From the NCBI GenBank assembly GCA_950097015.1, contig CATNEN010000038.1:3968001-4032000 (forward strand): a stretch of 64,000 bases of DNA, given 5' to 3'. Positions 1 to 64,000 of the stretch are shown in pieces. The position numbers and the translations under genes were made by a program. Each line of letters opens with the position of its first letter. Position 1 is the first letter of the stretch. The notes beneath the pieces were generated by a model. The model was not told the origin of the DNA, searched no databases, and saw nothing but the letters and a program-made list of their open reading frames with translations. Source of the DNA: Macrostomum hystrix (taxonomy: Eukaryota > Animalia > Platyhelminthes).

Positions 1-196
1 ACAATGTGCAACTGACGTGCACAATGTGCAACTGACCTACACAATGTGCAACTGACGTGCACAATGTGCAGCTGACCTACACAATGTGTAACTGACGTGC
101 ACAATGTGCAACTGACCTACACAATGTGCAACTGACGTACACAATGTGCAACTGACGTACACAATGTGCAACTGACCTACACAATGTGCAACTGAC
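1..196. repeat. 20-bp tandem minisatellite (ACAATGTGCAACTGACGTGC/CCTAC), truncated by window start
   Basis: About 10 directly visible copies with 20-bp period. Confidence 0.95.
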
Positions 197-639
197 GTGC
201 ACTATGTGTGGACAATCCAAATCTCGACCGAAATAAAAAACGTACTATATAGACATCTGAAGCATTATCTAAGAAAGAAATTTAGATCTCCCATGCATCA
301 GGGGAACGGTTCCTCAGTCAATAATTGTATGGTATTTCCCTCTCGTTGCGAACGTCTCGCGCAATGTCTGAAACTGCGAGACATGCATTGTATAAAAAAT
401 GTGGGCAAGCATCAATTAGTTAACTGCCTTTTCTGTCACAGTCAAATTTGCACCTATCCAAATCATTTTCAGCGGCGCAAAACCTAAACTTCATAATCCA
501 GATAAAATCTGTCCATTACTTCCAGTAATTGTAGGGTAGGTTAATATGAAGCACGAATTCAAGTTAATGGCCAAGGGCACGAGTGCGCGTACATATTAGC
601 TGCATTGATTGAATTGTCTATGGGTGAAAAGGCGGAAAA

Positions 640-1560
640 GAAAATATCGATGCGTACACTTTATGTCAAGTGAATCAGTACCCACGTTATTTCTATTTCA
701 ATCTAAAAAAGCAGGTCGGATCAATCTACTCTCCAGCAAAACGCTTATATGCATTCGGGCCGGCATTCAACGTTTTCTGCGGATGGTTTTGAAACGATTG
801 GTTGACATAATCAATGAGGAATTTCGATCGAGCAACGAAATGCTGCGCGTATGGGTGCGTGAATTCCATCGAGCTGGACTGAACACTAAAGAGAATGAGC
901 CAATCGAGACTGGTGATATGCGAAAGCTTGCATGTTACTTTGAGGGAGGTACGGCAGTGGCAGAGCAGGGCAAATTTCTGTCTTTATGTCCTTTATTGCT
1001 TGGGCGAAGGAGGCCAAGAGCACCTGCAGCATCTGACACGACGAGATGTATTGGATCTGCACACCGACTCTGATGGCATGGAGTTCTACTGTCTCCCGCC
1101 TCTTCCATCTAAGAATGAGTCCGCGGATCCAGTGAGAAGTAAACCAAAACCCGACAACAAGCAGGCAAGGATTTACGATACTGAAAAGGTACGACGGCAT
1201 CTAGACCTTCTACCAGCTGAAACCAAGTATAACCATCTATTTCCTCGGCCACTGGCAAACTTTGCGAACGGAAGTCCTACGTATTCAACGACGCAGAATC
1301 GCGGTGTCAATTATCTTGTTCGATTCATGCATAACTTGAGGGAGAAGGCTGGGCTATCAAAGATGTATTCCAACCACTGCATCAGGTAATAAGACTAGTT
1401 TTTTTATCTCGAAAATAACAGATCTTAGACCTTTAATTTATGAGCTCGTATCTGAGACAAAACATTATAAACTACATGTATTAGTAATGTAATTATCATT
1501 GATCATATTTTCTTAGGGTCACCAGGATTACGGATCTAGAGGCCGCGGGACATAGCATGG
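640..1560 (+). mobile_element. Degenerate Crypton-type (DUF3504-like) tyrosine recombinase relic 1
   Basis: Frameshifted pieces: KTLICIRAGIQRFL..DIINEEFRSSNEML..EPIETGDMRKLACYF (ORF 609), then HLFPRP..RGVNYLVRFMHNLREKAGLSKMYSNHCIR (ORF 895). A GT-AG intron (~1386-1517) is followed by VTRITDLEAAGHS. HxxR box is typical of tyrosine recombinases. Confidence 0.75.
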
Positions 1561-2670
1561 CCGACAATATGTCCATCACCGGCCGAGGACATTTACATGA
1601 AGTGACATTTCGATCAATACCAGCTCTTTTGATTTTTTTGTTTTCCCTTGAAAAATGGAGTGAGATTAAACAATTAGAGATTTTATCAGCGAAGACAATA
1701 TTTTTGGCCAATCTGTAATCCTTGTCAATTCGAGATTCCTTTGAAAATTTGTTTCAGTAAAGTTTTTCGCTTGCCCAATTATTCCTGTCTCCCACAGAAA
1801 ATACGAGTTCCATACCTTTTTGGTACAATTACAAGCGACGCTTAAACGTGAATCAAAGCTATAAGGGTCGCCCTTTCATCTCAGGATGTCAGAGCAAGTG
1901 AAGCCATGTGCTGTTAGATCCAAGTGCCAACCCATTTCTTGAAGTGCGACTGCATGGCAAATTTGGAAAAGGCGCATTGGGACGGGTCTTTGTGCATTTT
2001 TTGAGATTCTGCTTTCATTTATTAGAATGAATGGCGGTTTTTTAACTGAAATTCTTCTTTTTTATCTAGCACCCTGTGTTAGTTGTGTTAAATTATGTTC
2101 AACGGATGTTACCTTGAAGCCTTTAGCTAGGTGCAAACGGGCTGTAGTCGGCGCAGATCAGAAAAATACAGGCAGGCCTATAGGGGAGGGGAAAGAGACA
2201 GGGTTCTCATTAGTGGCGTCCGGTCATTAGCTGTCCACAGCCACAACTTCCGACTCTGCCCTGGCGGTGAAGGATCCAGCCAGACTGAGTGGCGGGCGGC
2301 AGCAATCGGCAGAAAATGAGACACTTGCGCAGATCTGAAAGGAATCGAAAAATGTCCGGAATTTTACTCGACAGTTTCCGAACACATTTTGGGCGTGTCC
2401 AGCAAAAAATTGCATGGGACTGTCTCCAAAAGCCGTACACCATCAAAGAAATCGCGCAAAAGCAAAGCAGTATGGCGGCCTCTCAAATTTCAGCCAGTAA
2501 ACACTGCCCAGTAATCTGCCTGGGGGCAACACTGATCGCTTCGTCTGATACACAGCGCGTAGATAAGGAGCCAATAAAGAACTTTACAATGCTGCTCTTG
2601 CTTAGTTCTTAATTCTTGGTCGCTACATAGAGTTTTAGCATGTGGATCCAGTGAGGCTCTTAACGTTTTA

Positions 2671-2819
2671 GTCCAGATCCCGTCTCACTCGATCCCATCT
2701 CACTCCATCCTATCTCACTCAATCACATCTCATCCAGATCCCATCTCATCCAGATCCTATCTCATCCAGATCCCATCTCATCCAGATCCCATCTCGTCCA
2801 GATCCCGTCTCATCCAGAT
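2671..2819. repeat. 16-bp minisatellite (CATCCAGATCCCATCT)
   Basis: Visible tandem copies; reverse complement of the array at 6948-7368. Confidence 0.9.
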
Positions 2820-2902
2820 TGGTAGAAATATCGAGACACGGAGAAACGAAAAGAGAGAGCGAGAGAGAAGTAATGTGTGACTGTAGAGTTAGATTTTCAG
2901 TT

Positions 2903-3211
2903 GATCTGAACGTCAGTGAAGGGATCTGAATGTCAGTGAAGGGATATGAATGTCAGTGAAGGGATATGAATGCCAGTGAAGGGATCTAAACGTCAGTGAA
3001 GGGATCTGAACGTCAGTGAAGGGATCTGAACGTCAGTGAAGGGATCTGAACGTCAGTGAAGGGATCTGAACGTCAGTGAAGGGATCTGAACGTCAGTGAA
3101 GGGATCTGAACGTCAGTGAAGGGATCTGAACGTCAGTGAAGGGATCTGAACGTCAGTGAAGGGATCTGAACATCAGTGAAGGGATCTAAACGTCAGTGAA
3201 GGGATCTGAAT
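2903..3211. repeat. 20-bp minisatellite (GATCTGAACGTCAGTGAAGG)
   Basis: About 15 tandem copies. Confidence 0.95.
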
Positions 3212-3390
3212 CTCTTTCTGATCTCTCTGATTTCTCTGGGAAGGAGAGAGTGGTAGCAGAGCTGGTTGTAGCAATGAAGTGAATGAAAAAAGTATTGAGG
3301 TGCAGTTGTAAGAAGTTAATAAATGAATCTAGAGAACTTAGTTAAGAAAATCTGGGTGGAAAGGTGAGAATATTTGTGATAAAATCGCTT

Positions 3391-3427
3391 ACTTGGGCTG
3401 GGATTCGAGCCACCGACCTGTCTCGGT
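3391..3427 (-). mobile_element. Possible tRNA-derived SINE head fragment
   Basis: Minus strand reads GGTCGGTGGCTCGAATCCCAGCCCA, a B-box/T-arm-like sequence; no A box seen. Confidence 0.3.
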
Positions 3428-3463
3428 CAAAAGTCAACTGTCGAATAATCTTGGTCTCTCTAT

Positions 3464-3840
3464 ACTAAGCGTTACACGAATCATTGTATTCGCGCAACCC
3501 ACGTTACGATTTTGAAAGAGCACGGATTTTCGAATTCAGCAATTGCTAGAAGCACGGAACACAAGAACCCGGAGAGTGTGGAACGTTACTTCAGGATGAG
3601 GAGAGACGCCGACTTTCGAGCAATGTCAGAAGCATTGTCCGTCGACGCCAGTGCATCAACCGTTAAAACGCGTTAAACATGCGGGCCCAACTGGTGTGAT
3701 TTCGATAAAGGAAACAATATTAACCTGCAATGTTCATCATGCCGAAGCGCTAGCTGAGTCGCCTTCGCCAGGTCCATCGATCAGTGTGAATTTTTCTGGA
3801 ATATTTCAAAACTGTAAGTTCGAGATTCACTGCCATAGAA
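3464..3840 (+). mobile_element. Crypton-type tyrosine recombinase relic 2 (C-terminal catalytic part)
   Basis: Manual translation from 3464 (no ATG, absent from ORF track): TKRYTNHCIRATHVTILKEHGFSNSAIARSTEHKNPESVERYFR = HxxR..(G)H..Y catalytic boxes. After a frameshift comes a C-terminal FSGIFQNCKFEIH motif. Confidence 0.75.
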
Positions 3841-4565
3841 AAAGCAGCTGTCGCTGTTTGAATGCGTATGTTTCTATTTTTAATCGTTATTTGTTATTTA
3901 AAATAAAATAACAATTACCATACATAAATTCAAGGCAAAAGTATTCTCATTGACGCTCTGAAAAGTCATCACAATGGACTATACGCATGGATGAATGAAT
4001 AGAATGGATTGCTATTCTGGCTCTGGCTATTTTCGTTTTTGACTCTTTTGCATCCGGTTCCCCCCGTGCCTTTTCATTGGTTGATGATTGCCATAGACAA
4101 TTTTCGGCCTTCGCCCCTTTCTTTTGTGTAGTTTTCGCAGCCACGCTTCAACGTTTTACAATGAAAACTATTATACTATATATTTGTTTGCGAATTGCAA
4201 AACTTTCTACTATGAGTAGTGATTTAGAATACTTTCTTGTCTTAGAAGGGTAATGTTTTCACGTTAAATTAATCAAGCAATTAACAATGTAGCTCATTAG
4301 CAACCAAGCTGGTACAGTAAAAATTAAGATGCAAATAAGATGCCATTTTACTTTGACTTCTTCCTTCGTGTGCGGGCCATCGTCCCTTGTGTTCCGTAGA
4401 CGGACGAACCACCGGAAGAGCAGAGATTTTAAACCTTTCAGTAAGTTCAGCAAGAACAGACAGTAATTTAAAGTAAAATTTAGATGTCTGTAAAGGAAGA
4501 GTTGTAGCATTGTGCATTTGTAATCATTGATATACACTCGACTTAAATAGCAGGCGACAACACGC

Positions 4566-4983
4566 CCATTGGCGTGTAAAGCCAGTTCAGCCCGACTTCA
4601 ACTTGCTCGACTTCTCTAATTTAAAAATATTTCTGCAGGTCGAGCTCATAAATCATAAATCATGAATACTAAACTTCAGAAGGGCATCCGGGAGCACATA
4701 GACACGGTCCGGCTATTAATAGAAGCTTGAAAGAGAAAATGCGCTTCATCATCACCCACTGTTTCTTTAATGGAGTGATTTACTAGCACGCGCCAAGGCC
4801 TCAGACTGTTTATTCTCGGCTCAAATTCTTCATTCTTTGAAAAGAATTCACAATTCAGGAGAAGAAGGTCTCAGGAAATGTGCGTGTTAAAGAATTTCCC
4901 ATTATGCGGAGTGCTACCTGCTCCGCGTACCTGATGATGGGCGCCCAGCGGCTGCAGGCTAAATCTAGCTTTGGCACCAATGG
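4566..4983. mobile_element. Possible old non-autonomous DNA transposon (degenerate TIRs)
   Basis: CCATTGGCGTGTAAAGCCAGTTCAGCC at left versus revcomp of right end CCATTGGTGCCAAAGCTAGATTTAGCC; no clear TSD. Confidence 0.35.
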
Positions 4984-5185
4984 CATTGAGTAGACTTTTT
5001 AATGCTCATAATTTTCGCTCACCTCTGCAGTCACTGGCCGTGACTGATCGCCTCCGGCAGGCCCCACCCCGTGACTGACAGGCGTCGGGACCTCCGGGCT
5101 GCTGGAGCCTTCTGGATGAAGCTCCCGCTGAGAACTCGTTGGCGATCGCGTGCCTAGTGACGCGCGAGCAGTTAGTAGGAAGGCC

Positions 5186-5193
5186 TGACGTCA
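5186..5193. promoter_or_regulatory. Perfect CRE (TGACGTCA) upstream of the neuropeptide-like gene
   Basis: Palindromic TGACGTCA in a GC-rich patch ~850 bp upstream of ATG 6036; could be a chance 8-mer. Confidence 0.35.
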
Positions 5194-5902
5194 GCGAAGA
5201 GCCATTCTTTGTTCGCAGCCCGCAGCCATCAATTAGCCCTGCAGCCGCCCCCTGACTTCCATTCGCTGCGCAATGCCCTTTGATTGGCTGTTTGTGCTTT
5301 ATGGTCTTGTTATTCGGAGCAAAAGTTAAAATTCATTTCTGAGCAGCAACACACTTGGGCACAATGTCCTTTAAAATATACAAAGTACATGAGCAAATCC
5401 TGTTGGAAAGCACAAAGAAAACCAGCTCAAAATTAAATAAAAAGTAAGAAAATATAATGCGACACATAGCTGGTCACTGTGCCAGTGTATTTTTCTGAAA
5501 CTGAAAAACAGAAACCGAAACTTAGGTAACTTTGCATCACACTGCAATGCTGGAATTTTATGTATACGATTGCATGAGCATATTGGGTGCCATCATACAT
5601 AGAGAAAGGAGCTAAACTTGCTGGTCACAGATCTATAAAAATATATTTTTTGACTTTGTTTTGTCACCGAGTTTCTTGCAAAGAACTCTGCATATAGATT
5701 CCTCAGAATGAGTTCAATATTTGTCATGGCATGGGGCATAGGACGTCTAAAAAGGCTAGCCAATAAGATATTTCGCTCTTATTCTCTGCAGATTTCCAAC
5801 TCCCTATCTCGCAATCCCTCACTGGTTCTCCAAGTCTTGTTGGACTGTTGACCTTGGCAACGGCAGGTCGTGCTGTGCCCGGCAACAATATACTGCCTGC
5901 AG

Positions 5903-5910
5903 TATAAAAG
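5903..5910 (+). promoter_or_regulatory. TATA box of the neuropeptide-like gene
   Basis: TATAAAAG ~130 bp upstream of ATG 6036. Confidence 0.6.
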
Positions 5911-6035
5911 CCAGTGCCTCTGCTGACCGCTCCAGTCGCTCTTCTCCGTCAAAGCCTTTATCGAGCTGTTCAACCGCGCACTCCATCAGACAGGACAGCC
6001 GACACAGACGAGACAGTCACAACCGTTGACGAAGT

Positions 6036-6353
6036 ATGGTCAGTTCAACTAAGATCCAGCTGGTGCTGGCAGCTGCACTTCTGCTCATGCTGGCTGCCCG
6101 GTGCGACTGTGCTCCGTCGCACGCTCAAGGTCAAGTTCAAGGTCATCAGCCAGCTAATCGGCTCTCTCTGCCGGTATCGTCTGGCCAGGAGGAGGACTTC
6201 CAGCTGTTGTTGAACTACCTCGGCGAGGCGGCGGACCATCAGGCCCCGATCGCTGCTGCGGACAGCCACGACCGCCCAGTGGTTCAGCGGCGCGCCAGGG
6301 TCGACCTTTCGCCGCCTAGGGAGCCGCCAGGCATTTGGCGACGAAGGAGATGA
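6036..6353 (+). CDS. Putative secreted neuropeptide/peptide prohormone (105 aa, single coding exon)
   Basis: Signal peptide MVSSTKIQLVLAAALLLMLAARCDC-AP, acidic/Q-rich spacer, dibasic RR, peptide ARVDLSPPREPPGIW, tetrabasic RRRR-stop; TATA box upstream. Confidence 0.7.
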   Translation: MVSSTKIQLVLAAALLLMLAARCDCAPSHAQGQVQGHQPANRLSLPVSSGQEEDFQLLLNYLGEAADHQAPIAAADSHDRPVVQRRARVDLSPPREPPGIWRRRR

Positions 6354-6947
6354 ACCGCGGTGATGCCAGCGCAGATGACCTAAAGAGCTAGATAGACTAA
6401 TATAATGCACACACACAATGCCCCGCCCTCAACTACCTGAGAAGTTTGCATCCCAGTCGCTGCTAGACCTGAACTCGGCGGCTTGTGTTAAAATAAGAGT
6501 CAAACAATACAACAACCGAAAAATACAAAATTACCCCGTCAGCGTGCCAGCTCCGTATACATCATACGGAGTCCATTTGATTTCAGTTTTTCTTCGCATG
6601 CCAGCCTCGAGATATATTGCTGAACATTGCCTGGCCTGGCAGAACGGGCACCGCTGCGGCATTTGAAGTTCATGCAGACCAGTCGGTCGCAGCAGGCGTG
6701 ATTGTACAGCATGTCTCCGAACCACGTGTAGCCGTATAATCTGTGCCAGTCCTCACCCGCTCCGCCGCATTTGCTGCCTCGAAAGAGAGATAGAGAGAGA
6801 TAGTGCACAATGGCCTCACAACTCTCAAGCTTAACTTAAAAAATTATACCATTGATTCTGCATGGTATCTGAATCATAAAAATATTACGCAGGATGACAT
6901 TGGGGACATCTCATCCCTCTCGGGGAATGAGATGAGGTTAAGTTAAA

Positions 6948-7368
6948 TGGGATCTGGATGAGATGGGATCTGGATGAGATGGGATCTGGATGAGATAGGA
7001 TCTGGATGAGATGGGATCTGGATGAGATGGGATCTGGATGAGATGGGATCTGGATGAGATGGGATCTGGATGAGATGGGATCTGGATGAGATGGGATCTG
7101 GATGAGATGGGATCAGGATGAGATGGGATCTGGATGAGATGGGATCTGGATGAGATGGGATCTGGATGAGATGGGATCTGGATGAGATGGGATCTGGATG
7201 AGATGGGATCTGGATGAGATGGGATCTGGATGAGATGGGATCTGGATGAGATGGGATCTGGATGAGATGGGATCTGGATGAGATGGGATCTGGATGAGAT
7301 GGGATCTGGATGAGATGGGATCTGGATGAGATGGGATCTGGAGATGGGATCTGGATCTGGATCTGGAT
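6948..7368. repeat. 16-bp minisatellite (GGGATCTGGATGAGAT)
   Basis: About 25 near-identical copies. Confidence 0.97.
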
Positions 7369-7651
7369 TTACTATATATTAGTTGACGTTAAATTAACAC
7401 AGCTAAAGTAAGAAATAAAGTTTTATTAGACCAAATATATTTTCACTTATAGCGGCCATAGACTATTTTGAATAACGGGCAAAGACAGTATTAGCTGCAA
7501 GGATAGACAATTAAGTCTAACTACAAAAAATTACTGAAAAGAGAAGTAAAAGCGGACAACGATTTAGTTTGTCTTATTCATTAGCATATATTCAGTAGAA
7601 TATAGCTGCAGAAGAGCGAATTCAAACAACATTTCTTTGCGAAACTTAGAA

Positions 7652-10433
7652 ATGAAGAGCTCCTCAAAGCCTCGCGCAGCGAAATTGAATAATGATTCGA
7701 GCGTGGCCAATGTGCTGACTTCTGTGAATGACCTCGTCCAAAACCTGGGCAGCGAAGATCGTCAGCAGAAAGCGGATACAAAGGTGAGATGACATTGGGA
7801 TGGAATGACATTGGGATGGAGTGATATTGTGATGGAGTGACATTGTAAAGGAGTGACATTGTGATGGAGTGACATTGTGAAGGAGTGACATTGGGATGGA
7901 GTGACAGTTGGATGGAGTGACATTGGGGTGGAGTGACATTGAGATGGAGTAACATTGGGATGGAGTGAAATTAAGGTGAACTGACATTTGAATGGAGTGA
8001 CATCCTGGCAGAGTGACGTTAGGAATGGCTAGAGCAATATTTATTCAGAGTGAAATCCCTCCCGTGACACTGATCAGCATCCGGAGCTGCCAGATGAATC
8101 TAAAGCCGCAGCGACTGCTGCCGCGGCCGCCGCAGCCGCGGAAATTGACAAGCAGCTCGATCGGCTGGATCGCCTGTTTGCAAAAGCGAACGAGCGTCGG
8201 CGTAAAAGGCGACACATTAGCCGTCTGACGCAGCAGCAGCAGCACCTGAAGAATGAATCAAGTAAAAGAAAATGCGAAGACTGCAATAGTAATACTGTAT
8301 TTAGCAAACGCACAGCAAGCAACTGCAATGCCTTAAATGTCTTTTCAATATCAGAAAGCTCTGATGTCACCATTGAAGATGTGAAAGACGGTGAGTTGAA
8401 AAATTAAAAATATGTACTCGTAATTGAAATACATGTCCCCGCTGCACGCGAACTTCTTAACCATTTTCTTAGCTCTTGTCAAGTGTAGTTTAAATACACT
8501 TTTATTAGGTACCGCACAAGAGCATCAGCAGCAGCAGCAGCAGCAGCAGCAGCATCAGCAGCAGCAGCAGCAGCAGGTACAGCAGGCGAGCAACAGTGCC
8601 AGTGGCAGCAAGATGGGCGTAATTACCGTCGAATTAAGCCGCGAGAACATCCCACTGGTCTCCAACAACGCCTCCGATGACAAGAAAAAACCAGACGCAC
8701 AGAAAAAATCTCCCGAGGAAGAAACACAGCGACTTCAAGACTTCGGGTACCTCAAAGATGGACTCAGTTCCGGCGGAGAAAAATCTGAGATGAATACAGA
8801 CTGCGGGTAAGCTGCTCCACATATTGGATGAAGCTTGGAGTGAGTGATGGAGTGACTCTTGCAGGATGGAGTGACTGTTGCAGGATGGAGTGACTGTTGC
8901 AGGATGGAGTGACTGTTGCAGGATGGAGTGACTGTTGCAGGATGGAGTGACTGTTGCAGGATGGAGTGACTGTTGCAGGATGGAGTGACTGTTGCAGGAT
9001 GGAGTGACTGTTGCAGGATGGAGTGACTGTTGCAGGATGGTGGGACTGTTGCAGGATGGTGGGACTGTTGCAGGATGGAGTGACTGTTACAGGATGGAGT
9101 GACTGTTGCAGGATGGAGTGACTCTTGCAGGATGGAGTGACTGTTGCAGGATGGAGTGACTCTTGCAGGATGGAGTGACTCTTGCAGGATGGAGTGACTG
9201 TTACAGGATGGAGTGACTGTTGCAGGATGGAGTGACTGTTGCAGGATGGAGTGACTCTTACAGGATGGAGTGACTGTTGTAGGATGGAGTGACTGTTGTA
9301 GGATGGAGTGACTCTAAGCTAGCTCGAACGATTGGCTCTATTCAGCAAAGCCGTGGAGCAAATTGAGCTAATGTTGAAGAGCCTCCAGCTGGCGACGGAC
9401 CACTTGGCTAAAAAAATGAAGCAGCAGCAACACAGGCAGCAGCAGCAACAAATGCTGAATATTTCCACGGACTGTTCCTGGGGTGGAAAGAACTCCGCTG
9501 GCCTCAAGGCTGAAATTCTGAAAGCCCAGGGCCGGGCTGCCTGCCTGCGCAGATGCCTACGAGCTGCCATACAGGGCACCGCCGTTAACGCACCCGGCGG
9601 CTGCGGAAGCGGTTCAAAAGCTGTCGAAGTTGGGTGCAGGCACCGAGGCACGGCCACGCATATGACTAGGGATCCCATTGTGGACATCAAGTGCAAGTTC
9701 GAGCGCAGCCTGCTGTACACCCGATACGATGTCAAGTGAGTGGTTCGCACTGTTTACATGGGATCTGCATTGTGATCATTTGGGATGGCAAAGGTGAGAC
9801 GGGGTGGGGCGGGATTAAATGGGTTTGAAATATATGGGATTGGATGAGATGGTAGGGATTCTATGAGATGGTATGATATGGGATTGGATTTGATGGGATG
9901 GGATTGGATTTGATGGGATGAGATGGGATTTGATAGGATGGGATCGGGTGTGATGGGATAGAATGGAATGGGATTGGATTTGATCGGATGAGATGGGATT
10001 TGATTGGATGGGTTTGGATTTGATGGGATAGGATGGGATGGGATTTGATTGGATGGGGTTGGATTTGATGGGATGGGATGGGATTTGATTGGATAGGATA
10101 TGATTTGATAGGATGGGATGGGATGGGATGGGATGGGATGGGATGGGATGGGATGGGATTTGATTTGATTGGATGGGATGGGATGGGATGGAATGGGATT
10201 GGATGGAAGGGGAAGAGATGGAATGTGATGGGGTGGGGTGAGATGACATGTTATTGGAAGGATGGGATGGGAAAATCAAAGCTGTTTTTAGATGAGCCCG
10301 TTATAGTGAATGAAATAATTGGAATCTAAATGAATGTCCGAATTCTCATTGAAACTGCAGTTGGCCATTCCTGCACATCATCGCTCCCGGTGCTCCCAAC
10401 TTTGATAAAGAGGATTTCTGTTGCAACGAGTAA
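7652..10433 (+). CDS. Hypothetical 5-exon protein with polyA/polyQ tracts (exons ~7652-7783, 8078-8390, 8509-8806, 9346-9735, 10361-10433; ~400 aa)
   Basis: Phase-compatible GT-AG junctions (0,1,2,2) give one frame, MKSSSKPRAAKL...DPIVDIKCKFERSLLYTRYDVNWPFLHII..CCNE*. AATAAA overlaps the stop. No family recognised. Confidence 0.55.
7789..8003. repeat. Degenerate 16-bp intronic minisatellite (GTGACATTGGGATGGA)
   Basis: Visible periodicity; fills intron 1 of the hypothetical gene. Confidence 0.85.
8846..9315. repeat. 19-bp intronic minisatellite (GCAGGATGGAGTGACTGTT)
   Basis: About 24 copies. Confidence 0.95.
9835..10272. repeat. Pentanucleotide (GGGAT/GGATT) microsatellite
   Basis: Visible; fills an intron. 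Confidence 0.9.
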
Positions 10434-11094
10434 TAAACGGGATTTTTCTACGGTTGAGTTTTTTGTTCTGAAAAAAGCTGTGCATGGCGAGCCAAAGTTA
10501 TTGCTGTGCAGAATGGAAGGCATTATTGTAGCCAGTTCCCCATAATAGAAGATAATCTGGATCAGTAATCCCTGAAATACAGTAGGGACATTCTGTTGCA
10601 TTTTGGTTAAAAATATAACTTCGTCTAAATGAAATCGTAATCGAAGTGCCTCTTGTTCGTTTTGATTGTCAGCAACAGGGCTCAAATGTCCAAATAATTA
10701 CTTCGACTCGTGTTTGTCTTCTTTAATTTGAAAATGTTTTCCATGGACTCATTGTGCTTTTTCGTTATTCGAATTATTGAATTAGCTCGTAAAAAGTGAA
10801 CGAAACACAGCAACAACTTTATATATATTTAACATGAGTAATATGAAAGGTACTATGCGACAAAAATTAGTACGTTGAAAGTAATGCACTCATAAACTAG
10901 CGTTTATTTATTTCGTCATTACGATTGCGCTCTGATGAACTTCTGCGTATGTGTAGTAGAGAAGCAAATTCTAAGTACATTTTGTCAAATGAATAAAAGG
11001 ATTTGGCCTTAACAGTGCGAGTTAAAAACTGCCTGGCAAGACTCCAAACGTTAAAGAACTAACTGAATTCCTAAATCACTATCTTCGGCCGGAC

Positions 11095-11582
11095 CGTCAC
11101 TTGTTTGACAGCAGCGTCTCTTGTTTGACAAGAGCGTCACCTTGTTCGACAGGAGCGTCACCTTGTTCGACAGGAGCGTCTCTTGTTTGACAAGAGCGTC
11201 ACCTTGTTCGACAGGAGCATCTCTTGTTCGACAGGAGCATCTCTTGTTCGACAGGAGCGTCACTTGTTCGACAGGAGCATCTCTTGTTCGACAGGAGCAT
11301 CTCTTGTTCGACAGGAGCATCTCTTGTTCGACAGGAGCGTCACTTGTTCGACAGGAGCGTCACCTTGTTCGACAGGAGCATCTCTTGTTCGACAGGAGCA
11401 TCTCTTGTTCGACAGGAGCATCTCTTGTTCGACAGGAGCGTCACTTGTTCGACAGGAGCGTCACTTGTTCGACAGGAGCGTCACTTGTTCGACAGGAGCG
11501 TCACTTGTTCGACAGGAGCATCTCTTGTTCGACAGGAGCGTCTCTTGTTCGACAGGAGCGTCACCTGCTTGACAGGAGCGTC
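11095..11582. repeat. 20/21-bp minisatellite (CTTGTTCGACAGGAGCATCT/GTCA)
   Basis: About 24 copies; source of spurious ORFs. Confidence 0.95.
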
Positions 11583-11719
11583 TGGTGCGACACAAGAACA
11601 ACACCTAAACATCGGTTTGCCAATAGAATGTTGCAAAAATACGTTCTATTTTAGTCCAAAAATGCTACAATGGTGATTTTACAGATTTTAGTGAGGGTGC
11701 AGTCCTCGGAGCCTCCGAG

Positions 11720-12471
11720 TTAGAGGCTGCACTCGCTGCCGACGTAAAATCGAATCGATCTGGCGGTGCCAGACCCGACGCTCTGTCTGTCAGCCTCAGC
11801 CGTCTCCTCAAACCAGCTGTCGGTGCGAACGCCGACATTTGAATCGTTCAAAGTGCCGCTCTTCCTCTGCTTGTCCTGGGCTGCGAACCTGTCGCCGCTA
11901 TAGGGGACGAAAACGAAGCTGCTGGCGCATTCCAGGGGTCCGCGGAGTGCGCCATCCGAGATAACGGAGACTGAAATCGGCAGAAGCGGACAGGAGGTTG
12001 GTTGTAAGCCTGTCAGATATCCTGAACATCTATTTGAAATCATGTTGAACAATCTGAAATCCTGTACATCAATCTGACATCCTGAACATCAATCTGAAAT
12101 CCTGTACATCAATCTGGCATCCTGTCTAACAATATGAAATCCTGTCTATTAATTAGACACCCTGTCGTGATACAGAATGTAATTCAAAACCATCGGCTAA
12201 TAACTAAAGGCTCACTGGAGTTGTCTGAAGTGCAGACCTCCAAGCTCGAACTCGATCTTCTCATGTTGAGTCTCGCTGGACGGTCGCTGCAGAAGCAGCA
12301 GCTAAAGCAGTGAGTCTGTGCTCTGGTCGGCCTGCCACAGTCTGACACCTGCAGCTCTGACCCATCGAATTGCTGCTTTCGTCTGCTACGAAAGTGGTGC
12401 ACAATGGCTATGGTTAGCAGAACAGCAAATAGAATGGAGCCCAGAGTTACAGTTGCCAGGAATGTCAGGGA
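11720..12471 (-). CDS. 3' exons of a putative single-pass membrane protein (TM plus cytoplasmic tail); upstream exons not resolved
   Basis: TM-like SLTFLATVTLGSILFAVLLTIAIV followed by stop-transfer HHFRSRRK, a CAG|GT donor near 12349, and further exon-like segments ending ..RFYVGSECSL* at 11720. Confidence 0.45.
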
Positions 12472-13787
12472 CCTGCAATGCCACACAGTGTTATGTGAAA
12501 CAGCAGTATAAACAGTAGAAGGACCACGGGGGTATTGCTAATCCCAATCACAGAACATCGGCATCGTCGATATATTCAACGATTCTAATCGGCATGTCTG
12601 GTGGCAAAAGCCACCAATATAGGCAAAAGAATTGTTGACGAAGTTTTGTCGTATAATCATGTCGGCTATTATTGTTGACCACATTGTATTGACTAGATTG
12701 TTAATTTATACACTTCAGAACAAATACGCATTCACCAAAGAGGTTTATACATAGCAATGTTATTTGTCTTCTTCACCAGGGCCTTCGACAAGAATCGCTG
12801 AATATCTCGTCGATGCCGACTCTCGGACGGCTTTAAAAGTTTGCTCATCGTAAATGGCGGAAAATCGAATCCATAAGGTGGACTTTCACGAAAATCGGTC
12901 ATTCGGTTTGAAAGCTATCGTGAAGTGCGGCTTTAGACGACTGTGAAGCTGTACTCAGTGAAATTGCACCAATCAATTAACTTACTCAACAGTTCCGCTG
13001 TCCATCGGAGTAAGTAAGTAGAAATACTTTGACAGTTGTTAGTATGCTAATTTAAAATACTCAGGTTAAAAGCTGGGGCCATTGAAGAGCGAAATAGACA
13101 TGAGTATATATATATATGCGAATTGCCGAGGCCACCAGCTTTGCCTCAAACTGTGAAGATTTCTGCGCTGAGCGAATAAACAAGCGCGCCTTGTCATTGT
13201 ATGCGTGCACAAAATGCGGCGTACAGCGAAACAGTTCAATTCAAAGCCTTGTTTACTAAGCTAGTGCCTATTTTTAGCTGCAGGTGACCCAGCAATGGGA
13301 AACTGGTGGTGTGTGCTGTGTTTATTTGACATATGAAACACTCGCCTTAGCTAGCATCAGAATAAACATACTTCATTCGATTAATAAACATTTACAAAAC
13401 AATCATAGTCTTGTATTTCCTATTACGCGGTGTTTACTAACAATTTAGTTATACGGCGCTGAACGCTGAAAAACTGCAAACAAAATGCTATTGACTACAA
13501 CAGCATTTTGTAGCTGTGACTAGAACAGTGAGGAGTGCCCTTTCTGCCTCTCCCTGTAGAGCATGCGGATCATTTCACTTGGGACTGCCCCGCCTTTACT
13601 CAGGACAAGCTCAAATAACTCGCCAAAAACCCAGACCTCTCTGATGGATTCTCCAGAGGAGGACCGCGCTGTGGACGCCGGATCCCCCTGCGGATCCCCT
13701 GCGCGACACCGCAGCTTCTGTTGCCCGTTGTCGCCAATGGCTAGCGGAATGGACGGCGACGCCTGCGTCCGGAAGATGCTAAGTGAA

Positions 13788-14302
13788 AGCTGTGACTAGA
13801 ATCGGATCAGTAGCTGTGACTAGAATCGGATCAGTAGCTGTGACTTGAATCGGATCAGTAGCCGTGACTTGAATCGGATCAGTAGCTGTGACTAGAATCG
13901 GATCAGTAGCTGTGACTTGAATCGGATCAGTAGCCGTGACTAGAATGAAGCTGTCACTGTGACTAGAATCGGATCAGTAGCCGTGACTAGAATGAAGCTG
14001 TCACTGTGACTAGAATCGGATCAGTAGCTGTGACTAGAATCGGATCAGTAGCCGTGACTAGAATCGGATCAGTAGCCGTGACTAGAATCGGATCAGTAGC
14101 CGTGACTAGAATCGGATCAGTAGCCGTGACTAGAATCGGATCAGTAGCCGTGACTAGAATCGGATCAGTAGCCGTGACTAGAATCGGATCAGTAGCCGTG
14201 ACTAGAATCGGATCAGTAGCCGTGACTAGAATCGGATCAGTAGCCGTGACTAGAATCGGATCAGTAACCGTGACTAGAATCGGATCAGTAGCTGTGACTA
14301 GA
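13788..14302. repeat. 24-bp minisatellite (GTGACTAGAATCGGATCAGTAGCC)
   Basis: About 20 copies; period divisible by 3 creates spurious ORFs on both strands. Confidence 0.95.
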
Positions 14303-15160
14303 AGCAAGTCAAGAGCCGTGACTATTGCAATGTAAAGTAAAAATAATGCTGACTAGGTATTGCGGATTACATTGCACAAGCAAAATAACACCGTTGTGAG
14401 TGTATAACTAGCATATTGCTAGTCTGATCCGGTTTCAGTCTCAAATTTTTGACGCGATTGATTGCAAAAAATCTAAAATTGCAACTTCAGCAGCATTGCT
14501 CAATCAACAACTAACAGCTGCTACTCAAGGGGGTGTGTCCTCAACCAGTGTGATTTGCGAAAATATATTTTATCAAAAACGATAAAAGAGAAATTCTTAA
14601 CAGATCTGAATCTTCTCTTTATCATTGAACTGAAATTTGCCAAATCTAATTCGGTTTACCCAATTCAATTCAGAGCTGCACTTTCTCAGAAAAATTCCCA
14701 CTTGTCAGTTCTCAAAACTGAGAAGATTGCCTGCGTGTGTTTCTGCTATAGCTATTCTTCTATTGTTCTTCGCAGTGTCCAAGCAAAAGAGAAAATTCTT
14801 GGGCCGATCATTTAGCAACTCTGGAAACTTGATATACCATGTGAGTTCAAGAATTTTCACTGCCAAACTCGGAGAAAGCTTTTTTTTAACTTTCCGAGGG
14901 CTTACTCTTTGCGAGGTTTTCTCAAGAAATCAGAAGCGCTTGTTCCACAAGGCTGAACGGTTGTGGGTGTGGGCGCTAGTGTTGTTTTGTCATGTTTGCG
15001 CTGACCTGCGCCAGTGACGGGGAGATCAGGGAGAGCCGGATCGGATGCCAGGCTGACTGAGGCTTGCGCAGAAATTGCTGATGCGCTGCGTAGCAGGGTA
15101 TCGTACGCTTTGCAGCTGACACCACCGGGATCTGATTCCACAGCTCAGCAGATTTCGCCT

Positions 15161-15284
15161 TATAAATTTCGGGCTGCAGAATGAAGCGTCGAATTGCCTG
15201 ACTCGACCATTTCAGTCGTCTACTAAGCCAGTTTTTTTACTGATTTCATTTTTGTCAAATCAAACGCAAGATCTGCGCGTATCG
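15161..15284 (+). promoter_or_regulatory. TATA box and probable non-coding first exon of the giant gene
   Basis: TATAAAT at 15161, donor G|GTGAGT at 15284/5, acceptor TTTTTTAG at 15518 just before ATG 15528. Confidence 0.55.
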
Positions 15285-15527
15285 GTGAGTTATTCAAGCT
15301 TATAAAACTTTATCGATGCCTTACATTTTTTCTAGGACACGTTTTGTGTCCTGACCCAACGATTTTGGGCACGATTTTGGATGGCAAGTTGAGCATGCCC
15401 ATTTATTTAAACATATAGTTAGGCCTAACGTCCATTTGATTTCGCACCTGCTAACGAATCGCTGTGCACCTACCAGCGCCTAAAAAATTAACTCACCTGT
15501 TAATAATTGCTTTTTTAGAGAAGCAAG

Positions 15528-18500
15528 ATGCGTCTCGCGCTGCTTCTGTTTAGCGCGGCTCTTTGCATCGCCGTCTTCAACCAGGGCGTCGACGCTAATC
15601 GGAATCGCAGGTGAGTTGCGTTCTAAGTACAAGTTCGAAATAATGAGACACGTAAATAACGAGAAGAGAGAACTGCTTAGTGTTGCACAACACTCAGACA
15701 AAATGATTCTCTTTTTAGTAAGATCAAACCCTCTTTCATCTTTCTTCGCAGAAGTATGGACCGCTGCCTAAGTCGCATGCGCAGCAGCATGTCTAAGCTC
15801 CGCAGTCTTAGCTCTAGCCGCAATCGTCGCGTGGCAGCAATGAGCGGCAGCAGGGCTCGGTCTAACTGGGCCCGCAGCATGAGAGTCCGTCGGGTGACTC
15901 GCGCCGCTCGCAACTATCAGATCACGCGAGTGAGCCGACGAGTCACCGTCAGGCGGTTCGGAGCTCGCAAGGTGCAACGGTACGGAGCGTACTCGCGAGC
16001 GACCTGCAGAGCGCTTGTGAGGCGCGTTGCAAAGCGCTCCTCCTACTCGATCTGCAAGCAGTCGAGTCCCCGCTTTGTCTCCTGCACTAGACGGCTCTAC
16101 ATGCGTTGCCCCAAGGGCTACTCGCTTCGGGGCAACATGGCCATGCGGGTCTACTGTCCGAAGCCGTACATACGTCGTGGCGCGACCTGCGTCCGCTACC
16201 GACGAGTTGTGGCTCGCCGAATGGCGTGTCCGCGCGGCTTCACCCGCTACGGCAGCCGCTGCGTGCAGCGTCTGAGCTTAACTTGCGCCGCCGGCTATCG
16301 CGTCTACAAAGGCCGATGCCACCTAGTCAAGTGCCCAACGGGCTATTCCAAGATTGGCAACAGCTGCCGCAAGAGCTGCAGACAAGGCTTCACAATGCGA
16401 GGCTCCATGTGCGTCCGTGTTCGGTACCGATGTCCAAGGAATTTCTATCTGCAAGGCGATCAATGCGTGCGCTATCGCTCGGGATTTGCCAGGTTAGATA
16501 GATTAGTTTTTTTTAAACTTTATCATGTCTAAGTATCACGTTTTACCTACGAGCTTATTTCCAGTTTTGCTTCGATTTATCCTAGTAGCTCCTGAGATTT
16601 TTTATTGCGATATCACCAACTCCAGATGCCGATCGGGCTATCACAGAAAAGGAGATAAGTGCATTCGCACTCTGAAATCCTGTCCACTCAACTACAAGCT
16701 GCAAGGCAAGCGCTGCGTTCTCACCTGCCCAAGCGGTCGCATACCCAGGCGCTCTAGAGATGGTCGTGTTCGCTGTGTGGTTATTATTTCCCGATGCCCA
16801 GTTGGCTACAAGATGAAGCGAATCAAAACACGCCAGGGCTTCAGGTAAGCTTCAGACAGTTAAAAAATTCGTCCCTATAAAAATAACAAGGTTTGATGGT
16901 CGAGTTTCTGAATTTTCACTTCCCACACGCAGGATCCAGTGCACAATGAATGGCGGTAGCTGTGTCAATGGTTTCCGCAAGGTGCGTCGCTACAAACGTG
17001 GCTACGCCTGCGTGAGAATCGCCTGCCCAAAGAACTACGCGAAGCGCGGCAGCTCTTGCGTATACCGATTTCGAATGCGCCGACGCTGCCCTACTGGATA
17101 CACGCTGAATGGAGCCACATGCCAGCGCCTCCGATGCCCAGACGGCTATATCCGACGCGGCAGCCGTTGCACTTACGCCAGATGCCCAAACGGCTACAAG
17201 CGAGCTGGTCGTATGTGCGTCAGGACGCGTTTCGTTGGAAGCTGCCCGTCAGGCTGGGCGCGGCATGGCAGGCTGTGCCGACGTCTGCTCTGCCCTGCCG
17301 GCTACCGAAAGGTTGGCCAGTACTGCATGAGTGAGTCCCAGTGCACTGTTGTCGATCATTTGATTACTGAAATACAAACCTGAAAGAAAAAACTAAGGAA
17401 TCCAAAGAACTTTCTACTTTAAAGGCAGGGTTTCAACTATTTTTCATGAAACTTACTCACTGCTGCAATTTAGACAACTCCTGTCCACCTGGCTTTGTCA
17501 GACGCCGTGGCATGTGCGTAAGAAGTAAGTCTAATCAGATCATTAGGTTCTTATCTGTTTACTTTTAGCCTTAAATATAACTGAAATTACTATTTCATTA
17601 CCAAAACCTGCAGCTCATTGCACACCAGGATACAAGAAAATTGGAAAGCTTTGCATTCGTAAGTACCTCCTTAAGAATGAACCAAATAATCTACAACAAC
17701 TGCTTTTGCCACCATTAACGAAAATAGTTGTGACCACGCAAAACTTTGAAAATATACGGCAGGTGACTGCCCCGCTGGAACCAAGACTTCTGGTCGCTTC
17801 TGTGTAAAGATGAGGTGTCCGAAACGATTCAAGCGAGTAGGAAAGAGCTGTGTGCGAGGTAAGTTCGAGATAATGTGCCAATAAATATGTAGATTTAAGA
17901 CAAACAGTGCACTGCAATCATTCCCATCCAACAGCACAATGCCCGAAGGGTTATACTAAGCGCACAATTCGTAAAAAAGTGTACGTTGGAAGAAAAGTCA
18001 GTGGATCGGAAAAGAAGTGCAGTTGTATCGGGACCAAGACTGACAAAAAGCCGTCGAAAAAGAATTCCATCGACATGGCCTTCGTGGTGGACGTCACTGG
18101 CAGCATGGGATCCGTCATCAGCGCAATCAAGGCCAAGATCAGCGAGGTCATCAACGCAAACTCCGAGTCTCATGTTGTAAGTTAGTTTCCTTTACGAATT
18201 TCGATTATGATTGATGAATTCAAGTTCCGACTTTATCAAAGCATATCTCTCCAATGTTTGCTGCAGGTAGACAAATTCGTGCTGGTTCCATTCGGTGATC
18301 CGAACGTCGGTCCAGTGACCGTCACTCAGGCGAGAACAAAAAGCGCAGTGGTCACTCTGCTCAGAGCATTGAACTCAATGAGAGCGTCAGGTGGTGGCGA
18401 CTGTCCCGAGTTCAGCCACTCCGGCATGTACGAGGCTCTGACGCGAGTGAAGGACAACTCTATCGTGTATGTGTTTACAGATGCGAGCGCGTCATCTCGG

Positions 18501-21500
18501 GACAGGCGGTGAGTTCAAACACTTTCAAGCACTGCTAGCTCATTAAGAAAATCGCTTTATGCTTCCACTAAAAATGGAATTGTTTCCAGAAAGGAGAACG
18601 ACGTCCGAGCTCTCGCTGAGAGAAAGAACGTGCAGCTGAACTTCCTGCTGAGCGGAAATCTATGCGGGCAGCACGACTCGTATCGCAGCTTGTCTCAGTC
18701 GGCCAGGGGCGCCTGGATCAAGATGAGCAGCTCCCAGGCCAGTCGAGTGATGAGCTTCGTCAGCCGAGCGTTGTCACACGGAGCGGCAGAGCTGAGAGGG
18801 ATGAACCGCGACAGTCTGTCTACGTTCGTATCGAAGCGTGAGAAGTGCACCTGTCGCAATGTTCCTCGAGTGACAGCCAAGTACTCATATGTCAACGCCG
18901 TGACATGCTTGAAGAAATCATCAGGAGGTACGTCGAAGCGATGCCCCCGTGGCTTCAGCCTGACGAAGGGACGTTGTGTGAAGCACAGTTCATCGTTGCG
19001 CAGATGTCCGCCTGGCTTCAGCATGCAGACTAGGCGAGAGAAGGTAGTAGCCGGCAAACGGGCAGTCGGCGGATTCGTCAAGACTTGTAAGTGTCTAGAT
19101 GGCAAGCCGCCCTCAACGATCATAAAGAGAGTGATGGACATGGCCTTTGTCGTAGACGTGAGTGGCAGCATGAGCCGAGTGATCAGCGGAATCAAGAACA
19201 AGATCAGAGAGGTCATCGATGCAAACTCGCATTACGGAGTTGTGAGTAGTCTATTGATTTTACTGGCTTAAAACCGCTTCTATTTTATTACTTAATATAT
19301 TCGAAACATTTTAAATGCCACTAGGTGGATAACTTTGTGCTGGTTCCGTTCGGTGATCCGGTTGTTGGTCCACGAATCGTTAGTCGCGCTAACGATTTGA
19401 GATCGCGCCAGGAGCTGCTCGACGCCGTCAATCGCATGCGGGCAGCCGGTGGTGGCGACTGTCCAGAGATGAGTCGCTCGGGCATGTACCAGGCGGCATC
19501 CGTGCTGAAGCCGGGCTCCATCATGTACGTCTTCACCGACGCCAGCGCGTCAATCAGGGACAAAGTGTAAGCAAAACATTTTGAGGGGAGATTTTTTACG
19601 CTTACTTTTTATGCAACCAGAAATTGCTGTCTTAATATTTATGATTTTAATATACAGCACGTGAACTGGATGTTGCCAACAGTTCTTAAATTTGGACTCA
19701 AAGCAGAAAACTTGAAGAAGCAGGTACAAATCTAATTTTAAGTAGTATACGTGTCATACAGCGCCAGCTCATTTATTTTGAGATTTTGCTAAAGTTGACG
19801 TGAAAAACAAGCAAAAAGTTAAACTAAAAATCTTGAATATCACGTTTCAATATACTACCATACTCCATGCAGAACCGAATTAGCGCTTGCCAAGCTAATC
19901 AGCAGTCGAAATATCCAGGTGAACTTCCTAATCTCTGGACACCTGTGCGGACAGCGCACTGCCTACAAGGCTCTGGCATCGAGCAGCAGCGGTTCATGGA
20001 CAAAGATGAGCAACAGCATGTCTGACCGAGTTCTGTCCTTCATCAGCAGGGCCATGGCTCACGGTGCCAGCGGCATGCGCCAACTGAACCGCAGCGGACT
20101 GGCCACTTTTTTGCGGCACCACAACCGCTGTCGGTGCACCCGCAGCCGCCGCACAGTCGAGACCTACAAGTACGTGACCGTGCGCCGGTGCATGAGGCGC
20201 AGCGACTCAAGGACTGACAGTGGCAGCTCTGGTGGCAGCCGTGGACGACGTCGCTGCCCGCCGGGATTCCGGCTAGAGCGCGCTGCCCGTGACGGAAGTA
20301 TCAGATGCATTCGAAAAACTGCAGGTGAGTGTCAGAATATAAAATGGTCAATTTCAGTCTGCTTTTTTTATCATTTTGTAGGACCTAAGACAGTACTTTC
20401 TGACTATGGGCTATGCCAATAAGTTAGTGCAAGCGAATATTTTAGAAAGTGAAAGTTGACTGAAAACTCCCGTATTTAATGGCATTGACAAAACATGGAG
20501 TGAAGAAAACTTTCTTGCCTCTGATTATCGCTCAGTGCTCGAGTACTCAAGATCACCCATAAAAAACAAATTTGTGTTTCTCTCCAATCCTCTCTTAGAG
20601 GTGTACGGTGGGCCAAGACCCAAGCACGAGCCGTTCTATGACTTGTACAAGTCATTACCGGATCGTTTATTGTGTACAACTTATGTGGAATACTTTTCTC
20701 TAGAATAGTGCTGCATTGCAATCAGTAACTAATTGTCTGCAGCTAATGCATGACTTCAGAACTCTGGTTCCATTCTAAGTTAATAAGCACCTGCATTATT
20801 TCAGCGCGATGTGCTGCCGGTATGAAAAGAGCTGGACGAAAGTGCGTTAGTAAGTGCTAGTCACCTTCCTAATAAGTAATTTTTTAACGTAAAAAGGATA
20901 TTTCTATTTCTCAAAAACATACGAAAAAACGAAAAACAGAAAGCTGCCCAGCTGGAACAAAGGCAAACGGAAGCGACTGCGTTCGTGTTCGCTGCTCCAG
21001 GCACTTCCGGCTGTATGGCGACAAATGCATCAGAGGTAAGTTTCCGGAGTCTTAAAAATTATTGTGGCTTGTACTTTAAGTCAATCTTGGAATGATCGCT
21101 CATTGATTTAGTGCACTGCCCGAGAAACATGAAAACCAGGCGAGTTCGATCTCGCGTTCAAGTCGGCACTCGAGTGTCCGGATACACAAAGAAGTGCAGT
21201 TGCATCGGGACCAAGACTGACAAAAAGCCGTCGAAAAAGAATTCCATCGACATGGCCTTCGTGGTGGACGTCACTGGCAGCATGGGATCCGTCATCAGCG
21301 CAATCAAGGCCAAGATCAGCGAGGTCATCAACGCAAACTCCGAGTCTCATGTTGTAAGTTAGTTTCCTTTACGAATTTCGATTATGATTGATGAATTCAA
21401 GTTCCGACTTTATCAAAGCATATCTCTCCAATGTTTGCTGCAGGTAGACAAATTCGTGCTGGTTCCATTCGGTGATCCGAACGTCGGTCCAGTGACCGTC

Positions 21501-24500
21501 ACTCAGGCGAGGACAAAAAGCGCAGTGGTCACTCTGCTCGGAGCATTGAACTCAATGAGAGCGTCAGGTGGTGGCGACTGTCCCGAGTTCAGCCACTCCG
21601 GCATGTACGAGGCTCTGACGCGAGTGAAGGACAACTCTATCGTGTATGTGTTTACAGATGCGAGCGCGTCATCTCGGGACAGGCGGTGAGTTCAAACACT
21701 TTCAAGCACTGCTAGCTCATAAGAAAATCGCTTTATGCTTCCACTAAAAACGGAATTGTTTCCAGAAAGGAGAACGACGTCCGAGCTCTCGCTGAGAGAA
21801 AGAACGTGCAGCTGAACTTCCTGCTGAGCGGAAATCTATGCGGGCAGCACGACTCGTATCGCAGCTTGTCTCAGTCGGCCAAGGGCGCCTGGATCAAGAT
21901 AAGCAGCTCCCAGGCCAGTCGAGTGATGAGCTTCGTCAGCCGAGCGTTGTCACACGGAGCGGCAGAGCTGAGAGGGATGAACCGCGACAGTCTGTCTACG
22001 TTCGTATCGAAGCGTGAGAAGTGCACCTGTCGCAATGTTCCTCGAGTGACAGCCCAGTACTCATATGTCGATTCGGTCACGTGCACCAGACGTTCAGTAG
22101 GCCGATGTCGGCGTGGATACAGGCTTGTGAGAGGAAAATGTGTCAGATCAACCAAGCGGTGTGGACGAGGATACAGGCTTGTGAAAGGAAAATGTGTCAG
22201 ATCCGCCTCTAGATGCGGAAGAGGATACAGGCTATTGAAGGGCAAGTGCGTTGCAGCAGAAGTCGGAGGTAAGTTTTCTGTGAGGTCCGGATTTCTTTCT
22301 TGATTTTTTCGCATCTAACGAGAAAAATGCTTTTCAGTTTCATGTGGCGCATTCCGTTGCACTGGTGGAATGTCTTGCTTAAAGAAGTACCGCTACTCGG
22401 CCCCGGTCAGAGCAGCAGCGAGCAAAGCACACAGCGCCCGTCTAGCCAGCGCCGCTCGGTGGTACAATGCCAGAAGAGCGGCTGAAGCCCGGCGTCATCA
22501 AGTTTTTATTAGAAGTTTCGCAGCTCGTTTCTCAGGTTTGGCCCAGCTTACAACTGATTACAGCTGCCTATAGTGACGATTGCAAATATAAAACCCCTTA
22601 CCTGTTTAGCTATCCGTCTGTCACGTTTCTGCGAACACCAAACCGGGACTCTAAGCTGCCCACGAGGAACGACCATCGACATTGTGAAAGGATTTTACGG
22701 TCGCATGTCGAACAAGCTCTGTAACAGAGGGCCAATTCGGACTACTTCTTGTTCGGCAGGCTCTGCCAACTCGCGAATCAAAAACACCTGCCAGAACAGA
22801 CAGTGGTGTCGTGTGTCTGCGAGCAATAGCGCATTTGGCGATCCCTGCGTTGGAACAATCAAGTATGTGGAGGTCCAGTTCAAATGCAGGGCGTCAAGAG
22901 CTACTGAATCTGCGAAAACTGCAGAGAACGCAAGGTATGCAGCTGCTCTGCGCGCGCTGACAAACAGCTACAACTTGATGAAGGCAAAGTACAATGAGTC
23001 ACTAAAGCGAGTACAGTCCATGGTTAGCAGATGCGCCTTTTCCGCTCCCAGGGCAGGTGAGATATCGTGAAATCACGAAGTTCGTTTCGCTCAATTTAAA
23101 TTATCCTATCGAGTAAAAAGCGGCAGATTAAAACATATTTATTGCTCTGCAGATGCTTGCAAAGCAGTTCGATGCGATCAGGGCACAAAGTGTGCGGTGA
23201 GAAGACAGAGTTTTGCTGGAAAGATGGCTTACAAAGCGGTGTGCGTGAGAGTGCCATCTGAAGGTAAGTTTTTGAAGTTCCATCTAACCCAATGCATGTT
23301 GTTAGACAATGTAACAGACGAATGAAATAATCGAATCTACAGTTCTGTGCGCCAGAATCAGCTGCGGCCGTGGTCGTCGCTGCGTTGTTATAAGTACAAA
23401 GCAACGTATTGGACGGGGGGTAAAAGTTGTCAAGTCCGCCAAATGCCAGCCAAAGAAGGGTAAGAATTGCTTTTTCCATGTGCTGTGCTGAGTCCAGCTG
23501 TCAGTTGCATTGGTCCAGCCGACTTTAAGAAGCACAATAACTGAATTTTATATCTGCAGATCTCTGCAGCACAAAGAGGTGCAGCTCGGGCTCCCGATGC
23601 CGAGTTGTCTACCGATTCAGGAAAGTGGTTCGCCGAGTACGCAGGCGCCAGAGACGATGCTCCTGCAAGAAGGCTGGAAGCAAGCCAGCCAAAGCTGCAG
23701 CTAGAGGGGGCTCCGTTGACATGGCGTTTGTAATTGATACGACTGGCAGTATGGGTCGAGTGATTCGCAGCATCCAGACCAACATTATAGAAATTGTCAG
23801 GGCAAGCAAGGGCACAGTCAGCAGGTTTGTTGTGGCGCCATTTAACGATCCAAAGGTGATTTCTATTCTAAAAAGCACGTTTTCTCTAATCTATATTACC
23901 ACTGATAACAAAAGTCGGTCTTGACTAAATTTATCTAGGCTGGCCCGCTGACCGTCAGCACTAGTGCGAAGCCCATTGTGTCAGCAATCAAGCGCCTCCG
24001 AGCCAGCGGCGGCGGTGACTGTCCGGAGATGGCCATGCATGGTATTCTTGAAGCCGCCAATAAGGTGAACCGCGGCTCCGTCATCTACGTGTTTACCGAC
24101 GCCAGTGCCAAGGACTACGGCCTGCTAAAGAAGGTGATGCGATTATTATCTGAGCTTCTTCTTGAACTAATTCTCCCGAATAATTTGTTCTCGTTCTGTC
24201 TTTTTTTGTAGGTTCGCAATGTAGTAGACAGAAAGGATTTGCAGATGGTGTTTATTGTGACTGGGAGACTGTGCGGAAGCAGCTACCACAATGAGTACCA
24301 GGCTCTCGCTAAGGGTAACGGTCGCGTGGTTACACTGCACAGCAGAAACATCGACAAGGTTTTGAGCTTTATCCGTCGCGCTGTAGCCTTCGGCAGCTCC
24401 CGTCTAAGAAGCATGAACGTATCTGATCTGAGCAGCTATGTTGGAAAGTGCAAGTGCAGAAAAGTAACCCGTGTCATTAAAAAGACGTACAGGCAGTACT

Positions 24501-27500
24501 ATCGGGTGGCAACCTGCACCCGTCGATCTCCGGGTGACTGCTCGTCTAGGAAGTGCAGCAAGGGCTTTAAGTGCGTCACAATCAGAACGCAGTCTTTGCT
24601 TAGTAAAGCTATCACGCGTTGCGTTCGTTCAAGCAGTAAGTTACGAGCTGGATACTTGGTATCGCAAACAAGTAGATTTAATTTACATACCATATTTTCA
24701 TTGAGCCAATAATTAAATTATTTCAACAGACCCGTGCAACAACGTAAAATGCAGCGTCGGATTCACCTGCAAGGTGCGCCACTATGGTCGCGTGTACGTC
24801 AGAGGTGGGCGCAGGTACCGACTAGTCAGATTCAAGGCAGCATGTGTACGAGTCAACAACGGTAAGTGAATTGCAATCTATTAACATTATTACTTTTCGT
24901 GTGTCGATACATTACAAGCTTTGTGGAGCAGTTCGTTTGCCTTTTGTGCCAGATCTTTGCGCCCGAGTTCGCTGCGGACGATTTAGACGCTGCGTTGTTG
25001 CGAATCGGTTTAGCCAGGCGTACAGGACTCAAAGCGCCAAGCGTTACAAACTAATGCTAGCCCGCCGAGCTGCTGAATTAAAAAAGCGCAAGGCTTCCTT
25101 TGAACGGCGGTTTGCTGCTAGATTGAAGGGTCTCACCCAACGAGGATCAAAGAGGGATCGAAAATCAGGTGATTTGGTCACTTACTGGCTTTTTAAACTA
25201 TTATGAGCTAAGAATGTATTATCCGATGCGTTTAATCCGCAACGCATCGGCTACCGTTCAAATTTTTTCAGTTGATAAGCTTAAAAAAAGGCTGAATCAA
25301 CAGCGCAAGTCCTACCTGGCTGTTTTGGATAGACTTTACAAGCGAAGCCTAGCTCAGCTGCGGACTGCATTCAACAGATCCAAGACTATGACCGTTAGGT
25401 GTGTAGGACCAAAGACTGAGAAGAGTAAGTTGGCGATCAACGAAATTAATCATCCTATTCATAGAGGTCCTAAAATCTATACTAGTAAATTTTTGCATTT
25501 TGCAGATCCATGCAGCAGGGTTAAATGTCGCTTAGGCAAGACTTGTACTTCCAAGGTGTCAAGAAGTGGACGGATGACCTCGCGATGTGTAAAGACGAAA
25601 AGTAATTTAAAACGAAACTTACGTAACTGCTTAAACACTTAAAGATTAAACTTCAACTACATAGTACTTCGGGATGCGAAACGATAGTTATTTTTGCCAA
25701 AAACCGTCCCTTCAGATCTTTGCAGTACCAAGAAGTGTCCCAAGGGTACAAGATGCGTCATCAGCAGTGCCGTCACATCAGATGGTCGTAAATATAGGGA
25801 AACCAGAAGAAGGCAAGGCCAAAAGTATGTGAAAGCTCGCCACGCTCTGAGATCCAGGTATACAGCCACATACCGCGCCACCAAGTCTACACTAAGAAGC
25901 GCTAAGAAGTCGTTCAGAAGAGCCATCGTGACAGCTAAAAAGTCTAAAAGAGCTTCAACAATTCGAGCACTGAAGACTTCATGGAGGTCGCAGCAGAAGC
26001 GTCTTAGAGCAAGTCTCCGTCAGCTAACAAGTCGCTATATTTTAGCGACTCGGGCGCTCCGAGCGGCATACAAGCGTAACTTACTCAAAGTGTCCAAGAC
26101 ATACAAAAAGCGTCAGCTGGTCAAGAAGTTCGCCCAGTGCCGAGCCGATCCATGCGCCAGAGCCAAGTGCAAATCCGGCTACAGATGTTCTGTTGTGCGA
26201 CGTTACACCAAAAAATTCGCATCCTACGTCCAGCACAGACGTCTCGTCATGCAGGCATTCTTCAAGAAAGTGCGTAGTCTGCGAAAAGCGCCCACCAAGA
26301 AATCTCGGGGCAGGCGCGTTAGCTATCAGGAGTACAGAAAGATGGCCAGTAAAGCCGGAAAATCCCTATCGCAAAATTTGAAGGCACTACGCAAAAAATA
26401 TGGAGAATCAACGTTCAAGAATAGAGTGAAAGAAGTTGCAAGATGCATTCCAAGACCACAGCGTAAGTGATGTCTTTGATAATCGCATTAGAATAAAGCA
26501 TTAAAAGGAGCTATTTACAATTTCAGGAACATGCCTTCATAAGAAGTGTGGGGCTGGAACTAGATGCGTTGTGCGGAGTGTTCCGACTTGGTGGTACAAG
26601 TTATACCGAAAAAGTGTCAAGCGAGCCTACCTAAGATTTAAGACTCGATTACAAACTGTTGTCGCTCGACTGAGTCGTCAAGGTCGCAGTAGCAGGCAGA
26701 AACTCAGCAGGCGTGTAAGATCCAAGGAAAGAAGAGGCGGCAGACGACTGAGATCCAAGGGAAGACGAGGCGGCAGACGTGTGAGATCCAAGGGAAGACG
26801 AGGCGGCAGACGACTGAGATCCAAGGGAAGACGAGGCGGCAGACGTGTGAGATCCAAGGGAAGACGAGGCGGCAGACGACTGAGATCCAAGGGAAGACGA
26901 GGCGGCAGACGACTGAGATCCAAGGGAAGACGAGGCGGCAGACGACTGAGATCCAAGGGAAGACGAGGCGGCAGACGTGTGAGATCCAAGGGAAAACGAG
27001 GCGGCAGACGTGTGAGATCCAAGGGAAGACGAGGCGGCAGACGTGTGAGATCCAAGGGAAGACGAGGCGGCAGACGTGTGAGATCCAAGGGAAGACGAGG
27101 CGGCAGACGACTGAGATCCAAGGGAAGACGAGGCGGCAGACGACTGAGATCCAAGGGAAGACGAGGCGGCAGACGTGTGAGATCCAAGGGAAAACGAGGC
27201 GGCAGACGTGTGAGATCCAAGGGAAGACGAGGCGGCAGACGTGTGAGATCCAAGGGAAGACGAGGCGGCAGACGTGTGCGATCCAAGGGAAAACGAGGCG
27301 GCAGACGTGTGAGATCCAAGGGAAGACGAGGCGGCAGACGTGTGCGATCCAAGGGAAAACGAGGCGGCAGACGTGTGAGATCCAAGGGAAGACGAGGCGG
27401 CAGACGACTGAGATCCAAGGGAAGACGAGGCGGCAGTCAACAAAAATCCAAGGTTAACAAGCGAGCCAGTCGTCGAATTAAGACAGCCAAGTCTCGTCTG

Positions 27501-30500
27501 TGGGGTCGGTTTAAGAAAGCCGTTAAGCGCTATCGCAAAAAGTTTAGAGCCAGTCAAAGCAAGATCTCCGCTCGCCGATGGAAGAAGTACTCTCACTCAA
27601 GCCAAAAGGTTCGTGCATCTGCCTTCCGACGCATACGAAGCGAAGCTCAGAAATATGCAAGACGAGTCAATAAGCTCAAGGGTTGGTTTTCTAGGAGAAT
27701 AGAAATCTACAAGAAGCGCATGGAGGCAGTGCGGAAGATGTCTGGAGCAAAGAGAGTAAAGGCCAGAGCTGGCCTTCTGAGGTTCTACCAGCGGACAATG
27801 AAATTGTACAGAGAACGGCTCACGGTTGCGACAAAGAAGTACTATAAACAGCGAAGTAGAATGCTGAAGAAACTTGAAAAGCGGTTGTCTCGCGCCCGAG
27901 GAAAGACCAGAGATCTACGAAAAAGGCGCTTTGTGAGACGTGCTATCTGCATGCCCATCAACCCGTGCTCGGCCAAGAGATGCCATCAAGGATTCGTCTG
28001 TCGAGTGCGCCGTGTCCGAAGCGGCAGAAATCCAAGATTTAAGAAGATTGCGCGCTGCGAGAGATATGGTAGGAAAACTCGCGTTCTGACTCAATTGGAA
28101 AATGCGAAGATACAATGCTTAAATGTATTCGTATACACATGTACACATGTACATCTAGGGAAATTATGAACTATTGGTATTTATGAAACTTTGTAATCAC
28201 ACAATGAGTATACTAGTACTTCTGCCGGCTAGACCATTTAAAGCCGAAGCTGAAAACCGAAAATACTAAAAATCTGTAGCGAAATATGTTTCTTAACAAA
28301 GGCTAAGCGTCTAATTATTAGCATTATATTGCATTATCCACTTAAAGATCCGTGCAAGAATATCAAGTGCTCACGTTCAAGCCGGTGCGTAGTCAGACGA
28401 ACAGCCACAAAGGAACTCCAGGCTTATCGCTGGTACGCCCGCAAGTCTAGCCGACGCCACAACAAGGCAGTAAAGAGTCTGCGAAGGAACATTCGCCAAC
28501 GTGTGCGCAAGATTAAAAGGCATGCGATCAGGCGTTACAAACGACAGGTGCGGACTGTCCGTCGCAGACTTAGTGGCCGCCGATTTGCTAGTCGCATTGG
28601 AGGCCTGAAGCAATCTCTGGTCAGAAGATTGCAGCGCTGCAACAGGCGGGCGCGTAGAGATTACAAGCGCGGTAAAGCTGCCCTCAGACGTAGGCTCAGG
28701 CGAGTTCTGAAGCGCCACTTCCGGCGATACCTGCGGCACCATCGACGCTATTCAGTGAGAGCTGTGTGCGTCGCTGCTGAACAAGGTGAGTAAATGAAAA
28801 AATTGGAAATGAGGAATGAGCTAGAAGTAAATCCATGAGAAATATCTCGTTACTAGGAGAATTCATTGTAAAAAGTACACTACTTTATCGACCAGAAGAA
28901 CCCCAAATAATAGTTGTACAACAATGTCATATCGAATATATCGCGTATTTTAGTGATAATTATTCGTGTGCTTCTCACTTTTCCGACGGTTTTTTCGATG
29001 CCTTCTAGATCCATGCAGCAAGAAGCGTTGCCCCAGCGGGTCCAGGTGCATTGTACGCCGACAGCGAGCTGCACAGTACAAGCGATTCGTGGCCACCAGA
29101 CGGCGCTACCTCAGGAGTTACCGCATGACCCGAATCCACAAAACGCGACGCGTGCGGGCCGCCTTTAGAAGGAAACTGCAGAAGTTGCTGCTGAACTACA
29201 AGAAGCTGGGAGCTTTTAAGTTCCAGCTTGTAGCAAAGTGTTCAAAGAAAGGCAAGTCATGAATAAATTGCAAATTTCTTTTTAAGTGAGCATGTACCTC
29301 GCAGTTTCAAATAGTAAATAAAATTAGAAAAACGTATTGTGACTCGTAAAACTTTTAGCCTATTGTCCAAGAGGATACTTCCGCAGTGGAAGCCAATGTG
29401 TCCGATACGTTGAAGTCTGTCCCGAGTCCTACGTCCGCATTAGAAGACGTCGCGGATACCGCTGCATCAGTAAGTCTGTTTAAGATAAATTTTGCCACTT
29501 TTCAATGAAACATTGTGATGAGAAAAAGTTTTCAATGCCTCGAATTCTGACTTCTATCCTCCAGGGTATTACAGAGTTTGCCCGGCTGGATACATGCACT
29601 TCGACAATCTCTGCGTGAAGTCGTGCCCACCAGGAACTAGAAGGTCGTCAAAGCGAGCATGCAAAGGTAGAGTCAAACGGTCTTTACAGAATTTTCATTG
29701 ACGCAAAAATTCCCGATTATTATGACCACTTTTATTTTAGTCGTAAAGTCATGCAGCACATTCCTGAACAATACAAAATGTGTGAGGGCTTGTCCGAAGA
29801 ACACAATCCCTGTTGGCCGGCGTTGCCGAAGTAAGTCTTGTTAAATCGAAGAAAAAACGATTGTTAAAGTACATTTTTCTTTCTATTGAAACTTTCAAAT
29901 GGTTTCTATTTTAGGATGTCCGAAGGCAGCGATCGCTCGAGATGGGAAGTGCCTTGGTACGCTGGGATAAATGTCAATTCAGAACTATTGTTGTTACAGA
30001 GCCTATATCCATGCATTTTGAAATTGACTACGCTTTACTTAGGAGATAAAAAATGATAGTTAGAAGCAAGCGTACAACAAGGCATTGCATTTCAGTTCCC
30101 AGAATCAACTGCCGCTCGGGATATCAGCACGGACAGCAGTGTGTAAAGAGCTGTCCCAAGGGTTTTTACGCGTTTGGCAGTCGATGCACAAGTAAGTCGC
30201 GTTATTCAATCTTCATAAAAGAACATAAAGACAAAAAAGAAACAAAAAATGAATCTCTGTTCTCGCAGGAGTGCGTTGCCCATCTGGATCCAAGGCTCGT
30301 TTCAGTCATCGCAGACGAAGAGTTCTCTGCATCCGTAAGCAGTTTCTCAGTGAAATTTATGTCTTTATGTCTCATTTTGTCTTGGGATATACCAATTCGC
30401 AAGAGGACTGCGGGCACTGGTAATCCTTTTGTTGACAGTACCCGCAGTTAGTGAGACACTTTTTTGTTTTTTATTTTTTGCTTTGTTAGCAGATGAACAT

Positions 30501-33500
30501 TAATGGGTAAAATTTCAGGCAAGCCATCATGCAAGAAGGGTGCTGTGTTCTATGCTGGCTCCTGCCACGCCAAGTGCCCCACTGGCACCCGCCAACGCGG
30601 CTGGTTCTGCCTGCGCCAGTGTCGCTCCGGCCTGGTGCGCGTCGGCTTCCGCCGTCAGCGCTGCATCCGGCCCTACTGCCGCAATCGCTTCCGCCTAGGC
30701 CGCAGAGGCTGCGTTCGCAAGTGCCCGATCGGTTTTGTGGGCGTTCGACGCACCTGCAGACGCGTGAGACTGACCTGTCCGGTAGGATACGCTCGCCTTG
30801 GTCGCGCACTCTGCCTCAAAGACTGCCCGATTGGCTTCGCCAAGCGCAATGGACACTGCGAGTACAACGCATGCGCCAAGGGTACCTTCCGCTACCGAGG
30901 TACCTGCATGAAATCCTGCCCGGCTGGTACCATACGACGGGGCAGACACTGTTTTAGTAAGTTTTAAGTGCATTGCTATTCCTTTGGCAGTGATAATAAC
31001 CTATAGTAAATGCACTTCAGCATTTGAAATCAGGCTAAATAATTGCGACTGCTAAAAATTTCAGGAAAGAGTAATTGCAAATTTGGCCGCTTTGACTACA
31101 GCAAGCTGTGTTTGAGAAAGTGCCCGCCTGGTCACTATAGGAGCTACTCAACTCGAACATGTGTTCGTAAGTAAATTCTGATTATCTCAAAACTTAAAAC
31201 TTTTATAGTGTTGCATGCAAAGGTAAGCAAAATGTTTTATACATTTTTATATGATCTAAAGATTTATTGAACTTGTCATCCGGTCCATTAAATGTAATAT
31301 GATGAAAACCGCTTTTAAGGTATCAAGCGCTGCTCCAGTGGCATGATAAGATTCAGGCGACTCTGCCTAAAATCTTGCCCGCTGGGATTCGAGAAAGCCA
31401 GGCGCACCTGCAAGCGAAGATCCACCTGTCGCGACGGGTACGCGTACAAGGGCGCATGCCTGCCTCTTGGTTCGAACTGTCCTGCCAGCACTGTGCTCAT
31501 CAGGGGATCATGCGTGCGAGCCCGTGAGTTTATTTATAATTCTTCTCATTGTTCAACTCAAGTCTTGCATCAATTTTTTTTAGTTAGGACGAGGTCAGTC
31601 CGCCATAATTTTTATTGAAAGTGCATTATTTTTCTGCAGCCGGTCTCTGCGTTTCCGGCCGTCTTCTTCTGATCCGCTCCAGCGGCGCTCGCTCCTGTGT
31701 GCGGCTCTGCCCGCGTGGCTACATGGCAGACAAACGTCGCCGAACCTGCACAATGTCTCACTGTCCTAGTGGAACAGTGCGCTATCGCAACACCTGCAGA
31801 AATACCTGCCCCAGGGGATTCCGCGCTGATAGCAACAGACAATGCGTCAAAGACAAAGCGGTCGTTAAGTGCACTGGAAAGACATTTGCGTTCAGACGGC
31901 GATGTGTTAGCAGCTGCCCTGCTGGTTTCGTGCTCCGGGCACTGACACGGCGCAGAAGGACCATCCGCTATTGCCGCCGATCCAACAAGTGCAAAAAGGG
32001 CAAAATCCTCATTTTCACTCGTCATAGAGTCAGTCGAAGCAGAAGGTACCGCTACAGATCAAAGTGTGTGGACTCAAAGAAAGCCTGCAAGACCGGGTAC
32101 CGGCTAAGAAGGAAAGTTATAAGGTTCATGCGGCTAGGCAGGAGAGTGCGCAGAGTTCTCCGCATCTGCACTCCATCGCGAAACAACTGTGCAAAGGGCC
32201 TCTTCAGGTACGGAGGTGCCTGCAGGAAGGACTGTCCAAAAGGCATGAAGTCTGTGATCGTACGAAGATCTTCGAGAATGATACGAACATGTGCACCGCG
32301 TATGCTTCTGGAACTAACCCAATAAATATTTTCCTATATAACATTAGGCAGCGTCTGACATTTATTTTCATCATTTACTCACAAAAAGGTTGCGGCAAGC
32401 TGTATGCCATTGGCATGAAGTGCGTTCGCAAGTGCCCGGATGGCTTCCGAGCTACCAAATTCAGTCGCATCAGATTTTGCAAAAGAAGTGAGCCATTATG
32501 ACTAAAGCTCATTGCATATACGAGCGTATTATGTGCTGTTTCTTATCGACTGGCGAAAGTTTGTCAATATACTGTTTTATTTCAGCGTGCAAGAAGGGCG
32601 AGTTTTCGTTTAGAAGAAGCTGCGTCAGACGTTGTCCTCGCGGCTACAGACTGCGCAAACTACGCATCTACTCAGAGCGCTTCAAGCGTGTTATTTCCAG
32701 AATCTCTTGTCAGCAGCAAAGTGAGTACACCCCAATGTTTCTCTTATGCTGAATTCTTAACTGATTGCAAGTAATCAAATCTGAAATTTTAAGGGTGCCG
32801 TAGAGGTTATAGATTGGTCTACCAGCTTCAAAGAAGTGGTAATGCGCTTGCCTTAAAACTGAGAGGCATCTGTCAGAGAAGTAAGCCTATTTCCCAATGA
32901 AATTTTATCACCTTTCAAAATCAGCAATCTCTCTATTGATAAGCTGCATTCACATTTTAGTAAAAGCAAAGACTTGCAGACATCCGAAAGCATTGTTCTA
33001 CGGACGCTGCCGAAGCGCGTGCCCAGCGGGATACTATAGGCGAACAAGAAATGTCCGAGGGCGAAGATATGGCTTCTGTTTGCCTACAAGGAAAACAGTT
33101 CTGTGCCGTAGTAGACGATGCAAAGCTGATCAAATTTGCGTTGTGCATCGCCGATCGCGCATTTTCAGAAGCAAAAAAGGAGCCTTTAGACGAGCCATAC
33201 ACAGAACAGCATGCGTGCCTAGATGTAAGTACAGATAATAGACAAAAATTCATCACCTTATGCAAGAAGTTTCTGACAGAAAGCTTTATCCTCTGACGAA
33301 AATCTCGTTTTAGATTGTAAGGCTGGAACGTACCGCTACAAAAACAAATGCATCAAGAGCTGTCCCCGCGGATACTCTATGAAGACTTACAAACGCACCA
33401 GAGTATTCAAGGGTCGGAAGCACTCCGTTACTCTGAGACGATGCACCAGAAAGGCTTGCAAGTATCCTCAGGCGAGATACAGCGGCCGCTGTGTGAAGAC

Positions 33501-36500
33501 ATGCCCGAAGTCCTACATGATGAAGGTCTTTAGCATCCGCTTCCGTTACAGAAAGACAAGCTACGTTAGGCGTTATGCCGTGTGTCGGGAAGATCTCTGT
33601 ACGAAGGTGCGCTGCTCTTCAGGAGAAAAGTGCATTGTTAACAAAGTGATGGCCGGCAGGCGCCGTACAAAGCAAGTAGCTGCCTGCGTGAAGAATCAGG
33701 TTGATCCGTGCTCACGCATGACTTGCCGGCGGGGCTACAAGTGCAAATCCGCGTCTGACAGGAGCGGAAGCAAAAGGGCAAGGTGTGTGAGAATAGCACC
33801 CAACTGCCGCGGTGGCTTGGTCATCTTCCGACGTCGATGCCGCCGCAGATGTCCAAAGCGGTATCGCATCATCAGCAAGCGAGTTGGAGAGACACTCCAG
33901 AGAATATGCGTCCGTGACGCTTGCTCCAAGGGTCGATACTTTTTATTCGATAGATGCACAAGCCGGTGCCCGATCGGTATGAAGTCTCGACAAAAGTTGT
34001 ACACAAAGACGTACAGTTTTAAATATTGTCAGCCAAAGCATTGCAAGGGTCGCAGATTCAGGATCGGGCGCCGTTGCGTGAAGTCCTGTCCAGCTGGGTA
34101 CAGACGCCGCTACTACAGAACGCGCCGCGGATTGAGCCGGTACTGTCTTTCCTATGTCTGCAAAAAAGGCTACTATAAACTGGGTCGACGCTGCGTACGA
34201 CGATGCGGCAAGAACTACCGGTTGAGGACATACACGAGAGGCGAACACACCTTCGGGGTCTGTGAGCCGGTTGAGTGTGGCAAGAGTTTTGTGTTTGTTG
34301 CTGGAAAGTGCAGACCAGCCCTGAAGGGTTGCTACGATCGAGTGTACAGTTGCAGGGCCATGGCAAGAAGAAAACGCTGCTCAAGCAAACTTGTGAGCTA
34401 TTTGTGCCCAGTTGCGTGCAAGAAGTGCAAGCCCAGCAAACGAAAGTTCTGCACTTGCACCAGCTCTGGTGACCCGCACTATCGAACCTTTGACGGCAAA
34501 TGGATCACATTCCAGGGAAAATGTAAATATCTTTTGGCGCAGTCAACACTTAAAAAGGGTTCGAAATGCAACTTCGAAGTGACAGCCAAGAACGAAGTCC
34601 GTGGAAAGGCTAAAACAGTGACCTGGACCAGGTTTGTCGAGATCAGTTTCCATGGCATCAAGATTCGTTTGCACCAACGACGTCGAGTTTTTGTCAACGG
34701 AAAGAGAATCAGACGACTGCCAATATCATTCTATCCTGATGGCAAGAAAATCAGAATTTATCACAGCGGCAGAAATGTTGTTGCCGAGTCAAAGTATTGC
34801 GGCATGCATCTTCAGTTCAATGGTAAATCGATCGCTGAGTTGCATCTCCCACGGTCACGATATGCCGGAAAGGTACAGGGAATTTGCGGAAACTGCAACG
34901 GAGATCCAAAAGACGATCTGAAAACACGCGACGGCAAAGATGTGTCTAAGCTTGGAGCGCAAGGCTATGCGAAGATTGGTCAATCTTTTGCCGTTCCCGA
35001 TGACTCGTCTAAGAAGTACAGGTGCGAAGTTAGGGCGGTCCCGCCAGCAAACAAGATCTGCTCTAGCGCCATGATGAAAAAGGTTGCCACCAATGAGTAC
35101 TGCGGTTTGATTTTGGATAAGAGTGGTCCATTTAGTCAGTGCATTAATTCTAAGAAAGTTGATTTCGCAGGAATTTTCAAGAACTGCCAGTTTGACGTGT
35201 GCGAGTACAAAAGCCCTAGAAATCGCCGAAGGGCCGTCTGCCAATCGCTTGAGTCCCTCTACAACGCTTGCCTGGCTGCTGGCTTCAGTGTTAAATGGCG
35301 ATCCAGAAGCTTCTGCCCGATGCGCTGTGGTCCAAACGCAGTCTACAGTCAGAAGGCTAGCGCCTGCCCCAGAACTTGCTCGGATATTGGTCGCCGCCGA
35401 GTGTGCCGCCTACCAGATCGCGACGCCTGTGTATGCAAGCCAGGATTTGTCCTGAATGGAAGAACGTGCGTCCCGGAGAAGAGTTGCGGCGATGTTGTTC
35501 CCATCGACGTAGCATTCGTCGTGGAGGGAACCGATGATATTAGCACCGATGAGTTCGAGGCTCTGAAGAGCCTGGTTGTGAAGCTTCTTACAAAATATCG
35601 ACTGTCATTGGAATCCGTCCGACCTTCACTAGTTGTGTTTGGTAGAATCAGCCCGACTGTCAGCCTGTTTAGCGAGCATCAGGACAAGACTGAATTCATG
35701 GAATTTGTTAGGAAGCTGAAGAAAACCGGTGGTTCAACCGATAATCTGGAAGCTGCTCTACGAGTAGTAAACAAAGTATTGATGCAAGCGATTGGCGGCT
35801 TTAGGCCAGAAGTTCCCAAGTATGTGATTGTGCTGAAGAAAAGTTCTGTTCCTGCAACTTCTGACAAGCCAGTTCGCAAGCAATTAGAAAAGCTTAAGGA
35901 ATTAAAGGTCAGAGTCGTAGTTGTCAACTTGCCTAAGACAGGAAAGTCCAGTGTTGATGCAACCATGAGCGGACTCACTATCATCCAAGCTGGCATGCCG
36001 CCATTTACATCTATCCCAGCCATTTCCAAGGAGCTAGAGTCAACAGCCGGCTGTCCATTGGGCTTCAGAATGGAGAAAGATGGCTGCGTTGATGTTAACG
36101 AATGTACAGCCTCTGTTCCAGCATGCCACAGTGATGCCACATGTGTGAACCTGCCAGGTAGCTTCGTGTGTCTCTGTGGTGACGGTCTGCTGCATGACAG
36201 AGCCAGAGGATGCGTGACACCTGAGAAGCCGAAGGCGAGTTGTCCTGAAGAGCCCAAGTGCGACAAGGGCTTCTATTATGACAAGACAGCAAATAAATGT
36301 ATGGATATTGACGAATGCAAGGAAAATCCATGCCTCGGAGATCAAGCAACTTGCGTGAATCTCGCTGGCAGCTTCAAGTGTGGTTGTCCTGCCGGATTTG
36401 AGTACAATAAGTTCTTTGGCTGCGTGGACATTGATGAGTGCAAGGTAAAGAAGGACCCCTGCATGGGAGCTGGAAAGTGCATCAACATGCTCGGTTCCTA

Positions 36501-38866
36501 CAATTGCTCATGTGACTCAGGTTACTTGTACAAGAGCGGAGTTGGGTGCGAAGACATTGATGAGTGCGCATCGAACAGTACAAACACCTGCAAGGGCGGC
36601 TCAAAGTGCGTAAATACCGCGGGCTCCTTCAACTGCTCCTGCGCCAAGGGCTATCGATACTCCAGCGAATCCTGCGTGGATATCGACGAATGTGCTGAGA
36701 ATAGTAAATTGTGCGACGCGTCGGCAATGTGCGTGAATCAAAAGCCTGGCTATAAGTGCCAGTGTAAGCTTGGCGACAACTGGATGTACAAGGCAGGCGA
36801 AGGCTGCGTCCCAGACGAAAGCAAGGGAATGACAGAGCGCAAGGTTGACTTCTTCTTTTTAATCGACGTCTCGGACAAGCTGAAGGATTCAATTAGGGAC
36901 ATTCAGGGCTTCATCAACGGTCTGCTGCAACAGTTTAACACAAAGGAGGTGGCAGGTCTCAGCGCCCGCGTCACCGTGGTCCTCATGGGAAAGAAGGGCG
37001 AAGCTAGTGTGGCCCTCAGCCAGTCCCCTCTTGTGGGAATCGCAGAGAAAGTCAACGCGCTCACACCCCTGGGCGGTGATACAAATCTGCTCCAGGGCAT
37101 GAAGATGGTCGCTGAGGAGAGAAAGAAGGCAAGGCGAGACAGCACAGTGGTTGTCTTCCTTATTACCGCCTCCAGCATTCAGGCAGGTGATGGAAGTTTG
37201 ACTGAGATCAGGCGATATTCTGATGACTTCAAGTCAACAGGCAAGTTCTTTACGGTGCAAATCAGCCCGAGCGGTAACCCGGCGGAATGGTCGACCCTAT
37301 ACACCAGCGCAGAGATCAGCCTCTTTGTGACCGTCATCAGATCATCCGAGATGCTGACAATCTACAAGCTTTTCTATCTGCGAGTTTATCCTCTAATCAC
37401 GTGCCCAGCCGGCTTCGTAAAGAATGACGGCCTCTGCCAGCTGCAGACAGCCACAGTTAAATACTGCAAGACGGACACTGGGGAGCTCAGACCCGTGGGA
37501 ACCACCTGGCAAGAAGAGTGTTCGCAGTTTAAATGCACTGATAGCGGCGTGGAGGTGCTGTTCAGGAAGTGTCTGGGCTACGATGGCCTCTGCTACTCAA
37601 CTGAGGAATACTTCCCCTGCACTCAGGTGACAGGATCGCTTAACTGGAAGTGTCGATGCAGGTGCGTTTATTGTGTGGACGATTGACATAGCATCATGCC
37701 TACATCGACCTAACAAGTATCCTTATAAACCCTAAGTTTTGCCTTCTAAAATCTTATTTCAGGCTCAACTCGGTGACTGACAAAGTGACACGAAAGAGCT
37801 TCCAGTCCCTGTCATACCAGTCCATCGCTGCCGCCAACGAGACCATGATGACAGACAAGGGCATCGCCTGTGTGTTCCCGTTTAAATACCAAAACAAGTG
37901 GCATTACAGCTGCGATCTCTACGAAGGAAGATACTGGTGCTCATTCCATCGCTACCACGAGACAGGCTCCTGGGGCTACTGCAAAATCAAGGCTTCCACA
38001 AACAGGTGTACTGACCCGTTCGATTCGTCAAAGATTTACGTGGAGGGAGATCGGTGGAACCACGGTTGCAACGTCATGGAGTGCACCCACACTGGACTGA
38101 GGAGAATACCAAGTAAGTTTGCTCGGCCATGACGCACTAAAATGTGTTTTGTCACGTAGTTTACTTATCGAGAAGTTACAATTAAGCTTTCCCTTCTCAC
38201 CAACAGAGTGCGAAGCATCGGACAAGACTTGTAAGGACTTGAACACGGACAGCTACTCCTGCCGCATTGGTGACAAGCAGCACTCGAACTGCCTCTGCGT
38301 ACAGGATTCCTCCGGCTGGGGCAAGAACGAAATCGTTAGCGGCGACAAGGCCACTGTCATTACGGGCTCCGGCGGCGCCGTAGTCAGCATGTGTGTTGAC
38401 ATCAGCAGCGGCAAGAAGTACGAACAGGGACAGGAATGGACCACCTCATGCTTCACCTACAAGTGCACAGCTACTGGCGGTCAGCTGCTGCAGGCCAAGT
38501 GCCAGCAGAAGGATGGCACTTGTAGAAACATCGGTGACAAGGGCTTTGACTGCATGATCAGCGACAAGGCTCGGGCCAACTGCGAGTGCAGCAAGGACTC
38601 CTCCGGCAATCCAATGCTTGTCGCCACCTTTGAAGGTAGGAAGATTCAAAATCAGCTGTCTTATTTACTTCTCAACATGCATAGACAAAAATATAGTCGT
38701 TAAATTTTTGTTTTATCGAATCAACATCTCAGGTCGCCTAATCACGGAGGTGTACAAGAAGACCGAGGTGAGCACATCGCTTGCAATGATTGCAAAGAGC
38801 GCCAAAAAGACAATCACCAGTGAGGTGTCTTCTTCGTCGTCTAGCTCGGCTGGCACTTCCAAGTGA
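15528..38866 (+). CDS. Giant secreted Arg/Lys- and Cys-rich multidomain protein (~50 exons, ~5,900 aa est.); adhesive/cohesive extracellular-matrix-like
   Basis: Signal peptide MRLALLLFSAALCIAVFNQGVDA (15528-15610). Consecutive + strand exons, mostly phase 1. Domains: CPxGY repeats, 4 VWA7/hemicentin-type vWA, SUEL lectin, follistatin-N-like modules, (SKGRRGGRR[L/V]R)22, furin-like Cys repeats, ShK, vWD, C8, TIL, vWA, Ca-EGFs, vWA, FN2, VWC-like. Stop at 38866, AATAAA at ~39003. Confidence 0.88.
18068..18840 (+). other. vWA domain 1 (hemicentin/VWA7 type), 3 exons
   Basis: IDMAFVVDVTGSM..FVLVPFGDP..GGGDCPE..VYVFTDAS..QLNFLLSGNLC. Confidence 0.9.
19133..20120 (+). other. vWA domain 2 (hemicentin/VWA7 type)
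   Basis: MDMAFVVDVSGSM..GGGDCPEMS..MYVFTDAS. Confidence 0.9.
21188..22069 (+). repeat. Near-identical internal duplicate of 18011-18893 (vWA domain 3, including both introns)
   Basis: Exons and introns match by eye except for a handful of substitutions. Confidence 0.92.
22630..22887 (+). other. SUEL/rhamnose-binding (Gal_Lectin) domain
   Basis: CEHQTGTLSC..IDIVKGFYGR..C..C..C..C.VSASNSAFGDPCVGTIKYVEVQFKC contains the YGR, DPC and KY-like motifs. Confidence 0.9.
23715..24445 (+). other. vWA domain 4 (hemicentin/VWA7 type)
   Basis: VDMAFVIDTTGSM..PFNDP..GGGDCPEMAM..IYVFTDASAKD. Confidence 0.9.
26714..27436 (+). repeat. Coding 33-bp tandem repeat: ([V/L]RSKG[R/K]RGGRR) x22, protamine-like
   Basis: In-frame within exon ~26527-28068; 22 units counted from the translation. 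Confidence 0.95.
34330..34428 (+). other. ShK-like domain
   Basis: CYDRVYSCRAMARRKRCSSKLVSYLCPVACKKC has the six-Cys ShKT pattern. Confidence 0.8.
34450..37400 (+). other. vWD-C8-TIL-vWA-(EGF-Ca)n-vWA block within a 4.35-kb exon (~33314-37661)
   Basis: GDPHYRTFDG..GICGNCNG (vWD); TIL CGPNAVY..CPRTC..CVCKPGFV; repeated DIDEC..C.N..GSF.C.C; two vWA domains with degenerate MIDAS. Confidence 0.92.
37850..37985 (+). other. Fibronectin type II domain
   Basis: GIACVFPFKYQNKWHYSCDLYEGRYWCS..GSWGYC. Confidence 0.85.
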
Positions 38867-39429
38867 TAACTGCCAACTTGCGACTAAACCCCGACTAAAA
38901 ATACTTTTGTTTTACAATCGGTACACGGTTATTTTCTTCATTTCTTTTGTTTTGAAACATATTTCTTTGGCGAGATATTGGAAAACTAAAAAAGGTTGCA
39001 GAAATAAAAACTTTCAAAATAAACGGTTAAGACAAAAAAAACTTTATGTACGACCTACATTAGTACTTTGCAATGAAGATTGTCTTGAAAAAGCAAGCAC
39101 AGAAGCCAAAAACTTGGCAAACTTCATACTAGCCTTTGGCATTAAATACCAAAGACGGAGTTAGAAATATTTTCATTCTTCTACTTGTACGCTTGTACCT
39201 TAGGTAGTTCAGTTTGACACTAGTTATATCACCTAAATAACAATAATGGGGAAAATCATTAGATATCTAGGGAATATCATGATTTCTTGAAGAGATAGCA
39301 TGCGATATCCCGGAGAAAGAATTACATTTCCAGGGGACAAGATAATACTTTGAGAGTAAAGTCCATTTTTCAAGAGGATAGAATGATTCATTGAGGTAAG
39401 TAGCACGAATTGTCGAAGGGAAAGCTGAA

Positions 39430-40450
39430 TTATTGAGGGGTAAGCATGATATATCGAGGGGAAAGCATGAATTATCGATGGAAAAGCAAAAATTATCGAA
39501 GGGGAAGCATAGATTTTCGATGGAAAGCATGAATTATCAAGGCGAAAGCCTGAACTATCAAGAGAAAAGCATGTATTATCGAGGGGGAAGCATCTATTGT
39601 CGATGGAAAGCATGAATTATAGAAAAAAAGCGTTAAATATCGAGGGGAATAATAAGTTATCGTGGGGAAGCATGAATTATTAAAAGAGAAAGTGTGAAAT
39701 ATCGAAAGGAATTATCGAAGGGAAGCATGAATTATCGAAGGGAAGCATGAATTATCGAAGGGAAGCATGAATTATCGAAGGGAAGCATGAATTATCGAAG
39801 GGAAGCGTGAATTCTCGTGGGAAAAGCATGAATGATCCATCTAGGGAAAAGCATTCATTATCGAGTGTTAGCATCAATATTAGTAGAGGAAGCATGAATT
39901 ATCGAGAGAAAACATGATATATCGAAGTAGGAGTAGAATGGAGTTGAATGGAGTAGAATGAGTTATCGAGAAAGGAGCATGAATTGACGAGCGGAAGAAA
40001 CAAGTATCGAGGGGAAGAATAAATTATGATCAAATTTCATCATTCTGTCTCAATGCCAAGGGTATCAAATATTCGAAAAACGATTTCCTATTGCTTTCAA
40101 TAGGAAGCATTGCAAGAATTTCAATTGCAGGCATTGTTTGATTCAAAACTAAATAAAGACTGTCTGTGCATGCGTAGCTGTAAACGTTTTTTATTTTCAA
40201 AATTAAAGAAAAGTGTTTCGAGCATTCCGGGAATCGTTTTTAGATTCAAAGCTAGGAGAATATATCTTATGATATATACTCGTAAAATGAAATATGAGAT
40301 ATTATGATATATTGAGACGGTAGCATTTTTTGAATGGAGTAGCATGATTTTACAGTGGTAGCATGATTAATGAAGGATGCAGCATAAATTATTTACAGGC
40401 AGCATAAGTTATCAAGGAAACAGCAAGTATTAGTAAGGGAACTATCTATC
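39430..40450. repeat. Degenerate ~20-bp satellite (GCATGAATTATCGAAGGGAA) related to the 41520-42910 array
   Basis: Visible periodicity, homogeneous at 39710-39805. Confidence 0.75.
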
Positions 40451-40667
40451 GAGAGTTATGCATAATTATTTATAGTACGTAACTGTATTCTATTTACTTC
40501 TTTTATTAAGCTCTTTTTAAGTACGACTATTACTCTTATATAGTAAAAAATAGAGTTTTTCAAGTGTCTCAGCAAGCGTTGTTCAGTATAAAACAAAGGA
40601 AAGATTTTTCAAGCATAGCTGATAGCGTAGTCAGATTTTGAACTGTAAGATACTATCTAAGAAACGG

Positions 40668-41315
40668 GGGGGTGTTTTACGAACTTGAGTTCAATCTTAA
40701 GATCAAACTTAGGATTGAGTTTAGGATCGACGTGTTCTATGAAGATAAAAGTCGATCTTAGCTGGGATCCAACTTAGGTCTGACCTAAGGGAAGATAAGA
40801 TCGAACTTGCGACTGGTGCGTTTTATCAAGAGAGACTGTCTATGACCAAAACTGTCATGGTCGATCTTAACTTTAGGACACATCTAGAGTTGTCCTAAGT
40901 TTCGAGTCGCTATCTGAACAGCAAGAGTCGATCTTTTATCAGCCATTCGAATGTGATTTGCAATGCAAAATAAACTCAACAAGAAGTACTATAAGCTGTG
41001 ACCGTGTCTCTGGCTAAAATAAGGCATATATAAAACGGCTAAAGTTTGACGCCACTCGGAATTAGTCTATGGTCAACCCTATCTTAAACTTTCTCGTCCA
41101 CAACCAAAGCTCGACCAAGGACTTCTATATAATAGCATCTATATAACTTCTATATAGATGCTATTATATAGAAGTCCTTGGCTCGACCTTAGCTAAGATC
41201 GAGGTTAGAAGTGACTCCTAAGTGTTTGTAAAACGCATTTATGGCTCAGTCTTAAGTTCGAGCCTAAGTTGGAACTTAGGAGTCAGTCTTAAGACGCAGT
41301 TCGTAAAACACCCCC
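40668..41315. mobile_element. MITE with 18-bp perfect TIRs (GGGGGTGTTTTACGAACT), PIF/Harbinger-like
   Basis: 40668-40685 is the exact reverse complement of 41298-41315; many subterminal CTTAAG/CTTAG motifs; TSD unclear, superfamily inferred from GGG-starting TIR. Confidence 0.75.
41116..41180. mobile_element. 65-bp perfect-hairpin mini-transposon with 7-bp TSD (P-element-like), nested in the MITE
   Basis: 30-bp arms CAAGGACTTCTATATAATAGCATCTATATA, loop ACTTC; GCTCGAC directly repeated at 41109-41115 and 41181-41187. Confidence 0.85.
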
Positions 41316-41519
41316 TGGGGGGTTAGCATAAATTATCGAGGGCGTAGCATGAATTTTTGTGGGGTAGTTTGATTCATCAAAGGGGTAGCATGAATTATCG
41401 GGGAAGAGCATGAATTATCAGGGCGTAGCATATATTTACGAGGGGGAGCCTGCGTTATCGTGGGGAAACCATAAATTGAGGGGGTAGCATAGATTATAGA
41501 GGGATTAGCAAGCTTTGTC

Positions 41520-42910
41520 AAGGTATAGCATGATATATCAAAGGGATAGCATGATATATCAAAGGGGTAGCATGATATATCAAAGGGATAGCATGATATA
41601 TCAAAGGGGTAGCATGATATATCAAAGGGATAGCATGATATATCAAAGGGGTAGCATGATATATCAAAGGGATAGCATGATATATCAAAGGGGTAGCATG
41701 ATATATCAAAAGGGATAGCATGATATATCAAAGGGGTAGCATGATATATCAAAGGTATAGCATGATATATCAAAGGGATAGCATGATATATCAAAGGGAT
41801 AGCATGATATATCAAAGGTATAGCATGATATATCAAAGGGATAGCATGATATATCAAAGGGATAGCATGATATATCAAAGGGATAGCATGATATATCAAA
41901 GGGGTAGCATGATATATCAAAGGTATAGCATGATATATCAAAGGGATAGCATGATATATCAAAGGTATAGCATGATATATCAAAGGGATAGCATGATATA
42001 TCAAAGGGGTAGCATGATATATCAAAGGGATAGCATGATATATCAAAGGGGTAGCATGATATATCAAAGGGATAGCATGATATATCAAAGGGATAGCACG
42101 TATATCAAAGGGGTAGCATGATATATCAAAGGGGTAGCATGATATATCAAAGGGATAGCATGATATATCAAAGGGATAGCATGAAATATCAAAAGGGATA
42201 GCATGATATATCAAAGGGGTAGCATGATATATCAAAGGTATAGCATGATATATCAAAGGGGTAGCATGATATATCAAAGGGATAGCATGATATATCAAAG
42301 GGATAGCATGAAATATCAAAAGGGATAGCATGATATATCAAAGGGGTAGCATGATATATCAAAGGTATAGCATGATATATCAAAGGGATAGCATGATATA
42401 TCAAAGGGATAGCATGAAATATCAAAAGGGATAGCATGATATATCAAAGGGGTAGCATGATATATCAAAGGTATAGCATGATATATCAAAGGGGTAGCAT
42501 GATATATCAAAGGGATAGCATGATATATCAAAGGGATAGCATGAAATATCAAAAGGGATAGCATGATATATCAAAGGGGTAGCATGATATATCAAAGGTA
42601 TAGCATGATATATCAAAGGGATAGCATGATATATCAAAGGGATAGCATGAAATATCAAAAGGGATAGCATGATATATCAAAGGGGTAGCATGATATATCA
42701 AAGGTATAGCATGATATATCAAAGGGGTAGCATGATATATCAAAGGGATAGCATGATATATCAAAGGGATAGCATGAAATATCAAAAGGGATAGCATGAT
42801 ATATCAAAGGGGTAGCATGATATATCAAAGGTATAGCATGATATATCAAAGGGATAGCATGATATATCAAAAGGGATAGCATGATATATCAAAGGGGTAG
42901 TATGATTTAT
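41520..42910. repeat. 21-bp satellite (GCATGATATATCAAAGGGATA) with a 233-bp higher-order repeat in the distal half
   Basis: About 65 monomers; marker variant ATGAAATATCAAAA recurs at 42181, 42308, 42414, 42541, 42647, 42774. Confidence 0.97.
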
Positions 42911-43755
42911 CAAGGATATATCAAGAAAAGATGATCATAGTATTGAAGTTGAATATTTTTAATTATTCTTCTTCCCATGGCCGTAAAGCGTGATTGGCTT
43001 CCCCTAAAGGAAGTCTTGGTTGCTAGTACGTACTTCTAAAACTCAGGTAAGTCAGGTAAACGATCGAGTAACTCAGGTAAACCATATACTCATACCTCGT
43101 AGCTAATGAGATAAAACTGGCTTGAAGAAAGTAGTAGCCCGTCCAGAGTTATTTAAGGCGTGTTGGAGCAGTGCTGAGTGACTTGTGACTAATTAGCTAC
43201 CTAGAAGCGTGATTTACGTTGTTATTAACCCAGGCCAATTATCATATTATTTTGTAGAAAGTGGAAGTGGAAGTGGCGCTTCAAAATTTAAATTTCAGCT
43301 CGAATAATTTATGCACTTGTGGAGACGGCGACACCGCACAATGCTGAATTTATTCTGTTGGTTACATGCATGTTAAAAAATATTAATTTGTTTAGAAAAT
43401 TGTCATCCTACAGCTTTTTAATCAACTCAAAACAAAATTGTTTGCAGGGACTGTCTGCCCCTCGCTGTCCTTCTCCGCACGGCAAAAGTTTATTTGGCCT
43501 TCAATTAACTAAAGAGAGACTCCAACATTTCTTATGAATGGGTGGGTAATTACAATTATAAGCTTGGATGACTAGCCATAACAATTTGTGCGAAGCAAGG
43601 TGAGCCTGCGTCGATAAATACACCTGCGAATAGCTTGGACTCGCGTGATTCTCCAGCCAACTGTAAGGAGCCAATTTTCGTAAGGGCATAAAGATACATA
43701 TTTATTTGAAACAACGTCAATGTTACGACATCTGCTGGTGTTTGCCTGCCTTCAG

Positions 43756-45155
43756 ATGGCATCAGCGGCTACGTTATTTATTGACGATGGCAATTTAACA
43801 GCGCCGGGACCCGGAAGCGACCGCGCATTTATGGGTAAGCTAAATTGATTAAGAAAAAGTTGAAACCAATTTTAGGAATCCTTTCAGATAAGACTCTGGA
43901 GCGAAACTAATTACCTAGGATGTCAGTGCAGGAGGATGAGTGGCACAGCGGTTAACGTGTTTGCCTTTCGCACCAAGGTCCCTGAGCTCGATTCCGCTGT
44001 GAGGCCACATTCATTCGGGGCGCAGCTGCCGAGAGCGGGCGTTGGGGCTTGTCGTGCAATTTACGACCTTGAGGGCCAACTGCAAGGCACATTGAGAGTG
44101 TACACTGCCTGGCGATGAGAAAGTCAGGACAGATGTACACACCTGTGTGAGTGTGTACCTGCGTACAGTATCTGTGTGCGTGTGTGCTCAGGCGTCAGCG
44201 AAATGGGCGGAATTGCCTCCGTTAAGTGTCACCAAATGATGTGAAATGATGTGCTAGTGCCCACAGCCCTGCAAATATAAATATAATAATATTTTTAGGA
44301 TGTAAGTGCGGTATAAAGGGCTTTAGCTTACTTTCTATTTCTAGAGATATGTTCAGTAATATCATCAATCTATCAACTGCTGTCATCACAGATGTCGCGT
44401 CGTGCGGCCAACCGTCCATCACGCCGATGGTCACCGCGCAGGCTGCTGGGGTGCCCCGGGTCACCGAGCCTCATAGTTTTCCATGGCTTGTGTCTCTGAT
44501 TCTACCTGAATCAGTTTTCTGCTCAGGTGTCATCATAAGTGCCGACTGGATCATCGCGTCGTCTGCGTGCGTTTACCCGCACTACGGCCAGCCGTCGCTT
44601 TGGACTATGGACGCCGGCGCGCACTTCCGCAATGGTATCGAGAAGGGACTGCAGAGGCGCCGTTTTGCGGAGATCATCTTTCAGCCTAACTCTAGCATTG
44701 TGCTCATGAATATGAACGAGCCGCTCGAATTCACGAATCACGTGTCACCGATCTGCCTGGCTGGACGGGCCACGCCGCAGTTGACCGACTGTTTCACGGT
44801 CGGCTGGTGGAGCATCTCTGCCAGGCCTCGACGAGGAAACGAGCTCTACCAGCACCGGGAGACACTGCTGAGCCGCTCTAAGTGCAAGGAAGCCTATGAA
44901 CATCAGATGTGCGTGCAGTACGGCATGGCCGACCTGAAAAACAGTTTGCCCAGATCTTCCACCCGAAGGGCGAATTGTCGGAAGAACCTCTCAGGTCCGA
45001 TGGTGTGCAGAGCCGGAAGCACCTGGTATCTGAAAGGTGTGCCAGCCGTATTTGACGACACCTGCGACCAGCTGTCTGTCGATCCTGTCGCGATCTTTAA
45101 CGACGTGGCAGCGTTCGACTCCTGGATTCTGGAGAAAACTGACATTTCTCTGTAA
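43756..45155 (+). CDS. Catalytically inactive trypsin-family serine protease homolog (exons ~43756-43834, 44392-45155)
   Basis: SCGQP..PHSFPWLVSL..FCSGVIISADWIIASSAC (His lost)..VSPICL..NLSGPMVC (GDSGGP lost); phase-1 GT-AG intron containing a SINE; start codon uncertain. Confidence 0.8.
43931..44225 (+). mobile_element. tRNA-derived SINE, family A, copy 1
   Basis: A box TGGCACAGCGGT, B-box-like GAGCTCGATTCC; body (..ATGAGAAAGTCAGGACAGATGTACACACCTGTGTGAG..) shared with 51550 and 54930 copies. Confidence 0.8.
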
Positions 45156-46004
45156 ACGTATTGAGAGAAATTATCAAAGCCTGTGTTTTTTAGTTAACTC
45201 AATATATTGGTAAAATTTTAACCTTTTTAGTGATGAAACCAATAAGATCTTCAGTTTCTAGATAAAAACTACAAAACTTACTGCCTTTATTAAAAAGTAC
45301 ATAAAAGCTGTTTCTTGTGATTAGGTCTTTAAAATGTTTACTAGAAGCCATTATAACTACTCGAAATAGTGCCCAGGTTTAGAGAATTTTTTTCTGTTAT
45401 GGTGTCATATTCGCGCATCGAGTAATTCAATGCCCTGGGATACGTTGCCTGTAATCTGTAAGCTATTGTGCTATCATGGTGTAGCGTCAAACATTGGATA
45501 GTTTTGCTCGTCGTATACTTTCTGTCAGTTCCAGTCTTCGAAGAGGTCCAGTTTCAGTCTTCGAAGAGGTCCAGTTTCAGTCTTCGAAGAGGTCCAGTTT
45601 CATGCTTCGAAGATGAGTAGTGCGAATGAGTTATTGGCTAATAAATTTAACTCTTTAGATAAGCCTAGCACAGATTTGGAGTCTGTGTACGTTACATATG
45701 TACATCCTTAGTCCGTAGATGTACATTTTATGGTGAGATGATCGATAAGTTGTTCATATGTAAATAGTTTATTTAGCTGCTCGCCAAAATGAAGAATGAA
45801 GTTCTCAACAGGTAAGTGGAAGTAAATAACTATTGAATATTTCAGTCTAAGTTAATTAGTTTTGCATTCACAAACAGTTAAAACACCTGCCATTTTGCAT
45901 GTCAAGTCTTGAGCTCAACTTTACGTGCAGTTCAACGTGCAGTGTAAAAGCTATATTTGACACAAATTTGAACTTAGTTTTATGTTTTTCTTCTAAGAAA
46001 GAAG

Positions 46005-46823
46005 ATGTTTCTGAAGGTCATCCTGTTGTTCTGGCTCTCGACAGTAGGCCGCTCGTCTGAGCAGCCAGTTTCAGCGGCCAAGATGAACAGGGAAGATTTA
46101 CTCGAGATCGCCGGCGGTAGAGAAGCCGTACCGCACAGATGGCCGTGGGTGATTTCGCTGAGAGACTTCAAAGGACGGCACTACTGCGGCGGCTCCGTCG
46201 TCAGCGACCGTTGGATTGTGACGGCCGCGCACTGCTTCAAGGACGCGCGGGATCCGGCCTTGTGGACGGTAGACGCCGGGCGTCACTGCAGCGAGTGCAA
46301 CGAGCCGACACTGCAGAGCCGAAGCATCGTCAGGATCATCATGCACAGAAGCTACAACTCCAGTTCGTTTGAGAATGATATCGCCATGATGCAGCTGGAT
46401 TCTCCGCTGAATTTCAACACGAATGTGTCAGCGGTTGTGCTTCCCGGCGAACCAGTTTCTGAGTACGCCAAGTGTGCAGTCGTTGGATGGGGTGACCTGC
46501 GAGCTGGTGCACCGAAAAGCGAGCGCCCAGAAAGTCTGCAACAGGCGTATGTGCCTGTGTTGCCCAATGCGATTTGCAGCGACGCGAGGCACTATGGAGC
46601 TCGCATCAAGGACAGCATGCTGTGCGCTGGCTACGAACAGGGCGGCATCGACGCCTGCCAGGGCGACTCCGGTGGGCCGCTCGTGTGCAGCTCAGCAGAG
46701 CACCTCTGGCGGCTGCACGGCATCACCAGCTGGGGCGACGGCTGCGCCAAGCCCAACAAGCCAACGGTGTACACCCGGGTGCAGGCGTTCGCCTCCTGGA
46801 TTCGCCGGATTGCTTCACAGTAA
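46005..46823 (+). CDS. Secreted trypsin-like serine protease (S1A), intact triad
   Basis: Signal peptide; IAGG N-terminus; TAAHC, DIA, DACQGDSGGP (Asp189-type specificity); AATAAA at 46924. Confidence 0.95.
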   Translation: MFLKVILLFWLSTVGRSSEQPVSAAKMNREDLLEIAGGREAVPHRWPWVISLRDFKGRHYCGGSVVSDRWIVTAAHCFKDARDPALWTVDAGRHCSECNEPTLQSRSIVRIIMHRSYNSSSFENDIAMMQLDSPLNFNTNVSAVVLPGEPVSEYAKCAVVGWGDLRAGAPKSERPESLQQAYVPVLPNAICSDARHYGARIKDSMLCAGYEQGGIDACQGDSGGPLVCSSAEHLWRLHGITSWGDGCAKPNKPTVYTRVQAFASWIRRIASQ

Positions 46824-46956
46824 GAGAAGACTCGCCGGGACCGGGATGGGTTTGAACGGCTGGAAGACAATTAGATCCCACAGTTTTTAAGCAGCTTTAT
46901 TTTAACATTAAAGTTTAAGTACGAATAAAGTTGCTACTGCGCTATTGCTATCCTAA

Positions 46957-47531
46957 CAGTAGGACCACCAAGCCATTTTGCCTCTCCCTGATTCCCTCCT
47001 CTGAAAATTTGTTGGCAGCGCCTGAGTGCTAACAGCGTTGGGTGGTGACTGATTGGTTGACAGACTTGACGATGGTGTACTGTGGTTGAGCTGCGCGTAC
47101 TACAAGTATATAAGCTTGATCAGAGAAATTAAAGAAATTCGCGCCAGAGTGTCCAAAGTGGCCAATTTCCACCTGTTGTATGTTCAGCAAATCCGTCTCG
47201 ATAAAGTTCAGTGACCAACGAAGTCGGAGATGATGCAGGCACATTCGGGTGACATGCTGATATATTTTGAAGGCCTGGCAAGGCGCAGTGCTAATTTGTG
47301 TTCAGGGGTGTATGAAGTACGTGTACTAGCACTTATAGGAAAAATCTGACCTTCGACCAGAAAGATTGAATATCTCAACGGTCGGAAGAGCTGGCGACTT
47401 CATTCTTGTTTCAGAAGATGCGCAACAAAAAGTTGGCCCGTGTTTTTGAGTTTCGTGTGCTTGCGTTGCTCCGTTCGGATGCAGCACGAAATATTGTCAT
47501 GGGGAGAAGTCCCCCCTTGGTAGTTCTACTG
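46957..47531. mobile_element. Non-autonomous piggyBac-like MITE
   Basis: TIRs CAGTAGGACCACCAAG / CAGTAGAACTACCAAG (14/16) flanked by CTAA and TTAA. Confidence 0.65.
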
Positions 47532-48479
47532 TTAAAAGTTAATAATATTCGCACATGGCTTTGTAAACTGGCACATTATTAGGCAGTACACACTCCCACT
47601 GTGCCTTAGCAAGTTTGCCCTTAAGACCGTAACTTGCAGGACAAGCAGGACAGATGAATGTGGCCTGTTTCTTTGCTATTGACCCATGAACTTTTATCGT
47701 ATCGAGAATGCGAGAATCGAATTTATCAAACTTTGTGCTGCTTCAATCAGAAAGAACGACTTTTAGCGATGATACGAGCGTAGCTTTCTAGTTTTTTTTA
47801 AATTGAATAGAAAATACTTCTGAATAAAAGTGCGAAAGCCGTTTTCGAAACGCAGGGGTCACAAAGTGTGACATAAATCAGCGAGTCGCGTGTTTCATTG
47901 GGGGCTTACGAAATCAGATTAGCTTCTTGTTCTGCAATCGATTTGAAAAGTTTGTTTACTCGCCTCTATATTTTAATGCAGTTGCTTGTTAAAATGTGCA
48001 GACTTAACCAATAAACTTTCAAATAGATTCCTTTAAACGATAATAATTCTTGTCCAGGTAGTCTTTATGCACTTTTGCACTGCCCTTGATTAGAGGCCAA
48101 ACTGCATTTGTTAAATTAGATGCCATTCAGTGAAACCCCAAAAGGTCTGGTCTGGTCTGGTGGAAAGCTGCTTTGATGCACTTGGTGCGATTGCAGAGTT
48201 AAACACGAAATAATTAAAGAATTTACCTACTAGACGTGTTGTCCCCGCCAGCACCGTCATTTAATTCTAGTTTGTCTACCCAGGCAAATTTTGAAATTAA
48301 AAAGCGAACTTTGTGAATGCCTCATTTCCTATCAGAAATTTGAATAAAAGCCGCAATTCGCAACCGTTTCGCAACTGCGGGGAGCAGAAAAATTGTCAAA
48401 AGCAAGTGTGCAAAACTTTATTTTTGCAAAAAGTAGTCTTAGACAAAGTAGTGTCCTGTACTGCAGCTTGTTGGTTCCG

Positions 48480-49751
48480 ATGTCACATCTTCTACTAGTT
48501 CTGCTGCTGCTGGCTCCTCTTTTCCAGGCGGTCGCGTCATCTAGCCGTCCGTCAGCTTCTGGTCAATCGAGGCCCGGCAGTCCAGACCGAGCTGCCGTGG
48601 AAACCTGCAGAAGCGTCGAGTGCGTGCAGCTGGCCGCCGAGATAATCAGCTTCATGAACAGTTCGGTGGAGCCGTGCGATGACTTCTACAGCTACGCTTG
48701 CGGCAACTTCCCCTACGTAGCTAAATACAATCCGAAGAGTAACGACTTCTTGCTCCAAGACACCACGAACCAGATGATCGAGCGCCAGGAGAGGAACATT
48801 TACGAGCTGCTGATGCTGGAACGCCTGGCCACCAGCTCGGACAGGGATATGGCGGATCTCTATAACTTCACCAGAGTGTTCTGCCGCAGCTGTCGCAGCT
48901 GGATGCTTTCTCGACGCTATATGAAACAAACTAACCAGAAAGACATTTTCACAATACATTTTTGGAAGGTGTTTTTAATCATCTGAACGATACTTTGTCA
49001 ACACTAACTCGACGAGACGAAGAAATCTCGATCGAGACAGTTCTTGCGGCTTTGGTCAAAACAGGCGGACGCAGCTTGCTGACGGTGCAGATACCTTTTA
49101 GATTTGCGAGACAAGTTCTGACAGATGAAGACTTCAACCTGACGCAGACCGCAAGAGCTGAAATAGACCTAGCCGCTGCACCCGTCCAACAGCAAACTGG
49201 GAAATGACGTCTCCGACATCATGGGCTTGGAGGTGAGAGACGCTTTCGAAGAAACTCTGGCAGTGGGGTTAGGAAATCAACCACATTACAGTGCAGAAGC
49301 GGTAAAAGAGCGAATTGTGGTTTTGTGAAGAGCAATCGGGAAGACTGAGTAGCGTGTACTTCGGATTGGGCTCAACAAAGTTCTTCCTGATGGTCTGGCC
49401 TTCGTTAGGCTGCTAGGCTGCCTAAGGCATTCATCCAACGACTCACTCTCTCCTCCCGCGCAGGCAGCTTACCAGGCGCTGAAGATCCAGCAGCAGCTCC
49501 GGCGCCGCAAACAGCCACGCCTGCCGAACCTGCCGAATGAGTCACTCCGGAGCAGCTGCTGTTTATCCAGGCTGCCCAGTCCTGGTGCGTCAAGATGGAG
49601 CCGAGTGCCCTGAGCTATTTCGGCGAGGAGCCACAGCCCGAATCCGCTGAGAGTACGCGGCATGATAGAGAACAGTCGGGAGTTCGCTAAGGTCTTCAGT
49701 TGCGGCCGCGGCCGGCCGATGAACCCGGATGTCAAGTGCAGCTTCTGGTGA
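48480..49751 (+). pseudogene. Neprilysin/M13 metallopeptidase pseudogene (internally deleted, frameshifted)
   Basis: N-term C..ECVQLA..MNSSVEPCDDFYSYACG; C-term TPEQLLFIQAAQSWC..HSPNPLRV.G..NSREFAKVFSC..MNPDVKCSFW*; several frameshifts/stops and no HExxH found. Confidence 0.8.
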
Positions 49752-50044
49752 CATTTTTCGAACGAGTGCGGAAGACAGCGACTGTCGTAATGGACTTCTC
49801 ATTGTTTTACTTTGCTCAAATTCCAATAGAAATAGGCTTCAAAATAATAAGTACCTCTTTACTTACCTTAGTAGCTTAAATGAAATCCGGTTCTATTGAC
49901 AGCTTTTGTCTTGCGAATGCATGCCTTCAAATTTTAAATGCTGCTTTTTATAACAAAACAATACAAACCAAGCTTATCCAATAAAAATCCATGAAATCGA
50001 CCGCGTGGCAGGTCTAAAAGGACAACAGTCTAAAAGCTTTCTAG

Positions 50045-50520
50045 GCTGTCTAACAAACAGCACTGCTGTCTAACAGGTAGCACTGCTGTCTAACAGGTTG
50101 CACTGCTGTCTAACAGGTAGCACTGCTGTCTAACAGGTAGCACTGCTGTCTAACAGGTTGCACTGCTGTCTAACAGGTAGCACTGCTGTCTAACAGGTAG
50201 CACTGCTATCTAACAGGTGTCACTGCTGTCTAACAGGTAGCACTGCTGTCTAACAGATAGCTGTGCTATCTAACAGGTGTCACTGCTGTCTAACAGGTAG
50301 CACTGCTGTCTAACAAGTTGCACTGCTGTCTAACAGGTAGCACTGCTGTCTAACAGGTAGCACTGCTGTCTAACAGGTGTCACTGCTGTCTAACAGATAG
50401 CTGTGCTATCTAACAGGTGTCACTGCTGTCTAACAGGTAGCACTGCTGCTGTCTAACAGGTTGCGCTGTTGTCTAACAGGTAGCACTGCTGTCTAACAGG
50501 TTGCGCTGTTGTCTAACAGG
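50045..50520. repeat. 20-bp minisatellite (GCTGTCTAACAGGTAGCACT)
   Basis: About 23 copies. Confidence 0.95.
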
Positions 50521-50876
50521 TTTAAGCTAGAAGACTTCTCTAACAGGATGAATTATTTTAATATTTCTATGAATAAATATATTTATCTTTTTTTAGTGCC
50601 AATCAATCTGGACTTCTGTAGTGACTAAATTGTATTTTGCATATCGAACGAGTCAGAAACTAGACATGATATGGACAGCTGCAGAATCGCTATGAGATTG
50701 ATCGCACTACTGCTCTCCTACTGTAAGTAGTATACCGTGAAGCAACAGCCTGATAAGATGGCACGGGATAGAATAGACAGAATGCAGAACAAATAACACG
50801 CTTTTATAGAAAATTAAACTTATTTGGAACAGCTACAAGTGAGAATTTTCTTTCAGAAAACTGTCGAGAGACAATG

Positions 50877-50962
50877 ATAGTAGACCGATAGTAGACCGAT
50901 AGTAGACCGATAGTAGACCGATAGTAGACCGATAGTAGACCGATAGTAGATCGATAGTAGAT
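50877..50962. repeat. 11-bp tandem repeat (GATAGTAGACC)
   Basis: About 7 copies. Confidence 0.9.
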
Positions 50963-51210
50963 AGAATGACCAGAAATGATGGTAAATAAACAGACATAAT
51001 AATATTTCCTTAGACTGTGGGGTGTTTTGTGTGGGATTTTGTGTGGGCTTGGAGTGTGGGATTAGTGTGGATGGGATTAAAGTATTGAACAGGTGTGTGT
51101 GGTATTGGGTGTGAGTTCAGGTGCAGGATACCGAAATCGATGTAAAAATTGGACGCATCGCATATCACAACAAGAGCGGGTTGCTGGATCATTGTGGTCA
51201 AGTCTGTCAG

Positions 51211-54200
51211 TCAGTGCCGACTCCTCTGACAGGCGGGCGGGTTCATCTTGGCGAACACGTTCATCTCGAACAGGATGGACACGGTGATGAACAGGCAGTA
51301 GAGCAGCAGGCAGATGACGCCAAGCCGGCGGTCCAGCCGCATTCTGTTGCAGTACACTGACAGGAACAGGAACAGCACGGTGGACAGCAGGGTGATGGAT
51401 GAGTATGTCAGACCGGCGGAGTTGATCTTCACGAAGCTTCCGGGACTCTTCAGCCCGGTGCTGACTAGCCAAGGCAGGCCGAGGCCGATCAGGATGTCAA
51501 AGACGTTGCTGCCGACGCTGTTGGACACGGCCATGTCGCCGAAGCCTTTAGTGGCGCGGAGGTGGGGTGGGTGCGGTAACGCGTTTGAGTCTCACACCAA
51601 AGTCCATGAGTTCGAATTCGCGTTGGTGCCTGCCGCGCAATTCGCGCCCATGAGGGCCAACCCGTCAAGGCACAGTGTGAGTGTACACTGGCCTGACAAT
51701 GAGAAAGTCAGGTCAGATGTACACACCTGTGTGAGCGTATGCCTGTGTACCTTATGCGAGCGGAAAAGGCAGAATTGCTTTTTTGCTTTAGACATATCTA
51801 AATATCACCAATAATGTTCGCCAATCACCAATCTGAAATCCCACTTGTTTATGAATCTAAAATCCCACTTGTTCATGAATCTAAAATCCCACCTGTTCAT
51901 AAATCTAAAATCCCACTTGTTCATGAATCTAAAATCCCACTTGTTCATGAATCTAAAATCCCACTTGTTCATGAATCTAAAATCCCACTTGTTCATGAAT
52001 CTAAAATCCCACCTGTTCATAAATCTAAAATCCCACTTGTTCATGAATCTAAAATCCCACTTGTTCATGAATCTAAAATCCCACTTGTTCATGAATCTAA
52101 AATCCCACTTGTTCATGAATCTAAAATCCCACCTGTTCATAAATCTAAAATCCCACTTGTTCATAAATCTAAAATCCCACTTGTTCATGAATCTAAAATC
52201 CCACTTGTTCACCAATCTTAAATCCAAGTACCAGTAAGCACTCACCGTCTCGGGCAACGAAAATGCTGGACAGAGCGTCGGGCACAGAGGTGCCAGCAGC
52301 CAGCAGAGTTAGGCCCATCACCGTGTCCGGAATGCCCAAAGTGTCGCCTTTTAGAGAAGGTAAAAATGCAGTTTAATCGCTCTTACCTTCTGGTAAGGCT
52401 ACTGTCAGTAGAAATGAAAGCATAATTAAAGTTTTTTAATCTAAAATCTAAAAACTGCCCCTTTCTCACCCACAGCGCAGACCATCCACACGAGCAGGTA
52501 GCTCATTGCAGCGATCCACAGGATGCTGTTCAGCAGGGTGATGAAGAAGATTCTGCGCCACCGGCCCGGCCGGCGACAGTCCGGAATGGTCAGGGCGAAT
52601 AGCAGGTGCCAGGGCAGCATGGCGGCCCAGTAGACTCGCTTGCAGCGCGACTTTGGCACGGATAGCGGTGACTCGTACGGCTCCACTGGGTGGGACAGGT
52701 TGAGAATTTATGGAGCTTAGAGTACCAGATCCCACAAAAGTCGAGTACCAGATCCCACAACAGTCGAGTCCCAGATCCCACAACAGTCGAGTCCCAGATC
52801 CCACAACAGTAGAGTCCCAGAGCAAGCAGTTTGTCTCACTGGAGATCTCCACACCCGGAGACGCATCCTCCAGCTCGCCCAGGTCGGCAGCCGATCGCTG
52901 CAGTTGCAATGCTGAGTTTAGCGCAGCCGGCTGCTCCACGGATGTCGCAACCAGCTGCGACGGATGAAACTCGTCGGCGGCGTCCAGGCCGGGATTGTGG
53001 AACTCTGGTTGGGGGAGAGGGATATTTGGCTTTGGAATTCCCAGCCTTCACTCTAGATCTCTCGCCTTCACTCTAGATCTCTCGCCTTCACTCTAGATCT
53101 CTCGCCTTCACTCTAGATCTCTCGCCTTCACTCTAGATCTCTCGCTTTCACTCTAGATCTCTCGCCTTCACTCTAGATCTCTCGCCTTCACTCTAGATCT
53201 CTCGCCTTCACTCTAGATCTCTCGCCTTCACTCTAGATCTCTCGCCTTCATTCTACGTAGATCTCTCGCCTTCACTCTAGATCTCTCGCCTTCACTCTAG
53301 ATCTCTCGCCTTCATTCTGGATCTCTCGCCTTCACTCTAGATCTCTCGCCTTCACTCTGGCACTGAAAGCTCACCCATTGGCACACCAGTCTCCCTTGCA
53401 ACTGCGGCAGTGTCGGCAGCGGACTCCGCCAGATCTCTGTCGCACTCAGCAAGTCGCTGACTGCCGCCAGTTGACAAGGCGGGAAAGCGGGCGGCGATCC
53501 AGCCGTCGAGGCTCTCGTTAAAGTACATGATGCCTATGTAGCCGCCGTACATCACTAGGAAGGTCAGGGCCTCGTACCTGGTGTTCGCCATTTGAGTTTG
53601 AAATATATATAGTTCTATGCCGCTAAGGTGTTAATGTGAAGCATTTTGCCTGCATACCAGTGAACTTCCTCGTTGAATATCACCAGAATCAGGCTCACGA
53701 CACTCAGGCTGTAGTAGCCGCAGTCCCGAAACATCGGCCACCACGACAGGTAGATTGCCTGGTGGACATTGATGAGATCTACTTGGAATTATAGACTAGC
53801 AGACAGACAGACAGACAGACAGACACGCAGACAGACAGGCAGACAGGCAGGCAGACAGACAGGCAGACAGGCAGGCAGATAGGCAGGCAGACAGGCAGTC
53901 ACCTGAGTGGCGAATAGGCCGCAGAGGCTGACAATAAACAGCAGGTTGAAGACAGCGCTGCCAACAATGGTGCTGACGCCGACGTCGCTATCGGCGAAGA
54001 AGACGCCGATGACGGAGGTAAAAAGTTCTGGCGCAGAGCTGCCAGCCGCCATGAAGGTGGCTCCGGCCACGTCGGGTTTCAGCTTGATCACTGAGCAATG
54101 GTCAAAGTGAGTTGGTTGAACATTGTTTTTAATTTTTAGCTCTTGATAACTCATTTTATATAATTAAGAACAGAGTAGATAGAAGAGTCGACAGAGTAGA

Positions 54201-55595
54201 TAGAGGAGTGGACAGAGTAGATAGAAGGGTGGACAGAGTAGATAGAAGGGTGGACAGAGTAGATAGAAGGGTGGACAGAGTAGATAGAAGGGTGGACAGA
54301 GTAGATAGAAGGGTGGACAGAGTAGATAGAAGAGTGGACAGAGTAGATAGAAGGGTGGACAGAGTAGATAGAAGGGTGGACAGAGTAGATAGAAGGGTGG
54401 ACAGAGTAGATAGAAGGGTGGACAGAGTAGATAGAAGGGTGGACAGAGTGGATAGAAGGGTGGACAGAGTAGATAGAAGGGTGGACAGAGTGGACAGAAG
54501 GGTGGACAGAGTAGATAGAAGAGTGGACAGAGTAGATAGAAGAGTGCAGAGGGCGTGGCGACTGACCATCGCACAGGACCTCCAGGGAGGCCACAAAATA
54601 GTCGTCGCAGACCACGGCCAGAGCGGCGAAAAGCCAGGCGGCCACGCAGATGTGCAGCAGGATGGCGCCGTGCTTCTTTGCCGCGGTGCTGATGAGGTCA
54701 GGCGGGAAGGTCTCGATGGAGCGGGGAGTGCAGGCGTTGGCGGGGGCCAGCGGGAGGGCGCTGCTTAATCGGCGTAGCCCGACTGAGGCACCCGCTTGCG
54801 AAGAAGTCTCTAAAACTGCTGCGGTTTTGTTAAAGTGCAAGGTTTATTTTTAAGTTATAAAACCTACAATACGCTCGTATAGTAAGTTCATTAAATAAAA
54901 CTATATTAACATTTGAACGACGGCTGTGGGCAATGGCACATTCCGCCCATTCAGCTAACTCCTGAGCACACACGCACACAGATACCGTACGCAGACACGC
55001 TCACACAGGTGTGTACATCTGTCCTGACTTCCTCATCGTCAGTTAGTGATACTTTCACTGTGCCTTGAAGGCTGGTCTTCAAAGGGCGTAAATTGCACAA
55101 CAAAGGCCCTAAGCCTTCTCTCCGCGGCTGCGCCCGAAATGAATGTGATCTCGCCACGGAATCGAGCTCAGGGACCGTGGTTCGAGAGACAAACGCGTTA
55201 GACTGCTCTGCCGCTTTTTGCTGCTTCTGAAGCATTTTAATTCTATCAGCTAGTCGACGTCACGCATCTGCATCATCTCAGCCTTTACCTAACTATATCA
55301 TCTGCCCCGAATCTCTTATCGGACATTCACTCTGTGTACCTTGTTGGTCGTAAATAGGCCGAATTTATGGCGTTGCAGTCAACAACGCAGTGCATCATGA
55401 AACCAATTAGGCTTTGGAGACAAAATCGACTGCAGTTGCAGCTAAAGGTAGCTCACCTTCAGAGCTGAATAGTCCAGTTCCAGCAGCTGCGGACCAGGCC
55501 ACGCACAGCAGCAGGGCCAACAGCAGCCCAGCTGGCAGCCGCTGCCGTCTACGAAACTGCAGACACTGACGCCGATGCTGCTGCTGCTGCTGCAT
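51211..55595 (-). CDS. SLC24A: K+-dependent Na+/Ca2+ exchanger (NCKX, SLC24 family), ~9 exons
   Basis: Alpha-1 repeat [29 protein letters not shown]; alpha-2 [40 protein letters not shown]; [11 protein letters not shown]. Phase-consistent exons include 55457-55595, 54567-54809, 53903-54090, 51211-51545. Confidence 0.93.
51550..51755 (+). mobile_element. tRNA-derived SINE, family A, copy 2 (antisense in last NCKX intron)
   Basis: B box GAGTTCGAATTC; shares body with 43931 copy. Confidence 0.75.
51836..52212. repeat. 24-bp intronic minisatellite (AAATCCCACTTGTTCATGAATCTA)
   Basis: About 15 copies. Confidence 0.95.
53045..53358. repeat. 20-bp intronic minisatellite (CCTTCACTCTAGATCTCTCG)
   Basis: About 15 copies. 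Confidence 0.95.
53795..53897. repeat. (CAGA/CAGG)n microsatellite, intronic
   Basis: Visible. Confidence 0.9.
54170..54546. repeat. 21-bp intronic minisatellite (GTGGACAGAGTAGATAGAAGG)
   Basis: About 18 copies. Confidence 0.95.
54930..55215 (-). mobile_element. tRNA-derived SINE, family A, copy 3
   Basis: Reverse complement matches 43931-44225 (CCCTGAGCTCGATTCCG..CACATTCATT..GTGCAATTTACG..GATGTACACACCTGTGTGAG..ATGGGCGGAAT). Confidence 0.8.
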
Positions 55596-56228
55596 CAGTC
55601 TCTCTAGGAAGAGACTGTTAAAAATGGAATCACCTCGATAATTAATCACTTAGCTAGTTGGGGAATGTATAAGCCAGACTGCTTTGGGAACAAGCCTGAA
55701 ACAAAGCGAGACGGGATTTCGGGAGTGTCGCTGATCCGGGGATTTGGGGAAGAGAAATGAGAGCGCTGGTTTTGGGCTGTGTTGGGGCGGGGAGTGAAGG
55801 GGAGGAGAGAGTTAGTGGGCAGACAAGGGCCAGATGTACGCAGATGAATGTACACTGGCGGCAGCAATGTACATTGAGCGCTTCGCCCACGGACCAAGCC
55901 CAGCAGGGGTGGCTGTTCAATTCTCGGAGAGACAGAGGGGGTATGGAGAGAGAGATGGAGGGCGAGAGTTGGACATGCAGGATAATTCCTTCACTTCATC
56001 AAATATCTGACCAATTACAGATTCAATATTAAGAAAATAGGCATGCGTAAACACCAGAGTGAGATTATAGTGTTTGCGCATGTTACCTGGCATGTGGCGT
56101 AGCAATTCCAATTAAGCGTGCGGTTTATGCGCACAGGAACAAGCCAAATTTGTGGCAATTCTCCACTGCAGTCTGGTTGGCTTGCCAAATCCGGTTTAAA
56201 CCGGATCCGGAATCTACGAGTAGTAGCA

Positions 56229-57529
56229 CTAGTTATACGGTGATGCATATGAGTATAATCTTTTGGTGTCTATGGCAGACAGACCGGGGATAATTATCAT
56301 TATCAAGCTGCAGCTTTCAGAAGCTCGTTCAAGGCCTGCGTCTCGCAAGGTTGTTGCGCACGTTTTTCTTAGCGTCTGGTTAGTGTAGCGTCCTCCAGTA
56401 GGTACAGGTAGACTAGCAGTTGGACTCTTGACAACTTGGTCGATTGTATGTCGGCCGACCGCTTGATTCTGGTACCATATACCCTTCTTTACAGCCTCCT
56501 CACTGCGAAACCAATTAAGAAACAGACATGATTTGGTACATTCCTGCGGTCTTCTTTCGCTATATTTCTTGTAGACACACACGGTGCAGAACCGATTATT
56601 AATCGTGTAGGATATCTTTCCAGTCTTTAAAGGTCTGTTAATAATTAATAATAATTGATTACACCTGCCCCAATTGGGTCAGATGTGCAGCCGACAGCAC
56701 AGCCGCAGCTAATGCGCGGCGCATCTGAAGGCTGCGTACAGCTGTTCAGTCCATCGACTTGGGGGGACGCCACACCCACCTTCAATTATCCCAGCTGATG
56801 CTGGTACCCATTTAACAGCTGGGTGAACTGAAGCAATGCAGAGTTAAGTGTCTTGCTAAAGGACACAAATTGTTCAGGGGAGTCGGGATCGAACCCCCGA
56901 CCTTCAAGTCGTGAGTCCGACGCCCTAACCACTAGGCTACAACCTCTCACTATAAAGGTCTGTTATAAGTCTCTCTTCAGCACTGCCAAGCGCTACACTA
57001 GGCTGCGTAGCATTAAGGTTGCCTTCTCGGGCAGTCTGATCTCTCATGGCACAATCTAGGGCTGAGCGAGTAGCAGCGAAGCACGCGTCTGTCCAAATTG
57101 AGAAAGACCTTTTTAGAACATGTTGGAAATAATGCTGAATCATTGTGACGAGATCTTTAAGTGAGCCAGGTTTAAACTTCTGACCGTCAACTTTCCGAAC
57201 CTCAAAGACAAAGTATTGCAACAATTCATTAAAAAATCACAAGCTGACATGTCTTCCATTGGTTTAATTACCATCAGTCCAGGTGTTTCACCCACTAGTT
57301 GAGCCTGCAAACGAGCTGCCTTCCAGGCTTCAAAATTTTTATTGGCCCAATCTCGCTTGGCTATAGTCGCTTTAGGCAATCCATCGTCCAGATGTCGTTG
57401 TAGATCTTCAAGCGCCAGTATCTTGCCAAACGATCTTGTAGGTGTGCAATCGGTATTGGCACTTTTCGAAGATTGAATTGACTCCAAATCCGCGAAGAAG
57501 TTGTCGAACGACACATCCGAATCGTCCAT
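56229..57529 (-). mobile_element. Crypton-type (DUF3504-like) tyrosine recombinase relic 3, interrupted by a SINE
   Basis: PKATIAKRDWANKNFEAW..LQYFVFEVRKVDGQKFKPGSL..F..TRSALD; C.VCVYKKYSERRP..WYQNQAVGRHTI..RYTNQTLRKTCATTLRDAG; frameshift and central deletion. Confidence 0.85.
56641..56952 (-). mobile_element. Full-length CORE-type tRNA-derived SINE with 13-bp TSD
   Basis: Minus strand: A box TAGCCTAGTGG, B box GGTTCGATCCC, MIR-like core GTGTCCTTTAGCAAGACACTTAAC..CAGCTGTTAAATGGG, (ATT)n tail; TAAAGGTCTGTTA at 56628-56640 and 56953-56965. Confidence 0.9.
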
Positions 57530-58269
57530 AGCGAGTAGCGACGTATAGCAAAAATTCTATCCTAGTCTAGTCTTGCTAGCGTTTGTGTGCCTTAAATTAC
57601 TTTCTGTACTGAATATTTGTCTATGGCATTCGAGATTTCGCTATGCGATTTGGCGCAAGTGGAGTTTACATACTATAATAGCCTTACATTGAGCATTCTA
57701 TGGCCACAAAGTCCTCGGTCGCATTAACTGTTGCGCCAAAAGAGACATTGCGCATTATAAAGCTTATCTTATACTTTATTAGGGTTAATATATACATTAT
57801 CTTATACATATTAACCCTACTTGAATTGGCTTGTTGGCCAAGGCATCCTCAGCCGTTCTTGGCCATAGACAACGATAACTAGCGGGGGTTATTAATTGCA
57901 ACTCGCCTCGGACCATAGACGATAAGATAACCATAGATGATGGCCCGGCCTGGCCGCGACTCGTGAAATAATGCTTTTCCTCGATTTGGCATGACCAATT
58001 AAATGAAAAACACTGCGGAGACAGATATTTGACCGGAGCATTTCCGCCAATTTACCGAAAATGCTTTGTTTAACTAAACTGATCCAACAACTAGCTGAAT
58101 CAGTGATGAATTGGATGTATTTACATGAAAAAAACGAATAACACATGCTTGATAAGTTAACAGAACAATAAGTATCTACCAGCATAGCAACTAGGACTGA
58201 TTCGTGTGCATAAACAGAAAGTAAAGTGCGACAGTTTAAAAAATGAACTTTTACCTCGTATATTGGTTA

Positions 58270-58657
58270 TATCCAGCAGCCATTATCCAGCTATCCGGCA
58301 GCCACTACCGAGCTATCCAGCAGTTACTATCCAGTAGCCACTACCCAGCTATCCAGCTATCCAGCTGTTACTATTAAGCTATCCAGCAGCCACTATCCAG
58401 CTATCCAGCAGCCACTATCCAGCTATCCAGCAGCCACTATCCAGCTATCCAGCAGCCACTATCCAGCTATCCAGCAGCCACTATCCAGCTATCCGGCAGC
58501 CACTACCGAGCTATCCAGCAGTTACTATCCAGTAGCCACTACCGAGCTATCCAGCAGTTACTATCCAGTAGCCACTACCCAGCTATCCAGCTATCCAGCT
58601 GTTACTATTAAGCTATCCAGCAGCTACTATCCAGCTATCCAGCAGCCACTATCCAGC
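58270..58657. repeat. CTATCCAG-based minisatellite (~22-bp unit) overlapping the TTC19 stop codon
   Basis: Visible tandem CTATCCAGCTATCCAGCAGCCA. Confidence 0.9.
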
Positions 58658-60520
58658 CGTTCCCCGAGTCTCCAGCAGCCGTTCCACCACAGCCATGCAG
58701 TAGTGCGCCCTGCCGACCAAGTCCTCCTCTTTATCGACGTCGCCGGTGGCAGGCAGCCGTCGGGCCAGCTCCAGGGCTCGCTGGCAGGCGCGGGCAGCGC
58801 TGGCGGGCCTGTCTCTGCGAGCCTCAACCTCGCCCAGGTTGCACAGGGTGGCGCACAATAGGGACTGTCGCTGAAGGTCGCCAGGTGCAGCGGGCAGCTG
58901 CTCGGCTGTCCGCAGTGCGGCTTCCAGATTCTCAACGGCTTCGTCGTGCCGGCCAAGGCGGCTGAGCAGAGCGCCGATGTCATTCAACAGGCAGGCGATA
59001 TTTTCGTGCCCACCCGGATAGGTCAGGCGAGCGGAGTCCAGGGCGGAGCGAAGGAGGTCCAGGGCTCGATTCCTAGATTCGGCGGGTGCGAAATGGAGCA
59101 GAGCCTTCGCCAGGTTGGACTGAGCCAGGCCGTGCAGTGCGCGGCTGCAGGACGGGATGAGTTTGTTACTCATAGCGATACACCCGCTCAATCATCTTCT
59201 CAACCTACTCTGTCTACCAGCTTCCCTACCTACCCTGTCTACGAGCTTCTCTACCTACCCTGTCTACCATCTTCCCTACCTACCCTGTCTACGAGCTTCC
59301 CTACCTACCCTGTCTACCAGCTTCCTAAGCCATGCGGGTTTCACTCACCGCTCCTGAAGCTCGGCCCGCAGCCGCCGCAGCCTCGCAGCTTCGGCCACAT
59401 CGCAGACAGTCTGCGGCCCCAGCTCGGTCAGCAGGTCGGCCAGTTTGAGGCTGTCCGACTCGCGCGTCTCAAAATCGGCGAGCTCGGCTGCGGCGCCTTG
59501 AGCGGCGAACTCCAGGCCCGCCAGACCGGCCTCGACGCGTCCGTTGCTTAGCAACAAGTTGCCGAGACGGACGGACGTCTCTAAGACGGCCGGATCGCGA
59601 ACGGTCAAGCCGGAGAGAAGCAGGTCCTGTTCGAATTGTTTTAATCTATTTTCTTGAGCAGTCCAACAACTGGGATTAGGAATAAACAGTGGAATTCAGG
59701 ATAAAATGTAGGATTTGGAATAAACAGTGGGATTCTGTATGAACTGTAGGATCTATGATAAATCGTGGGATTTTGGATAAACCGTGGGATTTAGGATAAA
59801 CCGTGGGATTTAGGATAAACCGTGGGATTTAGGATAAACCGTGGGATTTGGTTATCAAACGAATGTGCTCATGCAGATAGAATGGAGAAGCTCACCTGCA
59901 GCTCAGCCCGAATCAGCCGCTCGGCGGCTCTCAGCCTGCCGGTGGCAAGGCAGTCGGCGGCGACCATCGAGTGCACGCTGGCGCTGAGTCTGTGCAGCTC
60001 GGCGTCCGTCAGACGGTCCCGAGTTCGAGCCTCGGCTAGAGCTTCCCGAACTGGCGCAAGGATGGCGTCCACGTCGTCAGCGGCGGCATCGGCTCCGCTG
60101 GCCGGTCTTTGAAGTAGGCGACGGCGAGCGGCGACCAGCAGCGTGGAGACTCGGCGACGAGTCTGACGGGTGGCTTCGCTCTCGGGCGATAAGGAAGTCG
60201 CCGCTGCGGGTGACAGCCGATCGGCTGCTGAGGGCGAGTCGGCGAAGGCGACGACGGCACGAAGGCAGGAGCAATGAGCTGAGACGGAGGCCGCAGCCGG
60301 TGGAGGCTGATGATGCTCAGGCTGTCTGGAGGCCCAGCTGTTCAAGGATCAACAGGGAAACAATGCGATGACCAAGGCTGTTTTCCTCATTTTAGAATAC
60401 GTTCTGATGAATGTCTTACCAATGTGACCCATTCCAAGAGAAGACAGATGCAGCAGCAGCAGAAGCAGCAGCAGCGGCAGCAGCAACAGCAGCGGAGATC
60501 AACCGTTGGCTGCGATGCAT
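58649..60520 (-). CDS. TTC19: Tetratricopeptide repeat protein 19-like (mitochondrial complex III assembly factor), ~4 exons
   Basis: R/A/S-rich presequence-like N-terminus MHRSQRLISAAV..; AERLIRAELQ|DLLLSG..DPAVLETSVRLG..AGLAGLEF..; H.NIACLLNDIG..GRHDEA..LCNLG resembles TTC19 as recalled, not searched. Confidence 0.7.
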
Positions 60521-60565
60521 GAACTGTGCTGCTGGAATAATAATTCGGTGAAATATGTACTTTTA

Positions 60566-61163
60566 AGAATCCCACCCTATAAGATTTTAGCTAATAGGAA
60601 TCCCACCCTATAAGATTTTAGCTAATAGGAATCCTACCCTATGAGATTTTAGCTAATAGGAATCCCACCCTATAAGATTTTAGCTAATAGGAATCCTACC
60701 CTATGAGATTTTAGCTAATAGGAATCTCATCCTATGAGATTTTAGCTAATAGAAAACTCACCCTATGAGATTTTAGCTAATGGGAATCCCACCCTATGAG
60801 ATTTTAGCAATAGGAATCTCACCCTATGAGATTTTAGCAATAGGAATCCCACCCTATGAGATTTTAGCAATAGGAATCTCACCCTATGAGATTTTAGCTA
60901 ATGGGAATCCCACCCTATGAGATTTTAGCAATAGGAATCTCACCCTATGAGATTTTGGCTAATGGGAATCCCACCCTTTGAGATTTTAGCAATAGGAATC
61001 TCACCCTATGAGATTTTAGCAATAGGAATCTCACCCTATGAGATTTTAGCAATAGGAATCTCACCCTATGAGATTTTAGCAATAGGAATCTCACCCTATG
61101 AGATTTTAGCAATAGGAATCTCACCCTATGAGATTTTAGCAATAGGAATCTCACCCAATGAGA
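60566..61163. repeat. 32/33-bp minisatellite (GAATCTCACCCTATGAGATTTTAGCAATAG..)
   Basis: About 18 copies. Confidence 0.95.
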
Positions 61164-61432
61164 TCGCGACTATTATTAGGAAATTCAACTTAAAAGATTA
61201 CAACCAAATATTAGTAGCGAAGTACTTTCACCAGTCAATGTATTTTAGAAGCCTGACACAGCTCAGAATAATCTTAGCATACGAACTCAGGGAAAGAGAG
61301 CAAGTGCACAAATTCTAAATGATAAAAGCCACAAGAAATTTTCAAGACACACGGAGTAAACAGCGCAGGTAACTATTCATTATAAAAGAACTGCCGATGC
61401 CTAGTCATCTGATTAGTCGCAATCCACGCGGC

Positions 61433-63498
61433 TCAGGCCTGCTCAAGGTCGCTTCGAAAGCGGCCCACCGCCAGGGCGATCTCGCGAATCTCGGCCGGCC
61501 CGACCCGGCAGCAGCCGCCGATCCAGCGAACGCCCAGACGCAGCCAATCGTGAACCAGCTGCTCCGTGATTGGCTCCACAGCGCCGCCGAGGTCGCCCAG
61601 ATTCGGATAGGCCAGGAGGGTCCTGCCGGAGCCGCTGCTGAGCTCGGCGGCAGCTCTGGAGACATTGCGCGGCGCCACGTTGCAGTTGACGCCGAGGCCG
61701 AACAGCCGGTCTCCTCCCAGCACGGGGTCCGCGGCCGCCTCCGCCAGCGACTCGCCGCGGCAGGTGTTCACACCGTCCGGACTGGCGAACGACACCCAGG
61801 CTGGCAGGTTCGGAAACTCGCGCATCAGGCGGGCGATCGCCCGGGCTTCCAGCAGGGACGGCACCGTGTCGAAGGCCAGAAGGTCGGCGCCAGCGGCTGC
61901 CAGGGCTGACACGCGCGGCCGGTGCCAGTTGATCAGCTCCTGTGGGGCAGCGCCAAAATTGATTGCTGATGTGCGAGACAAGCACCTGCACCTGTACACG
62001 TTTTCTGCCTCTACCACCCTCTGACAGCCTCCCCCCCTCTGTCCGCCCCGCCTCCGCTCCGTCAGTCCACCCATTTGTCCGACTCCACTCCCTCAGTCCA
62101 CCCATTTGTCCGACTCCACTCCCTCAGTCCACCCCCTTTGTCCGCCTCCACTCCCTCAGTCCACCCCCTTTGTCCGCCTCCGCTCCCTCAGTCCACCCCC
62201 TTTGTCCGCCTCCGCTCCCTCAGTCCACCCCCTTTGTCCGCTTCACACTCCATCAGTCCGCCTCCCCTCCCTCTGGCTGCCTCTCCGTCTTCCGCTTCCA
62301 ATAGCACCTCTTCGGACATGCTGTCGCAGTAGACACCGGTAAACTCGGACAGGTCGCACAAGGCCGCGCCGTAGGGACCGCAGGATCCGGCGACCAAGAC
62401 TCGGCCCTCGCGGCCAGCCTCTACGACGGCCCTGCGCGCCAAGGTGACCCCGGACGACAGGGCTTCGGCCGCCAGTGAGGGCGTCATTTGATCTGGCAGA
62501 GCTGTTATGAAGCTGTCCACATTGGCCTGGTAGGTGTTGGTCTCGATTACCTCGGCGCCGGCGGCAATAAAATCGCGATGGATGGCCACGACAAGGTCCG
62601 GGTCGTCTAGAAGCAGTCGACAGCTCCATAGGCGGTGGCCCTGTTTACACATAGAAAATATTAGCAAGCTGGTGCTTTTATGCCAGTAAAAGTGAGCGTT
62701 GAACTAACTTTTATCATCCCTCTTTTGCACTCAATGTTAGGCCCGACACGATTTCAGTCTCTCCGAAGCACCCAACCTCACTCCGAGCCAAGATTTCTGT
62801 CCTCCATAGCATCCACCTCACTCCGAGCAAAGATTTCTGTCCTCCATAGCATCCACCTCACTCTGAGCAAAGATTTCTGTCCCTTCATAGCAGTCACCTC
62901 ACTCCGAGCAAATATTTTTGTCCATCCATAGCACCCACCTTACTCCCAGCCAAGATTTCTGTCCTCCATAGCATCCACCTCACTCCGAGCAAAGATTTCT
63001 GTCCCTTCATAGCACCCACCTCACTCCGAGCAAAGATTTCTGTCTCTTTATAGCATCCACCTCAATCCTAGCCAAGATTTCTGCCCCATAAGAGAACCCA
63101 CCTCACTCCCAGCCAAGATTTTCGTCCATCCATAGCACCCACCTCACTCCCAGCCAAGATTTTCGTCCATCCATAGCACCCACCTCACTCCCAGCCAAGA
63201 TTTTCGTCCATCCATAGCACCCACCTCACTCCCAGCCAAGATTTTCGTCCATCCATACCTAACACACTACCCGCCCTGATATGCGCCTCAATAAAGCGTC
63301 CACATCACCCCCAATAACACCTTCCTTCAACGTGAATACTTCCTTTATTTAGTTCTAGCCTAGATGCAGTATTTTTACTCGGCACAATGTTTCGCTTCGC
63401 AAAATACTCACTTCAATCTTCAGTTTCGATCGCTCAATAGCTTGAACACCAAAACCTCCGTCTAGAACTTTGATAGATTTCAAGTCTGATGACAGCAT
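61433..63498 (-). CDS. Homocysteine S-methyltransferase (HMT/MmuM family), exons 63412-63498, 62308-62640, 61433-61939
   Basis: VLDGGFG..LWS..HRDFIAAGAEVIETNTYQ..VAGSCGPYGA..ADLLAFDTVP..GVNC..YPN.G..IGGCC (Zn ligands); phase-0 GT-AG introns. Confidence 0.93.
62060..62240. repeat. ~32-bp intronic minisatellite (TCCACCCCCTTTGTCCGCCTCCGCTCCCTCAG)
   Basis: About 6 copies. Confidence 0.85.
62770..63255. repeat. 42/43-bp intronic minisatellite (..CACCTCACTCCGAGCAAAGATTTCTGTCCTCCATAGC..)
   Basis: About 11 copies. Confidence 0.9.
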
Positions 63499-63882
63499 GG
63501 CATTTGGCAAATCAACTGAAGGCCTGAAAGTAGCGCGAAAGACGTGGTACAGTACACACGCCTTAACCATCCAAGAACTTAACCAGGTATGAAATAATAA
63601 CCCTTAATAAGTGACAGAACATATAAATAAGTCAGGACTCAAAAACATACTTGAATTTAAATTAGTTCTATACTAAATTATAGCAAAGCAGAACCTGTTG
63701 GTTATAAAATTTCAAAGTCATTTTACTTTATTCATTTTTATTTACACATATTTAACATGTATATTGTCAAATGCAAAGGCATAATAAATACAGTCATATG
63801 TATATTTAGTGTAGAAATAATACAATTAATTAGCTGCCTCATCAAACCAGAACAAAATGCCAGCCCCGTTATTACTGGTAAG

Positions 63883-64000
63883 TCAGGCCGCGCCCGTCTG
63901 CAATGCCTCCAGTCTGGCTGCCAGGCGATTCAGCCGCCGCTTCCTCAGGACTGCCAGCAGCTGTGGCAGGCCGGCTCCGTGATAGCTGGCGGACCAGAGC
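63883..64000 (-). CDS. 3' end of an upstream gene, possibly a death-domain C-terminus (partial)
   Basis: LWSASYHGAGLPQLLAVLRKRRLNRLAARLEALQTGAA*; minus-strand AATAAA near 63727; a second open frame also exists. Confidence 0.35.
   Translation of the reverse strand, partial: LWSASYHGAGLPQLLAVLRKRRLNRLAARLEALQTGAA

Follow-up and report, generated by a model that had tools for sequence, protein, structure and literature searches.

Temporary adhesion in Macrostomum is now modelled with two proteins, ap1 and ap2. The core of ap1 consists of a C-type lectin followed by vWD, C8, TIL and 7-18 EGF domains, holds no vWA, and is flanked on both sides by large low-complexity regions of GRK repeats (PMC6410801, PMC8621496). 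The preliminary description of the locus studied here had given this layout as including vWA, which is incorrect. The Macrostomum hystrix gene that we describe encodes a protein that shares much with ap1: both are giant (over 5,000 aa) secreted polycations from the same genus with a GRK-type repeat, one vWD-C8-TIL unit, Ca-EGFs and a high Cys content, and by analogy the new protein probably works like ap1, through charge-based cohesion. The two nevertheless differ in construction. Where ap1 has a C-type lectin, the new protein has a SUEL domain far upstream (Lectin_C gave no match in any exon in an exon-by-exon Pfam search), and it adds four VWA7-type domains, two VWA and an FN2. Its TIL is followed by VWA, five Ca-EGF (against 7-18 EGF in ap1), VWA_2 and FN2. 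In place of two GRK flanks there is one 22-copy GRK-type repeat upstream and a neutral C terminus free of any K/R region, and most of the charge lies in Cys-framed modules and helical hairpins rather than in low-complexity repeats.

The comparison with ap1 used the published mass spectrometry peptides and the described layout of Mlig-ap1 (GenBank MH586844), not its full sequence. None of the eight published Mlig-AP1 peptides matched the window (the whole 64,000-nt stretch that was analysed) at up to three mismatches, none was found exactly in the M. lignano members of the new family, and one of them, YSFNTPSCQK, matched exactly at 6.87 Mb on another M. hystrix contig, C39, which marks the ap1 orthologue locus. 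Identity with ap1 is ruled out on three grounds: the different arrangement of the core, the lack of any matching Mlig-ap1 peptide, and the position of the ap1 orthologue on C39.

All positions below are in window numbering; the gene lies on the + strand, at 3.983-4.007 Mb of M. hystrix contig C38. The ATG is at 15528 and the stop codon occupies 38864-38866. After curation the model comprises 50 coding exons plus a single 5' non-coding one, with a CDS of 17,703 nt that encodes 5,900 aa and contains no in-frame stop. The introns, with a median length of 91 nt, preserve the frame and have canonical sites throughout (48 GT-AG and one GC-AG), and 37 of the 49 are in phase 1. Spliced RNA contigs from four runs of two studies confirm the first 15 introns (all GT-AG, up to 21111), so that the structure of the first 21 kb and the expression of the gene are observed directly. 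RNA joints reach 21.4 kb, and a check of word content covers 28.2-38.1 kb, where 0.72-0.73 of the words are present in seven RNA runs, which is about the exon share. The 35 introns over 21.4-38.9 kb are predicted from the unbroken frame, canonical sites, a collinear paralogue and collinear M. lignano proteins; several have weak donors (GTTTGG at 22536, GTGATT, GTAGGA). Junctions were curated from the RNA joints, from homology to M. lignano proteins and by direct reading of the sequence. Ab initio exon chains (46, then 43 exons) had wrong junctions in several places and were discarded. All searches were run exon by exon, and compositions are sums over exons.

The 5' non-coding exon (15233-15284, at least 52 nt) was placed by the loose 52-nt end of an RNA contig before 15518, which maps to 15254-15283. 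It is followed by a GTGAGT donor at 15285 and an AG acceptor at 15517-15518, and TATAAA stands at 15161. Coding exon 1 (15528-15610) carries the start codon and the signal peptide MRLALLLFSAALCIAVFNQGVDA, and is spliced to 15752 in an RNA contig that shows the intron 15611-15751. A hydrophobic window scan found this signal peptide to be the sole hydrophobic stretch of the whole protein. AATAAA motifs at 39003 and 39018 follow the stop codon. One expressed gene spans 15233 to about 39020, and its product is secreted and has no membrane anchor. The preliminary description had proposed a single gene for a giant secreted polycationic protein; the unbroken frame, the signal peptide and the RNA joints of the first 15 introns bear this out, and its start, end, some 50 exons, phase-1 bias, length of about 5,900 aa and charge pattern were reproduced almost to the base.

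Behind the signal peptide, exons 2-7 (15752-17858) encode Arg-rich Cys repeats of the C-P-x-G-[YF]-x3-G-x-C type, with 26 % K+R and 8.8 % Cys; Pfam matches were weak only, and the six introns were confirmed by RNA contigs of three runs. Exons 8-17 (17935-22268) hold three VWA_4 (VWA7-type) domains (PF25106, E down to 1.7e-21) at about 18075-18790, 19140-20020 and 21252-21970; every one of them is spread across three exons and flanked by small Cys modules. A stretch of 883 bp at 18011-18893, introns included, is 99.1 % identical to 21188-22069, which points to VWA_4 copies a and c having duplicated or undergone gene conversion recently; RNA contigs collapse these near-identical copies (backward jump of 3087). 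The VWA7-type domain is hugely expanded in the M. hystrix genome, with at least 52 matches.

Exons 18-19 (22338-23056) form a Cys module with an Ala/Arg-rich insert that bears a SUEL/rhamnose-binding lectin at about 22651-22887 (PF02140 over its full length, E 1.5e-20). The domain has the eight-Cys canonical form, aligns with PDB 5h4s (E 3.6e-52) and CSL3 (6.6e-29) and retains all of the CE, YGR and GDPCxGTxKY motifs. The CE, YGR and DPCxGTxKY residues are presumably the sugar site, going by the CSL3 literature. Exons 20-24 (23153-24635) contribute two short follistatin-N-like 4-Cys modules, found by motif scan, and a fourth VWA_4 at about 23721-24400 (PF25106, E 4.1e-10).

The charge is highest in exons 25-32 (24730-29251), in which sequence reading, motif scan and composition reveal 4-Cys modules of the form [DN]-P-C-x4-C-x2-G-x2-C ... 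C with K/R-rich inserts that range from tens of residues to about 460 aa; the region has 38 % K+R and a net charge of +430. The final intron of this region is the GC-AG one (donor 29252). AF2 predicts exon 29 as a helical hairpin (H18-75, H79-143) with pLDDT above 90. No Pfam family was recovered for the K/R modules, only spurious weak matches. Within this region a tandem repeat (26707-27436; 33 nt, 22.1 copies, 95 % matches) encodes 11-aa GRRVRSKGRRG units, a low complexity of GRK type. Exons 33-46 and the start of exon 47 (29359-34305, ends curated against the M. lignano models P0171 and P0001) encode furin-like Cys repeats with 28-30 % K+R, about 10.7 % Cys and introns all in phase 1. These fall below the Furin-like and Furin-like_2 thresholds (furin-like 24.8 bits against a cut-off of 26.8) and are 'like' only. 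The ShK-like six-Cys motif that follows (34327-34437) is also sub-threshold, at 18.7 bits against 20.9 for PF01549, with a full-length alignment.

The remainder consists of familiar extracellular modules. VWD (E 1.3e-32, 113.7 bits), C8 (2.8e-15, 56.8 bits) and TIL (5.5e-9, 36.5 bits) follow in that order at 34456-35487, with one GDPH motif, and lead into a VWA, five EGF/Ca-EGF domains (36103-36786) and a second VWA (VWA_2/VWA_3), identified by Pfam at 35506-37284; by eye the MIDAS motifs of the VWA domains look degenerate. Exons 48-50 (37763-38866), whose junctions were fitted to M. lignano P0001, encode an FN2 domain (37869-37982, E 7.7e-8), a Cys-rich C-terminal region, a Ser-rich tail and the stop. 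In all, four VWA_4, SUEL, VWD, C8, TIL, VWA, five EGF_CA, VWA_2 and fn2 pass the Pfam cut-off; the additional domains listed in the preliminary description therefore hold for the VWA7-type, SUEL and FN2 domains, and its ShK and furin-like repeats are sub-threshold. Its contrast between a basic first part and a neutral to acidic end is upheld by composition. The blocks before VWD have 18-38 % K+R and 1-7 % D+E, whereas the EGF block has a net charge of -11 and neither the VWA nor the C-terminal block is far from neutral. Over the whole protein K+R amount to 24.5 % (about 1,450 Arg/Lys) and Cys to 6.4 % (about 380), with a net charge of about +1,144. The signal peptide and the extracellular domains speak against a nuclear protamine-like role, which we reject.

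The gene is one of a pair. A collinear paralogue on contig C7 has counterparts for 45 of the 50 exons, exons 20-24 included as a collinear group, mostly in the same order; the exceptions are that the SUEL exons and exon 24 are located elsewhere, that a few matches fall on other modules and that VWA_4 and SUEL copy numbers differ. The order common to the family is signal peptide, Cys repeats, VWA_4, SUEL, K/R-insert modules, furin-like repeats and VWD-C8-TIL-VWA-EGF-VWA-FN2. M. lignano has orthologues of both copies: PAA53193 and A0A1I8GF43 are fragments orthologous to this gene (77-83 % identical), and PAA67297/A0A267F293, A0A1I8JL43 and A0A1I8I5M9 belong with the C7 paralogue (81 % to the C7 copy, 62 % to this gene). 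M. lignano proteins are collinear with this gene from SUEL to the end. The models P0171, P0026 and P0172 each hold SUEL, K/R modules, furin-like repeats and VWD through FN2, and P0171 spans SUEL to the C terminus. The M. lignano database models are all partial (349-4,266 aa), do not include the N terminus and are uncharacterised in UniProt and NCBI. The basic N-terminal 2,400 aa of P0171 matched only M. lignano proteins, which is not proof of absence elsewhere. Searches of the literature by accession and by subject (Macrostomum with SUEL or cement gland) returned no family name or description. On these comparisons the two old paralogues form a Macrostomum family that is undescribed in the searched literature and separate from ap1. 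Distinctness from Mlig-ap1, proposed at the outset, is thereby confirmed by layout, peptides and the C39 locus, and the suggestion of a possibly undescribed protein stands as regards the literature searched, although the gene is not unique, having the C7 paralogue and M. lignano orthologues in databases.

The family also appears in published proteomics. Dataset S2 of PMC6410801, footprint material by that paper's text, contains the 3,863-aa product (pI 12.1) of an M. lignano transcript, undiscussed there, with nine peptides that map across the VWA_4, SUEL and furin-like parts. P0171, P0026 or P0001 contain three of them exactly, and the best-matching ones come from the C7 paralogue's orthologue rather than from that of this gene. 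Mlig-ap1 has nine peptides in the same sheet. The footprint table also contains tubulin, actin, ribosomal proteins and other cytosolic contaminants (PMC6410801), so presence there is no proof of secretion into the footprint. These M. lignano peptides are the one experimental hint for the adhesive, mucus or cocoon secretion group to which we infer the family to belong.

The product probably builds deposited mucus, glue or cement. More specifically, we give about an even chance to the reading that this secreted polycation, distinct from ap1, serves as the cohesive matrix of a secretion deposited outside the body, for example trail mucus or footprint material. From the domain types, the VWD-C8-TIL unit, the Ca-EGF rod and the cysteines would give disulfide-linked multimers. 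The Arg/Lys residues, many of which sit on long helical hairpins inserted in small 4-Cys modules and in the GRK-type tandem repeat, would attract and bind, through their charge, polyanions (sulfated or carboxylated glycans, charged surfaces), and the intact SUEL lectin, the four VWA7-type, two VWA and FN2 domains may add specific cross-links. We infer the multimerisation, the polyanion binding, the type of secretion and the gland involved in this way. A bolder version, in which both paralogues are overlooked structural parts of temporary adhesion or trail material, combining a hairpin 'cationic bottle-brush' with a working rhamnose/galactose lectin, is speculative and rather unlikely.

SUEL lectins are classic egg proteins, and the gene could instead encode a secretion for the egg shell or from the cement gland, used to coat or glue eggs; we think this unlikely, as the peptides came from material that crawling adults left behind. 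A role as a genuine third part of the duo-gland temporary adhesive, made in adhesive gland cells and linking ap2 cohesively to the worm alongside ap1, would fit the ap1-like ingredients (GRK-type repeat, vWD-C8-TIL, Ca-EGF) and a footprint peptide count equal to that of Mlig-ap1. It would also fit the finding that heparin blocks attachment (PMC6410801), an effect to be expected on any polycation. All ten adhesive-organ transcripts of the expression screens are ap1 or ap2, however, and double RNAi abolishes adhesive vesicles altogether (PMC6410801). With the footprint sample contaminated by cellular proteins, such a role appears distinctly doubtful.

More doubtful still seems a place in the internal extracellular matrix, or a mucus protein that serves in defence (antimicrobial, armed with a lectin) and not as a structural glue. 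The VWA, Ca-EGF and FN2 modules are typical of matrix proteins, a part in innate defence is common among polycations and rhamnose-binding lectins, and the genomic expansion of the VWA7-type domain would suit such roles, but known basement-membrane proteins have neither a net charge near +1,100 nor 22 GRK-type repeats. That two or more genes were wrongly joined is highly improbable, and we reject it: RNA support lies outside 21.4-28.2 kb and the M. lignano database models are all fragments, but an internal signal peptide or hydrophobic segment is absent, short frame-keeping canonical introns run throughout, the parts of the C7 paralogue follow one another in the same sequence, peptides from a single M. 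lignano transcript run from VWA_4 to the furin-like repeats, and P0171 covers SUEL to the C terminus.

The locus thus adds to the same animals a second, architecturally different class of giant polycation, with two paralogues conserved across species and the family detectable at the protein level in published M. lignano footprint samples. If the protein is part of what the worm deposits, both the two-protein model and the interpretation of heparin and cation experiments would need revision, and displaying charge on Cys-framed helical hairpins would offer bio-inspired glues a new design idea. If both paralogues are structural parts of temporary adhesion or trail material, some of the heparin-sensitive cohesion credited to ap1 alone would depend on them. 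Should the product be mucus or egg cement, Macrostomum would still have in it a first candidate matrix protein for such secretions.

Outside Macrostomum, the sea-star cohesive footprint protein Sfp1, as PMC6410801 presents it, has a galactose-binding SUEL-type lectin, vWD, C8 and Ca-EGF and is Cys-rich, as is the protein described here. In that account Sfp1 is not polycationic and is without the VWA7-type, FN2 and K/R modules that this gene has. No echinoderm footprint protein was among the matches listed by name, and the likeness is one of shared domain types only. Outside flatworms the best matches were zonadhesin-like proteins of a generic kind, which reach 33-39 % over the VWD unit. Zonadhesin, IgGFc-binding protein and gel-forming mucins share VWD-C8-TIL (about 35-40 % identical) and the GDPH motif; unlike the single-unit polycation of M. 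hystrix, they carry many VWD units together with mucin or MAM domains and are not basic.

A scan of stop-to-stop frames finds the plus strand from 15.5 to 38.9 kb to be densely coding, basic and Cys-rich. The gene model for this region begins at the ATG at 15528, ends with a stop codon at 38864–38866 (AATAAA follows at 39003 and 39018), and comprises 50 coding exons with a CDS of 17,703 nt, i.e. 5,900 codons without an internal stop, thus reproducing the span of 15528–38866, the ~50 exons and the ~5,900 aa put forward in the preliminary description. The introns have a median length of 91 nt, lie in phase 1 in 37 of 49 cases, and are GT-AG except for one GC-AG (48 and 1, respectively). The exception, with its donor at 29252 (AAG/GCAAGT), is required both for the frame and for the match to the Macrostomum lignano protein A0A1I8JL43, and chaining limited to GT donors misses the exon there.

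RNA joints were taken from Logan contigs (four runs, two studies) placed on 15400–21399; these contigs are spliced and the runs are therefore RNA. They contain 14 GT..AG introns joining exon 1 (15528–15610) through exon 15 (from 21112), together with a loose 5′ end of 52 nt that maps to 15254–15283 directly before a GTGAGT donor and so defines a non-coding first exon. Exons beyond 21.4 kb were assigned by frame-preserving intron chaining, alignment to M. lignano proteins (PAA67297, A0A1I8I5M9 and A0A1I8JL43) and reading of the sequence. Across 28.2–38.1 kb, seven runs contain 0.72–0.73 of the sampled words, where the model predicts ~0.71–0.76 for exons only.

Domain searches were run exon by exon rather than on the joined spliced protein. 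The signal peptide, the sole hydrophobic window of the protein, is followed by ~540 aa of Arg-rich Cys repeats and three VWA_4 (VWA7-type) domains, each spread across three exons; between the first and third of these (copies a and c), 883 bp are shared at 99.1% identity, intronic sequence included. Next come a Cys module whose insert bears a canonical SUEL/rhamnose-binding lectin (E 3.6e-52 against PDB 5h4s, with the motifs CE, YGR and GDPCxGTxKY retained), a fourth VWA_4 domain and then, across ~1,190 aa, 4-Cys modules of follistatin-N-like type that bear K/R-rich inserts (K+R 38%, net +430) and include 22 copies of the 11-aa repeat GRRVRSKGRRG. Furin-like Cys repeats occupy the next ~1,200 aa and lead to a sub-threshold ShK-like motif, after which the order continues with VWD (GDPH present), C8, TIL, VWA, five Ca-EGFs, VWA_2 and FN2, and ends in a Cys-rich C-terminal part and a Ser-rich tail. 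The EGF block carries a net negative charge; the whole protein has 24.5% K+R, 5.2% D+E, 6.4% Cys and a net charge of ~+1,144, and in a motif scan R-x-[KR]-R occurs 37 times and GDPH once. AlphaFold2, applied to exon 29 alone and without an alignment, predicts the first 126-aa insert as two long helices (18–75 and 79–143) with a tight turn between them at pLDDT >90 while leaving the small Cys frames unresolved, which supports reading the K/R insert as a helical hairpin in this one module.

Downstream of the gene, motifs of trypsin-like serine proteases (IAGG..., WVISAAHC-type) mark two open frames at 44250–46890 (+), which resemble secreted protease genes in tandem. Also recognized by eye, and unrelated to the giant gene, were the start of a neprilysin/ECE-like peptidase (48348–48983, +) and, on the minus strand, a Na/Ca-K exchanger-like membrane protein (51200–54200), a TPR-like protein (58650–60350) and a homocysteine S-methyltransferase-like gene (61430–62700). 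Minisatellite arrays readable without a stop in several frames of each strand lie at 6940–7380, 8640–9320, 9760–10300, 11110–11670 and 13990–14350, with further ones at 41340–42340, 51800–52310, 54130–54840 and 58250–58860; the 40–44 kb segment is AT-rich (GC 36–38%).

The best protein matches of the gene are M. lignano proteins at 62–83% identity, and a search of the genome (220,453,370 bases, 42 contigs) located a paralogue on the minus strand of contig C7 at ~11.348–11.379 Mb. At its large exon, an open frame of 1,448 aa, it shares 62% identity with this gene (66% over the VWD-C8-TIL query). The locus has counterparts of 45 of our 50 exons; their order is mostly conserved, and VWA_4 and SUEL units differ in number. 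The large exon of PAA67297 is 81% identical to the C7 copy versus 62% to this gene, and A0A1I8JL43 and the unaccessioned SUEL-type model P0172 show 68–71% versus 54–58%; judged by these identities, all three are orthologues of the C7 copy. A0A1I8I5M9 was placed with them from its similar identity to this gene only (61–63%), and the fragments PAA53193 (83%) and A0A1I8GF43 (77%) are, by the same measure, orthologues of this gene. Since the M. lignano proteins divide between both copies, the duplication is older than the split of the two species. Because the order of parts is conserved in two paralogues and M. lignano models link SUEL to the C-terminus in one protein, it can be strongly argued that the giant gene is a single gene. 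Relatives outside flatworms were found for the VWD unit and the EGFs only (zonadhesin-like, fibrillin-like and similar proteins), and when the first 2,400 aa of A0A1I8JL43, its basic N-terminal part, were searched against 5.8 billion clusters, they matched M. lignano proteins only, within the limits of the search tool.

Related modules occur elsewhere in the genome. PF25106 (VWA7-type) has at least 52 six-frame matches, mostly single-exon domains, clustered on C1, C24, C39, C7, C11 and C37. Further SUEL pairs, immediately upstream of the paralogue (C7:11386534–11388230, −) and beside a 2,960-aa open frame (C1:24444882–24446039, −), suggest additional polycationic lectin genes. On C11, a VWD exon (L010, 1818813–1822070) adjoins a long tandem array, KSRRLIGQTRLIN... 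in one frame, and is possibly part of another repeat-rich secreted giant; a second VWD exon (L003, 3454510–3457980), preceded by basic C-P-x-x-Y-type Cys modules and, just upstream, by two VWA_4 domains (3451881–3453840), possibly belongs to a smaller relative of similar VWA_4-Cys repeat-VWD layout.

Dataset S2 of PMC6410801, described there as mass spectrometry of adhesive footprints, contains an unnamed 'galactose binding lectin' transcript product of 3,863 aa (pI 12.1) with nine peptides. Three of these are exact in A0A1I8JL43, A0A1I8I5M9 or PAA67297; on the C7 paralogue eight match with 1–2 mismatches and the ninth with three, falling on VWA_4, SUEL and furin-like parts, so that one M. lignano transcript covers those parts. 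The peptides of a second entry (1,639 aa, pI 12.5, SUEL) are 1–3 mismatches from both paralogues, and small basic VWA7-like proteins (442–675 aa, pI 11) are likewise in the table; neither larger product is discussed in PMC6410801. As the same sheets list tubulin, actin and ribosomal proteins among many others, these data hint at, rather than prove, the presence of the family in deposited material.

VWD-C8-TIL units and Ca-EGF arrays are standard parts of disulfide-linked extracellular polymers, and those of the giant protein could form such a polymer. A net charge above +1,000, carried on Cys-stabilized modules, helical hairpins and the GRK repeat, would allow binding to sulfated or carboxylated glycans and charged surfaces, with the lectin, VWA and FN2 modules able to supply additional specific cross-links; the R-x-[KR]-R and GDPH motifs make proteolytic processing possible. 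The protein thus belongs with the giant cationic secreted proteins of flatworms as a variant not described before. Epidermal or rhabdite mucus is one candidate for the secretion it serves; in classical descriptions rhabdites take up acidic dyes, a sign of basic protein. The adhesive gland is a candidate for its origin; however, adhesive-organ expression screens returned ap1 and ap2 transcripts only, and double RNAi of these two adhesion proteins abolishes the vesicles (PMC6410801).

That the gene is itself ap1, the known cohesive protein, was rejected: the core layout differs, the eight Mlig-AP1 peptides taken from published mass spectrometry find no match in the window or among the M. lignano family members, and a VWD-TIL-EGF locus at C39:6.87 Mb, presumably an ap1-type gene, carries the ap1 peptide YSFNTPSCQK without a mismatch and a second one almost unchanged. 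The preliminary description is upheld in its view of a giant polycationic protein of a putative secretion that is distinct and undescribed. For ap1 a charge-based cohesion has been proposed, and the same principle may apply to the giant protein. Whereas ap1 is defined as C-type lectin-vWD-C8-TIL-EGF with 7–18 EGFs and GRK repeats on both flanks (PMC6410801; PMC8621496), the giant gene dispenses with the C-type lectin and the C-terminal K/R region, has five EGFs, and adds VWA_4, SUEL, VWA and FN2 domains.

What the first reader, a model, noticed from the sequence alone, without database searches (positions are those of the whole stretch)
17934..24540. vWA domains mounted on CxC-clamped beta-ribbon stalks inserted into small Cys modules (stalk-and-knob design, four times)
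Seen: the usual module is CPxG[Y/F]-x~6-C (e.g. CPRGFSLTKGRC). In the vWA units the loop is hugely extended: CPKGY-TKRTIRKKVYVGRKVSGSEKK-CSC-linker-[vWA]-EK-CTC-RNVPRVTAKYSYVNAVT-C. The same holds for unit 2 (CPPGF..KTCKC-[vWA]-RCRC-TRSRRTVETYKYVTVRR-C), unit 3, and unit 4, whose host is follistatin-like (..RRCSC-[vWA]-KCKC-RKVTRVIKKTYRQYYRVAT-C). Outgoing and returning segments are of similar length (~17-22 aa) and rich in V/T/Y/R/K. These four vWAs keep DxT/SGS MIDAS motifs; the two C-terminal vWAs do not. Inference: each pair forms an antiparallel ribbon locked by CxC:CxC disulfides that projects a metal-dependent adhesive head sideways, analogous to the extensible ribbon of apicomplexan TRAP/MIC2 or bovine ultralong CDR-H3.
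Basis: partly seen in the sequence, partly recalled or inferred. Interest (0 to 1): 0.88.

Follow-up and report, generated by a model that had tools for sequence, protein, structure and literature searches.

The report
vWA domains plugged into cysteine hairpins
A giant, very basic secreted flatworm (Macrostomum) protein carries four metal-site vWA domains, each framed by 3+3 cysteines; they probably sit at the tip of a disulfide-laddered two-stranded ribbon, but this is unproven.

Summary
On the + strand, four Pfam VWA_4 (hemicentin/VWA7-type) domains lie in one expressed, spliced gene. Each is preceded by C-x19-26-CxC and followed by CxC-x17-19-C. These lengths are identical in the Macrostomum lignano orthologues.

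For it:
- Cysteine parity fits, and single-vWA paralogues carry the same 3+3 frame.
- AlphaFold2 models a short-frame paralogue with one 10-residue strand on each side.
- One paralogue has lost exactly the two cysteines that the ladder would pair.
- In unit 3 the hydrophobic residues line up in one antiparallel register (p~0.006).
- The SUEL lectin in the same protein is nested in a module by parity.

Against it:
- AlphaFold2 folds the long outgoing segment of the M. lignano unit back on itself and leaves the return as coil, both at low confidence.
- Units 1-3 are 25-26 versus 17 residues, not equal.
- 17-20 floppy residues and about 25-30 helical ones separate the clamp from the vWA core, so a rigid stalk-and-knob is not shown.

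The TRAP/MIC2 likeness is an analogy, not membership. I rate it a new, lineage-restricted variant of vWA insertion, of moderate interest. The scan had already noted this stretch and its neighbours in this genome.

The parts
15528..15617 (+). Signal-peptide exon of the gene (MRLALLLFSAALCIAVF...).
   Evidence: translation. It aligns to the N-terminus of M. lignano P0138.
15756..17863 (+). Exons encoding ordinary C-P-x-G-[YF]-x6-C hairpin modules, with some longer loops of 15-18 residues.
   Evidence: Sub-threshold Pfam cEGF/EB hits. AF2 models each orthologous module as a 4+4 hairpin.
17940..18026 (+). Unit 1 outgoing segment: C1-x25-CSC.
18081..18845 (+). vWA 1 (VWA_4), with introns at 18177-18266 and 18509-18589, including the C-terminal helical extension.
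18846..18908 (+). Unit 1 return segment: CTC-x17-C.
18942..18977 (+). Ordinary module CPRGF..C lying between unit 1 and unit 2.
19005..19094 (+). Unit 2 outgoing segment: C1-x26-CKC.
19146..20128 (+). vWA 2, with introns at 19242-19324 and 19567-19872.
   Evidence: joints 19241>19325 and 19566>19873.
20129..20191 (+). Unit 2 return segment: CRC-x17-C.
21117..21203 (+). Unit 3 outgoing segment: C1-x25-CSC, with host CPRNM.
21258..22021 (+). vWA 3, with introns at 21354-21443 and 21685-21764. It is a near-identical copy of vWA 1.
22022..22084 (+). Unit 3 return segment: CTC-x17-C.
22337..23052 (+). Context: a SUEL lectin between two helical arms, inside a C-x4-C-x5-C...C module. There are 3 Cys before the lectin, 8 in it and 1 after it.
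   Evidence: Pfam SUEL_Lectin at 1.5e-20. Exon limits and Cys counts.
23565..23666 (+). Unit 4 host (follistatin-N-like C-x4-C-x5-C) plus the outgoing x19 segment and CSC.
23727..24448 (+). vWA 4, with introns at 23854-23936 and 24132-24209.
24449..24517 (+). Unit 4 return segment: CKC-x19-C.
35506..35946 (+). Classical vWA (PF00092) without a MIDAS motif (VEGTDD). It has no CxC frame.
36847..37278 (+). Second classical vWA (PF00092) with a degenerate motif (DVSDK).

Best explanation
Each of the four VWA_4 domains is a whole-domain insertion into the turn of a small disulfide-closed beta-hairpin module. In units 1-3 the host is an EGF-C-terminal-like C-P-x-G-Y...C hairpin. In unit 4 it is a follistatin-N-like C-x4-C-x5-C...C hairpin.

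The outgoing and returning segments pair as a two-stranded antiparallel ribbon held by nested disulfides. C1 bonds the final C at the base. The two CxC motifs bond each other at the tip (first C of the outgoing CxC with the second C of the return CxC, and the inner pair with each other).

The ancestral frame, kept in about 20 paralogous units, is short at about 8 residue pairs (13/7). In the clade of these four units the ribbon was lengthened once to about 17-20 residues.

The vWA keeps a MIDAS-type motif and hangs from the clamp on a 17-20-residue linker and a helical extension. It is a tethered, metal-dependent binding head on a polycationic, secreted, probably disulfide-multimerising gland or matrix protein.

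Shown: the sequence frame, its conservation, splicing and expression, and the vWA fold in the M. lignano relatives. Inferred: the disulfide connectivity, the ribbon, and the function.
For: 1. Parity. Every vWA has 3 Cys before it and 3 after it, while the neighbouring modules have even numbers. M. lignano proteins with one vWA between WSC domains carry the same frame, C-x13-CGC...CPC-x7-C.
2. AF2 of that short-frame protein (P0026, 44-row alignment). The outgoing segment is one continuous strand (504-513) and the return is one strand (718-727). They are of equal length and neither forms a hairpin. VIA alignments to ITIH1, whose vWA is itself inserted, span 505-743.
3. Co-loss. In own-genome paralogue L010 the outgoing Ca is Arg and the return Cd is Ser, while C1, Cb, Cc and C6 stay. 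Sister copies keep both cysteines.
4. Composition. The short outgoing x9 segments have beta-branched or hydrophobic residues at their centre and no turn formers. The unit-4-type outgoing segments have no Gly, Asn, Asp or Pro at the centre, and they are 19/19 in the window, in M. lignano and in a chromosome-7 paralogue.
5. Register scan. In unit 3, 5 of 6 hydrophobic residues of each segment face each other at one antiparallel register (permutation p about 0.006). Self-hairpin registers are never enriched.
6. Precedent. The SUEL lectin of the same protein is nested in a follistatin-like module by parity, 3+8+1 Cys.
7. Register arithmetic. The 13/7 frame keeps the register of the plain modules, with the closing Cys opposite C1+6.
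8. One origin. The four long units form one clade, 100/99 support.
9. Fold and secretion. The vWA fold is confirmed on the M. lignano ortholog (P0019) and paralog (P0026) models. The gene has a signal peptide, and Arg plus Lys make up 23.6% of the exon translations.
Against: - AF2 of the M. lignano orthologue holding a whole long unit (P0019) folds the outgoing segment back on itself: strands 725-736 and 739-751 around Gly737. It leaves the return segment (966-981) as coil. pLDDT is about 50 there, so this is weak evidence, but it is the only model of a long unit.
- A Gly sits at the midpoint of the outgoing segment in units 1-3, as it does in the plain hairpin modules.
- Units 1-3 have 8-9 more residues going out than coming back. 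That is 2-3 more than the module's own asymmetry explains, so bulges must be assumed.
- In true follistatin and EGF modules a CxC splits its two cysteines between upstream and downstream partners. This rests on my own knowledge, not on a test here.
- The co-loss is a single instance.
- The AF2 confidence on the short frame is only 50-62.
- The register signal is absent in units 2 and 4.
- No coordinates were available, so strand pairing is read from DSSP strings only.
Confidence: 0.55

Rival explanations
1. Two independent hairpins plus a single clamp. The outgoing segment is just a long version of the ordinary module, with C1 bonded to the first C of the CxC. The return is a second hairpin, with the second C of its CxC bonded to the final C. 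Only the inner cysteines tie the two ends of the vWA together. On this view there is no stalk: the vWA is a bead between two beads.
For: - The AF2 model of P0019 has a self-hairpin in both copies of the outgoing segment (578-588/591-602 and 725-736/739-751).
- The same protein has vWA-less modules with loops of 10, 15, 16 and 18 residues, with follistatin-like loops up to 24, forming a continuum.
- An x-G lies at the exact midpoint of the outgoing segment, and an x-[KT]-Y at the midpoint of the return.
- The N-side host differs between units 1-3 and unit 4 while the return type is the same.
- By analogy, EGF and follistatin CxC motifs split their partners (my own knowledge).
Against: - Co-loss of Ca and Cd, with C1 and C6 kept, would leave two orphan cysteines under this wiring.
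- AF2 gives single strands, not hairpins, for the short frame.
- The short and unit-4 outgoing segments have no turn formers at their centre.
- The paralogue P0003 has Leu-Lys in place of x-Gly at the midpoint.
- Self-hairpin hydrophobic pairing is no better than in shuffled sequences.
- AF2 did not make the return hairpin either.
Confidence: 0.25
2. The flanks have no fixed fold of their own. On this view they are flexible basic linkers, and their cysteines form other bonds. Those could be bonds to the vWA surface, to neighbouring modules, or between molecules during multimerisation of this vWD/C8/TIL-bearing protein.
For: - pLDDT is low on all flanks in both models.
- The paralogue subfamily with C-P-C-PxGY has odd Cys counts per unit, so some bonds must leave the unit.
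- The gene encodes a vWD-C8-TIL assembly of the kind that makes intermolecular disulfides in mucins and VWF.
Against: - The segment lengths are conserved exactly between species and paralogues, although the sequences diverge.
- The segments have strand-like V/T/Y/R composition.
- Parity closes within the unit in the four window units.
Confidence: 0.12

Closest known systems
Hemicentin / VWA7-type vWA domain (Pfam VWA_4, PF25106)
   Same: The HMM match is above the cut-off. The DxTGSM, GGGDCPE and FTDA motifs are present, as is an internal Cys pair (GGGDCPE...GxLCG). AF2 models of the M. lignano ortholog (P0019) and paralog (P0026) show a vWA fold.
   Different: The nine VWA7, hemicentin-like and uromodulin-like proteins from other taxa that I inspected have no flanking CxC frame. 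In this sample the frame is seen only in Macrostomum proteins and unnamed contigs closest to them.
Plasmodium TRAP / Toxoplasma MIC2 I domain in an extensible beta-ribbon (PMC7351488; PDB 4HQL, 4HQF, 4OKR)
   Same: A vWA/I domain whose N- and C-terminal flanks are tied by a long-range disulfide and can form a two-stranded ribbon. MIC2 and TRAP appear among the fold matches.
   Different: In TRAP the N-terminal Cys bonds the last turn of helix alpha-7 and moves with the open/closed switch, and a TSR domain and a membrane anchor follow. Here the clamp lies 17-20 residues before beta-1 and about 25-30 residues after the last core helix. There are two CxC motifs, no TSR domain and no anchor.
Inserted vWA domains of integrins (alpha-I in the propeller, beta-I in the hybrid domain) and of ITIH1 (PDB 6FPY)
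   Same: A vWA with adjacent termini plugged into a loop of a host domain. The ITIH1 alignment to the P0026 model extends over both flank strands, 505-743.
   Different: The host here is a 2-Cys (or 4-Cys) mini-hairpin rather than a folded sandwich or propeller. The connecting strands are disulfide-laddered and of variable length.
Bovine ultralong CDR-H3 stalk and knob
   Same: Design analogy only (my own knowledge): a two-stranded ribbon carrying a folded unit at its tip.
   Different: The antibody knob is a small disulfide-rich mini-domain generated somatically. Here the unit is a germline-encoded vWA of about 230 residues with a flexible tether. No homology is implied.
cEGF / EGF C-terminal hairpin (PF12662) and follistatin-N-like module
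   Same: The host motifs C-P-x-G-[YF]...C and C-x4-C-x2-G-x2-C...C fit. Relatives of the module region hit cEGF.
   Different: The window modules themselves are below the Pfam cut-off, at 18.2 versus 26.6 bits. They stand alone as 2-Cys hairpins.
Macrostomum adhesive protein Mlig-ap1 (PMC6410801, PMC8621496)
   Same: Both are giant secreted proteins, extremely rich in Lys and Arg with basic repeats and many cysteines. Both have a vWD-C8-TIL assembly, EGF-CA modules and a lectin domain.
   Different: The ap1 core is described as C-type lectin, vWD, C8, TIL and EGFs, with no vWA or SUEL lectin. The M. lignano orthologues of this gene are unnamed (BOX15_Mlig001212). The expression site of this gene is unknown.

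Membership tests
VWA_4 (PF25106), hemicentin/VWA7-type vWA | Profile match above the curated cut-off. | tested here: met
   The middle exons of the four units score 76.5, 69.8 and 65.5 bits against a cut-off of 27. The first exons score 24-40 bits. Own-genome hits fall at the same places.
VWA_4 (PF25106), hemicentin/VWA7-type vWA | MIDAS-type residues: DxS/TxS after beta-1 and Asp after beta-4. | tested here: met
   DVTGS, DVSGS, DVTGS and DTTGS are present, and FTDA occurs in all four. The Thr-equivalent position could not be assigned without coordinates.
VWA_4 (PF25106), hemicentin/VWA7-type vWA | Rossmann-like vWA fold. | tested here: met
   AF2 of the M. lignano ortholog P0019 gives core pLDDT 85-97, and of the paralog P0026 74-94. 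Foldseek E is about 1e-7 and VIA Z is 16-18 to solved vWA domains. The test was done on the M. lignano proteins, not on the spliced window protein.
TRAP/MIC2 extensible beta-ribbon I domain | An N-terminal segment disulfide-linked to the last turn of helix alpha-7. | tested here: not met
   The cysteines lie 17-20 residues before beta-1 and after two extra helices beyond the last core helix. The feature is as described in PMC7351488.
TRAP/MIC2 extensible beta-ribbon I domain | A tandem TSR domain and a transmembrane/cytoplasmic tail. | tested here: not met
   The flanks are Cys hairpin modules, and Pfam finds no TSR domain in the flanking exons. I did not scan for a membrane anchor.
Domain-inserted vWA (integrin beta-I / ITIH-like topology) | Both flanks of the vWA belong to one host fold and run side by side. 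| tested here: inconclusive
   For: parity, the single-vWA paralogues, equal single strands in the AF2 short-frame model, and co-loss of Ca and Cd. Against: the self-hairpin in the AF2 long-unit model. No coordinates or disulfide map were available.
cEGF (PF12662) as host module | Profile match above the cut-off. | tested here: not met
   The best window hit is 18.2 bits against a cut-off of 26.6. Relatives that matched only the query's module region reach 20-52 bits, and three of them pass the cut-off.
Follistatin-N-terminal-like module as host of unit 4 | Profile match; C-x3/4-C-x5-C-hairpin-C pattern. | tested here: inconclusive
   The pattern is present. No Pfam hit was found for the exon (protein 7).
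Macrostomum adhesion protein 1 (ap1) | Core of C-type lectin, vWD, C8, TIL and EGFs; expression in the adhesive glands. | tested here: inconclusive
   vWD-C8-TIL and EGFs are visible in exon 33379-37686. No C-type lectin was seen in the parts I scanned. Expression site was not tested. The papers list no vWA in ap1.

The most novel reading that the evidence does not exclude
The protein is built on a general 'socket' principle. Disulfide-closed beta-hairpin modules serve as insertion sites for whole domains: four vWA domains, a SUEL lectin, and long cationic helical hairpins. For the vWA units the hairpin has been turned into a CxC:CxC-laddered ribbon. Its length evolved from about 8 to about 20 residue pairs. 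This would be a germline-encoded stalk-and-head display system in a flatworm gland protein, found so far only in Macrostomum.
Probability: 0.4. Interest if true: 0.6.

Novelty: new variant of a known kind. Interest (0 to 1): 0.5.

Why it matters
vWA/I domains are classic inserted domains, and the geometry of their attachment controls how force and allostery reach the metal site in integrins and in TRAP. A vWA held at the tip of a tunable, disulfide-laddered two-stranded ribbon would be a new and very compact way of mounting such a domain, and could be borrowed for protein engineering. The carrier is an uncharacterised giant polycationic secreted protein. Its domain vocabulary matches flatworm and echinoderm temporary glues (vWD-C8-TIL, EGF, a galactose/rhamnose lectin, and Lys/Arg-rich repeats). 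It is therefore also a candidate component of Macrostomum secretions. If the rival holds and the flanks are independent hairpins, the finding shrinks to an unusual Cys frame around an ordinary vWA.

Tried and rejected
- Complex prediction on the window's unit-1 outgoing fragment (17937-18050) against its return fragment (18831-18929) gave "no answer" at score 0.03. It is evidence neither for nor against.
The same table was then rebuilt by extracting the segments from the session's files.
- Model coordinates are not exposed to scripts, so Cys-Cys distances and strand partners could not be measured. Only DSSP strings and pLDDT were used.
- I tried to read cross-strand covariation from 20 short-frame out/return pairs. 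The sequences are too few and too closely related, and alternative registers look equally plausible. I did not use this.
- The hydrophobic register scan is significant only for unit 3 and its orthologues. Unit 1 gives p=0.15, and units 2 and 4 are not significant.
- "Number of Gly equals number of extra outgoing residues" (2 in units 1 and 3, 3 in unit 2) is contradicted by the paralogue P0003, which has 25 residues and one Gly. I dropped it.
- Identity with Mlig-ap1 or ap2 is rejected on domain content.
- A first alignment for the second fold misplaced three return micro-exons onto the outgoing segment. It was rebuilt without them.
Whole units were studied on database proteins of M. lignano (P0019, P0026, P0138, P0139).

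Full report
**What the window holds**

The window is G000:C38:3968001-4032000 of a 220-Mb, 42-contig genome. It is eukaryotic and intron-rich. From about 15528 to at least 37686 the + strand carries one very large gene. Its nearest named relatives are Macrostomum lignano proteins:
- PAA92120/PAA68292, "hypothetical protein BOX15_Mlig001212g3/g1";
- UniRef A0A1I8GDF5/A0A1I8JAD7, "SUEL-type lectin domain-containing protein".

Per-exon identity to these proteins is about 45-80%.

The gene starts with a signal peptide. It continues with dozens of C-P-x-G-[YF]-x6-C modules, then the four vWA units of the finding. After them come a SUEL lectin (Pfam 1.5e-20), follistatin-N-like four-Cys modules with basic inserts, and a long RSKGRRGGRRV repeat. 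A final 1435-codon exon holds a vWD-C8-TIL assembly, EGF-CA modules and two classical vWA domains. Over 4231 exon-encoded residues, counted exon by exon, Arg plus Lys make 23.6%, Asp plus Glu 5.8% and Cys 5.4%.

Coordinates of every C1, CxC, MIDAS motif and return segment are and in the parts list.

The vWA domains are Pfam VWA_4 (PF25106), the hemicentin/VWA7 type. The middle exons score 65-77 bits against a cut-off of 27. They keep DxT/SGS, GGGDCPE and FTDA. The two C-terminal vWA domains are a different family (PF00092) and have VEGTDD and DVSDK instead.

Each vWA is split by two introns. Contigs from four runs of one study match at 99% or more and skip every intron of units 2-4 with GT..AG ends. 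The gene is therefore transcribed and the exon model is right. Unit 1 is 98-100% identical to unit 3 over about 550 bases, intron 1 included, and has the same GT/AG boundaries.

Some corrections are needed. The outgoing/return lengths are 25/17, 26/17, 25/17 and 19/19, so only unit 4 is symmetric. Unit 3's host begins CPRNM. A linker of 17-20 residues lies between the outgoing CxC and strand beta-1.

Whole units were examined on database proteins of M. lignano.

**The frame is conserved and has a shorter, older form**

In the M. lignano orthologues the four units have exactly the same lengths (25/17, 26/17, 25/17, 19/19), although the segments themselves differ at many positions. A paralogous gene on contig 7 of the same genome has a unit-4-type frame that is again 19/19 with a quite different sequence.

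This genome has at least 57 VWA_4 exon matches. About 20 distinct paralogous units, taken from this genome and M. lignano, carry a shorter version, C-P-x-G-x-x9-C-x-C ... vWA ... C-x-C-x7-C. These include proteins with a single vWA between WSC domains (P0026, P0022).

In a tree of vWA cores the four long units form one clade, apart from all short-frame copies, with 100/99 support. The lengthening therefore happened once. The nine VWA7, hemicentin-like and uromodulin-like proteins from other taxa that I inspected have no such frame.

A full HMMER scan of 1.84 billion representative proteins used the exon that holds return 1, a plain module and outgoing segment 2 as query. It found only 16 hits. 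Those covering the stalks are from M. lignano or from unnamed contigs.

**Two wirings fit the six cysteines**

I name the cysteines C1, Ca-x-Cb, [vWA], Cc-x-Cd, C6.
- Topology B: sequential bonds C1-Ca, Cb-Cc and Cd-C6, giving two separate hairpins and a single clamp.

Parity cannot tell them apart.

**Evidence for A**

1. AlphaFold2 of the short-frame protein P0026 (44-row alignment) gives one continuous strand at 504-513 before the vWA and one at 718-727 after it. They are of equal length and there is no hairpin. Ca (513) and Cd (718) sit at matching ends. pLDDT there is only 50-62. The VIA alignment to ITIH1, a protein whose vWA is itself inserted, runs from 505 to 743 and so includes both flank strands.
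2. In paralogue L010 the outgoing Ca is replaced by Arg and the return Cd by Ser. C1, Cb, Cc and C6 remain. The sister copies in L003 and L001 and in M. lignano P0004 keep both cysteines. The return micro-exon has normal AG/GT boundaries, and at Cd the codon differs from L003 by one base, TGC to TCC. Losing a bonded pair together is what A predicts. Under B it would orphan C1 and C6.
3. The centre of the short outgoing x9 segments is beta-branched or hydrophobic (FI, VE, KI, VT and the like). The unit-4-type outgoing segments have no Gly, Asn, Asp or Pro at their centre. These read as single strands.
4. In unit 3 (window and M. lignano), five of the six hydrophobic residues of each segment face each other at one antiparallel register. 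The permutation p is about 0.006, maximised over 12 registers. Unit 1 gives four (p=0.15), and units 2 and 4 are not significant. Self-hairpin registers are never better than shuffled sequences.
5. The SUEL lectin of the same protein has three module cysteines before it, eight of its own and one after it. It is therefore nested in a follistatin-like module by parity alone.
6. The 13/7 frame preserves the register seen in the plain modules of the AF2 model, with the closing Cys opposite C1+6.

**Evidence for B**

1. The only model of a long unit is AlphaFold2 of M. lignano P0019 (47-row alignment, mean pLDDT 56.9, vWA core 85-97). It folds the outgoing segment on itself, with strands 725-736 and 739-751 around Gly737-Lys738. 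It does the same in the truncated first copy. It leaves the return (966-981) as coil below pLDDT 50.
2. A Gly lies at the midpoint of the outgoing segment in units 1-3, exactly as in the 40 plain modules of P0138. The protein also has vWA-less modules with loops of 15-18 residues, with follistatin-like loops up to 24.
3. Units 1-3 have 2-3 more outgoing residues than the plain-module asymmetry explains.
4. In real EGF and follistatin modules a CxC sends its two cysteines in opposite directions. This rests on my own knowledge.

Weighing these, I put A at about 0.55, B at about 0.25, and "no fixed fold or other bonds" at about 0.12.

**What is not supported**

Even under A the head is not rigidly mounted. 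The outgoing CxC is followed by 17-20 residues of Lys/Pro/Ser-rich linker, which AF2 models as coil at about pLDDT 50. The last core helix is followed by two more helices, about 25-30 residues, before the return CxC.

The TRAP/MIC2 comparison is a functional analogy only. There the N-terminal Cys bonds the last turn of alpha-7 and moves with the open/closed switch, and a TSR domain and a membrane anchor follow (PMC7351488). None of this is present here.

The fold matches of the vWA core are generic: ITIH1, alpha2-delta, collagen VI N5, CMG2, alpha-M I domain, mussel PTMP1, MIC2, TRAP, and TFIIH p44/Ssl1-type subunits.

**Likely role (inference)**

The protein is secreted, polycationic and Cys-rich. 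It has a vWD-C8-TIL assembly, EGF-CA modules, a galactose/rhamnose-type lectin and basic repeats. That is the domain vocabulary of the flatworm cohesive glue protein Mlig-ap1 and of sea-star Sfp1 (PMC6410801; PMC8621496). It is not ap1 or ap2 by domain content, and its tissue is unknown. The four MIDAS-bearing vWA heads would be metal-dependent binding sites displayed from the module chain.

**Verdict**

This is a lineage-restricted new variant of vWA insertion. A disulfide map, or a model of one spliced unit with coordinates, would settle the topology.

Noticed in passing
window 26571-28169: An open frame of 532 codons. It consists mostly of a tandem 11-residue unit, RSKGRRGGRR[VL], inside the same gene.
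   Followed up: no
window 22337-23052: The SUEL lectin sits between two long helical arms inside a C-x4-C-x5-C...C module. The Cys count is 3+8+1, so the module's last Cys comes after the lectin. This agrees with scan note s1-850738.
   Followed up: partly
window 33379-37686: A single 1435-codon exon. It holds many Cys modules, a vWD-C8-TIL assembly, about five EGF-CA modules and two classical vWA domains without a MIDAS motif.
   Followed up: partly
window 18010-18560 versus 21187-21737: Units 1 and 3 are 98-100% identical at the DNA level, intron 1 included, at an offset of 3177 bases. This points to recent duplication or gene conversion. RNA contigs break at 21188 and continue with unit-1 sequence (table 7). 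The M. lignano models P0019 and P0025 look like chimeras made the same way.
   Followed up: partly
L004, L005, L006, L008, L012 (G000 contigs 1 and 7): In the short-frame paralogues the last vWA helix and the return clasp (x-C-x-C-x7-C-x) are each on a small exon of their own.
   Followed up: partly
L010:1227-2040 (G000:C1:10595500-10599500): In the first vWA after a signal peptide, Ca is replaced by Arg in the outgoing segment and Cd by Ser in the return micro-exon. Both are present in the sister copies.
   Followed up: yes
L013 (G000:C7:11360500-11370499, minus strand): A paralogous gene with repeated unit-4-type vWA units (19/19) and SUEL lectins. Next to them lies a 1228-codon open frame that looks like a retrotransposon polyprotein. 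I observed this only and did not analyse it.
   Followed up: no
L001, L003, L011, L020: A third kind of N-side host precedes the first vWA of another paralogue family: C-x2-C-x4-C-TYDK-x3-CSC, followed by a 22-residue spacer (NRTIEIVDPGDREYYNVS...).
   Followed up: no
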